From positions 133,424,001 to 133,488,000 of the forward strand of contig CM069131.1 in NCBI GenBank assembly GCA_035221665.1: a DNA stretch of 64,000 nt, given 5' to 3'. The position numbers were made by a program, and so were the translations under genes. This DNA comes from Okamejei kenojei. Lineage: Eukaryota. Shown here in pieces: positions 1 through 64,000 of the stretch. Position 1 is the stretch's first letter. Every line of letters starts with the position of its first letter. The notes under the pieces were generated by a model. The model searched no databases and had not been told where the DNA came from. It worked only from the letters and a program-made list of their open reading frames with translations.

Positions 1-145
1 GACATTCAGTGTGATGCAGGTTAATAGTTTATTTCCTGTATTGAAATTAAAATGTATTATGGTCTGTAGTTTTAGTCAATGTTTATGGGTTATTGGGGTT
101 TTCTTCCGCTTTGTAGCAGTTTATAGTTTCTAAACGTTTAACCCA

Positions 146-540
146 TTGTCTGGAAAAAAAACTGCTCTGTCTGCCTGGGCCTGCCTGGAACTCCCAGGAC
201 AAACCATTTTGATTTCCCCTTGCTCTACCCATACCAATCTGTCTGTCCATTGTCAGAGTGAGACCACACGCCAACTGGATGACCACCACCTTGTATTCCA
301 TTTGGGTAGCCTACAACCCAGCAGCATAAACATTGAATTATCCAATTTCAGGTAATGATCCTCCCTCCTTCTCATCGACTCAGCTTCCCCTACCCCTCCT
401 ACTCCCTCACCTGTACATGCCTTTCTTTCCACTCTCCCTACCGCCAACATCTTATTCCTCTCACCTCCCCCTTCCGTTCATCTCTCATTCTTCCTATTGT
501 CCGGTTTTCCTTCCTTTCTATCCATCATCTTATAGAAAGG
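146..540 (+). mobile_element. Penelope-like element remnant (GIY-YIG C-terminus plus pyrimidine-rich 3' UTR); continues at about 1560-1715 and 2013-2320
   Basis: LSVHCQSETTRQLDDHHLVFHLGSLQPSSINIELSNF resembles the end of the PLE endonuclease (R..E..LI..LGSLQP.G.N). Confidence 0.75.
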
Positions 541-584
541 GATTGGACAGGTGAGATGCAGGAACAAATGTTTCTGATGTCGGA

Positions 585-1558
585 ATCCATAAGGGGATGA
601 GAGGATGATTAGAAGGATGAGAGGGGATCTTATTGAAACATATAAGATTATTAAGGGTTTGGACACGCTAGCGGCAGGAAACATGTTCCCGATTTTGGGG
701 GAGTCCAGAACCAGGGGCCACAGTTTAAGAATAAGGGGTAGGCCATTTAGGACTGAGATGAGGGAAAACATTTTCACCCAGAGAGTTGTGAATCTGTGCA
801 AATCTCTGCTACTGGCAGTGGAGGCCAATTCACTGGATGTATTCATGAGAGAGATAGATTTATACACAATAGGTGCAGGAGAAGGCCATTTGGTCATTTT
901 AGCCAGCACCGCTATTCAATGTGATCATGGCTGATCATCCACAATCAGTACTCCTTTCCTGCCTTCTCCCCATATCCCCTGACACTGCTATCTTCAAGAG
1001 CCCCATCTAGCTCTCTCTTGAAAGTATCCAGAGAACCGCCCTCTGAGGCAGAGAATTCCACAGTCTCATAACACTCCGTGTGGAAAAAGTGTTTCCTCAT
1101 CTCCATTCTAAATGGCTTACCCCTTATTCTTAAACTGTGGCCCCTGGTTCTGGACTCCCCCAACACCGGGAACACGTTTCCTGCCACTAGCGTGTCCAAA
1201 CCCTTAATAATCTTATATGTTTCAATAAGATCCCCTCTCATCCTTCTAAATTCCAGAGTATACAAGCCCAGCCACTCCATTCTCTCGGCATATGACAGTC
1301 CCGCAATCCCGGGAATTAACCTTGTGAGCCTATGCTGCACTCCCTCAATAGTAAGAATGTCCTTCCTCAAATTTGGAGACCAGAACTACACACAATACTC
1401 CAGGTGTGGTCTCAGTAGGGCCCTGTATAACCTTTAGCTCTTGGGGCTAAAGGAATCAAGGGAGATGGGGAGACAGCAGGAATGGGGTACTGATTTAGGA
1501 TGATCAGCCATGGTCATAGTGAATGGCCTACGCCTGCACCTATTTTCATGTGTCTATC
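585..1558. mobile_element. Nested CR1 3' fragments: a minus-strand copy (863-1432) inside a plus-strand copy
   Basis: RRMRGDLIETYKI...TRGH on both strands; TTTA duplicated at 859-862 / 1433-1436; the host resumes at 1433. Confidence 0.85.
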
Positions 1559-1715
1559 CTTCTGGTTCAACATTTCACTCCCCATCTTTCGTCATTGTCA
1601 AATTCTACCATCTGTGCCTTTTTTTTATTTTCTTCACATCAGCTCCAGCCTCAGTTACTATCGCCAACCTTCTCTCCTCCTCCTGACTCATTTGCCAACC
1701 AAACTGTCCTCAAGG

Positions 1716-2012
1716 ATGTCACTGTAGCGCAGCGATAGAGTTCCTGCCTTACAGCGCTAGAGACCCGGGTTCGATCCTGACTGCGTGTGCTGTCTGTATG
1801 GAGTTCGTACGTTCTCCCCGTGATCTGCGTGGGTTTTCTCTGGGAGCTTTGGTTTCCTCCCACACGCCAAAGACGTACAGGTTTGTAGGTTAATTGGCTT
1901 GGTAAAATTGTAAATTGTCCCTAGTATGTGTAGGATGGTGTGTAGTGTGCCATCGGCGTGCATTTGATGGGATGAAGGGCCTGTTTCTGTTCTGTATCTT
2001 TAAACTAAACTA
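1716..2012 (+). mobile_element. tRNA-derived V-SINE (HE1-like)
   Basis: B box GGTTCGATCC, V-domain (GTTCTCCCCGTG..GCGTGGGTTTTC..GGTTTCCTCCCACA), (TAAAC)n tail. Confidence 0.85.
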
Positions 2013-2574
2013 ATCCTGGCTCCACCAATCACTTGCTAATTCTTGTCCCACCACTTCCCCTTGTCTCTTTCCACGCTATCTCTCCTCTAATCCATCAGTC
2101 TAAAGAAGGATTCCAACCCTAAATAGATACAAAACGCTGGAGTAACTCAGGCAGCATCTCTGGAGAGAAGGAATGGGTGATGTTTCAGGTCGAGACTCTT
2201 CTTCAGACGCATTCCAACCCCAAATGTTGTCTCTCCATTTCCCTCCACAGTTACTGCCTGACCCTCTGAGCTCCTCCAGCATTTTACTTTTGACTTAAGA
2301 TTCCTGAAATCTGCCGTTTATTGTAACGCTCCAACATATTCCCCCTACATTTGTTTTCTCTGCCTCTGTTTGTGAAGCTGATAATCTCATCTGTTTTACC
2401 AACTGCTCTCACAAAATGTCCTGCTCACTTTCAGAGATTGCACACAGACACTCCTATATCTCTCCCTGCTCTTACATATAATTTATCTGTTCCATTTAGT
2501 CTTTATTGTACATCTAATTTTTTTTCTCTATTAAAATACGTAATATATATTGTTTCGCCTAAAAAAATCATCTG

Positions 2575-5540
2575 CCAACTACGTCCACTTGAAGGATATT
2601 ACCATCCTTCTCCCGAGTACTACAGTTCCAAATTTAATGTCATCTGCTGATTTTGAAATATTACCTTGCTTGTTCACATCTAAATCATTAATGTAAATAA
2701 AGAAAAAACAATGGTTCCCAGGACTGATCCTGGCAAGCATCACTGTTTGCCAGCCTTCAGTCTGAACAACAACCATTACCATGCCTGTCTGGTTTCTGTC
2801 CTTAAGTTTTCATGTATCTATGCTGTTACTGATACTTTAGCCCATAGCCTGTAAATTTGGAAACCAGCCTTTTTATGTGGGATTTTGCCTAATGGCGTCT
2901 GAAAATCCATATGAACAACATCTGCGACATTCCATTCATCAACTTTCTCTGTCGGCTCACCAAATGATAAAAGGAAGTTACTCACACATGATTCATCTTT
3001 AATACTTCCATGCTGGTTCTCATATGTTAACCCAAACCTCTCCAAATTCCGAGTGATCAGCTATTCCTCACTGTTTTAGGAGCTTCCTCTCCAAGGTTAA
3101 ACTGACTGACGTTGTTACTCTCATGACCTCGTGCCATTATGGAACGATAGTCACATTTGCCTTTTTTGAATCCTTGTATCATGAGGATTTTGGGAAGCAT
3201 TTTACAGTCTTTATCTCTTTTTAGCTGAAGACAAGGATGCATCTGATTTAGATCAGGTGACATTTCCAGTATAGAGTCATACAGCATGGAACAGGCCCTT
3301 TAAACCAACTTGCCCATGCCGACCAAGATGCCCCATTCTATACTAGTCCCACCTGCCTGCATTTAGCCCATATCCCTCTAAACCTTTCCAATCCAAGTAC
3401 CTGCCCGAATGTTTTTTTAAATGCTGTTATAGTACCTGCCACAACTACCTCATCTGGCAGCTTATTCCACCACCACACTCTGAGGAAAAAGTTGCCTCTC
3501 TTTCCTCTCACACCATAAATGTATGCCCCCTGGTTCTTGAATTGCATTTTCTGGGTAAAACGGTCTGTGCATTCACCCTATCTATTCCCCTCATGGTCTT
3601 AAAATACTTCTATAAGATCATCCTCCTGCACTCCCAAGGAATAAAGTCCTAGCTTGACCAGCCTTGCCCTGTAGCTCAGGCCCTTTAGCCCTGGCAACAT
3701 CCTCGTAAATATTTTCTGCACTCTTTCCAGCTTAACAACACCCTTCCTATAGCTGGGTGGATGAAACTGAATGCTCCAAATGCAGCCTCAGCAAGGTACC
3801 GAAAGCCTTCTTGACCACTCTATCTACCTGTGACGCCATTTTCGAATAACTATGTACCTGCACTCCTGGATCTTCCTGCTCCACAATACTCACCAGTGCC
3901 CTGCCATTCACTGTAAAGGTCCTACCCTGGTTTGAGTTTCCAAATTGCAAAACCTTGTACTTATCTGCATGAAGCCCCATTAACCATTCCTCTGCCCACC
4001 TGCCCATCTGATCAAGACCCTGCTGTCATTTTTGACAACCTTCTTTGCTACCTACAATACCACCCACTTTATTGTCATCTGCAAACTTACTAATCTTGCC
4101 ATATGTACTCATCGAAATCATTATTATAAACCATAAACAGCAATGGGCCCAGGACTGATCACCGAGACACACCATTAGTCACAGGCTACCAGTCCATATA
4201 ACAACCTTTCACCACCATCCTATGCTTCCTTCAATGAAGACAATTCTCCATTCTGTCAGCTAGCTCTTCCATGTGATCCATGTGATCAAACCATTCAGAA
4301 CAGCCTACTATATGAAACTTTATCAAATACCTTGTCCAATAGACAAGGTCTACGGCTTTGTTCCTCGTCAACCTTTTTGATTACTAATTCAAAACATTTA
4401 ATCAGATTTGTAAGACATGTCCTCCCACGTACAAAACTATGCTAACCCTAATCAGCCACTGTCTATCCAAATGCACATACCTTATCCCTCAGAATCCGCT
4501 CCAATAACTTGCTTGCCACAGATGTTAGGCTCACTGGTCTTTTGTTCCCAGACTTTTCCATGCAGCACCTCTTAAAATAGAGGCACAACAATAGCCACCC
4601 TCCAGGCTTCTGGGCACCTCACCCATGTCATATATCTCAGCCAGGGCATCTGCAAATTCTTCTCTCGATTCCCGCAGTGCCCTTGGATATATCTGATCAG
4701 GCCGGGAGGTTTTTCTACCTTCATGCGTCTTTGGGCATTCAGCAGCTCTACCTTAATGTGGACTGTCCTCAAGACATCTCCATTAACTGTCCCAAGTTCC
4801 CTAGTCTTCATGTCTTTCTCCATGATAAAAACAGAGGAGGAATACTCATTGAGGATCTTGCCCATCTACTGTGCCTTCAGGCAGAAGTTACCACTTTGGT
4901 TCCCCTTAATTTACACAATCTCATTATTTTCCTTAGTATTTTCCGGGGGCTATCTTCTGCCCGCTTTTTGCCCTCTTGATATCTTTCTTAAGTGTGCTTA
5001 GTTCATGAAACAACTCCAGGGATACGCTTGATCTCAGCTGCCTATAACTGTCCCATGCCTCCTTTTTCATGACCAGAGCCTCAATTTCTCTCGGCACCCA
5101 AACTTTCTTACTCCCACCTACCTTGTCCATCATGCTAACAGGCCTGGAATTCAGGTTGCCCTGAACTCTTATCATCACACATTTAAAAGCATCTGTCTTT
5201 CCAGATGTTCCTTTGCCAGCAAACAAATTAGTTCAATCTACTTTAGCAAGTAACAGTCTAAGACCATCAGTCGACCTTGCCCCAATTCATATATTTAACT
5301 TGTGTCCCGCCCCTCTCGTTTTCCAAAACCATTTTAAAGTTAATAGAACAATGGCCGCAGGCTGCAATAGGCTTGCCCATGGATCCTTCAGTCATTTGCC
5401 TTTCCCAATGTCCTAAGAGTAGGTCAAGCTTGGTTCTCTACACATTTGACAAATTTCACCTTGGCACCATGACAATCCCAGTCTATATTGGAAGAGTTAA
5501 AATCCCCTCCCAGGACAGTTTTATTAGTCTTGTAGCTGCC
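2575..5540 (-). mobile_element. Old degenerate CR1 ORF2 fragments in the MOCS2 intron
   Basis: Broken RT motifs (YINDLD..ISKSADD, WRVAIVVPLF, QVDRVVKKAFG) spread across several frames. Confidence 0.8.
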
Positions 5541-5810
5541 TGCAATCACCTGGCATCGTAAGTCGAGTGTTTTATTGTCATGTGTCCCGATATGAAACAA
5601 TGAAATTTGTGTCTAATTATATAAGACTTTTTGAGAACTTGATGCCCTTTAAGACATAAGCCCCTTGCACTTTAAGCACAGGGGCTTGCTTAATTAATAT
5701 TATTTAAGTCTGTGTGTATTTCTAAAACAGTGAAGTATTATTTTCGAATTCAAATTCTTCTTATTTTTTTTAATGGCTTCAGAATCGATTTTTGCCTTGT
5801 AATTCTGCAG

Positions 5811-5934
5811 ATTAGTTAATGTGACTGAAGCAAGTGTGATCATTGCCATCTCTGGTCCGCATAGAAATGAATCCCTTGAAGCAGTGAAATATTGCATTGA
5901 CACTTTGAAAGCCACCGTGCCTATATGGAAGAAG
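5811..5934 (+). CDS. MOCS2: Molybdopterin synthase catalytic subunit (MOCS2B), penultimate coding exon
   Basis: ttctgcAG|...|GTatga. 124 nt encoding (G)[41 protein letters not shown], matching the MoaE family motif (human [41 protein letters not shown]). Confidence 0.96.
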
Positions 5935-6159
5935 GTATGAATTTTAACATCAGGGAATTCAAATGGGGAACTTGTATAATAGCAAATTGGCAGTAAATTT
6001 TACTTGCCTAGTTTTTTTTATTCTAATATTTATTTCTCATTTACCTTATAATATTTTGGTCTAAGGCTTACCTTGCTTCTACCATCCTGCTTCATTGTAC
6101 AATTAATCCTTCACGATCTCATCTATATCACATCCATATATCAAGAGCCACCTTAATGA

Positions 6160-7090
6160 AGGTTAATCTGAGTGAGGTGCTGCAATTTGGGAGTTCAAAT
6201 GTTTGGGGAAAGTACACAGTTAATGGCAAGACCCTTAACGGCATTAATGTACAGAGTGATCTTGGGCTCTAAGTTTATTGGTCCGTGAAAGTGGCAACAC
6301 AAAAGTAGATAGAGTGGTAGAAGCTTACCTTAATTGGTCAGAGCATCGAGTATAAGAAGCAGATGGAAAGAATGCAGATGCTGGTTTTATTTAAAATGGA
6401 CAGTGCTGGAGTCAGGCAGCATCTCTGGAGAACGTGCATAGGCGACAGGTCCTGACCCGAAACATCACCTCTCCATGTTCTCCAGAGATGCTGCCTGACC
6501 TTCTGATTCACTCCAGCACTTTGTGTTTTTCATTGAGTGTAAGAGTGTAATATTCACGTTGCAGCTTTATAATATTTTGATTAGGCTGCATTAAAAGTAT
6601 CGTGTGCAGTTCTGGTCACCCTATTACAGGAAGGATGTGGAGGCTTAGGAGAATGTGCAGAAGAGGTTTACCAGAATGCTGCCTGGATTAAAGGATATTA
6701 TCCACAAGAAGTAGGATTTTTAATTTTGTTTTCAGTGTTTGAGGCTGAAGGGTGACCCGATATATACAATTAGAAGAAGCTTTGATAAGGTAAAGAATAA
6801 GAACCTTTTTTGCAGGTTGAAATCGTCAAAGACTAGAGGGCGTAGTATTAAGTCCAAGGGAGCAAATTTAATGCAGATGTGGGAGATGAGTTTAAAGTTT
6901 TTTATATACAAAGAGCGGTATGCAGAGAAGCAGTAATGGCGTTTAAGAGGCTCTTAGATGGGCACACGCATTAATGGAGGGATGTGATTCACATGCAGGG
7001 AGAGGAGATTAGTTTAACTTGGCATCATGTTTGGCGCAGATATTGTGGGCCAAATATCCTGTTCCTGTGCTGTAACATTCTATGTTCTAT
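6160..7090 (+). mobile_element. Degenerate CR1 3' fragment interrupted by a PLE mini-element (6358-6530)
   Basis: CR1 RT C-terminal similarity; the insert is flanked by CATCGAGTATAAGA / CATTGAGTGTAAGA. Confidence 0.75.
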
Positions 7091-7927
7091 AAAGGATGAT
7101 GACATTTACTATTGTGTTCAGCGTGCCAGCAAAGAATTGGGCCATCTGGGAAATAGAGTGTTTGAACATCAAACCTGACATTAAGCTTTTGGTGTACCAG
7201 GCAACAGTGATCTCCATCCCACTGTTTTTGTAATGTAATGACAGCATATTGTTTGTGGTACCGGACCAGCAATCAAAGTTCTGGACCACTGCTGTGAGAA
7301 ATAAGATTGAAAGCCACTTGCGGTATATAAATTAATTTAATAAATATGGTATTTGAAAAGAGAGCAAGTTTCAAGATAACCACAAAACTAGATTTTCTTA
7401 AAATCCAGCTGGTTTAGTGATGTCTTTTTTCCAATTTGGCTTCTATGTATCTCCAGAATATAGTTAAGTGCAAAATAAGTGGTTGACTCTTAACTGTTGC
7501 TTTGGTTGGAGACAATTATGGATTGATGATAAATGCTTGCATTGCCAGTGCAATCTATAGACATGAACGAATAAATAAACAAAAACACTTGGACAACCTG
7601 CAAAGGCATATCAAATGCTGGAGGAAAATTGGCAACAAATCCATTGGCAGCATAAGAAAATTATTGTCAGTGTTCTGAGGTAAACGGTCCCAGCATTGAG
7701 AATAATTGCACCCGAGGGGCTCTGATGGATGGGCCACATTCTTTATGTCCTGACACTAGACAATGACACACGATTCCCAACTCGGTTCCTTGGAGAAACC
7801 ACACTACCAACACATCCACCACTAAAAGGATCAACTAAGTAAAGGTTGAGGACATGTTATATATTTTAATGATTTTAAATTTAGACATTCAAATCTTTAT
7901 TTTTGAAGTACAAATATATTCATACAT

Positions 7928-8200
7928 AGTTTAGTTTAGGTTGGAGATACTGCGCGGAGGCAGGCTCTTCCGTGTCCACACTGATCAACGATCCCCAGAC
8001 ATTAAAACTATCCTACACACACTAGGGACAATTTACATTTATAGAAAGCCAATTAACTTACAAACCTGTACGTCTTTGGAGTGTGGGAGGAAACCAAAGA
8101 TCTCGGAGAAAACAGAAGTGGCATTTGGGATTGAACCTGGATCTGTGCACTGAAAGCGCTGTAAGGCAGCAACTCTACCCCCGCTGTGGCAACGTGCCGC
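7928..8200 (-). mobile_element. V-SINE just upstream of the MOCS2 last exon
   Basis: Reverse complement of the same SINE. Confidence 0.8.
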
Positions 8201-8244
8201 ATTTTATGGAACGTTGTAATTTACTTTAAATTCTTTTATTTTAG

Positions 8245-8313
8245 GAGATCTATGATAATGAAGAATATATCTGGAAGGAAAATAAGGAGTGTCAATGGGT
8301 AAAAAATAACTAG
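8245..8313 (+). CDS. MOCS2: MOCS2B last coding exon
   Basis: ttttAG acceptor, phase 0; EIYDNEEYIWKENKECQWVKNN-TAG (human EIYEESSTWKGNKECFWASNS). Confidence 0.95.
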   Translation, partial: EIYDNEEYIWKENKECQWVKNN

Positions 8314-8341
8314 AACTAACTACATCTCACTGTAATCTTGA

Positions 8342-8550
8342 AATAAATATCATGCTGTGTGATTGTTATGCATTAATTGAAATAGCATTGTTATGCATTA
8401 ATTGAAACTGATAATGTGCTTTTGCACAATACTGATATGTGCAACAAAGGACAATGATGGGTGTACATTTTGGAATAGAATGAAGTAAATTATACCTTGC
8501 AGTTTCATGATGGATAATTTCTTGATCAGAAACTTGTTGATGCCAATAAA
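8342..8550 (+). promoter_or_regulatory. Candidate MOCS2 polyadenylation signals
   Basis: AATAAA at 8342-8347 and 8545-8550 in AT-rich sequence downstream of the stop. Confidence 0.55.
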
Positions 8551-9058
8551 GTTGTACTGATTTCCAGCATTTCTGGAATTTTAATTTATATCGATGAATG
8601 AACATGTGCAGCAATAGTCTTCAATTTAATTCTGACCATATTAAAAACGAAGAGAAGACCATGCAAATTTTAATGTGAACGGTGTCATATGTTTTCTTGG
8701 AGAAATGATGAAGTGCAGATGCTGATTTACAAACAAAGACACTAAGGGTTGGAGTAACTCAGCAGGTCAGGCAGCATCGCTGGAGAATATGGTTGGGCGT
8801 TGTTTTGCATCAGGACCATACAGATTAATTGTAGTGGGGGGACGTTGCTGGAAATGTGGAGGGGCTGAAACAAACACTGGCAAGTGATAGTTGAATACAG
8901 GTGAGGTGGGTAGGGGGTTAATTGGCGAAGGATGGACAAAGGCTATAAATGAAAAGAAAACAAAAGCCTGTAAGATAAGGAGAGACATGGAGTGAAATGT
9001 TCCCTCCCCTTCCCTCCCTGTGCCACCACACCCAGATAGGCTCTCATTTCCACTGTTA

Positions 9059-9486
9059 ACAACCATATAACAATAACCATATAACAATTACAGCACGGAA
9101 ACAGGCCCTCTCGGCCCTTCCAGTCCGTGCCGACCATTTGTTTTCCCCCTAGTCCCATCTACCTGCACTCAGACCATACCCCTCCATTCCCTTCACGTCC
9201 ATATACCTATCCACTTTACTTTTAAATGTTAAAATCGATCCTGCCTCCACCACTTCTGCTGGAAGCTCATTCCACACAGCCACCACCCTCTGAGTAAAGA
9301 AGTTCCCCCTCACGTTACCCCGAAACTTCTGTCCCTTAATTCTCATGTCATGCCCTCTTGTTTGAATCTTCCCTACCCTCAATGGGAAAAACGTATCCAC
9401 GTCAACTCTGTCTATCCCTTTCATCATTTTAAAGACCTCAATCAAGTCCCCCCTTAACCTTCTGCGCTCCAAAGAATAAAGACCTA
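9059..9486 (-). mobile_element. 5'-truncated copy of the same young CR1 subfamily
   Basis: Matches the 3' end of copies 1 and 2 (ERRRLRGDLIE...SAGRWD plus tail); TGTTA duplicated at 9054-9058 / 9489-9493. Confidence 0.92.
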
Positions 9487-10303
9487 GATGTTATCCCATC
9501 CCCCTTGCCCGTTTCATCTATATCTGTTCCTCTGGCTTCACATTTCACCCCCATTCTTCCCACTTCTCTGAGCCAGCCCACTTCATTATCTTCTTGTGAT
9601 CTAGTCTCTCTGTCGCTGACTGGTCAGTCCTCACCAGAGGCCTCGTCTTTGTACCCCTGTGCCTGCACCTCAATGAGTTCTGCGTTTGCCATGATAATTC
9701 GGCCCTTCGAGCCAGCACCGCCATTCAATGTGATCATGGCCGATCATCTCCAATCTGTACCCCGTTCCTGCCTTCTCCCCACATTCCCTGACTCCGCTGA
9801 TGTTGAGCTCTTCTTCCATTGAGTCCTTCCGCCCCAACTGACGACTCTTTCTCCTGTCTCCTCTTCCTCTTGGACACCTACTTCTGGCCTTTTACAGTCT
9901 CTCATCCTTTTCATTTCCTACAGCTGATACTGGGCATCAATCTTGATTAATCCACTCCCTTAACCCATTCCAACCTCACATGCTACAAACTCGCAGATCT
10001 CCATTCCCTCTGCACCATTTTCAACCTCGTCATCAAATTTAATTCAAATGAAGTGTCTCAACCCAAATTATTGACTGTTCATTTCCCTCTGCAGATGCTA
10101 CCTGAATGCAAAAAACCTCCTGCAGTTTTTATTTAGCTCTAGATTCTGGCATCTGCGGTGTCTTGCATCTGTTATTTGGACATTGTTGGAAAGTAGATAA
10201 ACTGTGACCTCTAGTGGTATCAATCTACATGTGCATTCAGAAATACATTCTCACCGAAATACTTCAATGTATTTTCAATAGATAACCGTAACTTATCTAA
10301 TAA

Positions 10304-10499
10304 AAGGCCTGTTCCACGTAGGCGACTCTTTAGGCGACTGCCAGGGACTAGTTTAAATGGAATTCACCTAGGACACCTGGCGACAACCTACGACAGCAAA
10401 AATTGTCGCCACTGTCCCTGAAAACTTTTCAACATGTTGAAAATGTTACGGCAGTTGCTAGTCGTCGCCCAAAAAAATCATCTAAGTGGGACAGGCCCA
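10304..10499. mobile_element. MITE, probably PIF/Harbinger type
   Basis: TIR GGCCTGTTCCACGTAG ... CTAAGTGGGACAGGCC; internal GGCGAC/GTCGCC repeats. Confidence 0.75.
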
Positions 10500-10859
10500 T
10501 ATTGATGTTAGACAAAAACCTATGTTTGTAGTAATAGTAAACTGGGAACACTCAAGACTGAATGACATTCAGCAGAATTTATATAATTTGTTATGCAATT
10601 TTGCAAACACTGCATTTGTTCAATGTATTGATAAATGATTATATTAAAATCATGTAATTGACAGACATTTTGTGTATAATTTCTGTTGAATATAGAAAGA
10701 GTGATGCTTAGTGCTGAGTGGGGTGATGGGGTATTCGGATAGGGTTAGAGTGGTAGTGGATGGATTACTATCAATTACTTTACATGTACTCTTACAAACT
10801 CTTACTTTTCCAGCCTCTATATACCTTTATTGTGAAAATCTAAAACATAGTGGATAGTG

Positions 10860-11610
10860 TCCTTTTTCAAACCTTTTCTGTCACGTGTCTTTTAAATGTT
10901 ATAGTACCTGCCTCAACTACTATCCTCTGGCAGCCTGTTCCATATACCCACTACCATCTGAGTGAAAAAATTACCCTTGCGTTTTCTATTAAATCTTTAT
11001 CCTCTCCTCTTCACCTTATGTCCTCTGGCTCTTGACTCCCCTACTCTAGGTAAAGACTGTGCATTCACCCTATCAATTCCCCTGATGATGTTATACAACT
11101 CTATAAGATCACCTCTCAGCCTCTCGCGATCCAAGGGAATAATGTCCTAGTTTACCCAATCTCTGCCTATATTCGAGACCCTCAGGCACTGGCAACATTC
11201 TCGTAAATCTTCTCTGCACTCTTTCCAGCTTAATGACATCCTTCCTTTAGCAAGGTGACAAAAATTGAACAGAATACTCCAAATGCAGTCTCACCAACCT
11301 CATACAACTATAACATAATGTCTCAAATATTATACTCAATACCCTGACTGATGAAAACCAATATACCAAAAGCTTTATTTACTTATGACACCACTTTTGG
11401 GGAACTATGTACTTGTACCCGTAGATCCCTCTGCTCTACCATACTCCCCAGGGCCCTTCATTCACTATGAAGCTCCTGCCTTGGTTTGAATTCCGAAAAT
11501 GCAACATCTTGCACTTATTTGCATTAAACTTCATTAGCCATACCTCTGCCGACTGGTCCAGCTGATCACGATACCGCTGTACGTTTGATAACCATTTTCA
11601 CTGTACCATA
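10860..11610 (-). mobile_element. Degenerate CR1 3' fragment
   Basis: Antisense similarity to the CR1 RT C-terminus and 3' UTR. Confidence 0.7.
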
Positions 11611-12384
11611 TGTACTTAATATGCACAATGGAACTTAACAGGGTTGTTGAAAATGCTCTGTCAGCAAGTCGACCTAATCTGATGAGAACCATTTAGTCAC
11701 TGAATCCTGTTCAAACTACTTATGGCTGCCTTTATGCACTGCCCCTGCAGACATTGCCAGAAATTAATCAATTGTGGATTTATTTCAATTGACATTTCCA
11801 TTGCATTCAGGGGTTATCATGGGCTAGATAGCGAGAAACAATTTCAGTTAGAAAATCTGGGATGAGGATTCACTACCTAAAAATTAAAGCCAGACCTGTA
11901 AGAAATTATTTTATTTGTAAGTGACAGCTGAGCTTCAGTAGCGTTGAGGGAGCGAATGCTGTACTGTCATGAAACTCGGACCATATCTGCTCGTTTTGTT
12001 GTAACAAATTCCATGGTGGTCCTTTGGGGTAAAAAAACGCACCAAAGCAAGAGATTCATGGTCAATATGACATTGGTATTGTGGGAGCCTATTATAAGTG
12101 AACTGTCTATTGCATTATAGTTAAGTCTGTGCTCCTGCTTAAACGGACACAAAGTGCTGGAGTAACTCAGCAGGTCAGACAGCATCTCTGGAGAACATGG
12201 ATAGGTCCTGTGGTCCTGCTAATGCTTGCTCTTGATCTAATTTAGCTAGCTGCATGTAGTTCACCAGGAAAGACACCACTTCACTTATAACACCAGAAAT
12301 AAATAAAGGAATCAATCAATTTTACAAGATTGCCTTTTTATTGTTTGATTTCTGCTTAATTTTTGAAAGCATTTGAGGTTTTAT

Positions 12385-12975
12385 ATATCAAAAATGCTGG
12401 AAGAACTCAGCAGGTCAAGCAGCATCTGTGGAAAGAGGAACCAGTCCATGTTTTGGATCAATGACCCTTGGGACTGGGGGAAGAGTGGAGGACTTGCAGT
12501 TTTCAGAGCAGAGGTGGAGGAAGGAGTGTGGTAAATGAGAAAAAATACAAATGGAAACAGGTTAAGGCAGATCAGGTGATAAGGAACATGCGTACTAACC
12601 ATTAGTAAGGCATTTTGAAAAATGGGATAAAAGGGAGATAAGTATGATGCTTGGAAATGATGAGATATTGTTCTGCTAGTTTACATTGGGACTTAACTAT
12701 GCCCACGTGGAGGTTGCAGACTGAAAGTTTGGAATGTGATTGGGATTGTAAATCAAATGGGCAGGCTACAGAAATCACCACCCCATGTGCACAAATAATC
12801 ACTCAATCCCTTTGTTCGTTTCTCCATTGTAGAGGAGACCACATTGTGTGCACCAAGTATAGTACTCAAGATTGGAAGTGCCTGCTTCACCTGGAATGAT
12901 TGTTTGCGTTCTTCGATATAGGGAAGAGAAAAGGTGAATGGACTGTTGTTGCATTTCCTCCAAATACATGGGAAA
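12385..12975 (-). mobile_element. Degenerate Penelope-like element
   Basis: TSNLEYYTWCTQCGLLYNGET (GIY-YIG motif with CxxC), then KLAEQYLI and the shared terminal module. Confidence 0.75.
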
Positions 12976-13055
12976 GAGCATCATTTGTGCAAGGATCAGC
13001 TCTGCAAGAATTTACAATTTTCTATTAGAATTAGAATTTATTAGATTTTTTTTTT

Positions 13056-13480
13056 ATGAGAATGTTGCCAGTACTAGAGGTTCTGAACTATAGAGAGAGG
13101 TTGAATAGGCTGGGGCTTTATTCCTTGGAGCACAAGAGGATGAGGGGTAGTCGTAGAGGGTATAAAATCATGAGAGGAATAGATCTGGTAGATGCACAGA
13201 ATCTCTTGCACAGTGTCGGTGAATCGAGGACCAGAGGACAAGGTGAAGGGGAAAAGATTTAATAGGAATCTGAAGAGTATCTTTTTCGCACAAAGGGTGG
13301 TGGGTGTATGGAACGAGCTGCCAGAGGAGATAGTTGAGGCAGGGACTATCCCAACGTTTAAGAAACAAGTTAGACAGGTATAGGGGGTTATGGGCAGGTG
13401 GGACTAGTGTACCTGGGACATGTTGGCTGGTGTGGGCGAAAGGGTCCGTTTCCATGCTGAATCACTCTCTGACTATGACA
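13056..13480 (+). mobile_element. CR1 3' fragment
   Basis: YRERLNRLGLYSLE, FFAQRVVGVWNELP. Confidence 0.8.
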
Positions 13481-14024
13481 TATTGTAGGATATCCCCCAG
13501 GTGCAGAGGGCTTCTAGCTGCATCCAGATCAATTTGTCAGTGCTATATTTGAAAGTTGCTCAATTTCCTCAGTGAGCAGTAGAAGTGTGATCATGTAGTG
13601 AATCAAGTGGTTCATTATCTGACCATAATCAGTTTGCTTTGCAGGAATTGGCTGCACTAACTGTATTTGAAGCACCACATAAATCAAAGGATGGCTACAT
13701 TGCATGGAGATCCTTGGGACTACACTTTTGGCAATGAATTGGACAGCTATCTCCGTGAATTCATAATTGTAGGAGCAAAATTAGGCTATTCGGCCCATCA
13801 AGTCAACTCTGCCTTTCAATCATGGCTGATCTATCTTTCTCTCTCAATGCCATTCTCATGGCTTCTCCCCCTAACCCCTGTACAAATCAAGAATCTATTA
13901 ATCTTCGCCTTAATATATATCCATTGACTTGGCCTCCACGGCCTTCTGTGGCAATGAATTCCACATTAATCTATTAATTAACAAATCTAGATTTTCACCA
14001 TTCCTCAGTTAATATGACAAAACT

Positions 14025-17000
14025 CGCCAGGTGTGTCGAGATGGGGCTCCTAAAGGACTGTGTTAGGAACCTGGAGCAGCAGCTCGATGACCTCCGTCTC
14101 CTCAGGGAGAGTGAGGAGGTAATAGAGAGGAGCTACAGGGAGGTAGTCACTCCCAGACCACAGGAGGCAGACAAGTGGGTCATGGTTAGGAAGGGCAAGG
14201 GGCAGAGGCAGGGGCTAGAGAGTACCCCTGTGACCGTACACCTGGAAAATAGGTACTCAGGTTTGAGTACGATTGGAGGGGACAGCCTAGCTGGGGGCAG
14301 CAACAGCGGCCGGGCCTCCGGCACGGAGACCGGCCCTGATGCTCAGAAGGGTAGCAAAAAGAGGAGGGCAATTGTAATAGGGGACTCTATAGTTAGGGGG
14401 TCGGATAGGCGATTCTGTAGACGCAGTCGGGAGACCCGGATGGTAGTTTGCCTCCCTGGTGCCAGGGTCTCGCATGTGTCAGAACGTGTACAAAAGATTC
14501 TGATAAGGGAGGGAGAGGAGCCTGATGTTGTGGTACACATAGGTACCAATGACATAGGCAGAAAAAGTGACGAGGTCCTGAAGGGAGAATTTAGGGAGTT
14601 GGGGGGGAAAGTTAAGGAGAAGGACCAAAAGGGTAACGATTTCAGGATTACTGCCTGTGCCGCGTGAAAGTGATAGTAGGAATGAAATGAGGTGGAGGAT
14701 AAATGCGTGGCTGAGGGACTGGTGCAGTGGGCAGGGATTCAAGTTTCTTGATCACTGGGACCTCTTTTGGGGAAGGCATGATCTGTACACAAAGGACGGG
14801 TTGCACTTGAACCCGAGGGGGACCAATATCCTGGCCGGGAGATTTGCAAAGGCTACTGGGGAGACTTTAAACTAGAAAGGCTGGGGGGAGGGACTCGGGT
14901 AGAGGGGGCTAGGGGTCAGGGTGTGGGGCAAGAGGCAGAGAAGGGAAGCACTCGGATCCAAAATGTAGGCGAGAAAGATGAAAAAGATAATAGACAGAGA
15001 ATAAGGGATGGTGGGTTTCTAAAATGTGTATATTTTAATGCGAGGAGCATTGTAAGTAAGGTGGATGAACTTAGAGCCTGGATTGACACCTGGAAATATG
15101 ATGTTGTGGCAATCAGTGAAACATGGTTGCAGGAGGGCTGTGATTGGAAACTAAATATTCCAGGAGTTTGTTGCTTCAGGTGTGATAGAATTGGAGGGTC
15201 CAGAGGGGGAGGTGTTGCATTGCTTGTCAGAGAAGATATTACAGCAGTGCTTTGGCAGGATAGATTAGAGGGCTCGTCTAGGGAGGCTATTTGGGTGGAA
15301 CTGAGAAGTGGGAACTGTGTAGCAACACTTTTAGGGGTGTACTATAGACCACCAAATGGGGAGCGAGAATTGGAAGAGCAAATATGTAAGGAGATAGCAG
15401 ATATTAGTAGTAAGCACAAGGTAGTGATTGTGGGAGATTTCAATTTTCCAAAAATAGACAGGGAAACACATTCTGTAAATGGGCTGGATGGTTTGGAGTT
15501 TGTTAAATGTGTGCAGGATAGTTTTTTTGCAGCAGTACATAGAGGTATCGACCAGAGAAGGGGCAGTGCTGGACCTCCTGTTAGGAAATGAGGCAGGTCA
15601 GGTGACGGAGGTATGCGTTGGTGAGCACTTCGGGACCAGTGATCACAATACCATTAGTTTCAATATAATTATGGAGAGAGTCAGAACTGGACCTAGGGTG
15701 GAGATTTTTGATTGGAGAAAGGCTAACTTTGAGGGAATGCGTAAGGATTTTAAAGGAGTGAATTGGGACACTTTGTTTCATGGGAAGGATGTAGAAGAGA
15801 AATGGAGGACATTTAAAGGGGAAATTGTAAGAGTACAGAATCTTTATGTCCCTGTTACGTTGAAAGGAAATAGTAAAAATTGGAAAGAGCCATGGTTTTC
15901 AAGGGAAATTGGACACTTGTTTCGAAAAAAGAGAGATATCTACAATAATTATAGGAGGCATGGAGTAAATGAGGTGCTAGAGGAGTATAAAGAATGTAAA
16001 AAGAATCTTAAGAAAGAAATTAGGAAGGCTAAAAGAAGATATGAGGTTGCTTTGGCAAGAAAGGTGAAAGTAAACCCAAAGGGTTTCTACAGCTATATTA
16101 ATAGCAAAAGGATAACGAGGGATAAAATTGGACCATTAGAGAACCAGAATGGACAGCTATCTGCAGAGCCAAAAGAGATGGGGGAGATATTGAACAATTT
16201 CTTTTCTTCGGTATTCACCAAGGAGAAGGATATTGAACTCTGTGAGTTAAGGGGAAAAAGTAGAGTAGCTATGGAAACTATGAGATTCAAAGAGGAGGAA
16301 GTACCGACACTTTTGAAAAATATAAAAGTGGATAAGTCTCCAGGTCCTGACAGGATATTCCCTAGGACATTGAGGGAAGTTAATGTAGAAATAGCAGGAG
16401 CTATGACAGAAATATTTCAAATGTCATTAGAAACGGGAATAGTGCCGGAGGATTGGCGTACTGCGCATGTTGTTCCATTGTTGAAAAAGGGTTCAAAGAA
16501 TAAACCTAGCAATTATAGACCTATAAGTTTGACGTCAGTGGTGGGCAAATTAATGGAACGGATACTTAGAGATAATATATATAAGCATCTGGATAAACAG
16601 GGTCTGATCAGGAACAGTCAACATGGATTTGTGCCTGGAAGGTCATGTTTGACAAACCTTCTTGAATTTTTTGAAGCGGTAACTAGGGAAATTGATGAGG
16701 GTAAAGCAGTGGATGGCTGTTTGTCAGGTTGGAAGCCGGTGACCAGTGGGGTGCCTCAGGGATCTGTGTTGGGTCCACTGTTGTTTGTCATGTACATCAA
16801 TGATCTGGATGATGGGGTGGAAAATTGGATAAGTAAGTATGCAGATGATACTAAGATAGGTGGTGTTGTGGATAATGAAGTAGATTTTCAAAGTCTACAG
16901 AGAGATTTGGGCCATTTGGAAAAGTGGGCTGAAAGATGGCAGATGGAGTTTAATGCTGTTAAGTGTGAAGTGCTACATCTTGGCAGGACAAATCAAAATA

Positions 17001-17768
17001 GGAAGTACATGGTAAATGGTAGGGAATTGAGGAATGCTGTGGAACAGAGGGATCTAGGAATAACTGTGCATAGTTCCCTGAAGGTGGAATCGCATGTAGA
17101 TAGGGTGGTAAAGAAAGCCTTTGGTGTGCTGGCCTTTATAAATCAGAGCATTGAATATAGGAGTAGGGAAGTAATGTTAAAAATGTACAAGGCATTGGTA
17201 AGACCAATTCTGGAGTATGGTGTACAATTTTGGTCGCCTAGTTATAGGAAGGATGTCAACAAAATAGAGAGAGTACAGAGGAGATTTACTAGAATGTTGC
17301 CAGTGTTCCAGCAACTATGTTACAGAGAAAGGTTGAACAAGTTAGGTCTTTATTCTTTGGAGCGCAGAAGGTTAAGGGGGGACTTGATTGAGGTCTTTAA
17401 AATGAAGAAAGGGATAGACAGAGTTGACGTGGATACGTTTTTCCCATTGAGGGTAGGGAAGATTCAAACAAGAGGGCATGACATGAGAATTAAGGGACAG
17501 AAGTTTTGGGGTAACGTGAGGGGGAACTTCTTTACTCAGAGGGTGGTGGCTGTGTGGAATGAGCTTCCAGCAGAAGTGGTGGAGGCAGGATTGATTTTAA
17601 CATTTAAGAGTAAAGTGGATAGGTATATGGACGTGAAGGGAATGGAGGGGTATGGTCTGAGTGCAGGTAGATGGGACTAGGGGAAAACAAATGGTCGGCA
17701 CGGACTGGAAGGGCCGAGAGGGCCTGTTTCCGTGCTGTAATTGTTATATGTTATATGGTTATATGGTT
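14025..17768 (+). mobile_element. Young CR1 LINE, 5'-truncated within ORF1 (copy 1)
   Basis: ORF1 SGNH/GDSL esterase (IGDS, HIGTND, DGLH); ORF2 APE endonuclease (NARS, SETW, GDFN, SDH) and RT (GVPQGSVLGP, YADD); (TTATATGG)n tail; possible AACT duplication at 14021-14024 / 17769-17772; two +1 homopolymer frameshifts and a 147-bp RT deletion. Confidence 0.95.
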
Positions 17769-17769
17769 A

Positions 17770-19698
17770 ACTGGAGAAAGGATAGGGCAAGAGTTTATTA
17801 GCAAAAGGCACAGTATTTATATTGATAAACTAAAGGAATGCAAAGTTGTTTTAGAAACAAAGAATTTTGAATTTAGAAATGGTAGAAGACCTCCATCAGA
17901 TTACAAGATTCTCTATGGAGTTGGATCACAATTATGAGAAATAGCACACCGATAAACTTACGGGGAAGATGACTGGATAAAATGTTCACAGACTCTTGTA
18001 CAATGAAGATAATAATATTGGAAATAAATGAAAATGCACAATAAGTTTTACTCTTATTCATTTTTTTTAATTAAAGCCTGTGAATTACAGAGATGGACAT
18101 TTCACATTAAAAGGAGGCAATGCATAGCCAGACAACCCTTTCACTTTTCAATACAAAATGAAAAATAAACAGTAGTATTGAGTTTGGGAAGAAATCACCT
18201 AATAAATATTTGAAGCATATTTACATATATATAAACCCAAATCTGTAAGTGCAATAAGTCCCACCAGTGCACCATGACTGGCTTTTGCGTTGAGTTCATA
18301 TAGAATTCCAGTGCTCAGTACATTTGTTTTCAAAATGAGCTTTATGGTGGTTTAAAAAAAAAATACTTTGAGAAACAAGAACTCAAATTTAAATGTTGTT
18401 GGCGGAAAGGTCGATGCATATAAAATCTACTAATCACATTATTGAAAACAGTACCATTCTTCAAGAAATTCTTGCAATGTTAACCATATCCCTTTGATTT
18501 GTAGAAAAAAAACTTTTAATAGTATTCAAAAGATATTTTGGAAGTTATTTACATAATAATGTATTAGTGACCGGACATTAGTATGTAGCATAATGTTGGC
18601 TTTAATAAACCCGAGCAGCTATCCTGAATGACAAAAGATTGTTTGATCCCAATACCTGAATCAGCTTTCGATGAAGTATTGATTTGATGAAAGTGGAAAT
18701 ATTGAAACATAGCACACAACGCAGTGGAGCAAAATAGAAACATTTTCAAAAGAAATATAAAAAAAATAGCAATAATCTTATTGACCAAGAGGAAAGTGAA
18801 ATTTAATGATAGAAGGCATATCTGGAAAGATAGATGGCAGTACAAATTGAAATCTGGGAAAGCAATCAATGTGCGCCTGGCTGGGTATGTTATTGGCTGA
18901 ATTAAAATATTAATTATTATTCCCATTGTGTATGTGGATCAGAACCAATATTCTGAGTGCAAAAAAAAACAATGGGAGTAATGTTCTGAAGATGTTCTGA
19001 CATGGGGAATCTTGGTCACCAGCAGCTCAATTTGCAAACCAGTAGTAGGATTGCCTGCAACCCTTTGACATTTGTAATTAATGAGGAACTTTTCCTGCTA
19101 GTTAAATATATGCCCCTGATATTGAAATTACAGGTAATTATGTATCACATGTATAAACTAATTGTTTGCCTTTTGCCTTGAGGCTAGGTAGAAGATTGAG
19201 CTTCCTAAAATTCTCCTTTTCAGTTTGGGAACCCCCACGACTAAATTCAATTGATTTCAATGATGAGCACATTTAGATTTTTTTAGTAGCAACATTTTTG
19301 CAGAAGACCATGATCAGCTCTTATATCGATGATTCCATAATCTTCAAGAAGAAAAAGGATGAAATTCCGGAAATTAATATGGGAAATTGGCCATTTTCTT
19401 CATGATCTACAACCAATGATTGAAATGGCACAATGATTGAAAAAGTGACATGTTCCCACATTTAAATTAGTAGATCAAATGGGAAGAAAAGCAGCAATTT
19501 TTGCTTTTCTCCAAAAGTGAAAATTAGCTCCATTAAATGTAAACACTGAATCTATCAAACCTTCATGTTTTTCTATAACGACACTCAGTTTAGTAGTGAT
19601 CTAATATGAATACATCTACCGCATCCCTTGCGACCAGCCTTTTTCAACAATTCAGTCTAAGAACCTGTATAATGCACAGTGAAATTAACCATAATTCA
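17770..19698 (-). other. ITGA2: Probable ITGA2 3' UTR with AATAAA at 17799-17794
   Basis: About 1.9 kb of AT-rich sequence with no recognisable repeats after the stop, ending at a minus-strand AATAAA. Upstream ATTAAA variants also exist. Confidence 0.55.
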
Positions 19699-19803
19699 TT
19701 ATTCTTCAGCATTATCATTGAGATTGTCATTGTCATTGTCATCGTCATCATTTTCCTCTTCGTCCTTTGCTAGTTTGTTGTATTTCCTCTTAAAGAAGCC
19801 AAG
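19699..19803 (-). CDS. ITGA2: Integrin alpha-2 last coding exon (cytoplasmic tail)
   Basis: LGFFKRKYNKLAKDEEENDDDDNDNDNLNDNAEE-TAA; GFFKR integrin alpha motif followed by KY as in alpha-2. Confidence 0.96.
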   Translation of the reverse strand, partial: LGFFKRKYNKLAKDEEENDDDDNDNDNLNDNAEE

Positions 19804-20299
19804 CTGTTGAAAACAAAGTAAGTATTCATTCACTGCTGTCAAAAATCACTGCCTCGTGTTAATTTGTTTCACATAATTATATATTTCCATTTAGGATTAT
19901 ATATGTGTAGTTGATTATATTCGGCTATATTTTCTGCTGTGGCTACAATGTAAAATTTGTTTGCTATTTTGCTTGTTTGCTATTTGGATATTGGCCACTG
20001 CCGTAGCAACGGCACTATTGGCCAAACAGTATTCATCTGAACATTATGAAATAAATACCATACGGCTCTGCTTTATAATCCTACACATAAGGCTGTTTAC
20101 ATGCGTGAATACATTATCAAATAGGTTATTTGTTTTCAAGAGTACATTATCGACTAAGCAATTAAAGATGTTTATGAGCCATGGAAAGCAAAATAATTTT
20201 ATGATGACTCTAAACCAAAAAAGGCAAATTAATAATCAGTTACTATCTCTCTCGCTCTCTAAGCCTTATGATTATTTGAAAACCAGAGAAGTTACTTAC

Positions 20300-20416
20300 T
20301 TTCCATAGGGCACCAATGAGTGCTAAAAGCACAAGTAATCCACCTATGACACTCCCCGCAATCACTCCGACAGGAACATGAACTTTTCCCACAGGTTTGA
20401 TTAATGTAACTGGGAT
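20300..20416 (-). CDS. ITGA2: Integrin alpha-2 transmembrane exon (29 equivalent)
   Basis: 117 nt: IPVTLIKPVGKVHVPVGVIAGSVIGGLLVLLALIGALWK. Confidence 0.96.
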
Positions 20417-20538
20417 CTAAATGTCAAAATGAAAAGCACAGCCAAAAGTCAGTTCTGTTAAAAGTTCCATTAAACCTATTAACTCTAAAAAAAAGAAGCA
20501 AAATTTGATCAATCTCATGGTCATGCTGGAAGACATAA

Positions 20539-20864
20539 AGCCCTGTCTCACGGTACGAGTTCATTCCAAGAGCTCTCCCGAGTTTGCCCTGATTCGAACT
20601 CGGAGATTTACGGTAATGGCCACTCATCGGTACTCGGGGCTCTCGTGGACATTCTCAATATGTTGAAAAATCTTCACGAGAATTCCGTGCTTACCTGCCG
20701 TTATCGAGTCTTCCCGAGTACCTGCCGTTAGCGTTACGAGCCGCTAAGAGAAGTCCCCGAGCTCCAACGTATCCGCTACGTTCATTCTCCGTGCTTACCA
20801 CGAGTTTGATTTTTTTTTAACTCGGGAGAGCGCTTGGAATGAACTCGTACCGTGGGACAGGGCT
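20539..20864. mobile_element. MITE with 46-bp TIRs, probably PIF/Harbinger type
   Basis: AGCCCTGTCTCACGGTACGAGTTCATTCCAAGAGCTCTCCCGAGTT and its reverse complement at 20819-20864 (44/46 match). Confidence 0.88.
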
Positions 20865-22005
20865 ATTACATTTTCTGTTTGTGAACAATACGCAGGACAT
20901 AGTTGGAGTTTGTTGTTTGTACAATTAATAATTTTAAAAGCAACTTAAATCAGGAAAAGTTAAAATTATGTGGACGCAAGGCAATGCAGATTCTGGTTTA
21001 AAAAAAGACACAAAGTGCTGGAGAACTCAGCGGGTCATGCAGCACCTCTGTAGAACATAGATGGGTGACATTTTGGGTCAGGACCCTTCTTCAGTCTTTA
21101 AAATTATGTTGCTTATTTATGGAAAACTGCCAGACTCTCATAGTCAGAAATTTTATACTGTTTTGCAGATGGTAAGGATAGCAATAAATGGCAGTGGGGC
21201 CATTCTTTGCATTAGCGCACAATAATAATTTAAAAACAGACAATGCAATTTAAATATAAATTGTGGCTCTCCTGCCAAGTTGAACATAGAAATGATCTGG
21301 CTAAAGACCAAAGAAGTGTCTTTCATTACTTTGTGTTGCTCTGTCTAGGAGGAGCAGCAGTTCTTATAAATAAAGCATAACCTCGCATTTTGAATGCTAG
21401 AAATATTAAGTATCTGGTCCTTACTTATGTTGGGGCGGTGGGGGGAGGTCACTGAAGTTCTTGATCTTCTGCCACCTGTTCTCCCAATAACCAATGTTAA
21501 TGGGAAATGCTGTGTGTGCTCCTCCAAGAGCAACACAAGTGATGCAGTGTCTGCAGATAGATATCCCAACCCAGGAACAGTAAGTGTAAATCCACGCCAG
21601 ACATGCAGTCCGGGGCAGCTGCTACAAGAAGCAGCAGGGCAGTAAATACTGCTGGCGCCTTAAGCTTCTTCACCAGCTCTAGAAAATTGGGTCATCTGCA
21701 GGGAACCCTGGAAACACCCAGTAGAAGTACTGCTGTTTGGATGGAAAATCAGCTCCAACATTTATTTAGACAACAGAGAAAGAGAAATTAAAATTATGTC
21801 TGTGAGAATGCTTAACTTCATATATCATTTTAAAGTCATTATTTCTACTTTGCCCAGACTCTTTGTCTCTTTTACCTATTCTCCTTCTGTCAATATTTCA
21901 GTCTGTTTATCATATTTTAAGTCTCAACTACAATAAGTCTTTTGATTCAATATAAAATTAGAAAAGTCGTAAATGGATTAGAGTGGTAATGTTTAGGATA
22001 CTCAC

Positions 22006-22092
22006 TGATAATGTATTGTTTTTGATGACCAACAATTGGCCGTTTATATCAATCTGTGCAGCCAGACTCAATATTATGCTTTGAAAGATGGC
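22006..22092 (-). CDS. ITGA2: Integrin alpha-2 exon (28 equivalent)
   Basis: 87 nt: AIFQSIILSLAAQIDINGQLLVIKNNTLS; AG/GTGAG. Confidence 0.91.
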
Positions 22093-23398
22093 CTAAAATA
22101 AAGGGAGATAAGATTGTTAGTAAAGGTTTTAAAACTGCAATCATTTAATCTGAGAGAAAAATAAGAAAAAGGACAGCTATTTAATTAAGTTCAAGTTACA
22201 TTTAGTGTCACCCTTGGTACAATGAATTTTGAATTACCATTCAGCCATACAAATAAAAAGAACACAATACATGATAGAATTTAACATAAACATCCCCCAC
22301 AGCAGAATCAATGTTTCCCACTGTGAGGGAAGGCAATAAAGTTCAGTCATCTTTCTCTTTGTTCACCCGTGGTCGGGGCCTTTGAACCCTCTGCAGTCGC
22401 CGCTATGGCGGCCCGGTGTTCAGGCCCTCTCGCCGGGATGATCGGAACTCCGACATCGGAATAGAAGAACCCTCTCAGTGGCTTGGAGTTTCCGAATCGG
22501 CACTGCTTACTGGAGACCGCGGCTCCCGAAGTCTATAGACCGAGCTGGGCGGAATTAAGAGTAAAGCAAATACATACAATCCATCTTGGCTCCATTTCAT
22601 ACCCTCAATGTAAAAAAAGCCAATCATTCATCCACTTAGATTCACTTTCTGTGCTATTAGAAAGTGGCTGAAGGCATTTAAGGTTGCAAAGACTGAACGA
22701 CTACTGATCCTGGCTGTAGTACTGAAGAGTTGCATATCAAAGTATACCTTGCTGCAGTAAAGTTACGATCATGATGTGGAGCATTGCCCGTTTACAAGAA
22801 GCTGATGAAAAGCAGGATAAATTCAAAACAGGTCCTTCACTTTACACCAATGCACCAAATGTGCTTCAAACAGCTTTGGTAAAACTGAAAGTCACAGGAC
22901 ATTAAGGTCAAAACACTAGAAAGCGCCACAAGGCAAAAACCAGTCATGTGCAGTATTCTCCATTTGCTTGGATTTGTGTAGCTCCAATAGAACTCAACTC
23001 GCTTAACGTGATCCAAGACTGAGAAACTTGTCTGATTGGCACCTAATCTGTCCCAAATGTCCGCTCTTACACCATGACTGCGGTGTTGCTGCATGGTGTA
23101 CTAGCTGCAGAATGCATAGCAGTTATTCAACTCGGCTACTCTGGCTGTCTCCTAGATTGTGACGTTTACAAGCAGGCACATTGGAAGGCATCATTCCACT
23201 GGTCCTTCATCATCTGTGGATCTAAATCCTGGATCGCTCCACCCAACAGCACAGTGAGAGTACCCTCACCGGAAGACTGGAGCAGTTAAAGAAGGTACAA
23301 CATCACCAGTTGTGTTGTACCCTCAAGGGCATTTATGAGTGGGCAATAAATGCTTGCCTCACCAGTGAAGCTCACATCCTGAAACATGAATAAAGAAC

Positions 23399-23677
23399 GG
23401 GGCGGCGCAGTGGGAGATTTACAGTGCCGGAGACCCGGGTTCGATCCTGGCTATGGGTGCTGGCTGTACGGATTGACAGTGCCAAGGTCTCCCCGTGACC
23501 TGCTGAGGTTTTTGCCACGATCTCCGGTTTCCACCCACACTCCAAAGACATACAGTTTTGTAGGTTTGATCTAATTGTAAATTGTCCCTAGTGTGTGTAG
23601 GATAGTGTAAGTGTGTGGGGATCGCTGGTTGGCGCAGACTTGGTGGGCTGAAAGTCCTGTTTCTAAACTAAACTAAA
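23399..23677 (+). mobile_element. V-SINE
   Basis: GGTTCGATCC B box, V-domain, (TAAAC)n tail. Confidence 0.82.
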
Positions 23678-24319
23678 TAGGCTCTGAAATGAGCATCTTT
23701 ATTGATATCTTGAATTTATACTGTCGCTCGATGTACAAAGTTGTGGACTCAACAACATTTCCTTATCTGGCATCTTTTTATTGTATAGAACACAATGTTC
23801 CACTAAGTTGACCTTTTTTCTCCCCTGGAGCCTTGTTCAAAGGCAGAGTGAAGCCAAACTACATAGGAATTTACTGCTGAATCTTAACTGAGCGGTTCAT
23901 ATTAGCCGATAGGTTAATAGAATTGAATTGTTTATTCAAAATCAATGCCATGGGTTTTGGATTGATGTCCTCCTGATTGCTCCACAGTAAACCAAGAAAA
24001 AAACCAAGGTAATTATAAAGGACTAATAATCATACATAAGATTATGAATTATAATAGCATTCTATTTTTTTCTGAATTTTCATTTCTTGGCAGACAATTA
24101 ATGTGCATTGTTAAAGAGGCAGTGATTTCTAAATCTTTGGTCATAATCACTAGCAGGACTGACTTCACAATCAATGCAATAGTTACTGCATTTCATCAGA
24201 GCTTGAATACTGCCATTTTTAAAGCTCTTTTAATGGATGGAATATTTTATTGTCACATGTGATAAGGCACTGTGAAATTCTTTGCTTGCATACCAAAGGT
24301 ATGCAAATAGTCACTGCAT

Positions 24320-26462
24320 ACGTGACCAAAAAGGTTGATGAGGGCAGAGCTGTGTACATGGACTTCAGTGAGGCATTCGACAAGATTCTCCATGGTAGAC
24401 TGCTCTGGAAGGTTAGATCGCATGGGATCCAAGGAGGGATAGCTGAATGGATAGCAAATTGGCTCCATGGATGGAAGCAGAGGGTAATGGTGGAAGGTTG
24501 CTTCTCAGACTGGATGCCTGTGACTAGTGGTGTGCCTCAGGGTGTCGGTGCCAGGCCCATTACTGTTTGTCATCTACATCAATGATTTGGATGAGAACAT
24601 ACAGGGCAAGATAAGCAACTTTGCTGATGATCCAAAAGTTAGTGGTTTTGCAGATCGTGAAGATGGTTGTGAACGATTGCAACAGGATCTGGATCAATTG
24701 GCCAGGTGGGCTGAGGAATGGTTGATGGAATTTAATACAAAGAAGTGTGAGGTGTTGCATTTTGGGACATCGAACAAGGGCAGGACCTACACAGCAAATG
24801 GCAGGCCTCTGGGTAGTGTTGTAAAGCAGAGGGATCTAGGAGTACAAGTGCATGGTTCCTTGAAGGTCGTGTCGCAGTTAGATGAGGTGGTCAAAACGAC
24901 TTTTGGCATTTTGGCCTTCATCGGTCAGAGTATTGAGTATAGAAGTGGGGAGATCATGTTGCAGTCGTATGAGATGTTGGTGAGATCGCATTTAGAATAT
25001 TGTGTTCAGTTCTGTGCACCATGTTATAGGAAGGATATTGTCAAGCTTTGAAATGGTTCAGAAAAGATTCATGAGGATGTTGCCAGGACTAGATGTTGAG
25101 TAGACTGGGTCTCTAATCCATGGAGCGCAGTAGGATGAGGGGAATAGATTGTGTAGATGCACAGAGTCTTTTGCCCAGAGTAGTGGAATCGAAGACCAGA
25201 GGATATAGGTTCAAGGTGAAGGGGAAAAGATTTAATAGGAATCTGAGAGGTAACCTTTTCACACAAAGGGTGGTGGGTGTATGGAACAAGCTGCAAGAGG
25301 AGGTAGTTGAGGCTGGGACTCTCCCATCGTTTACGAAACTGTTAGACAGGTACATGGATAGGACAGGTTTGGAGGGGCCAAGCGCTGGCAAGTGGGACTA
25401 GTGTAGCTGAGACATTGTTGGCCGGTGTGGGCGAGTTGGGCCGAAGGGCTTGGTTCCACGCTGTATATAGTGGGGTACGCAAGGCTCAGTGCTGGGACCC
25501 CAGCTATTTACAATATATATTAATGATTTGGACGAGGGAACTGAATGCAACATCTCCAAGTTTGTGGATGACACTAAGCGGGCGGGTAGTGTTAGATGTG
25601 AGAAGGATGCTAGGAGGCTGCAAGGTGAGACTGGGTGAGTGGGCAAATGCATGGCAGATGCAGTACAATGTGGATAAATGTGAGGTTATCCACTTTGGTG
25701 GCAAAAACAGGGTAGACTATTATCTGAATGGTGGCAGATTAGGAAAAGGGGAGATGCAACGAGACCTGGGTGTCATGGTACACCAGTCATTGAAAGTAAG
25801 CATGCAGGTGCAGCAGGCAATGAAGAAAGCAAATGGTATGTTAGCATTCATAGCGAAAGGATTTGAGTATAGGAGCAGGGAGGTTCTACTGCAGTTGTAC
25901 AGGGTTTTGGTGAGACCACACCTGGAGTATTGCTTACAGTTTTGGTCTCCAAATCTGAGAAAGACATTCTTGTCATAGAGGGGGTACAGAGAAGGTTCAC
26001 CAGACTGATTCCTGGGATGTCAAGACTTTCATATGAGGAAAGACTGGATAGACTCGGCTTGTACTCGCTAGAATTTAGAAGATAGAAACTTACAAAATTC
26101 TTAAGGGGTTGGACAGGCTAGATGCTGGAAGATTGTTCCCGATGTTGGGGAGGTCCAGAACAAGGGGTCACAGTCTAAAGATAAGGGGGAATTCCTTTAG
26201 GACCGAGATGAGGAAAACATTTTTCACTCAGAGAATGGTGAGTCTCTGGAATTATCTGCCACAGAAGGTAGTTGAGGCCAGTTCATTGGCTATATTTAAG
26301 AGGGAGTTAGATGTGGCCCTTGTGGCTAAAGGGATCAGGGGGTATGGAGAGAAGGCAGGTACAGGATACTGAGTTGGATGATCAGTCATGATCATATTGA
26401 ATGGCGGTGCAGGCTCGAAGGGCCGAATGGCTTACTCCTGCGCCCATTTTCTATGTTTCTAT
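24320..26462 (+). mobile_element. Two tandem CR1 fragments (about 24320-25465 and 25470-26462)
   Basis: YMDFSEAFD, FADD and RPHLEYC motifs; second copy ends with a (TTTCTATG)n tail. Confidence 0.88.
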
Positions 26463-26803
26463 GTATCACTCTGTGACTTTATATGGTGTTGACAAAGTTA
26501 CAAATTATCCCTGCCATCTCCTCATTTGTTCTCCCCCCTCCCCTCCTTTAGGAAGACATTGCTGTTATTATGCACAACTTGTTTTTTACGCCCCGAGAAA
26601 TGTAAGCTGAATAAACTCAGTTTACAACAGCTTTAAAATCATATGATCAACTTGCTGAATTAGATATAATGGTGTAGAGTCTTGCTGGGGTCCACCTGAT
26701 TTACCATTGCGTATTCAGGGAAATACTTTCTGCAATACTTTGCAGGATTTTCAGTGACTTTCATTTATCTTCGACAAGGCTAATGTTAGGTGATTCTGAG
26801 AGA

Positions 26804-26876
26804 TCGATGGTGGTCTAGTGGTTAGTGGTTTGGCAGATTCCCCGCAGCAGCCCGGGTTCGATTCCTGTCCAGGAAA
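26804..26876 (+). pseudogene. tRNA-Glu-derived sequence (pseudogene or SINE head)
   Basis: TCGATGGTGGTCTAGTGGTTAG...GCCCGGGTTCGATTCCTGTCCAGGAAA aligns with vertebrate tRNA-Glu; A and B boxes intact; acceptor and anticodon stems broken. Confidence 0.85.
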
Positions 26877-27080
26877 GTTGGTTTTATCTGTACACTGTGG
26901 ACGGCTCGATTATAATCTTGTACAATCTTTTCGCTGAGTGGACAGCTCGCAATAAAAAGCTTTTTAATGTACCTTGGTATACATGACAATAAACTAAACT
27001 AAACTGAAATGCTATTCCATTATGTGACCACACTTAGGATAAAACACATTTGTAAAAATGAAATTATTACTGATACTTAC

Positions 27081-27194
27081 ATTCATAAATGTACCCGCCC
27101 AGATTCTGGTTCTAATATGAATTAAATATTCTTTGTTCTTTGCAAGGTTGTTGATTGTGCAATCAAAACTTTCACAGATGGTATTTTCACAATT
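27081..27194 (-). CDS. ITGA2: Integrin alpha-2 exon (27 equivalent)
   Basis: 114 nt: NCENTICESFDCTINNLAKNKEYLIHIRTRIWAGTFMN (TRIWxGTF conserved). Confidence 0.94.
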
Positions 27195-27804
27195 CTACAA
27201 GAACAAATAAATTTGTCCTAGTAAGGTTATGCAAAACTATTTTCATTCATGAATATTTTCTAATCCCTTATTAACCAGAAAAAAGATGATTTGTTTTGAA
27301 TAAACCAAGGGGATGTGGCCAATTGGTACTGATCTAACTTTACCACCCAGTGGCCACCTCCCATGGCCACAGGGCTTTGTTGTGGCTACACAGCTACTAA
27401 TGCACTGGTGGCATCATCAACGCCGCCTTTCCATGATTTGCATTGGTTCAAACAACACCAATCATGGGTGAAAAAAGTTGAAGAGAAAGAAATAAGAGAG
27501 ATTACATCTTATTTAGAATAATAGTTTAACAAGTTTATATTAAAATACTATACAAAGTGTTCACACCGGAGGGCTGGTCCCCCAACACAATATTCCACCT
27601 CTCCACCAATTCCAATATTGGTGGCCAGCGGGGGGCTTTCTGGAGTGCTAGTATGGGTACTGTGGGCTGAAGGGACCGGTTAGTATGGACATTGTGGGCC
27701 AAATGGATTCTTGGGGTGGCAGCTCAGTCACTCAAACCGGATGTACTGGCAGCTCACTAATGGCTGGTGGGCTAGCAGTTGACTCACGGCTATTACTTGA
27801 AATT

Positions 27805-28300
27805 CCATTTCAAGCAGGGTGCAAGGCAACCAAATTCAAATGCAGTTTCCTACCATTTCAAGCAGGGTGCTAGGCCACCAAATTCAAGTGCAGTTTCTTA
27901 CCACTTCAAGCAGGGTGCAAGGCCACCGAATTCAAGTGCAGTTTCCAACCACTTCAAGCAGGGTGCAAGGCCACCGAATTCAAGTGCAGTTTCCAACCAC
28001 TTCAAGCAGGGTGCAAGGCCACCGAATTCAAGTGCAGTTTCCGACCACTTCAAGCAGGGTGCAAGGCCACCGAATTTAAGTGCAGTTTCTTACCACTGCA
28101 AGCAGAGTGCAGGGCCACCAAACTCAAGTGTAGTTTCATGCCATTTTAAGCAGGGTGCAAGGCCACCAAATTCAAGTGCAGTTTCGTGCCACTTCTAGCA
28201 GGGTGCAAGGCCACCAAATTCAAGTGCAGTTTCATGCCATTTCATGCAGGGTGCAAGGCCACCACATTCAAATGCAGTTTCATACCATTTCAAGCAGGGT
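27805..28300. repeat. 48-bp minisatellite, about 10 copies
   Basis: CAAGCAGGGTGCAAGGCCACCGAATTCAAGTGCAGTTTCCAACCACTT with unit starts at 27811, 27859, 27907 ... 28291. Confidence 0.95.
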
Positions 28301-28689
28301 GAAACCACCATGAAACCACTATAAAACCACACAAAACACGACATAAACATCACATTCAGTGTGTTCAGTTGATTCACAGCTCAGACAGAGTCGTGACTTC
28401 TCTCGCCCATCTTGCAGAGACTGAGCCACACCCACACTTACGGGTTTTATAATCCTTCCCCCACAAACTGGAAGGGGCGTGGCCTTCATGGCGTGATTGC
28501 CAGGAGAGAGATTCTCAACATTTTTTAAAACACTAATAACACTTTTATTTTTCATTGATGGGAAGAATCACCTGATGAGTGGCGAGGAACTGAGTAAGAA
28601 TGCCAAAAATCACAGCCGTAAGTGGTATTTTTACATAGGTGTTTTATCTAAAATCAATATTCAGTGCAAACAGGAAGTTGTCACGTTTC

Positions 28690-29790
28690 CACAAACAACA
28701 GCCATTTTTTTTTGCCATGCAGCCTTTCAAAGCAGTTACAACCACCAACAACAACCATGTTTTTGCAGTGCAGCCTTCCAAAGCAGTTACCACCACCAAA
28801 AAACATCCTTTATTTCTGTTGCAGTGCAGCCTTTAAAGTAGTTAGCACCACCAACAGCCATTTTTTTTTTGTTGCAGTGCAGCCTTTCAAAGCAGTTACC
28901 ACCACAAACAACAGCCATTTTTCATTTGCAGTGCAGCCTTTCAAAGCAGTTACCACCAACAACAACAGGTTTTTTTTTTTGCAGTGCAGCCTTTCAAAGC
29001 AGTTACCACCACAAACAACCCTTTTTTTTGCAGTGCAGCCTTTCAAAGCAGTTACCACCACCAAAAACAGCCATTTTTTTTGCAGTGCAGTCTTTCAAAG
29101 CAGTTACCACCACCAACAACAGCCATTTTTTTTGCAGTGCAGCCTTTCAACGCAGTTACCACCAGCCATAATAGCCATTTTTTTTGCAGTGCAGCCTTTC
29201 AAAGCAGTTACCACCACAAACAACAGCCATTTTTCATTTGCAGTGCAGCCTTTCAAAGCAGTTACCACCAACAACAACAGGTTTTTTTTTTTGCAGTGCA
29301 GCCTTTCAAAGCAGTTACCACCACCAACACCAGCCATTTTGTTTGATGTGTAGCCTTCGAAAGCAGTTACCACCACCAACAGCCATTTGTTTTGCAGTGC
29401 AGACATTTAATAGCAGTTACCACGAACAACAATAGTAAATTTTTTTGCAGTGCAGTCTTTCAAAGCAGTTACCACCACCAACATCAGCCTTTTTTTTTGC
29501 AGTGCAGCCTTTCAAAGCAGTTACCACCACCAGCAACAGCCATTTTTCTTGCAGTGCAGCCTTTCAAAGCAGTTACCACCACCACCAAAAGCCTTTTTTT
29601 TTTGCAGTGCAGCCTTTCAAAAGCAGTTACCACCGCCATCAACAGCCATTTTGTTTGGTGCAGCCTTTCAAAGCTGTTACCACCACCCACAACAGCCATT
29701 TTTTTTTGCTGTCCAGCCTTTCAAAGTAATCACCACCAACAACAACAGCCATTTTATTTTGCAGTGCAGCATTTCAAAGCAACCATATTT
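28690..29790. repeat. 52-54-bp minisatellite, about 20 copies
   Basis: GCAGTGCAGCCTTTCAAAGCAGTTACCACCACCAACAACAGCCA(T)n units with a variable T run. Confidence 0.95.
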
Positions 29791-30480
29791 TCATTTTCAA
29801 ACCACAATAAGGACACTCGCAGTTGAATAGACATGTGTTCAGTGTTATTCAGAGCTCAGAGAAGTGTGACCCTCTCGCTTCCTCTATCTTGCAGAGACTG
29901 AGGCGCACCACTTCTGGGTTTTATAGTCCCTCCCCCCTCCCACCAGCAGGGGCAGCAGAGAAAATGATGAATTTTTAAAAAACATTAATATCTCTCTGAT
30001 TTTTCATCGATGGGAAAAGTCCTCCAGTCCAGTCCAGTCCGGCGGAGGGGGGCTCAGAGCGAGGTGGCCAAAAATGACAGCCGTAAGTGGAGGCGTTCTC
30101 TCGAAAATCACATCGCAGTGAGTCAAGAGCGGTCAAAATCTTACTTTTAGAAATATAGATAGAAAATTGTCATTACTTTCATACATAAATATAGAGTGAA
30201 ATAAAGGAAAATAGACAAATGACAATTACATTTATTTTTTCAGTGACACATGGCAACTCCACCTAAATAGATGGGTCAGCTCTGACTGGCATGAAGCTGG
30301 GGGGACAGATATGGCCTATTTGGCCCCTCAATTTAGCAACTTGTTGAATGCTCCTGGACTGCTTTGGCATGGAAGCTTTCTCCACAGAACTGCCGTAATC
30401 GTCAGTGCATTCCAGTATTTCTACATCTTGCCAAACATCAACTAAAGAATAGTAAGTTTAATAATAGGATGTCATCTTAC

Positions 30481-30591
30481 CAAATCTTTTACGCTCTGGA
30501 GGCTTTCCTTTATAAAAGTTGCAGAATAAGGCGAGTGTTTGATATTCAGTCTGTCGACTTGTTCTTTTAAATGACATATGAAGTTGCTTTC
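30481..30591 (-). CDS. ITGA2: Integrin alpha-2 exon (26 equivalent)
   Basis: 111 nt: ESNFICHLKEQVDRLNIKHSPYSATFIKESLQSVKDL; AG/GTAAG, phase 0-0. Confidence 0.87.
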
Positions 30592-31349
30592 CTGAAATTA
30601 TTTTAGAAACAGAAGATCTCTAAAATGAACGATCAAATAACAGTAACAATGTTTATTCACTATATGTTAGTCTCCAATGTGAAAGGTAAGTCGTAAAAAA
30701 TAAGTAAATAAATATGATATTTGGGGCCTATGGTTTAATTGTTATATTGTTCCAATAAATGTACAAAGTAGTTTGATCGTTTCTGATCAGACAGTTTTCT
30801 TGATTGCTAAATTTTCTTTAGCAGATAAGGTTAGCAATTCTTATTCCCAATACAAAGCAATGTCTGTCATCAGTACGTAAATTCACTCTGCTCCCAGCCA
30901 GCTACATCTCAAGGGATTCTCTATGAACAATCCTATTAATAACAGCAGATGAGTTATTTTAACCAGAAAAATAAGATAGATGACTACTGTCTTCATTTGT
31001 TGAACATTCCCCCAGGTTTGATGAGAAGAAGAATTATTGCATTATTGTGATGTGGCATGATCATTACACCCTAGCTAATACAAAAGATTTATGAGAGTGG
31101 GGTCATGGTACCATCGCAGAGGGACCCAAGTTGATTGGAAAACATTTACACAGATTTGCATATGTACATACTTGCAAACATGTAGACAAATGGACATACA
31201 TATATCTAGTCTGTATTCTCTTCCGTGGCCCTCCCTCACACGCCTCTATCCTGATCCATTCCCTCCTTTAGTGTCCACTTCCCCAACTACCTTCTCTTCC
31301 ATTTTTACACTTTTTTAACCTCACCCGGACAGTTCCCCCTTTACTGATT

Positions 31350-31544
31350 TATAGGAAGGAAATGCAGATGCTGATTTACACCAAAGATAGACACAAAATG
31401 CTGGAGTAACTCAGCGGGACAGGCAGCATATCTGGAGAACATGGACAGTCTGAAGAAGGGTTCTGACCCCAAACGTCACCTGCTCCTTTGCTCCCTCCAG
31501 AGATGCAGCCTGACCCGCTGAGTTACTCCAGCATTTTGTGTCCA
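31350..31544. mobile_element. Hairpin-shaped PLE-derived mini-element with 16-bp TSD
   Basis: Inverted arms about 31390-31437 / 31495-31542 with a degenerate hammerhead in the loop; TCCCCCTTTACTGATT / TCCCCTTTTACTCATT flanks. Confidence 0.75.
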
Positions 31545-32348
31545 TCCCCTTTTACTCATTCCTCTCCTTTCTTGTAAAAACATTGGGCCATATAAGAAAT
31601 AAATGTTATGAGTGACTGAAACTATAGGAAGATACATAATGTGTGCACAAACATTTATTCAATTGGTGAAGATGTGCAATAATTTATTTATTCAATTTTA
31701 CATATATCTAATCCACTGTGGACACAGCTGATTGGACGTAACCAGAAAATACATTTTCTCAATGGTAAGAGATGCTGGCGCAATTGGAGACTAAAGTCAC
31801 ACTTTGGCTCAGCTTTATTAGATCTTATTTGTGTAACGTTTGTTGTTCCCCATCACCAAATATCATCAAGATTGTGCTGGTTCCAGACTTCCTCCCCCCT
31901 ACCCCCAAGTAAAAAGTTTTATTGCATCTAATCTGTTAAATTCATTCAGAATTTTTCCACTGCGGTCACCTCTCAATTTTCTACATTTCAAAGCCTACTG
32001 GCCCATTTTGAACAATCTTTTTGTGTGAAATACCTTTGTTATCTCAGGAATCAATCTGATGAAGTTAGTTTTGACTCTAGATGATGTTGCAAAATAGAAA
32101 TTTTGTTTTGCCTCCTCAATATACATCTTTCTTAACTGCATTCTCACTGAGGTCAAAATATTGGTATTGTTAATTATATATTTTTTGTCAAAGTACACGG
32201 AATTTCATTAGCTGCAATCTGTAGTGACTATTTTCTTCGCTGCTTTCATCTACAATCAAGACTTAAATTGAAACTGCGCAGAAAGAATGTTAATACTGTT
32301 AGATAATATTATGGTACATGATACATGAGAATTATGAACATGACGTAC

Positions 32349-32459
32349 CGGAATTGTGTTTACTCCAGTGAGGTACAAAAGTTGACTGTTGTCTTTTGTG
32401 GTTACTGGTATTTTAACAGTAACAATGGCAGTCTGAACAGGAAAAAGTCCAGTATTGAT
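32349..32459 (-). CDS. ITGA2: Integrin alpha-2 exon (25 equivalent)
   Basis: 111 nt: INTGLFPVQTAIVTVKIPVTTKDNSQLLYLTGVNTIP (YLTGV conserved). Confidence 0.93.
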
Positions 32460-32774
32460 CTATAAAATAAAATGTTTGTGGATTAATTGTATTCTGAATT
32501 ATAATGCATCCATTCACATGTAACTTTTAAAATAGTATTGCTTCATTTCTTGGAATTTGCTAGAATTCATCAGATGTGGACAGACATTTCAATCCAAGCA
32601 GTATCCATAGGAACATCTTGGGGTGGGGGGGGGGGGGGGGGGGGGGGTTAAGGTTTACACTTATTGGGGTGGTTCAACTAATCCAGTTGGCACAGCACCA
32701 AAGTTATAGCAGCAGCATGAAGAACATATTTCAAATCATAATCTTAATCACTTAAATCTCAGCATAGATTCATC

Positions 32775-34670
32775 GAGTTGTACAACAGAAAGGGCTAAAA
32801 GGACAATACGGAGAGAAAAGATGAAGTACAAATGTAAGCTAGCCAATAATATAAAAGAGGATAGCAAGAGTTTCTACGTATATATAAAGAGTAAAAAAGA
32901 GGCAGAGTGTTCGTTGGGCTGTTGGAGAATGATGCAGGAGAAGTGATAACAGGAAATCAAGAAATGGTAGGGGAATTGAATAACATTTTTGCATTAGTCC
33001 TTACAGTGGAAAGCACCAGCAGTGTGCCTGCAATCCTAGAGAGTCTGGGGGTTGAAGTTAGTGGAATGACGATTACTAAGGAGAAGGTGCTAGGAAACCT
33101 GATAGGTCTGATGGTGTGTAAGACACCTGGACCGGATGGACTGCACCCAAGCGTTCGGATGGAGGTGGCCTCAGAGATTGTGGAGGCATTAGTTGTGATA
33201 CTTCAAGAATCATTAGAGTTAAGAGTAGTTCCTGAAGGTTGGAAAATTGTGAATATCACTCCGCTGTACAAGAAGGGAGCAGAGCAGAAGGGCGGAAACA
33301 ATAGGGCAGCTTCGGTGATTGGTAAGATTTTAGTCAATTATAAAGGATGAGGTACACAGTACTTGGAAGTTTGCGATAAAATAGGCCGGTCAGCATGGTT
33401 TTGTGAAGGGAAGATCTTGCCTGACGAATCTGGTGGAGTTCTTTGAGGAAGTTAATAGTAGGACAGACAATGGGGAGGTTGTAGATGTTGTATACCTAGA
33501 TGTTCAGAAGGCCTTCGATAAGGTGCCGCATGTCAGGCTGCTAGGGAAGATGAGAGCCCATGGTATTAAAGAGAAGTTACTAGCATGGATAGTGGGTTGG
33601 CTAAATGGCAGAAGGTGAAGAGTTGCAATAAAAGGTGCTTTGTCAGGTTGGCTGCCAGTGACTAGTGGAGTTCTGCAAGGGTCGGTGCTGGGGCCGCTTC
33701 TCTTCTCTTTATATAAGGGGATTGAAGGCTTTGTGGCCAAGTTTGCAGATGACGGTAAGATAGGTGGAGGGGCAGGTGGATTAGAGGAAGCAAGGAATCT
33801 GCAGAAGGAATTGGACAGGTTAGGAGAGTGGGCAGAGAAATGGCAGATGAAATTCAGTATAGCAAAGTGTGGAGTCATGCATTTTAGTAATATGAATAAA
33901 GGTGTAGATTATTTTATGAAAGGAGAGAGAATCCAGAAATCAGAGGTGCAAAGGGACAGGAGTTCTGAAGCAGGACTTCCAAAAAGTTAATTTTCAAGTC
34001 GAATAGTTGCAAGTCAGTAGTAAGGAAGGTAAATTCACTGCTAACATTTATATCAAGAGGACTGGAATACAAAATCAGATATGTAATGCTGAGGCTCTAT
34101 AAGGCACTGGTCAGGCCACATTTGGAGTAACTTTGAGCAAATTTGGGCCCCATCTCTGAGGATGTGCTGGCTCCGGAGAGGGCCCAGAGGAGGTTTACAA
34201 GAATGATTCCAGGAATGAATGGGTTTGCATATGATGAGCGTTTGACAGTAGTGGGCCTCCACTCGCTGGAGTTTAGAAGGTTGAGGGGGGACCTTATTGA
34301 ACCTTACAGAATAATGAAAGGCATAGATAGAGTGGATGTGGAAAAGATGTTTCTACTGGTGGGAGAGTCTAGGACCAGAGGTCATAGCCTCAGAATTAAA
34401 GGGCACTCTTTTAGAAAGGAGATGAGTGAGTTGGAACTTCTTTAGTCAGAGGGTAGTTCATCTGTGAAACTCAGAAGGGGAGCCTCCGCAGAAGGCTGTG
34501 GGGGCAAGTAAGGCAGAGATAGACAAATTCTTGATTAGAACAGGTGTCAAGGGTTATGGGTTATGGCAGGAAAATAGGATTAGGAGGCAGAGATCAGCAA
34601 TGATTGATTGGCGGAGCAGACTCGATGGGCCTAATGGGCTAATTCTACTCCTATAACTTGTGAACTTATG
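32775..34670 (+). mobile_element. Degenerate CR1 ORF2 fragment
   Basis: PGPDGLHP, RSCLTNL, YLD.QKAFDKVPH, QGSVLGP and FADD across frameshifts. Confidence 0.88.
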
Positions 34671-34801
34671 AACACAGAAACGGACCCTTTGGCAGCATTT
34701 TTGGTTTTCGTCAACTTTTTTTCTCATCTGCAGTGATCCCAATTGTCTTTAGTAGAACCATATCCTTCCATGCCTTGCCTATTTAAGTGTCTATCTGATT
34801 G

Positions 34802-36110
34802 TCAAAGTCAAAGTCAAAAGAGTTTATTGTCATGTGTCCCTGACAGGACAATGAAATTATTTCTTTGCATAGCACAACAGAACATAGTAGGGATGCTGCT
34901 GCACCCGCTGAGTTGCTCCAGCTTTTTGTGTAACCCTCGATTCTCCAGCATCTGCAGTTCCTTCTTTAACAGAACATAGTAGGCATTGTCTACAATTATA
35001 TACGTAAATACACACATTAATTAATTAATTAATAAAGTGCAAATAACAGATGGAGGGGTATTAATGTTCAGAGTTTTGTCCGAGCCAAGTTTAATAGCCT
35101 GATGGCTGTGGGGAAGTAGCTATTTCTGAACCGGGTCGTTGCAGTTCTCAGGCTCCTGTACTGTCTACCCGAAGGTAGCAGGGAGATGAGTGTGTGGCCA
35201 GGGTGGTGTGGGTCCTTGATGATGCTGCCAGCCTTTTTGAGGCAGCGACTGTGGTAGATCCCCTCGATGGAAGGAAGGTCAGAGCCGATGATGGACCGGG
35301 CAGTGTTTACTACTTTTTGTAGTCTTTTCCTCTCCAGGGCACTCAAGTTGCCGAACCAGGCCACGATGCAACTGGTCAGGAAGCTCACTACTGTGCACCT
35401 GTAGAAGTTAGAGAGCGTCTTCCTTGACAGACCGACTCTCTGTAATCTTCTCAGGAAGTAGAGGCGCTGATGAGCTTTATTAATAATTGCATCTGTGTTC
35501 TTGGATCAGGAAAGATCTTCACAGATGTGCACACCCAGGAATTTGAAGCTTTTGACCCTTTCAACCATCGACTCATTGATATTAACAGGACTGTGGGTCC
35601 CCATCCTACTCCTTCCAAAGTCAATAATCAGTTCCTTGGTTTTGCTGGTGTTGAGGGCCAGGTTATTGTGCTGGCACCATATGGACAGTCGCTCGATCTC
35701 TCTTCTATACTCTGACTCATCCCCATCAATGATACGTCCCACTACAGTGGTGTCGTCAGCGAACTTGATGATGGAGTTTGCACTATGACCGGCTACGCAG
35801 TCATGAGAATAGAGTGAGTACAGCAGGGGGCTGAGCACGCAGCCTTGATGTGCTCCCGTGCTGATTGTTATCAAGGCTGACACATTTCCACCAATACGAA
35901 CAGACTGTGGTCTGTGAATGAGGAAGTCGAGGATCCAATTGCAGAGGGATGTGCAGAGACCCAGTTCTGCGAGTTTGGTAATCAGCTTGGAGGGGATGAT
36001 TGTGTTAAATGCCGAGCTGTAGTCAATGAATAACAGCCTGACATATGAGTTTTTGTTGTCCAAGTGGTCCAGAGCGGAGTGGAGGGCCAGCGAGATCGCG
36101 TCCACGATTG
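34802..36110 (-). mobile_element. Rex1/Babar-type LINE, 5'-truncated
   Basis: [44 protein letters not shown]; (TTTGAC)n tail. Confidence 0.88.
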
Positions 36111-36523
36111 ACTTTTAGCATATCTTCTGCATGGTTCACTCAAAAGTACCGCGAATACCTATACAGTGCCTGAAGCACGTCATAGAGTGACACAGTGTGG
36201 AACCAGGCTCTTCTGCTTAACTTGTCCACACTGGCCAACATGACCCAGCTACACTAGTCCCACCTGCCAGCATTTGGTCCATTTCCCTCCAATCCTGTCC
36301 TATCCATGTACCTGACTAACTGCTTCTTAAATGTCAGAATAGTCCCTGTCTCAACTACCTCCTCAGACAGCTTGTTCCATACATCCACCACCCTTTGTAT
36401 GAAAAAGTTACCCCTCTGATTCCTATTAAATCTTTACCCCTTCACCTTAAACCTTTGTCCTCTGGTCCTCGATTCACCTACTGTGGGCAAAAGACTCTGT
36501 GCATCTTCCCGATCTATTCATGA

Positions 36524-37340
36524 TCAAGTTCACATTTACTTGTCACATGCACCAATTAATGTGCAGTGAAATTTGACTGACCATGCAGCCCTACAATCAA
36601 AAAGAACACAATACACAATAGGATACAACATGAACATTCACCACAGAGGAATCAACATTCTTCACTGTGATGGAAGGCAATAATGTTCAGTCAATCTCTT
36701 TGTTTGTTCACCGTGGCCGGGGCCATGAACCCTCCGTAGTCGCCGCTAGGGATGGTCTGATGTACAAGCCCGCTCGTCGGGATGTTCGAAACGCTAACGC
36801 CGGGACGGATCACACACACTTGGAGTTCCCGAATCGGCCACTTTCTTACCGGAGACCGCAGCTTCACGATGTTAGAGGCCACAGGCCGGCGGTCAGAGCA
36901 CTTCTTCTGGCGATCCCCGGCAAGGGAACCCAGGCTCCGCGATGGAAAGTCCACGCCGCGCCCGCGGTTAGAAGCTCCGCAGACTGCAGCTTTACAATGT
37001 TATAGTCCGCAGGCCGCCGGTCAGAGCACTTCTTCTGGCGATCCACGGCAAGGGATCGCCCCGCTCCACGATGTTAAAGTTCACGCCGTGCCTGCCATTG
37101 AAGCTCTGGGCCGGTCTCCGAGAAAGGCTGCACCAATCTAGTTGTCATGCCGCGAGGGGCAAAGATGCGACAAAGAGAAAAGTCGCATCTCCGTCGAGGT
37201 AAACTGAAAACGGTTTCCCCCTATTCCCCCTTCACCACCCCCCACACTAAAACAAACATTTAGACATACTAAAATACAAAAAAAAGTCGAAAGGACGAAC
37301 ACGCTGCTGGCGAGGCTGCCGCTCGTGGCTCCACCCGATG
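36524..37340 (-). mobile_element. Non-coding GC-rich retroposon (related partial copy at about 22190-22555)
   Basis: Shared sequence with 22190-22555; LINE-like 3' tail; internal direct repeat GGTCAGAGCACTTCTTCTGGCGATCC. Confidence 0.6.
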
Positions 37341-37524
37341 ACGGTTCCTCTCTTGATCTGACACACCTCTACGATCACACGTCATCCTGCACTCCAAGGA
37401 ATAGAGTCCCAGTCTACTCAACCTCTGCCTATAGCTCAGATCCTCTAGTCCTGGGAACACCCTCATAAATCTTATCTGTACCCTTTCCAGCTTGACAACA
37501 TCTTTCCTATAAAATATAAATGTC

Positions 37525-38525
37525 TGCCGAATCTTATAGATTTTTTCGAGAATGTAACTAGTAGAGTGGATAAGGGAGAACCTGTGGATGTGTTATATCT
37601 GGACTTTCAGAAGGCTTTTGGCAAGGTCCCACATAAGAGATTAGCATTAAAACTTAAAGCACATGGTATTGGGGGTTCAGTATTGATGTGGATAGAGAAC
37701 TGGCTGGCAGACAGGAAGCAAAGAGTAGGAGTAAACGGGTCATTTTCAGAATGGCAGGCAGTGACTAGTGGGGTACCGCAAGGATCACTGCTGGGACCCC
37801 AGCTATTTACAATATATATTAATGATCTGGATGAGGGAATTGAATGCAACATCTCCAAGTTTGCGGATGACACGAAGCTGGGGGGCAGTGTTAGCTGTGA
37901 TGAGGATGAGTACAAGAGCAGGGAGGTTCAACTGCAGTTGTACAGGGTCTTGATGAGGCCACACCTGGAGTATTGTGTACAGTTTTGTTCTCCTAATCTG
38001 AGGAAAGACATTCTTGCCATAGAGGGAGTACAGAGAAGGTTCACCAGACTGATTCCTGGGATGGCAGGACTTCCATATGAAGAAAGACTGGATAGACTTG
38101 GCTTGTACTCACTGGAATTTAGGCGATTGAAGGGGGATCTTATAGAGACGTACAAAATTCTTAAGGGGTTGGATAGGCTAGATGCAGGAAGATTGTTCCC
38201 GATGTTGGGGAACTCCAGAACAAGGGGTCACAGTTTAAGGATAAGGGGGAAGTCTTTTAGGACCGAGATGAGAAGATCATTTTTCACACAGAGAGTGGTG
38301 AGTTTGTGGAATTCTCTGCCACAGAAGGTAGTTGAGGCCAGTTCATTGGCTATATTTAAGAAGGAGTTAGATGTGGCCCTTGTGGCTAAAGGTATCAGGG
38401 GGTATGGGGAGAAGGCAGGTACGGGATACTGAGTTGGATGATCAGCCATGATCATATTGAATGGCGGTGCAGGCTCGAAAGGCCGAATGGCCTATGCTCT
38501 TATACCTATTTTCTATGATTCTAAC
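37525..38525 (+). mobile_element. CR1 fragment (second subfamily) with internal deletion
   Basis: 288-aa ORF with YLDFQKAF, QGSLLGP and FADD joined directly to YKSREV. Confidence 0.9.
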
Positions 38526-39285
38526 ATGGTGCCCAGAACTGAATACAATACCTTTTTGGTCACATCTTTAGAAACCTCAATCAGATTTGTGGGACACGAC
38601 CTCCCATGCACAAAACCATGCTACCTATCCATAATCAGCCCTTGTCCATATAAATGCCTGGAGATTTGTCTACCTTCATACACGATAGCACATTCAGCAC
38701 TGGCTGTTCTCAAGTTCCTGCATCAGTGATGTTGTATGACTACAGTATATCCTATCAACTGGATACACGGCAGCAATTTATCCAATTTAATTCACCTACG
38801 ACCTCTCCTGTATCTTCAGAACTGAACAATGACATAGGACCCACTCTCATGAAGCTACTTTCCCCTTGAGACTGCCCATCCTGATTTGAGCATATTCTTC
38901 ATTATTTGTGGCCAAACGATTGTTATGGGAAAGTGAAACAGGGAGGTACATTAGTGGTGGTGGAACAGAGATTGACATCACTGCCCCTTTTGTAGATGAT
39001 GAATAAAGATTGTCTGGATCACTGTGTAATTCTCGAGCAATGTTTACATCATCCTCAAACATATATTCAAATTCCCTCAAACCCCATGGCAAGAACACGA
39101 AGAATTAGAGTAGTTCAAGGGGATTGGTAATTTACTTAACAATAGGTAATAAATAAAGATTTAGGAGATGGCCAGTCTCCCAAAATAAAGACCAAACCGT
39201 GTTGACGAGAACTTATATATGATGGAAGGCCAATGGAGCTTTCAACAGGACTTAATTTTTTTTAACTCTTCTAAACTCGCCAATT

Positions 39286-42200
39286 AACCATATAACATAT
39301 AACATATAACAATTACAGCACGGAAACAGGCCCTCTCGGCCCTTCCAGTCTGTGCCGACCATTTGTTTTCCCCTAGTCCCATCTACCTGCACTCAGACCA
39401 TACCTCTCCATTCCCTTCACGTCCATATACCTATCCACTTTACTCTTAAATGTTAAAATTGATCCTGCCTCCACCACTTCTGCTGGAAGCTCATTCCACA
39501 CAGCCACCACCCTCTGAGTAAAGAAGTTCCCCCTCACGTTACCCCGAAACTTCTGTCCCTTAATTCTCATGTCATGCCCTACCCTCAATGGGAAAAACGT
39601 ATCCACGTCAACTCTGTCTATCCCTTTCATCATTTTAAAGACCTCAATCAAGTCCCCCCTTAATCTTCTGCGCTCCAAAGAATAAAGACCTAACTTGTTC
39701 AACCTTTCTCTGTAACATAGTTGCTGGAACCCTGGCAACATTCTAGTAAATCTCCTCTGTACTCTCTCTATTTTGTTGACATCCTTCCTATAACTAGGCG
39801 ACCAAAATTGTACACCATACTCCATAATTGGTCTTACCAATCCCTTGTACAATTTTAACATTACTTCCCTACTCCTATATTCAATGCTCTGATTTATAAA
39901 GGCCAGCACACCAAAGGCTTTCTTTACCACCCTATCTACATGCGATTCCACCTTCAGGGAACTATGCACAGTTATTCCTAGATCCCTCTATTCCACAGCA
40001 TTCCTCAATTCCTTACCATTTACCATGTACTTCCTATTTTGATTTGCCCTGCCAAGATGTAGCACTTCACACTTAACAGCATTAAACTCCATCTGCCATC
40101 TTTCAGCCCACTTTTCCAAATGGCCCAAATCTCTCTGTAGACTTTGAAAATCTACTTCATTATCCACAACAACACCTATCTTAGTATCATCTGCATACTT
40201 ACTTATCCAATTTTCCACCCCATCATCCAGATCATTGATGTACATGACAAACAACAGTGGACCCAACACAGATCCCTGAGGCACCCCACTGGTCACCGGC
40301 TTCCAACCTGACAAACAGCCATCCACCATTACTCTCTGACATCTCCCATTCAGCCACTGTTGAATCCATCTTGCTACTCCGCCATTAACACCCAAAGATT
40401 GAACCTTCTTAACCAACCTTCCATGGGGAACCTTGTCAAAGGCATTACTGTAATCCATATAGACAACATCCACTGCTTTACCCTCATCAATTTCCCTAGT
40501 TACCGCTTCAGAAAATTCAAGAAGGTTTGTCAAACATGACCTTCCAGGCACAAATCCATGTTGACTGTTCCTGATCAGACCCTGTTTATCCAGATGCTTA
40601 TATATATTATCTCTAAGTATCCTTTCCATTAATTTGCCCACCACTGACGTCAAACTAATAGGTCTATAATTGCTAGGTTTATTCTTTGAACCCTTTTTAA
40701 ACAATGGAACAACATGCGCAGTACGCCAATCCTCCGGCACTATTCCCGTTTCTAATGACATTTGAAATATTTCTGTCATAGCTCCTGCTATTTCTACATT
40801 AACTTCCCTCAATGTCCTAGGGAATATCCTGTCAGGACCTGGAGACTTATCCACTTTTATATTTTTCAAAAGTGTCAGTACTTCCTCCTCTTTGAATCTC
40901 ATAGTTTCCATAGCTACTCTACTTTTTCCCCTTAACTCACAGAGTTCAATATCCTTCTCCTTGGTGAATACCGAAGAAAAGAAATTGTTCAATATCTCCC
41001 CCATCTCTTTTGGCTCTGCAGATAGCTGTCCATTCTGGTTCTCTAATGGTCCAATTTTATCCCTCGTTATCCTTTTGCTATTAATATAGCTGTAGAAACC
41101 CTTTGGGTTTACTTTCACCTTTCTTGCCAAAGCAACCTCATATCTTCTTTTAGCCTTCCTAATTTCTTTCTTAAAATTCGTTTTACATTCTTTATACTCC
41201 TCGAGCACCTCATTTACTCCATGCCTCCTATAATTATTGTAGATATCTCTCTTTTTTCGAAACAAGTGTCCAATTTCCCTTGAAAACCATGGCTCTTTCC
41301 AATTTTTACTATTTCCTTTCAACGTAACAGGGACATAAAGATTCTGTACTCTTACAATTTCCCCTTTAAATGTCCTCCATTTCTCTTCTACATCCTTCCC
41401 ATGAAACAAAGTGTCCCAATTCACTCCTTTAAAATCCTTACGCATTCCCTCAAAGTTAGCCTTTCTCCAATCAAAAATCTCCACCCTAGGTCCAGTTCTG
41501 ACTCTCTCCATAATTATATTGAAACTAATGGTATTGTGATCACTGGTCCCGAAGTGCTCACCAACGCATACCTCCGTCACCTGACCTGCCTCATTTCCTA
41601 ACAGGAGGTCCAGCACTGCCCCTTCTCTGGTCGATACCTCTATGTACTGCTGCAAAAAACTATCCTGCACACATTTAACAAACTCCAAACCATCCAGCCC
41701 ATTTACAGAATGTGTTTCCCAGTCTATTTTTGGAAAATTGAAATCTCCCACAATCACTACCTTGTGCTTACTACTAATATCTGCTATCTCCTTACATATT
41801 TTGCTCTTCCAATTCTCGCTCCCCATTTGGCGGTCTATATACACCCCTAAAAGTGTTGCTACACCGTTCCCACTTCTCAGTTCCACCCAAATAACCTCCC
41901 TAGACGAGCCCTCTAATCTATCCTGCCAAAGCACTGCTGTAATATCTTCTCTGACAAGCAATGCAACACCTCTCCCTCTGGACCCTCCAATTCTATCACA
42001 CCTGAAGCAACGAAATCCTGGAATATTTAGTTTCCAATCACAGCCCTCCTGCAACCATGTTTCACTGATTGCCACAACATCATATTTCCAGGTGTCAATC
42101 CAGGCTCTAAGTTCATCCACCTTACTTACAATGCTCCTAGCATTAAAATATACACATTTTAGAAACCCACCATCCCTTATTCTCTGTCTATTATCTTTTT

Positions 42201-43200
42201 CATCTTTCTCGCCTACATTTTGGATCCGAGTGCTTCCCTTCTCTGCCTCTTGCCCCACACCCTGACCCCTAGCCCCCTCTACCCGAGTCCCTCCCCCCAG
42301 CCTTTCTAGTTTAAAGTCTCCCCAGTAGCCTTTGCAAATCTCCCTGCCAGGATATTGGTCCCCTTCGGGTTCAAGTGCAACCCGTCCTTTGTGTACAGAT
42401 CATGCCTTCCCCAAAAGAGGTCCCAGTGATCAAGAAACTTGAATCCCTGCCCACTGCACCAGTCCCTCAGCCACGCATTTATCCTCCACCACATTTCATT
42501 CCTACTATCACTGTCACGCGGCACAGGCAGTAATCCTGAAATCGTTACCCTTTTGGTCCTTCTCCTTAACTTTCCCCCCAACTCCCTAAATTCTCCCTTC
42601 AGGACCTCGTCACTTTTTCTGCCTATGTCATTGGTACCTATGTGTACCACAACATCAGGCTCCTCTCCCTCCCTTATCAGAATCTTTTGGACACGTTCTG
42701 ACACATGCGAGACCCTGGCACCAGGGAGGCAAACTACCATCCGGGTCTCCCGACTGCGTCTACAGAATCGCCTATCCGACCCCCTAACTATAGAGTCCCC
42801 TATTACAATTGCCCTCCTCTTTTTGCTACCCTTCTGAGCATCAGGGCCGGTCTCTGTGCCGGAGGCCCGGCCGCTGTTGGTGCCCCCAGCTAGGCTGTCC
42901 CCTCCAATCGTACTCAAACCCGAGTACCTATTTTCCAGGTGTACGGTCACAGGGGTACTCTCTAGCCCCTGCCTCTGCCCCTTGCCCTTCCTAACCGTGA
43001 CCCACTTGTCTGCCTCCTGTGGTCTGGGAGTGACTACCTCCCTGTAGCTCCTCTCTATTACCTCCTCACTCTTCCTGACCAGACGGAGGTCATCGAGCTG
43101 CTGCTCCAGGTTCATAACACAGTCCTTTAGGAGCCCCATCTCGATACACCTGGCGCAGATGTGGACGTCCAAGTGGGACAGCCGCTGAACTCTCATGGAG
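39286..43200 (-). mobile_element. Young CR1 LINE (copy 2, same subfamily), in an ITGA2 intron
   Basis: ORF1 42306-43196 (HICARC, coiled coil, esterase); ORF2 42258-39373 with one in-frame stop at 39988; same 3' tail; near-identical to copy 1. Confidence 0.95.
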
Positions 43201-44314
43201 CTCTCTCTTTATAATTGATGGCAAATATATCTGATGTTCAGACTCTAACTTTCATTATTTTTGCCCCTATTTCACCTTCTCATTGCCTGTTTAAGGGATC
43301 TCATTTTAGCAGAAGCTTTGAATATCTTCCATTTTTGGTTGGCATCTGTTTTTTTCCTTCACGGAGCACCTTCATATATTACAAGTTAGACAAAAATGCT
43401 GGAGAAACTCAGCGGGTGAGTCGGCATCGATGGAGAGAAAGAATAGATGACATTTTGGGTCAAGACGCTTCTTACAAGGTACCTCAAGATGTCCTTGGAT
43501 AATGAACAGGTTCTATTTTAACCAATATTCATATGTTAATTTTGTCCGTAAATTGCAAGATACACATTGATAAAAAATACATCTATTCTTGCTCCTGAAC
43601 ACATCATCAGTGATATAACTTTGGGTCATTGGGTGTATCGGATCTTTCAACATCAGACACCCTCACCCAGGCGACACAGCCGTGGTTGATTAGACCATGA
43701 TTTGTGTTCAGGTGGCATTTGCTCCGCATTGACCTCCTCTTCTGATCCAGAGCCATCCCGAGGCCTTCTCCGCTGCCTCTGTGGTGTTCTTGATGGCTCT
43801 TCTCCTCTCCATTCCATTGATGCCCAATGCACTCAAGGCTTCGTAGAGTGATTGCCCTGCAAAACCTCTGCAGCCAACCTCGATGGGTGCACACCTTGCC
43901 TTCCAGCCCTGCTTAGGGCAGTCTATGACCAGCTCTTCATACTATGTGTGACCCGAATGCTAACCATGCCTCCACAGTATTGTAATGATTGACAACAAAA
44001 GCATATAAGACTGATAATAAAGAACATTTACTAAATGTGGAGGGAGATAGGGGGGGGGAGAGGGAGAAGGAGAGGGAGAGGGGAAACTAGTTCTGCCATT
44101 TGTAGGAATTAATGTATTTTCATACATTGGAATTTAATTTGTATGTAGGGGCGACTAAAGTGAAGATAAATTAAAGTATTTGAAAGGTCACTTGACTGTC
44201 CCTGTTTAACAGGCAGGTACATTCCGCCTCTAATGGAAAGGGAGGAGTTTGTAGAAACTTGATGTGAAACGGGCATTCAATGTGCAATAGACTGCAAGAA
44301 ACAATAAAACTTAC

Positions 44315-44417
44315 TTTGAGTGCAATACTATATTCTGGACCAATATCCTTAAAGTCATTGATTATTTCTGGAATGACTTTTTCAGGATTGATTTCATAGA
44401 AATTTATGTTGGTGGCT
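44315..44417 (-). CDS. ITGA2: Integrin alpha-2 exon (24 equivalent; calf-2)
   Basis: 103 nt: ATNINFYEINPEKVIPEIINDFKDIGPEYSIALK (human STNINFYEI...DVGPKF). Confidence 0.95.
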
Positions 44418-44475
44418 CTGTAAAATCAAAAACAATTAACATTGGCATGTGCAGTCATGCTACAAAATATCATGA

Positions 44476-45742
44476 AGTCAGAGAGAGATACAGCAGGAAA
44501 ACTGACCCTTCAGCCCACCAAGTCCGTCTTGACAGTAATTCTACATTAATCCCATTTTTCTATTCGCCCCATTTTCCGATCAACTGATACATTTTTAGGA
44601 TGTGGGAAAGCAGGAAACTCAGGGGAAATTTATGCATTCCAGGAGAACATGCAAACTCCGCACAGACAGCACTGAAGATCAAGATTGAAGCTGGATCTTG
44701 GGAAATGTACGCAACCGCTCTACTAGCTGTGCAATTGTGCCAGCCACATTCATTCATCACTTTTTGAATAATATTTTAAAGAAACAGAGAAACATATTAA
44801 ATGAGAAAGGGTGAGCTATTCAACCCTTAAAGTCGACTTTTCCTTGTAAATATGTAATGTTGTGCTGTTTAAGTTATATTAGGTCATTTATTAGCATATA
44901 GACCCCATGGGATTTCAACATTCAAACACAAATAGCTTAAATTGTCCATCTCGGTTTTGCCGCAGCAGATAATGGATGTGCAGACAACCATCATGAGATG
45001 TGTATTAGCAACTGTTGTGCAGTTTTAGTTTTTTGTTTAGAGATACAACATGTAAACAGGCCCTTTGGCCCACCGAGTCCACGTTGACCATTAATTAATT
45101 GTTCATACTATTTTTATGTTATCCCACCGTCGCATCCACTCACGACTCACTCAAGGGTAATTTACAGAGGCCAATTACTCTACAAATCTGTATATTTGTG
45201 GGATACGGGAGGAATCCAGGAGAACGCCTGGAGGAAACCCACATGGAGAATGTGCAAACACCACACAGACACCACCCAAGGTCAGGATCGAACCCAGGAC
45301 TCTGGCCCTGTGAGGCAGCAGCTCCACTAGCTGAGTCACTGTACTGTCTGGGTGGCACTTCTGATGGACCTCCCCATGATTGTCTGCCCTGCTGTCTGTG
45401 TGTTGGTTGCCTTTGTTTGAACTGTGGAATACTCATTTCTCACAGTTTTCAGGCTCATTGAAAGTTATGGACAAAATGGTCTGCTGGTAGAAGGTGAGCT
45501 GACTTTCTTATTTGATTGAATTCAGTCAGTTTACAATTTTAAAAATATTTTTGTGCGAGAAACTTTATTTTAATGGTTGTGAGTTCAAATAGATTATCAC
45601 CCTTAGTGCATTACTGTTAGTGGAGATGCAACAAACAGTAGATGTTTGTGCAAACCCCACACAGACAGCACCCATAGTCAGGATCAAACCCAGGTCTCTG
45701 GTGCTGTGAGGCAGCATCACTACCGCTGCATCACTGTGCTGC
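44476..45742 (-). mobile_element. Cluster of three V-SINE copies (about 44476-44745, 45022-45347, 45645-45742)
   Basis: Antisense tRNA-head and V-domain similarity. Confidence 0.7.
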
Positions 45743-46414
45743 AGTAAATAAAATTACCTACTTCACATAGGCTGTGGAAAGGTTGACAGAGACGGTGGAA
45801 CAATAAAATAGGTTGTTTCCCATTACATATAGATAATTTTGATGAATATTTGGTGTATGGAAGATAAGCTGTTAATTTAGATGTTCTGTTAAAAGGCGGA
45901 TGGTGATTATTTAACTAACTGAGCAGAATGTTAGAAGAGAATAACGTAATGAATAATATAGGTGTTTCTACTATAACACATAATATAAATCGGAAATAAC
46001 GTGAGTGATGAATCAGGGTACACTATCTGCATCACGTGAACCAGTTTGGTTATAACGTAATTTTAATTGAGGGCTAGCGAACCACTGAAAAGTTACTTTG
46101 GAAAATGACATACAAGAAAAAAGTAGTTTTGGGGAAAAAAAAAAATCCATGTAACCTCCCCATAGCTATCAGACATTATTTTCTGTTACTTTAAGCCTGG
46201 GTGGCTGTGATAATTGACAAGCACTTGCTTCCATTGATACTTGAACAATAGTCCTCTGGTAAACAATGTAACATTTAGCTGTTAATATTTTTAGCCTACA
46301 GTAATGACAACAAAGTCATTGCTGTTGAAAATATCTTCATTTTTGAAAGTCCTTGGGAAAACTAATTTTATTAGTGCAAGTCGGAAACTCTCAATCCCCA
46401 AATCCCATCCATAC

Positions 46415-46504
46415 CTTGAGAAGAGAATTTCAGCATCATACTGTACGGTGAAATCAACACTTTCTTTATTGTTGAAATCGGTTTCTGGACGCTCAATACT
46501 ATCA
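46415..46504 (-). CDS. ITGA2: Integrin alpha-2 exon (23 equivalent)
   Basis: 90 nt: DSIERPETDFNNKESVDFTVQYDAEILFS(R); YDAEI is conserved with human ITGA2. Confidence 0.92.
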
Positions 46505-46603
46505 CTATAAAATAAAGTAGCTGTGTTATTAAAAATAGAAACATAGAAGAAAAAATATTTTTAAAAATTGTGAATGATTTGTATTATAATTTAAAATATA
46601 TAC

Positions 46604-46680
46604 CTTACAGCGTGGAATGTCACATATGTATCTCTCCTTGGTTCTTCAAAGTTAAAGTCAAAATTGACATCAAAATTGAC
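46604..46680 (-). CDS. ITGA2: Integrin alpha-2 exon (22 equivalent)
   Basis: 77 nt: VNFDVNFDFNFEEPRRDTYVTFHAV(S). Confidence 0.9.
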
Positions 46681-46829
46681 CTATCAACAGAAGAAAAGTG
46701 AGGCAATATATTTAATTAGAGCTTTTCTTTGGCATGTTTAATCACAGGAAAATGCAACAATGATACACATTTTGACTAAACAATTACAGTAACCAAGGAT
46801 TATGCATGAGGATATTTCATGAATTGTGA

Positions 46830-47980
46830 GAGGTTTGATGACCTTTCATCAAGGCAGGGTATTCACAGTGAATGGTGGGGTCTCGGGGAGAGTTGCAGAA
46901 CAGAGGGATTTAGCAGAGCAGGTATGTTGTTCCCTGAAAGCAGAGGTAATGTTAGGCAGAGGGGTGATGAAGGCTTTTGGTACACTGGCCTTCATCAGTC
47001 AGGATAATCTCCCGACGCTCAGTCTGAAGAAGGGCCTTGACCTGAAACATTTTATATTCCTTTTCTTCAGAGATGCTCTCTGACCTGTTGAGTTGCTCCA
47101 GCTTTTTGTGCCTATCCACAGAGTATGGAAGTTGGGCCATTATGTTGCAGTTGTACAGAGTATTTTGTTCAATTTTGGTCACCCTGTCGGGTGTGGAGCA
47201 AATTTATAAGGATGTTTCCAGAATTGGAAGGCCTAAGCTACAGAGAAGGTTTGGTTAGACTGTGACTTTATCTCTTAGAGCACAGAAAACTGATGGATGA
47301 CCTTATAGAGGTGTATAAAACAATGATGGGAATAAATAGGGTGAACAAATAAGAGTATTTTATCCATAGTAGGGGAATCAAAAACTAGAGAACATAGGTT
47401 TAAGACAATATTTGGGGCAATATTTAATAAAAAATGTGATCGGAACTCTTTCACTCAGAGTGTGGTGAGTATATGAAACAAACTGCTAGAGGAAGTAGTT
47501 GAAGCAGATATGATAACAGCATTTAAAGACACTTGGACAGATACATGAATAGGAAAGCTTTTGTGGAATATGGGCTAAATGCAAGTTAATGAAAATATCT
47601 TAGATGGGGCATCTTGGTCAGCAGAGAAGAGTTGGACTGAAGGGCATGTGTCATGTTTGTAAGACTATTACCACAAAGGTTTACATATTAATAAGAGTAA
47701 GGGGTAGGCCATTTAGAACTGAGATAAGGAAAAAAAAAAAACACCCAGAGAGTTGTGAATTTGTGGAATTCTCTGCCTCAGAAGGCAGCGGAGGCCGATT
47801 CACTCGATGCATTCAAAAAGGAGTTAGACGAACTCTTAGTGATAGCGGAATCAAGGGATATGGGAAGAAGGCAGGAACAGGGTACTGATTGTCGATGATC
47901 AGCTGTGATTACATTAAATTGTGCTGCTGGCTTGAAAGACAGAATGGCCTGCACTTATTTTCTATGTACAGTATCTATGT
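46830..47980 (+). mobile_element. Degenerate CR1 fragments
   Basis: EQRDL and KAFGTLAFISQ motifs plus CR1 3' UTR similarity. Confidence 0.7.
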
Positions 47981-48192
47981 ATCCACAGTATGATTCTGAA
48001 TTCTAAATTTTATTGTTTGGTTAAAAAATTTTCAACCTGACCCTGAAGCATTATTTCTCCAGGATATCTGATGGCTGGCATCTAGTTGGTTGGTTGTATT
48101 TAATTCAATCAATATGCTCAAAAATAATTAATTATTTTTAATTTCATTTGTGCAGTACTAAAGAATTTACAAACAACCTTAAAATATATCAC

Positions 48193-48282
48193 CTTATGTC
48201 CTCCTCGCAATAACGGGTGCCCAATGTCACAAGATATTGATTGTGGGTCTACAATTAAACATGGAACTTGAACATTATCAAC
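48193..48282 (-). CDS. ITGA2: Integrin alpha-2 exon (21 equivalent)
   Basis: 90 nt: VDNVQVPCLIVDPQSISCDIGHPLLRGGHK (C..C.GxP motif). Confidence 0.92.
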
Positions 48283-48596
48283 CTGTCAAAATAAAAGAGT
48301 TAAATACACATCACAAATAATAAATTTAAGCATTTGCCTTTCAAAATAGTTGTCTAATACTGTCTATATCTATAACTATTTTAAATAGCCAGACACCTTA
48401 CTTCTAATTAGATGACATAATTTTGCAAGGAAAGTATTTCACTAGTAATAGTGGAGCAAAGTTGGAAAAGAATAGCCGGCAGTTCAGCATAGAACTCTGT
48501 CATTCCTCCTCTGAATAGTCTTCTGGCACACAACAAACTTCTTCAGATAGCCAAACATGGCAAAAGATCAGAAAGTTTGACCATATAGTTTAGCTT

Positions 48597-49305
48597 ACAT
48601 AGAAAATAGGTGCAGGAGTAGGCCATTCGGCCCTTCGAGCCTGCACCCCCATTCAATATGATCATGGCTGATCATCCAACTCAGTATCCTGTACCTGCCT
48701 TCTCTCCATACCCCCTGATCCCTTTAGCCACAAGGGCCACATCTAACTCCCTCTTAAATATAGCCAATGAACTGGCCTCAACTACCTTCTGTGGCAGAGA
48801 ATTCCACAGACTCACCACTCTCTGTGTGAAAAATGATCTTCTCATCTCGGTCCTAAAAGACTTCCCCCTTATCTTTAAACTGTGACCCCTTGTTCTGGAC
48901 TTCCCCAACATCGGGAACAATCTTCCTGCATCTAGCCTGTCCAACCCCTTAAGAATTTTGTAAGTTTCTATAAGATCCCCCCTCAATCTTCTAAATTCTA
49001 GCGAGTACAAGCCGAGTCTATCCAGTCTTTCTTCATATGAAAGTCCTGACATTCCAAGAATCAGTCTGGTGAACCTTCTCTGTACTCTCTCGATGGCAAG
49101 AATGTCCTTCCTCAGATTAGGTGACCAAAACTGTACGCAATACTCCAGGTGTGGTCTCACCAAGACTCTGTACAACTGCAGTAGAACCTCCCTGTTCCTA
49201 TACACAAATCTTTTTGCTATGAATGCTAACATACCATTCGCTTTCTTCACTGCCTGCTGCACCTGCATACCTACTTTCAATGACTGGTGTACCATGACAC
49301 CCAGG
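48597..49305 (-). mobile_element. CR1 3' fragment (second subfamily)
   Basis: 204-aa ORF ending GIRGYGEKAGTGY; near-identical to 37910-38520 and 50588-51225. Confidence 0.9.
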
Positions 49306-49736
49306 TGTCATGGGAGTCCAGCCGTTATGGGAGTCCAGCTTATGGGAGTCCAGCATTTAAAATTAATGTCTTGACAGAGAAATCAATACATTTTCACAAG
49401 TGCACAATTGCACAGTTAAAGCATGTGGAAGGCACTGTTGATATTTAGTGGTTGGAGATAACATTGCAGGAGGCACACGAAAGAAAGGTAGCCCCAACTT
49501 AGAGGTTAAATGCACGACTTCTATGCAAGTGCAGATCTAAGCATGAATGGGAAGGTGGGTGGGGATTTCCTCATTGGTGATGACCATTATGGGACAGTCA
49601 TGCGGAAGTAATTTTAATTGTAACAGAATTGCCAGGCTCCTTTTCTCTCAGGTGACGCATTAAGTGAAACAGACAATCATTTACCCTAGTAATTTAATTG
49701 CAGACATAAAGTATGTAAATAAAATGGTCTACTCAC

Positions 49737-49866
49737 TGATGAAAAAAAGATGTTTTTAGAAAAATGTATGTTGACTTTAGCATTAAACGCATTTTCCTTC
49801 TTGTTCTTTGCCTCTACATTAATTGTTATCCGTTTGTTCTTGCTGCTAACTATGTATGGTGTTGTT
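49737..49866 (-). CDS. ITGA2: Integrin alpha-2 exon (20 equivalent; calf-1)
   Basis: 130 nt: TTPYIVSSKNKRITINVEAKNKKENAFNAKVNIHFSKNIFFSS; donor GTGAGT. The exact 3' boundary is slightly uncertain (see findings). Confidence 0.88.
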
Positions 49867-50587
49867 CTATTGGTATTAAAAAAAATATTAATTTTAGTAT
49901 ACATTTAGGAAAGTCCAATGCAAAATATACATTTTATTCAAATAAACACAAATTTCTACTATTATTATTCAAAGCAGTGTTAATTAATTTATCATTGTCC
50001 ATCACAGATACACCAACAAATACATCTCAACAAAGCCTACAATTCACAGCCATATATTTAAAGGAAATATTCTTTCATTGTCTTGTTGATATCCTGTTTG
50101 ATATGCCTTGGTCCTGTCCTTTCTCCGGCACTGGTTTTCAAAGGGAAGGGTGATTAAAAGCTATAATTGAGTAACAATAAATTTGCTTGAACTTCCGGTT
50201 CAAATGTGAATAGGTTAATTGGCCTCTGCCAATTACCCCTAGTGTATCGGGAGTGGATGCAAAAGTGGGAGAATATAGAACTGGTGTGAACTGGTGATCA
50301 ATGGTTAACATGGAATCGGTAGGACGAAGAGTTTGTTTCTATGCTGCATCTTTCAACCTAAAATATGTTCGGCCAGAAACATGGAGAAATAACAGTTTGC
50401 TCTGATTCTCAATGGCACCTACTTTTGATTTGTGTTTGGGATGTGGATAATACTAACGTGGAAGAATGCATTGTTCATCCATTACCATGGCAGGACTATT
50501 TCGAAGTTGCATGGTATGGATTTGAACATATTCTCAATGTATATTTCCCCTCAATTTGATCGACACGTCTTGGGGATAGTCCGCATT

Positions 50588-51225
50588 ACATAGAAACATA
50601 GAAACATAGAAATTAGGTGCAGGAGTAGGCCATTCAGCCCTTCGAGCCTGCACCGCCATTCAATATGATCATGGCTGATCATCCAACTCAGTATCCCGTA
50701 CCTGCCTTCTCTCCATACCCTCTGATCCCCTTAGCCACAAGGGCCACATCCAACTCACTCTTAAATATAGCCAATGAACTGGCCTCAACTACCCTCTGTG
50801 GCAGAGAGTTCCAGAGACTCACCACTCTCTGTGTGAAAAAAGTCTTTCTCATCTCGGTCTTAAAGGATTTCCCCCTTATCCTTAAGCTGTGACCCCTTGT
50901 CCTGGACTTCCCGAACATCGGGAACAATCTTCCTGCATCTAGCCTGTCCAACCCCTTAAGAATTTTGTAAGTTTCTATAAGATCCCCTCTCAATCTCCTA
51001 AATTCCAGAGAGTATAAACCGAGTCTATCCAGTCTTTCTTCATAAGACAGTCCTGACATCCCAGGAATCAGTCTGGTGAACCTTCTCTGCACTCCCTCTA
51101 TGGCAATAATGTCCTTCCTCAGATTTGGAGACCAAAACTGTACGCAATACTCCAGGTGTGGTCTCACCAAGACCCTGTACAACTGAAGTAGAACCTCCCT
51201 GCTCCTGTACTCAAATCCTTTTGCA
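50588..51225 (-). mobile_element. CR1 3' fragment (second subfamily)
   Basis: KGFEYRSREV...GEKAGTGY; (TTTCTATG)n tail. Confidence 0.9.
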
Positions 51226-51404
51226 GTAGGAAGATGCATGTCTTCACATTTCTGAAGGTATATAAAATTCCAGGTATATAAATCATCATATATCCAGGAA
51301 CACTGTGGGAAGGTAGAGGATAAATTCACAGGAGCCCTGGTTGAGATATATACATCATCATTCGCCACAGGTGACCGGAGGGGAGCTAATGTTGTGCCTT
51401 TATT

Positions 51405-51960
51405 TAGGCAGGCAGCATCTATGGAGAGAAGGAATTGATGACGTTTCGGGTCGAGACCCTTCTTCAGAAGTGAGGGGGGTGATTGGTTGAGTACGTGGAG
51501 TAAGTGACAAAGGCTAGAGGTGAAAAGGGGGCAAAAGCATGTCAGATCGTTCGTCTGCTCGTGTGTCAGACGATGTCGCTCGCTGTTGGCTTCTGTCGTT
51601 TCCAACATGTTGACAGAATTGTCGCCCGATGCATCGCGTTGTCGCTTCCAGGGATCGCCACGAGGAGGCTTCTGTCATGATCCACAGCATGTCTGATAAG
51701 GAGAGCTCACGAGTGAAAGGTAAAGTTTGGTAGGAGACGTATGTGTGGAAAGGAATGCAGAAAACAGAGGAGATCTAGGGCTGGAAAGGAGGGGAAAGGA
51801 GTAGGGTGACTGGCAGGTGGGGGGGGGGGGGGGGGGGGGGGGGGGTTATTGAGAGTGGGTGGGAGAAATGGAAATTTTTTAATGGGAAATTGAAATTGGA
51901 AAATTTAATGTTCACATTATTGTGATGTAAGCTAATCACGCAAAGCATGAGGTACTGTTA
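51405..51960 (-). mobile_element. Penelope-like 3' end: GIY-YIG C-terminus, UTR, hammerhead core, terminal module
   Basis: Minus-strand translation QYLMLCVISLHHNNVNIKFSNF near 51960-51890; hammerhead core at 51467-51440. Confidence 0.7.
51440..51467 (-). ncRNA. Minimal type-I hammerhead ribozyme core (PLE type)
   Basis: CTGAAGA-A-GGGT(CTCG)ACCC-GAAA-CGTC: CUGANGA box, stem II, GAAA, palindromic ACGT stem III and a GUC triplet. Stem I is not evident. Confidence 0.65.
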
Positions 51961-52049
51961 CAGAACACAAAGTACTGAAGTCAGCTTATCACTCCAGTAC
52001 TTTGCTCTATGCAAGACTCCAGCACCTGCAGTGCCTTACTGTTATGTTT

Positions 52050-52590
52050 CAGTGTATAAGACATTGGTGAGGTTGCAATTGGAGATTTTTATTCAGTTTA
52101 GATCACCCTGCTACAGGAAAGCTGCAATTAAACTGGAAAGAGGGCAGAAAAGATTCATGAGGATTTTGCCAGGCCTTGAGGGACCAGGTTAAAGGGAATG
52201 GTTTTACAGGGACTTTATTCCTTGGAGTATAGGAGACTGAGGGGAATAAAAATCATGAGTAACTGATGATGCACAGTTCTTTTCCCAGGGCTGGAGAATC
52301 AAGAATTATAGAGCATAGGTTTATGTGAGAAGGGAAAGACTAAATAGGAACCTGAGGGGCAATATATTCACACAAAGGGCAGTACATGTAAGGACAAGCT
52401 GTCAGAGGAAGTGGTTGAGGCAGCTCCATTAACATTTAAAATATATTTGAAAAGGTACATGGATAGAAAATGTTTACAAGGATATGGATCAAACCAAGGG
52501 AAATTGGACTAGCTTGTATGGGTACCTTGGTCAGCATAAACAAGTTGGGCCAAAGGGTCTGTTTCCATGCGATGCTTTATCTTTATGGCT
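52050..52590 (+). mobile_element. Degenerate CR1 3' fragment
   Basis: YKTLVRLQLE...LERGQKRFMRILPGL. Confidence 0.7.
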
Positions 52591-52651
52591 CTCAATATTC
52601 AAAGAAGCAGGCTAGCAATTTCAGTTTTTATAGATGATTACATATTCTCAC

Positions 52652-52737
52652 CTGATGATGGGATTAATTACACGAACTTTAATTGCAAGGTCAGTTACGC
52701 ATTCTTCATCTTCACCGCAGTCATTGGAGAAAGGAAT
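52652..52737 (-). CDS. ITGA2: Integrin alpha-2 exon (19 equivalent; genu)
   Basis: 86 nt: IPFSNDCGEDEECVTDLAIKVRVINPII(R), with the genu CGED..C motif; 95-bp upstream intron. Confidence 0.94.
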
Positions 52738-52832
52738 CTACATCAACATTTTAAATAAAATACAAAATTACATATGTACATGGACCATTTATTCTTTAAT
52801 AAATTCAATGTGAGGTGCTTCCTTGAACTTAC

Positions 52833-52943
52833 AAAGAACTCCCTGGATCTTGCTGTGTTGACATCAAGAGTGGGCCCGGTTTCAAGCCTTTGCGGATTAA
52901 AGTCTAAACGTAGGCCAATTGGGCTTACAATATCTCCAGGTTC
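52833..52943 (-). CDS. ITGA2: Integrin alpha-2 exon (18 equivalent)
   Basis: 111 nt: EPGDIVSPIGLRLDFNPQRLETGPTLDVNTARSREFF; AG/GTAAGT. Confidence 0.92.
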
Positions 52944-53077
52944 CTTGTTTGGAGAGAGTTGACAGTTATAGTTAGAAAACACTGTCTAGCTGGATGTGAA
53001 ATATACTGTACACTACAAGTGCAGAAGTACATGACTAATAAAAATGAATCATAATTATTCGTAAATTTATTGTGCAG

Positions 53078-53350
53078 AATAATGGCATTAGCTATCAGAG
53101 CTGCTGTCTCACAGTGCCAAACACCCAGGTTCAATCTTGACCTTGGGTGCTGCGTATGTAAAGTTCACACGTTTTTTCTGTGAGCATAAGGGTTTCCTAC
53201 TGATACTCCAGTTTCCTCCCATTTCTCAAAACTGCAAAAGTCGGTTATTGCAAGATTTGTAGCAAATGTAGGATTTATCTAAGCGGCAGTGATGTTTGGC
53301 ATAGATTTGGTGGGCTGAAGGACCCGTTTCCGTGCTGTATATCCTTTTGA
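53078..53350 (+). mobile_element. V-SINE
   Basis: GGTTCAATC B box and V-domain remnant. Confidence 0.7.
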
Positions 53351-53506
53351 CTCGATCTGTAACCTTTAAGGATGTTTTACAATGCTCAGTGCTTCTGTAC
53401 TTGCAGCCATGTTTAATCCTTATATATTCTACCAAAGCAATTATAGCTATCAAAAGTAAGTCAGATAGCATGCCATTTCTAACAAATAACTTGGTAGTTT
53501 ACTTAC

Positions 53507-53658
53507 TTGGACATAAAAGATGAGTTCATTGCATTTTTGTGAGTTATCGACTGTAATGACCTTCTTTATTTCTCGATCATTATTTGCTTGAAATAGTCCT
53601 CGTGAACTAACACGAGATGACTTGAGACCAGCATCCAACGTGAGTTTGTAACTAATAT
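53507..53658 (-). CDS. ITGA2: Integrin alpha-2 exon (17 equivalent)
   Basis: 152 nt: (D)ISYKLTLDAGLKSSRVSSRGLFQANNDREIKKVITVDNSQKCNELIFYVQ; SSRV(S/T)SRGLF is ITGA2-like. Confidence 0.94.
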
Positions 53659-53891
53659 CTGGTGATTTTGAAAGGGATTCCTTTAATAAGGCATTTCTAT
53701 TTAAAAGTTTACAAGTATTTTATTACGATACGATAGAACTTTATTTATCCCAGGAGGGAAATTGATCTGCCAACAATCATAAAAACACAAAATCCATGAA
53801 ACATGTATTTACCGTAATCATACAATCATTTAATAAATAACAGTAAGACTAGTAAGTTATTAGACGTTTTGAACAGTTACATCATATCATA

Positions 53892-55348
53892 TCTATATAC
53901 TTTTAAAACTCTGTGTGTGTGTGTGTGTGTGTCATTTTGCCTGTGAAACTTATCTCCTCAAAACGCTGAAACTGAACATTTTTAACATATTTCAGTAGAG
54001 ATTTCTTTGTGATTTTAGAAATCCACTCCTCTGTACATTTGGTGAATTATTTCCCTGACTTTTTTAATTAAAATTGTTGACCAAATTGACCTTTTTAAAA
54101 AATCTGACCGCTACCCAGCTGCTGACGTTACAATAACAGTGACATTTTTACATCTTCTGGTAGAAATTTTCCTTATGATTTCAAAAATCAAATACAAAAT
54201 AAATTTGGTCCATTATTTCCCGAGATATTTACTAAAATTTATAACCAAACTGACATAAAAAAAAAAATTAAGGTTGCCTAGCTGTTGACCTCACAATGCC
54301 TTTCCTCGTGGCCATGTCCCTCCCCCTCCTCCCGCCACTCTGGATTAATGCAGCTGCTGTTAACGTGCATGCGCAGTTTTCCACGAGGTACGCTATCCCA
54401 CCCACCCCCCACGTTCTTCAAAAGGCGTAGAAAGATCAAGAAAGTTCTGCAGCAAAACCCTACAGCTCAGCTCCGCTATAGGATCTTTGTTCTGCAGATC
54501 GCTCATGCGTGCTGAATAAGCTTCTCCTCACTGTCGGCACAGCTCATGATGCCCCGCCCCTCCCATCCCCTGCCCGCCCGCTCAATCAGCTGTTGGTTTC
54601 CAGAGAGGCAAGGCGGTGCTGCCTCTCTCCGCTGTTCGCAGCACACTTACTCGCCCGGCTCCCCCCCCCCCCCCTTCTCCCCTCCTCTTTCACTCCCCTC
54701 TCCTCTCTACCATCACAGGGGATGACCTCTCCGTGTCTGTGGCCACGGCCCGATCCTCTGTGACGCTGGCGGAAGCTTTTGCCAGTCCTCAGCAAAGAGC
54801 CTATAGCACGCTATAGGATCTTTGGTCCTCGGATCGCTCCGGGCTCGCTCGAGCCCCCGCGACCTGCCGCCCCGCCCCACTCCTCTCTCTCCACTCCTCC
54901 TCCCCCTCCCCTCTCCATCCCCCCCACCCCTGCCCTCCCTCCCCTAAACCCCCTTCGCCCCTCCACCCCTCCCATGCCCCCTCCCCCCCTCTCAGCCCCC
55001 ATCTCTCCTCCCCTCTCTCTCGCTCTCCCATTCTCACCCACCTTCCTTCTCCTCCCCTCCACCCCCTCTCCCTCTCCCTCTGCCCCCTCTCTCTGTCCCT
55101 CCCCATTCTCTCTCTGCCCTCACTCTCTACCCCCCCCCCTCCCTCTCTAGACACGCCTGCGAGTTGGGGGCTGTGTGTCAGTGGATAGGGCAGTTATGGG
55201 GTAAAAGGAGCAAATTAATAATATTAATATAATTTCAAGGGGTGTAGTTAGCTTGCATGCGGGGGGGTAGTTAGTGTGTGGGGGTGGTTAGTGTGTGTGA
55301 CACCGCATGCTGCCCACCCTCCCAGCAACAGGTCTGCACTTGGTCTAG
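53892..55348 (+). mobile_element. Non-autonomous Helitron-like element
   Basis: A|TCTATATAC start, CACTTGGTCTAG|T end, no TSD; internal (TG)n and a C/T-rich tract. Confidence 0.75.
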
Positions 55349-56207
55349 TATCCAATGAATGTATTAAACTTTCTTGAAATGGAAAAAAGGTCAAAGAATG
55401 ATGAATGAAGAATAATTGTATGTTGTGCCAGCAAGGAATGGAAACTAAATACAAATCCTGGTTTTCCTAGCTCTGCTTTTTGTTGGTTTGGCTAAAAATA
55501 CAAGCTCTTTGTTGATGGAGAAAGTTACTGAACAGCAGGAACATATAATTAAAACAGGGAAGGAAACAAAATTGCACTGCAGGTCAGACTGCAATTGTAG
55601 AGACTAATTAGGTTTACTATTTTCAGCTGATGATCTTTATTCAAAAGTGCCAAAAGGTAGGACTGTCGATAGACACAAAATGCTGGAGTAACTCAGTGGG
55701 ACGGGCAGCATTTCTGGAGAGAAGGAATGGGTGACAATTCAGGTCAAGAAACTTCAGTCTGAAGTAGGGTCTCAAACCCATTCCATCTGTCCAGAGATGC
55801 TGCCTGTCCCGCTGAGGTACCCCAACATTTTGAATCTATCTTCGGTTTAAACCAGCATCTGAAGTTCTTTCCTACAGAATTTCAGACTGTATCAGGTTTC
55901 AATCAATACAGTCATGGAGTTACAGAAAGTGTGTCAGGTGGTGGGAAGGGAACGATTGAAAGATGGCTGCATTGGGATTGATTAGATTGTGTATGACAAA
56001 AATGATGGGAACTCAGGGAGAATAAAATAGGATGCGTGAAAAAAATGGTGCTGGATGAAGGCCGAAGAACCCATTTCTGTGCTGCATTTTTCAATAATCC
56101 AGTGCATTTCATGTTTGATGTTTCATGTGGAATCATGCTGGAGGTGGTGAAAGATGTGCAAAGTTATAGTTATGGGAGGAAAAGGAGAGTTTGAATGTGA
56201 TGGAGAG

Positions 56208-56710
56208 CCATAGCAATGACTAGTGGGGTGCCGCAAGGCTCAGTGCTGTGACCCCAGTTATTTACAATATATATTAACGATTTAGACAAAGGAATTAAAT
56301 GTAACATCTCCAGGTTTTCGACTGGGCTTATTATTCATTGGAATGTAGGAGGATGAGAGGGAATCTTACAGATAGGACAGGTTAGATGCAGGAAAAATGT
56401 TCCTGATGTTGGGGGAGTCGAGAACCAGGGGTCACAGTTTAAGAATAAGGGGTAGGCCATTTAGGACTGAGATGAGAAAACCGTTTTCACTCAGTTGTGA
56501 ATCTGTGGAATTCTCTGCCACAGAAGGCAGTGGAGGCCAATTCACTGGATATTTTCAAGAGAGAGTTAGACATAGCTCTGAGGGATAACGGAATCGAGAT
56601 ATGGGGAGAAAGGAGAAACGGGGTACTGATTTAGGATGATCAGCCATGATCATATTGAATGGTGGTGTTGACTATGCACCTATTTTCTGTTTTTTTTTCT
56701 ATGTTTCCAT
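56208..56710 (+). mobile_element. Internally deleted CR1 fragment
   Basis: SGVPQGSVL..YINDLD followed by ESRTRGHSLRIRGRPF. Confidence 0.75.
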
Positions 56711-57013
56711 GGTTGAGTGGTCTATTTAAGTTGAATCCTTAGACAGAAAAGACAGAATCTTGTCGAGCAAAATTGTTAAATACTAAAATAATAAACTATT
56801 TTTGGCCAACCAAGTGCATTTATCAAACATCTTTCATTGAAAGATTATATTCTCTATAAACTGTACTATATTTTATAATTTCATATTTAATTCCTTATGA
56901 TATTCATTGAAATGTTCACACTATATAGAAAATATGATAACCATCAATCTAATTTTGCCAGGGATTAGGCAGAAACATTAACATCCTTGAATGTGTCACT
57001 TGAGGCAAGATAA

Positions 57014-57120
57014 ATGGGCCTGTCCAACTTAGGTGATTTTTCAGCAGGCTGCCGGCGACTGTTAAATTGCCGGCAGTCGCCTGAAAAACCGGGAACTACA
57101 ACGGCGACTGTCAGAGTGAA

Positions 57121-57151
<31 letters not shown>

Positions 57152-57823
57152 TTGCAAAGGCGGGGGGCCAGGGCAAGCGGGGTGAGCCCTATCTGAAATC
57201 CACACAGTGCAAAGCCAAAGTGATACAGACACACACCGCGATGAGCAGGAAGGTTGGCGCAGTAATTAAGACGGCTAGCACTGTGTACAGTAAGTCCTTT
57301 AAAAGAGGGGGGAAGGGGAGAAGGGGAGAGAAGGGGGGGAGAAGGAGTGGAGACATTTTTAAGAAGCCAGACAACTTTTAATAAGCCGGAGATGCACAGC
57401 TTTGAAGTTCAGCGGACATTTAACATTACCAGTCGGTTATCCTTGGTTCTGAAAACTCCTGCTTACGTTTTTTTCCCCCGATGAGCCAATGAAAATGACC
57501 GGTCAGCAAAGGCGATTAACTAATACTACCTAAGACTACCTCGACTACCTATAACTACATGGCGACCCCACTACAACTGCACCTACGACTACAGGATTAT
57601 AGATTTTCTCCATGGCGACAAATTTTTGGTCACAGAAAATATTTCAACATGTTGAAAAACTTACGGTGACCATACTGGGGCTGCGACTAGTTTCCAGAAT
57701 GTGGGAACTCCTCGTGACCATGAAGCAGACTCACCAGAGACCACCAGTGAACATATGGCGACCATGGGGCGAGCGCAGAGTCTCCTGTACTCGCCTAAAA
57801 AGTCGCCTGTAGGACAGGCCCAT
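57014..57823. mobile_element. Non-autonomous DNA transposon (longer relative of the 10304 MITE)
   Basis: 12-bp perfect TIR ATGGGCCTGTCC / GGACAGGCCCAT; internal (CA)n and GGCGAC repeats. Confidence 0.82.
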
Positions 57824-58247
57824 GATGTATGTGTGGCTTAGGATATGTAAGACTTGCTTGCAATGTCACTTTTGTCGAACCTGAGACATTTTCAACTCCA
57901 AACTTAATTACTACTTTGGAGTTTGTTTTCGTGGCTGCGACCCAACTACTACAGCTTCTTATTTCTTGCTGAACTGAAATTTTTGATTAAACAAATACAT
58001 TTTTTGAAAATATAAGCTATGAAATCCATTCAAGATTGTTCCAACTTGTTTCATATTTCAGGAAGGAGACTGATTAATTTTGTCAAATAGTGGAAAGTCA
58101 ATTGAATTATGACGTGATTGGGATGCCTTTAATGGATATCCAAGTTTATTATGAATTGGTTTCTCAAAGTGTTTGGTAACATTAAGCAATACCACATATT
58201 GCATAAAATGTTTGATCAAAAATAAAAACAAGACCAATGATTCTTAC

Positions 58248-58411
58248 CTATTGATGATCCAGAATTTTCAGGTTTAATTGAAGCTTGGAAGCATATTTTA
58301 ATTTTGTCACAAGTTTGACCATTTCCATTGATTGTACAAGATTTGTTCAAAATTGAGAGTTTTGTTGGGTCAAACATCACTGTAACACTTACATTTGCAA
58401 TGTTTCGTGAC
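58248..58411 (-). CDS. ITGA2: Integrin alpha-2 exon (16 equivalent; thigh)
   Basis: 164 nt, phase 2 to 1: SRNIANVSVTVMFDPTKLSILNKSCTINGNGQTCDKIKICFQASIKPENSGSSI. Confidence 0.93.
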
Positions 58412-59775
58412 CTTAAAATGGAATGAAAGCCCTGTTATTATATGCAGTGTATAAAATATAACTAATTAAATTAAAGCAAGTGCAATTAGCACATTATGAA
58501 ATCTAAAACATCCATCAATGGGACAGGTTTCCCGATACCCTAGAATATAGTCCACCTATCATGGGAATAGAATGTACTCATCAGTTAATCTAACAACAAT
58601 ATTGTATCTGAAAACCATATGCTCTCTGGTTATTGCCACTGTTGATGACCTCAGAATTGCTCAAATATTTTTGACGACTCTAAATAGTGAGATTGTGCTT
58701 CCTCCTTACCTAAATGTGGTCCTAGCAGTGATGTTTGTTTCTCAGTCATTAAAGCTATTGTGGTATACATCTGCACCATGGATGGTATGTGATATAGTGG
58801 GATACTTAATCCATGTATCCTTTTGTTTTTTCCACATTGCAGAGATCAGAAATCTTGTTGAACTAATCTTCAATAGATTCTACTTGTAGACTGATTTCAT
58901 CTTGAACAAGTCAGCATGGTGGGATTTCTACTAATACTATTTCAGGGACGCATATCCATAGTTAGATTCAAGATTACGGACACACGTTGTCATTGATTTC
59001 CTTCACTACTGACATCGTCTGCACTATGTCCTTCAGTGCTTAACTGGCTCAGTCAGAGATAATGCAATTGAGCTCCTCTTGGAAAAATATTTTCTTATAA
59101 TATTTTAAATAATTATGAAAAAAGCATGTGAGTCATAGGAAAACGGATATCTTTAATGTGGAAACACTGGGCAGATGTTGATATCTTGAGCAAAAATGAA
59201 ACAAACTGCTGGAGGAACTCAACGGGTCAGACAGCATCTGTGGAGGGAAATGAATGGACAACGTTTCAGATTCTGAAGAAGTGTCCCAGCAATTATTTTT
59301 GCTTCAGATTCCATTATCTCCAGCTGTTAGTTTTTTTTAAGATGAAAAATATTGCTTTGTTAATATAACTTGATACTTTTAATAACATTTGTCATATCAA
59401 ATCCCAGTCTTCTTTTATCCCAGAGACTATCCAAATCAGAGAAAAAAACCCTTTGCAATATATCCCAAAATGTCACCTATCCATGTTCTCCAGAGACCTC
59501 CTCTCTTCTAGCTTTTATCCCCCACCCCCCAAACTGAAGAACGGGCCTGACCCAAAATGTCCTATCCATGTTCTCCGGAGATGTAGCCTGCCCCCTGAGT
59601 TATACCAGCACTTTGTCTTTTTTTGTAAACCAGCTTCTGCAGGTCCTTGTTCTTACTATTGCATTCGAGCTGAAGCACAATATGAAAACATAAAAAAACC
59701 TCACCACAGGTCCTAGACTAAAATATGCAAAGTAACTAGACATTTCAGAAAGCAGATAGAATTATTTTCTCCTAC

Positions 59776-59906
59776 CAAAGTTGCACCACATTCCCAATGG
59801 ATCCAACTGTTAGATCTGTGATAGAATCTCCATTCAAATCCTTCTGCCCATCGATGGACAGCCCAAAATATTGCAATTGTAAGTTGATTGCTGAAGCTTG
59901 TATTTT
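59776..59906 (-). CDS. ITGA2: Integrin alpha-2 exon (15 equivalent; last FG-GAP)
   Basis: 131 nt: KIQASAINLQLQYFGLSIDGQKDLNGDSITDLTVGSIGNVVQL(W); AG/GT. Confidence 0.95.
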
Positions 59907-60197
59907 CTAGAAAATATCAAAATAAGTTTAGAATGTTGATTTATTCTAATGTATAATAAAGTGCCCATTTTGATTTAACTCTCCCGCTAGTTACACATGG
60001 GCATTGAGTGGATAATCAAAGGTTTCCAATAATGAATAATACTTGTGAGACTTTAATGGCAGATTGGAAAATCATGGTTTAGCCAAATGTAATAGTTAAC
60101 ACATAGTGATAGTGAATGGAAGAAAACCATTAAAAATATAATAAGCTATTCCAAAGAAAGAAAGATAGAACTTCCAATTCTTTCCTACTTTTCACAA

Positions 60198-61492
60198 CCT
60201 TAAGATTTCCAAAATAATTTTGTGCCCAAGGAAGAATTTTACATTGATTTTCCAGAAGAATTGTTGTTGGTATAATGCAGAAAATACACTTGATAGTATC
60301 TATGCAACAGTGTGCCAAGAAGGGTAATAAAGTAATAAAAAGATAATCTATTTTTGAAGTATTAATATTGGCCAGAATGCAATGCAAATGTCTAATTCAA
60401 ATGAGATGTGTAATGTATGATTTTTAAAAATGTTTTAAAAAATGCCGACTAGTGATCCCCATACACTAGCACCATCTTACACATCAGGAACAATCCACAA
60501 TCTTTACTGAAGCTAATTACACTACAAATGTGTACAACGTTGGAGTGTGGGATGAAACCGGAGCGCCCGGGGAAAACCCATGCGGTCACGGGGAGAATGT
60601 CCAAACTCTGTAAAGGCAGCCCCATTGTCAGGATTGAACCCAGATCTCTGGCACTGTAAGGCAGCAACTCTACGGCTGCTCCATCGTGATACCTTGAAGG
60701 CACTAGAATGCAATTGGAATTTTGCACTCTAATCTCTACCATGAGACTTCAACGAGAGTCTTTGGTAGAATTTAACGTCAGCAGTGGTTCCGTTGGCGGT
60801 TAACTCACTGCCGATTAATAAGGATGTGTCCAGAGGTCCCATTCCATTCCAGAGAAGAGGGAAACTTGACTGTGGTACTGATGAGGTGATTGTCAAAAGG
60901 GGCAATATTAGATATCTGCTAAAACCAAAGCCCATTCTCCTTTCTCAGATGTGTTTACCAAATTTCATGGCCATATTTCAAAGCCCAAAGAAATTATCCA
61001 CATTATCTAGCCAATATTTATTCTTCAGTCAACATCACTGAAACAGACTAGCTGTTCAAAATGGGTTCTCATTGTGCACAACTAAATCACAACACTTTCA
61101 AGATTACGACCATGATTGTACTTTGAAAGTTCCTGTATTGGATTTGGGTGTCATGTTAGTCTTTCTAAGTCAGAGAAAAGAATGCCATAATGGCTGATTT
61201 ACTACATCTAACTTACGGATGACTGTTATAAAGACAGAGCAGTTAATACGGAACATATTTAATACCACTGGGTTTTTGGGATGAGATAGCATGAGATATC
61301 TGCATAGCACCCTGGTCCATATATTTATACTTCAAAAATAGATTCTCTTGTTATTACTGCATTACTGTTCCTGGCAGACTGTTGCATATAAATTATTGAG
61401 TGTATTTTCTACATTACACCAACAACAATTCTTCTAAAAAATAAATGTGAAATTCTTCCTAGGGTGCAAAGTACTTTGGAAAATTTCTTAGG
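60198..61492. repeat. Intronic inverted repeat, arms of about 195 bp (60198-60392 / 61295-61492)
   Basis: For example AGAAGAATTGTTGTTGGT and AATCTATTTTTGAAGTAT occur reverse-complemented in the second arm. Confidence 0.85.
60449..60686 (-). mobile_element. V-SINE
   Basis: Antisense head (GGGTTCAATCCTGAC) and V-domain. Confidence 0.75.
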
Positions 61493-61613
61493 AATGAACT
61501 GATTTATGGAAAATGACACAAGCAAGGATGGCAGCAAATTATTTACTGAAACAAAATGTTAATTCTGGAATGTTTAACATGAAACCCCTTCAGAAATATC
61601 AGAAATATCATAC

Positions 61614-61820
61614 TTGCGTATGTTTTGGTTCGATTGATTTTTGATAACCATTATATATGTAAACTACTCCATGGTTTTCATCTTCGACAGGTGCTCCCAC
61701 TGCCACGTCATTGTAACCATCCAGATTGATGTCAGTGATGGGAGCAATGGCAGCTCCAAAGCGATTGTTCTTTCCATTGGCTGGTCCTTCCAACATGCCT
61801 TTCTTTTCCAGATTTCCATG
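61614..61820 (-). CDS. ITGA2: Integrin alpha-2 exon (14 equivalent; FG-GAP)
   Basis: 207 nt: HGNLEKKGMLEGPANGKNNRFGAAIAPITDINLDGYNDVAVGAPVEDENHGVVYIYNGYQKSIEPKHTQ; DxNxDGxxD motif. Confidence 0.96.
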
Positions 61821-61947
61821 CTGAATTACAAATTCCTACTTTAGGCTGGATTGATATTAATGCAACTCACAAATAAATAACATATATTATATTAGAATGA
61901 ATCACCGGCCATTTAATTTCTTTGGTTTAAGAAGTTGTGCAGTGAAT

Positions 61948-62101
61948 TGTTTTTCGTGGCAATGTAAATATCATTTAACAGACTTTACGTTCCAGTTTGA
62001 GCCACTGCTGTTTACTCTTGGCCCTGTTTTTCGTGGCAATGTAAATATCATTTAACAGACTTTACGTTCCAGTTTGAGCCACTGCTGTTTACTCTTGGCC
62101 C
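61948..62101. repeat. Perfect 77-bp tandem duplication
   Basis: 61948-62024 is identical to 62025-62101. Confidence 0.95.
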
Positions 62102-62104
62102 TGT

Positions 62105-62630
62105 AGTTTAGTTTAGTTTATTAATGTCATGTGAACCTCTTTTTGTTGCATGCTATCCAGTCAGTGAAAAGACTGGATTACAATCAAGCTGTCCGCAGTG
62201 TACAGATACAGGATGAAGGGTATAACGTTTAGTGTAAGATAAAATCCCGTAAAGTCCGATTAAAGATAGCTAGGTCGTTAATGAGATAGGACCACTCTCT
62301 AGTTGGTGATAGGACTGTTCAGTTGCCTGTCCCTGAAACTGGAGGTATGTGTTTTCAAACTTCTGTACCTCTTGCCTGATAGGAAAGGGGAGAAGATGGA
62401 GTGACAAGGGTGAGACTGGTTCTTGATAATGCTGGTGACCTTGCCGAGGCAGCATGCAGTGTAGATGGAGTCAATGGAAGGGAGTTGGTTTGTGTGATGA
62501 ACTGGGCTTTGTCTACAACTCTCTGCAATTTCTTGCGATCTTGGATGGAGCAGTTTCCAAAACATGCTATCTTGCATCCCGATAAAATGCTTTCCACAGC
62601 GCATCTATTGAGGTTGGTGAGGCTTGTAGG
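62105..62630 (-). mobile_element. Rex1/Babar-type LINE 3' fragment
   Basis: ESILSGC..WFGN...RKKLQRVV..AQ and SGKRYRSL; tail AATAAACTAAACTAAACT. Confidence 0.8.
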
Positions 62631-62928
62631 GAATCACAATTAAGGTTCAATTAAGTACTTTCAATTAATAGTATATCCAGTGCTCCTGAGTGACCGAAAA
62701 TAAAACTTATTGAACTGAAGTACCCTGAGCATTCTTTAGTGCAAGTTAGTTGCTGTTGTGCATGGAAGCTTAAATGGAATATATGTGTGCAAAGTTTAGG
62801 GAGATATTTATTATTACTAACCTAATGAGTGCCTAATTAGGAAAAAATAGATTTTGTTGGTGTTCCCACTGTGAAACTACCATTCAAATGGTCAAGTAGA
62901 TATCACATTGAGTGAAAAGATCTTTTAC

Positions 62929-63072
62929 CTCATTGAGAGAAAACACGTAAACTCTTCCTTCCTCATTTTTGTGTGAACCCATATACATGGGTGACCCAAC
63001 CAACAGTACATCTGTCAGTGAGTCGCGGTTAACATCCACAGAGCAAAGCACACTGCCAAAATATGAACCAAG
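62929..63072 (-). CDS. ITGA2: Integrin alpha-2 exon (human exon 13 equivalent; FG-GAP repeat with cation-binding loop)
   Basis: AG/GT bounded, 144 nt: [48 protein letters not shown]. Confidence 0.96.
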
Positions 63073-63928
63073 CTGCAAAACAAATTATGAAAACATAACA
63101 TTTATTAAAACATTTCTATTATAGAATTAGAGGTTAAATATTTGATCTTCATGGTATAAGATTCCAACTATTCACGCCCTATTTTTCCTCCTTTGCAATG
63201 AAATCTTGTATTCTCTCCTCAGTACAGTGGCAATAATCTATGCATTATCCTAGATTCACATCTGAATTACAGCATGCACAGGAGAGTGGTGGTAAAAAGA
63301 CCAAAGGACATTGGTCTCCCTTTGCTTCTCTGGGACTTCGTAAGGCGTTTCCATGATATGACTTCACTTGTTTCCTACTTGTATAGTAATATTTGTGGAG
63401 GGATGAGGAATGTTCTGCCTTTATTGTAAATGAGGACAAATGGTCTACATAAAGTTAACAAAAACTGCTTTTCAACCACTCTTTAGGCATATATAGATAA
63501 AACCTTGTCTCCGATATTTCAATCACGGGAACAACTCAAGTAATGGATGGGACAGGCAAGTGTTCCACTGTACAGTCAAAGAGTTATAGAGTTACACTGC
63601 ACAGAAACAGGCCCTTCAACCCAACTCATCTATGCAGACCATAGTGCCCCATTTAAGTGAGTCCCATTTGCCCACGTTTGGCCATTATCTCTCTGAAACT
63701 TTCCGATCCAGGTACCTTTACCCATTCCTTCAATCCAGAGATGCTGCCTGTCCCGCTGAGTTACTCCAGCATTTTGTGTTTATCTTTGGTTTAAGCATCT
63801 GCAGTTCGTTCCCACATACCTTCCAAGTCTGTTTTAAATGCTGTTATAGTGCCTGCCTTAACTACCTCTTCTGTCAGCTTGTTCCATATGCCAACCACCT
63901 TCTGAGTTAAAATATTGCCCCTCAGGTT

Positions 63929-64000
63929 AACCATATAACCATATAACAATTACAGCACGGAAACAGGCCCTCTCGGCCCTTCCAGTCCGTGCCGACCATT
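63929..64000 (-). mobile_element. 3' end of a fourth copy of the young CR1, nested in an older CR1 3' fragment (about 63590-63928)
   Basis: AACCATAT tail followed by sequence matching 9070-9138. Confidence 0.88.

Follow-up and report, generated by a model that had tools for sequence, protein, structure and literature searches.

Short terminal stubs of a hammerhead-bearing Penelope-like element in the skate Okamejei kenojei as likely by-products of the element's own copying

Module insertions and their parent element

The window analysed here, a 64-kb stretch of Okamejei kenojei contig CM069131.1 (assembly GCA_035221665.1, positions 133,424,001 to 133,488,000), contains 20 tail-bearing arms of a short module, spread over 16 insertions, together with fragments of Penelope-like elements (PLEs; Table 1). 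Arm coordinates are numbered from C3 of the CUGA core, with minus values upstream. An earlier sequence-only reading had described a module that recurs more than ten times, often as a fold-back; the recurrence stands, but fold-backs account for only four of the 16 insertions, a quarter. Of the hammerhead cores that it listed, the intact one at 51467-51440 and all six degenerate ones are present as described. The GIY-YIG C-terminus that it placed upstream of the intact core also exists, but the match (near 51950-51892) is weak (E 0.058); because of this weakness, and because about 200 nt of another repeat lies between them, the two are probably separate insertions, the GIY-YIG fragment being the older. 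Clearer GIY-YIG remnants lie at 12977-12390 and 188-371. The host LINEs of the insertions at 34876 and 6344 are presumably Rex1 and CR1, respectively, to judge by motifs.

Table 1. Module insertions and PLE fragments in the 64-kb window
Position	Strand	Feature	Details
147..371	+	GIY-YIG C-terminus and 3' UTR remnant	same PLE group; GIY-YIG from 188, E 9e-7
2118..2322	.	head-to-head fold-back	minus arm -3 to +96, tail-less; plus arm +14 to +121, tailed; degenerate core 2180-2207; TSD search found none
6344..6544	.	fold-back (6366-6536), 14-bp TSD	inside LINE RT frame; one arm tailed, other tail-less; cores deleted at junction
8710..8821	-	single tailed arm	about +5 to +117
10048..10163	+	weak, old arm	directly after PLE RT remnant 9543-10037 (E 1e-10)
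12127..12220	-	single arm, 13-bp TSD (1 mismatch)	starts at about +28, the predicted cleavage site (sole such case in window)
12390..12979	-	ordinary 5'-truncated PLE	GIY-YIG remnant (12977-12390, E 5e-7) continuing into module
20960..21109	-	single tailed mini copy, perfect 12-bp TSD	-3 to +121; degenerate core
31334..31560	.	fold-back (31349-31547), 16-bp TSD	tailed arm +37 to +128; tail-less arm -4 to +93
34876..34983	+	young-subfamily stub (insert 34889-34968), perfect 16-bp TSD	+45 to +128; no hammerhead whatever; host is LINE 3' end, 95% identical to locus L139 (RVT_1 + ALKBH8_N)
43380..43473	-	single tail-less arm	+3 to +97
47011..47124	+	single tail-less arm	degenerate core at 47024
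51409..51469	-	perfect minimal hammerhead core (51467-51440)	3' part gone from +58; helix I of 1 pair only
51892..52020	-	decayed GIY-YIG C-terminus	weak match
55662..55876	.	fold-back joined at CAG-N-CTG near-palindrome	tail-less arm to +98; tailed to +127
59171..59269	-	single tailed arm	+18 to +113
59514..59648	+	tailed arm	degenerate core at 59533; upstream, a pyrimidine-rich remnant of the 3' UTR
63717..63816	+	single tailed arm	+25 to +127

The module is the terminal 100-130 nt of an intact PLE of this skate, and the PLE origin proposed earlier was thus correct. Intact copies have the order pLTR-ORF-pLTR, the module lying directly 5' of the ORF and a second time at the 3' end. In parent loci L143 and L144, a single 1197-aa frame carries the RT together with a C-terminal GIY-YIG domain; the profile matches at L144 (RVT_1, E 5e-6; GIY-YIG, E 0.004) both fall under the Pfam cut-off, and the GIY-YIG match at a third locus (L005) lies above it. 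The ORF contains the motifs DKG and YIG, with C..C ahead of YIG, and its first ATG lies at +162, beyond the tail. The RT-EN linker CNRKKCNTC at 1064 has the form CX4CxxC and fits the CX2-5CxxC pattern between RT and EN that serves as the criterion for the Neptune/Nematis clade (PMC8557442); judged by its residues, the linker is Neptune-type. A PDB sequence search with the parent ORF gave no match. Partial-tandem pLTRs, inverted 5' copies and an optional 30-40-bp tail are all present in the parent group, and the published features of PLEs already include inverted copies, a one-sided tail and minimal hammerheads. A search of the literature on Penelope in cartilaginous fishes (shark, skate) and on twin priming found no paper on this family; an earlier entry in a catalogue such as Repbase or Dfam is quite possible.

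Extrapolation gives approx. 1 million module copies genome-wide, and such stubs make up approx. 4.5% of the genome. In annotation they can pass for SINEs, MITEs or miRNA hairpins; the Rfam miRNA matches in the window were just module fold-backs.

Target-site duplications, ends and the hammerhead motif

Target-site duplications (TSDs) support the earlier view that the modules were inserted by individual retrotransposition events, as they flank 51 of 378 sampled insertions versus 2 of 380 mismatched flank pairs, which is above chance. They are detectable in only 13% of insertions (8% in held-out loci) and are mostly 13-14 bp long; among 30 single and 18 fold-back insertions, their edges displayed no clear target motif or symmetry. 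All four TSDs reported for the window were found, those at 20960/21098 (12 bp) and 34876/34968 (16 bp) being perfect and those at 6344/6531 (14 bp) and 31334/31545 (16 bp) having two mismatches each. A blind search retrieved all four, the 6344/6531 pair only at a score of 8 (cut-off 10). Empty sites with one TSD copy were found at nine loci for the insertion at 34876 and at one locus for that at 6344, and the same search found none for 20960 or 31334.

The modules are not plain random truncations. In one young subfamily (23,551 copies), 49% drop out over the first 10 nt upstream of the core, compared with 10% over the 10 nt beyond; exact-match counts fall from 23,551 at the core to 15,261 at -4, 11,928 at -10 and 10,779 at -20. 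Of 61 copies inspected, 36 have their end at 0 to -9, one of these at the edge of a locus; the stretch from -10 to -19 holds no end, and 25 copies continue. The ends are not fixed at one base but range from about 0 to -9, with a mode at -2/-3. Across subfamilies, the 3' UTR is missing from 201 of 275 core-bearing arms, and single copies without a fold-back have the same 5' end (110/171). These counts combine a 50-copy UTR library spanning subfamilies with exact counts in one subfamily; a previous estimate, in which 260 of 534 arms started at -12 to +6, was discarded as inflated because its model was built without the 3' UTRs of several subfamilies. A discrete boundary, as had been claimed, hence exists for many copies, about half of the young ones stopping 0-9 nt before the core. 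Some 5' junctions carry G-rich untemplated bases, with G before AGT in six of eight copies; in a genome-wide cap-G test, the base at -4 was C in 27,125 cases, A in 2,449, G in 2,143 and T in 1,214.

At the other side, long and short copies both have their 3' ends at either about +90-100 or +120-129. The 416 clusters include 315 single copies, 74 head-to-head and 3 tail-to-tail pairs, and 8 same-strand adjacent pairs. Fold-backs join a tailed to a tail-less arm in 55 of 74 cases versus 36.9 expected (p 1.6e-5), an asymmetry that is weaker in held-out loci (24/36). Three rare fold-back junctions have 1, 1 and 2 genomic occurrences. A junction with 162 copies, considered as an amplified fold-back family, proved to be a passenger inside another repeat (19 of 21 loci read, with shared flanks). 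A fold-back flanked by a TSD and having a rare junction is present twice, at different sites 55 kb apart (L253/L254), which de-novo formation does not account for.

The majority bases of 261 copies contain the core boxes, a 4-bp helix II, an extra base after A9 and a palindromic 15.2-16.2, and the predicted minimal hammerhead is in this respect recognizable, with subfamily variation lying outside its core. Helix I has two pairs, the third position being A-C in 185 of the 261 copies, and the active hammerhead dimer differs from the predicted minimum-energy fold. Dimeric PLE hammerheads were reportedly the subject of work by Lunse et al. in 2017. A scan of the window against Rfam at E up to 10 gave no hammerhead match. 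Cores are intact in 40 of 261 copies and decay as their flanks do, with CpG loss, which is neutral decay. The proposal that the insertions are processed by the ribozyme is not supported: 5.2% of exact matches disappear on crossing the scissile bond, compared with 8.0% and 9.3% at the neighbouring steps, and only 3 of 534 sampled arms start at the cleavage site. The counts argue that the hammerhead does not set the insertion ends.

Origin of the stubs

The stubs are best read as the hammerhead-plus-tail end of an autonomous PLE, likely dead-end by-products of its own copying; with the mechanism proposed below included, the probability of this reading is put at about 0.6. Short copies do not cluster apart from long ones: in a tree of 259 rows (100 nt, low power), changes between short and long labels number 60, against 60.6 with shuffled labels, and long copies occur in eight of nine named sequence types.

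As to mechanism, the two 3' ends would correspond to two internal RT start sites of the element, and the sharp 5' end to the RNA 5' end at an initiator-like YCAGT (CAGT). With the RNA starting there, priming on the first pLTR of the transcript would yield a run-off cDNA of 100-130 nt, and priming on the last pLTR would yield ordinary truncated copies. In fold-backs, a protein dimer would nick both target strands 13-14 bp apart, priming would give one cDNA per start site, and the ends of both cDNAs would then be joined; the hammerhead would merely be carried along and would not set the ends. The stop in front of the ribozyme may mark the RNA start of the element. An internal promoter has been demonstrated for D. 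virilis Penelope (PMC2377424), and an Inr-like TCACT is noted for a rotifer pLTR (PMC3846280). The PLE of the anole has a tail and two RT start sites, and its protein, a predicted dimer, nicks and extends both strands (PMC11167929); the match between these sites and the two 3' ends supports the run-off explanation. This explanation predicts an RNA start at -2 to -4 and one arm per start site. More tentatively, and with somewhat less than even odds, the stubs can be regarded as a genomic record of the PLE cycle, namely as 'strong-stop'-like run-off cDNAs that map the capped 5' end to the hammerhead edge, with two-strand priming by a dimer from both start sites making the fold-backs and explaining the inverted pLTR and one-sided tail in all EN+ PLEs.

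A by-product origin could also be combined with another cause of the 5' end, namely RNA structure or a protein footprint, whereby the segment from -3 to +125 folds into a single domain and is cut back to its base, or the RT drops off or switches template. The spread of ends over 10 nt fits this rather unlikely alternative, as do the predicted pairing of the first 10 nt of the young subfamily core with the tail end, which would close the segment, and the CAG-N-CTG near-palindrome, which would favour joining; moreover, self-priming at junction palindromes has been proposed for PLE inversions (PMC3846280). However, the fold z-score is only -1.3, one pairing position differs among subfamilies, and the same end recurs in single copies without a fold-back (110/171). 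An RT would, moreover, be expected to reach the stem from its 3' side, not to halt once past it.

It is improbable that the minis constitute a non-autonomous SINE- or retrozyme-like family that descends from source copies of its own, undergoes hammerhead processing and is moved by the PLE. Discrete ends, TSDs, a copy number near 1 million, the twin fold-back L253/L254 and the window copy at 12127-12220 that starts at the cleavage site would agree with such a family, and solo pLTRs and trans-mobilisation are reported (PMC3846280). Nevertheless, ends are not in excess at the scissile bond, the modules are not tandem (8/416), mini-only clades are lacking in the 100-nt tree, intact cores are few (40/261) and helix I has 2 bp; the 162-copy junction is a passenger in another repeat, and rare junctions are unique or local, which speaks against a SINE-like origin in particular. 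The independent retrozyme-like family of the sequence-only reading is not supported by the number of same-strand neighbours (8/416), the tree labels (60 vs 60.6) or the neutral decay of the core; that the core is not conserved above its flanks and that the modules are PLE ends largely refutes it. The retrozyme reading fails, and the stubs have no standing as a new class of ribozyme element.

Least probable is that the 5' end is a splice acceptor (a pyrimidine tract and CAG/T just before the core) and that minis copy spliced RNA: acceptor-like sequence occurs in every long copy aligned, the ORF start (+162) has a donor-like site and in D. virilis an intron ends at the 5' end of helix I (PMC4209133), but minis have no common upstream exon, the one predicted donor-acceptor junction tested had 0 genomic matches, and most copies keep the AG or G, whose loss would be expected from splicing.

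Comparison with known systems

EN+ PLEs whose linker is of the Neptune/Nematis type (Craig et al. 2021, PMC8557442; Arkhipova et al. 2013, PMC3846280) share with the skate element an RT and GIY-YIG ORF, partial-tandem pLTRs, strong 5' truncation, an inverted 5' copy, a tail of 30-40 bp at one end, TSDs, solo pLTRs and junction palindromes. In contrast, skate insertions consist mostly of the last 100-130 nt, stop sharply 0-9 nt before the hammerhead and number approx. 1 million; a stop site before the hammerhead was not met in the accessible descriptions of EN+ PLEs in these two papers. The origin of inverted pLTRs and one-sided tails and the role of the PLE hammerhead are stated to be open (PMC8557442; PMC11167929).

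The anole element Poseidon PAc (Frangieh et al. 2024, PMC11167929) likewise has two RT start sites, approx. 110-120 nt downstream of the hammerhead, that define its tail. In vitro, PAc inserts without need of the hammerhead, and no reads end at its cut site (PMC11167929). The two elements belong to different PLE clades, and the PAc ORF starts inside the hammerhead, whereas the skate ORF has its ATG after the tail, at +162.

The minimal type-I hammerheads that metazoan PLEs carry (Cervera and de la Pena 2014, PMC4209133) have in common with the predicted skate motif CUGANGA, the extra base after A9, G10.1-C11.1 and the palindromic 15.2-16.2; they too occur mostly in single truncated copies, with some close opposite-strand pairs. 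The 2-bp helix I of the skate resembles that of D. virilis, whereas helix I in Schistosoma is longer, at 4-5 bp (PMC4209133). Non-LTR retrozymes (bioRxiv 10.64898/2026.07.22.740005) are similarly non-coding, hammerhead-bearing and pLTR-derived; however, they form tandem arrays with a hammerhead per unit, whereas the skate modules are single or inverted and their ends do not lie at the cleavage site.

Parent element, abundance and 3' ends

Positions are given relative to C3 of the CUGA core, along the hammerhead-reading strand, opposite to that of the module in the sequence-only reading. The recurring module, four target-site duplications (TSDs) and seven hammerhead cores that this reading had placed in the window were all found there, and empty sites confirm two of the TSDs. 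A profile search of the 64-kb window gives 20 tail-bearing arms (module copies) in 16 insertions, 4 of which are head-to-head fold-backs. In 140 fixed-position 10-kb stretches, 534 tail-bearing arms were counted (4.5% of bases), which extrapolates to approx. 1.05 million arms genome-wide.

The module is the end of an intact parent Penelope-like element (PLE), reached by walking outward from loci with a GIY-YIG end. At L143 and L144, the order is partial terminal repeat unit (pLTR), core plus tail, 1197-aa frame, 3' UTR, core, and short end, with the first ATG at +162. The frame contains RVT_1 and GIY-YIG matches, a DKG motif, and a CX4CxxC linker of the type given for the Neptune and Nematis clades (PMC8557442, excerpt). 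Whether a copy is short or long, its 3' end tends to fall in one of two clusters, near +90-100 or +120-129; these clusters are the known optional PLE tail (excerpts of PMC3846280 and PMC8557442), which has been attributed to two RT start sites within the element (PMC11167929, excerpt).

Coordinates of the window, side features and twin fold-backs (G000:C1, this contig; L, loci elsewhere in the genome)
Feature	Location	Observation
Window	G000:C1:133424001-133488000	Genome size 2.76 Gb
~3.7-kb repeat	window 14025-17757, 39296-43155	Opposite orientation, 98-99% alike; probably a young LINE
Minisatellite	window 27709-28380	Unit 48 bp; unrelated to module
Minisatellite	window 28664-29812	Unit ~52 bp; unrelated to module
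~200-bp repeat	window 51520-51720	Separates GIY-YIG remnant from perfect hammerhead core; 79% like L082:7183-7297; chance CPEB3 ribozyme match, E 0.15
Splice-like sites	L144:2300-2320	Donor-like site overlaps parent's first ATG; acceptor-like site just before core
588-aa frame	L126:771-2534	Adjoins inverted PLE copies; presumably a NACHT/NLR immune gene exon
Twin fold-back L253	G000:C1:834631	TSD-like repeat
Twin fold-back L254	G000:C1:890057	TSD-like repeat

The 5' stop, fold-backs and a proposed mechanism

The 5' end of the short copies (stubs) is discrete. With subfamily UTRs taken into account, element sequence upstream of the core is missing from 201 of the 275 arms that carry one (single, 110/171; paired, 91/104). 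Exact genome-wide counts for a young subfamily fall from 23,551 (core) to 15,261 (to -4), 11,928 (to -10), and 10,779 (to -20). Of the 61 copies of this subfamily that were inspected, 36 stop between 0 and -9, including 17 at -2 or -3 and one at the edge of a locus; none stops at -10 to -19. The stop falls on YCAGT, a match to the initiator consensus. A cap-derived G is suggested by the pattern in 6 of 8 copies but not by whole-genome counts. D. virilis Penelope has an internal promoter (PMC2377424, excerpt).

The 416 clusters comprise 315 single arms, 74 head-to-head, 3 tail-to-tail, 8 same-strand pairs, and 16 more complex arrangements. One tailed arm is joined to one tail-less arm in 55 of the 74 fold-backs (36.9 expected) and in 24 of 36 from held-out loci. 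After exclusion of 38 complex or edge clusters, TSD scores of at least 10 occur in 51/378 insertions versus 2/380 controls; 22 of 48 TSDs are 13-14 bp long, AT content is 69%, and TSD edges show no clear motif in the sampled insertions.

We infer that stubs are run-off cDNAs and that fold-backs reflect two-strand priming. The PLE protein would bind the 5'-terminal module segment of its own transcript and nick AT-rich DNA; reverse transcription beginning at +93 or +125 would run off the RNA end, leaving a stub, while priming on the 3' pLTR would yield longer truncated copies and priming on both strands fold-backs. Alternatively, structure or a footprint may set the 5' stop. It has also been considered that stubs copy spliced RNA, the stop being a splice acceptor, which it resembles; however, stubs have no upstream exon in common, and a search for one predicted junction gave zero matches. 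No genomic copy of the parent spliced from the donor-like site at the ATG to the acceptor-like site before the core was found.

The hammerhead and the retrozyme model

Contrary to the proposal in the sequence-only reading, the ribozyme does not set stub ends: only 3/534 arms start at +28, the predicted cleavage site. Exact counts at +30/+29/+28/+27 are 25,205/23,185/21,026/19,928, a 5.2% loss across the scissile bond, below both neighbouring steps, where a run of Cs and a polymorphic base lie. Nor does the core outlast its flank; it decays neutrally in 261 copies (non-CpG core bases retained at 0.93, downstream median 0.91, CpG core bases 0.73), 40 of them with intact cores. Subfamilies differ outside the core, a pattern suggestive of constraint restricted to source elements.

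The proposed independent retrozyme-like family is not supported: short and long copies are intermixed on a 259-row tree (60 label changes versus 60.6 shuffled), have sequence types in common, and are not arranged in tandem. Four unusual fold-back junctions were searched genome-wide, and two are unique. A third occurs only in the twins, 55 kb apart with different flanks, by either local re-insertion or gene conversion. The fourth occurs 162 times because its fold-back sits inside another amplified repeat, as a passenger in 19 of the 21 loci inspected (L235, L255-L274). This young fold-back entered, with a 12-bp TSD, a repeat rich in TGACGTCA motifs, and that repeat later carried it to 162 or more places; in several copies the tail segment has grown into a short tandem.

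Comparison with known systems

The PLE architecture of these copies is already published; the sharp stop and arm counts have no counterpart in the passages and literature listings on PLEs that were searched. The stubs are real, mostly ordinary, and a useful mechanistic read-out. For PLE hammerheads, single truncated copies and close opposite-strand pairs were already noted; apart from helix I, two pairs long here, the motif matches their minimal form (PMC4209133, excerpt). Non-LTR retrozymes consist of tandem units, as the retrozyme definition requires (bioRxiv 10.64898/2026.07.22.740005, excerpt), whereas the modules, mostly single or head-to-head, are non-tandem and therefore fail the retrozyme test.
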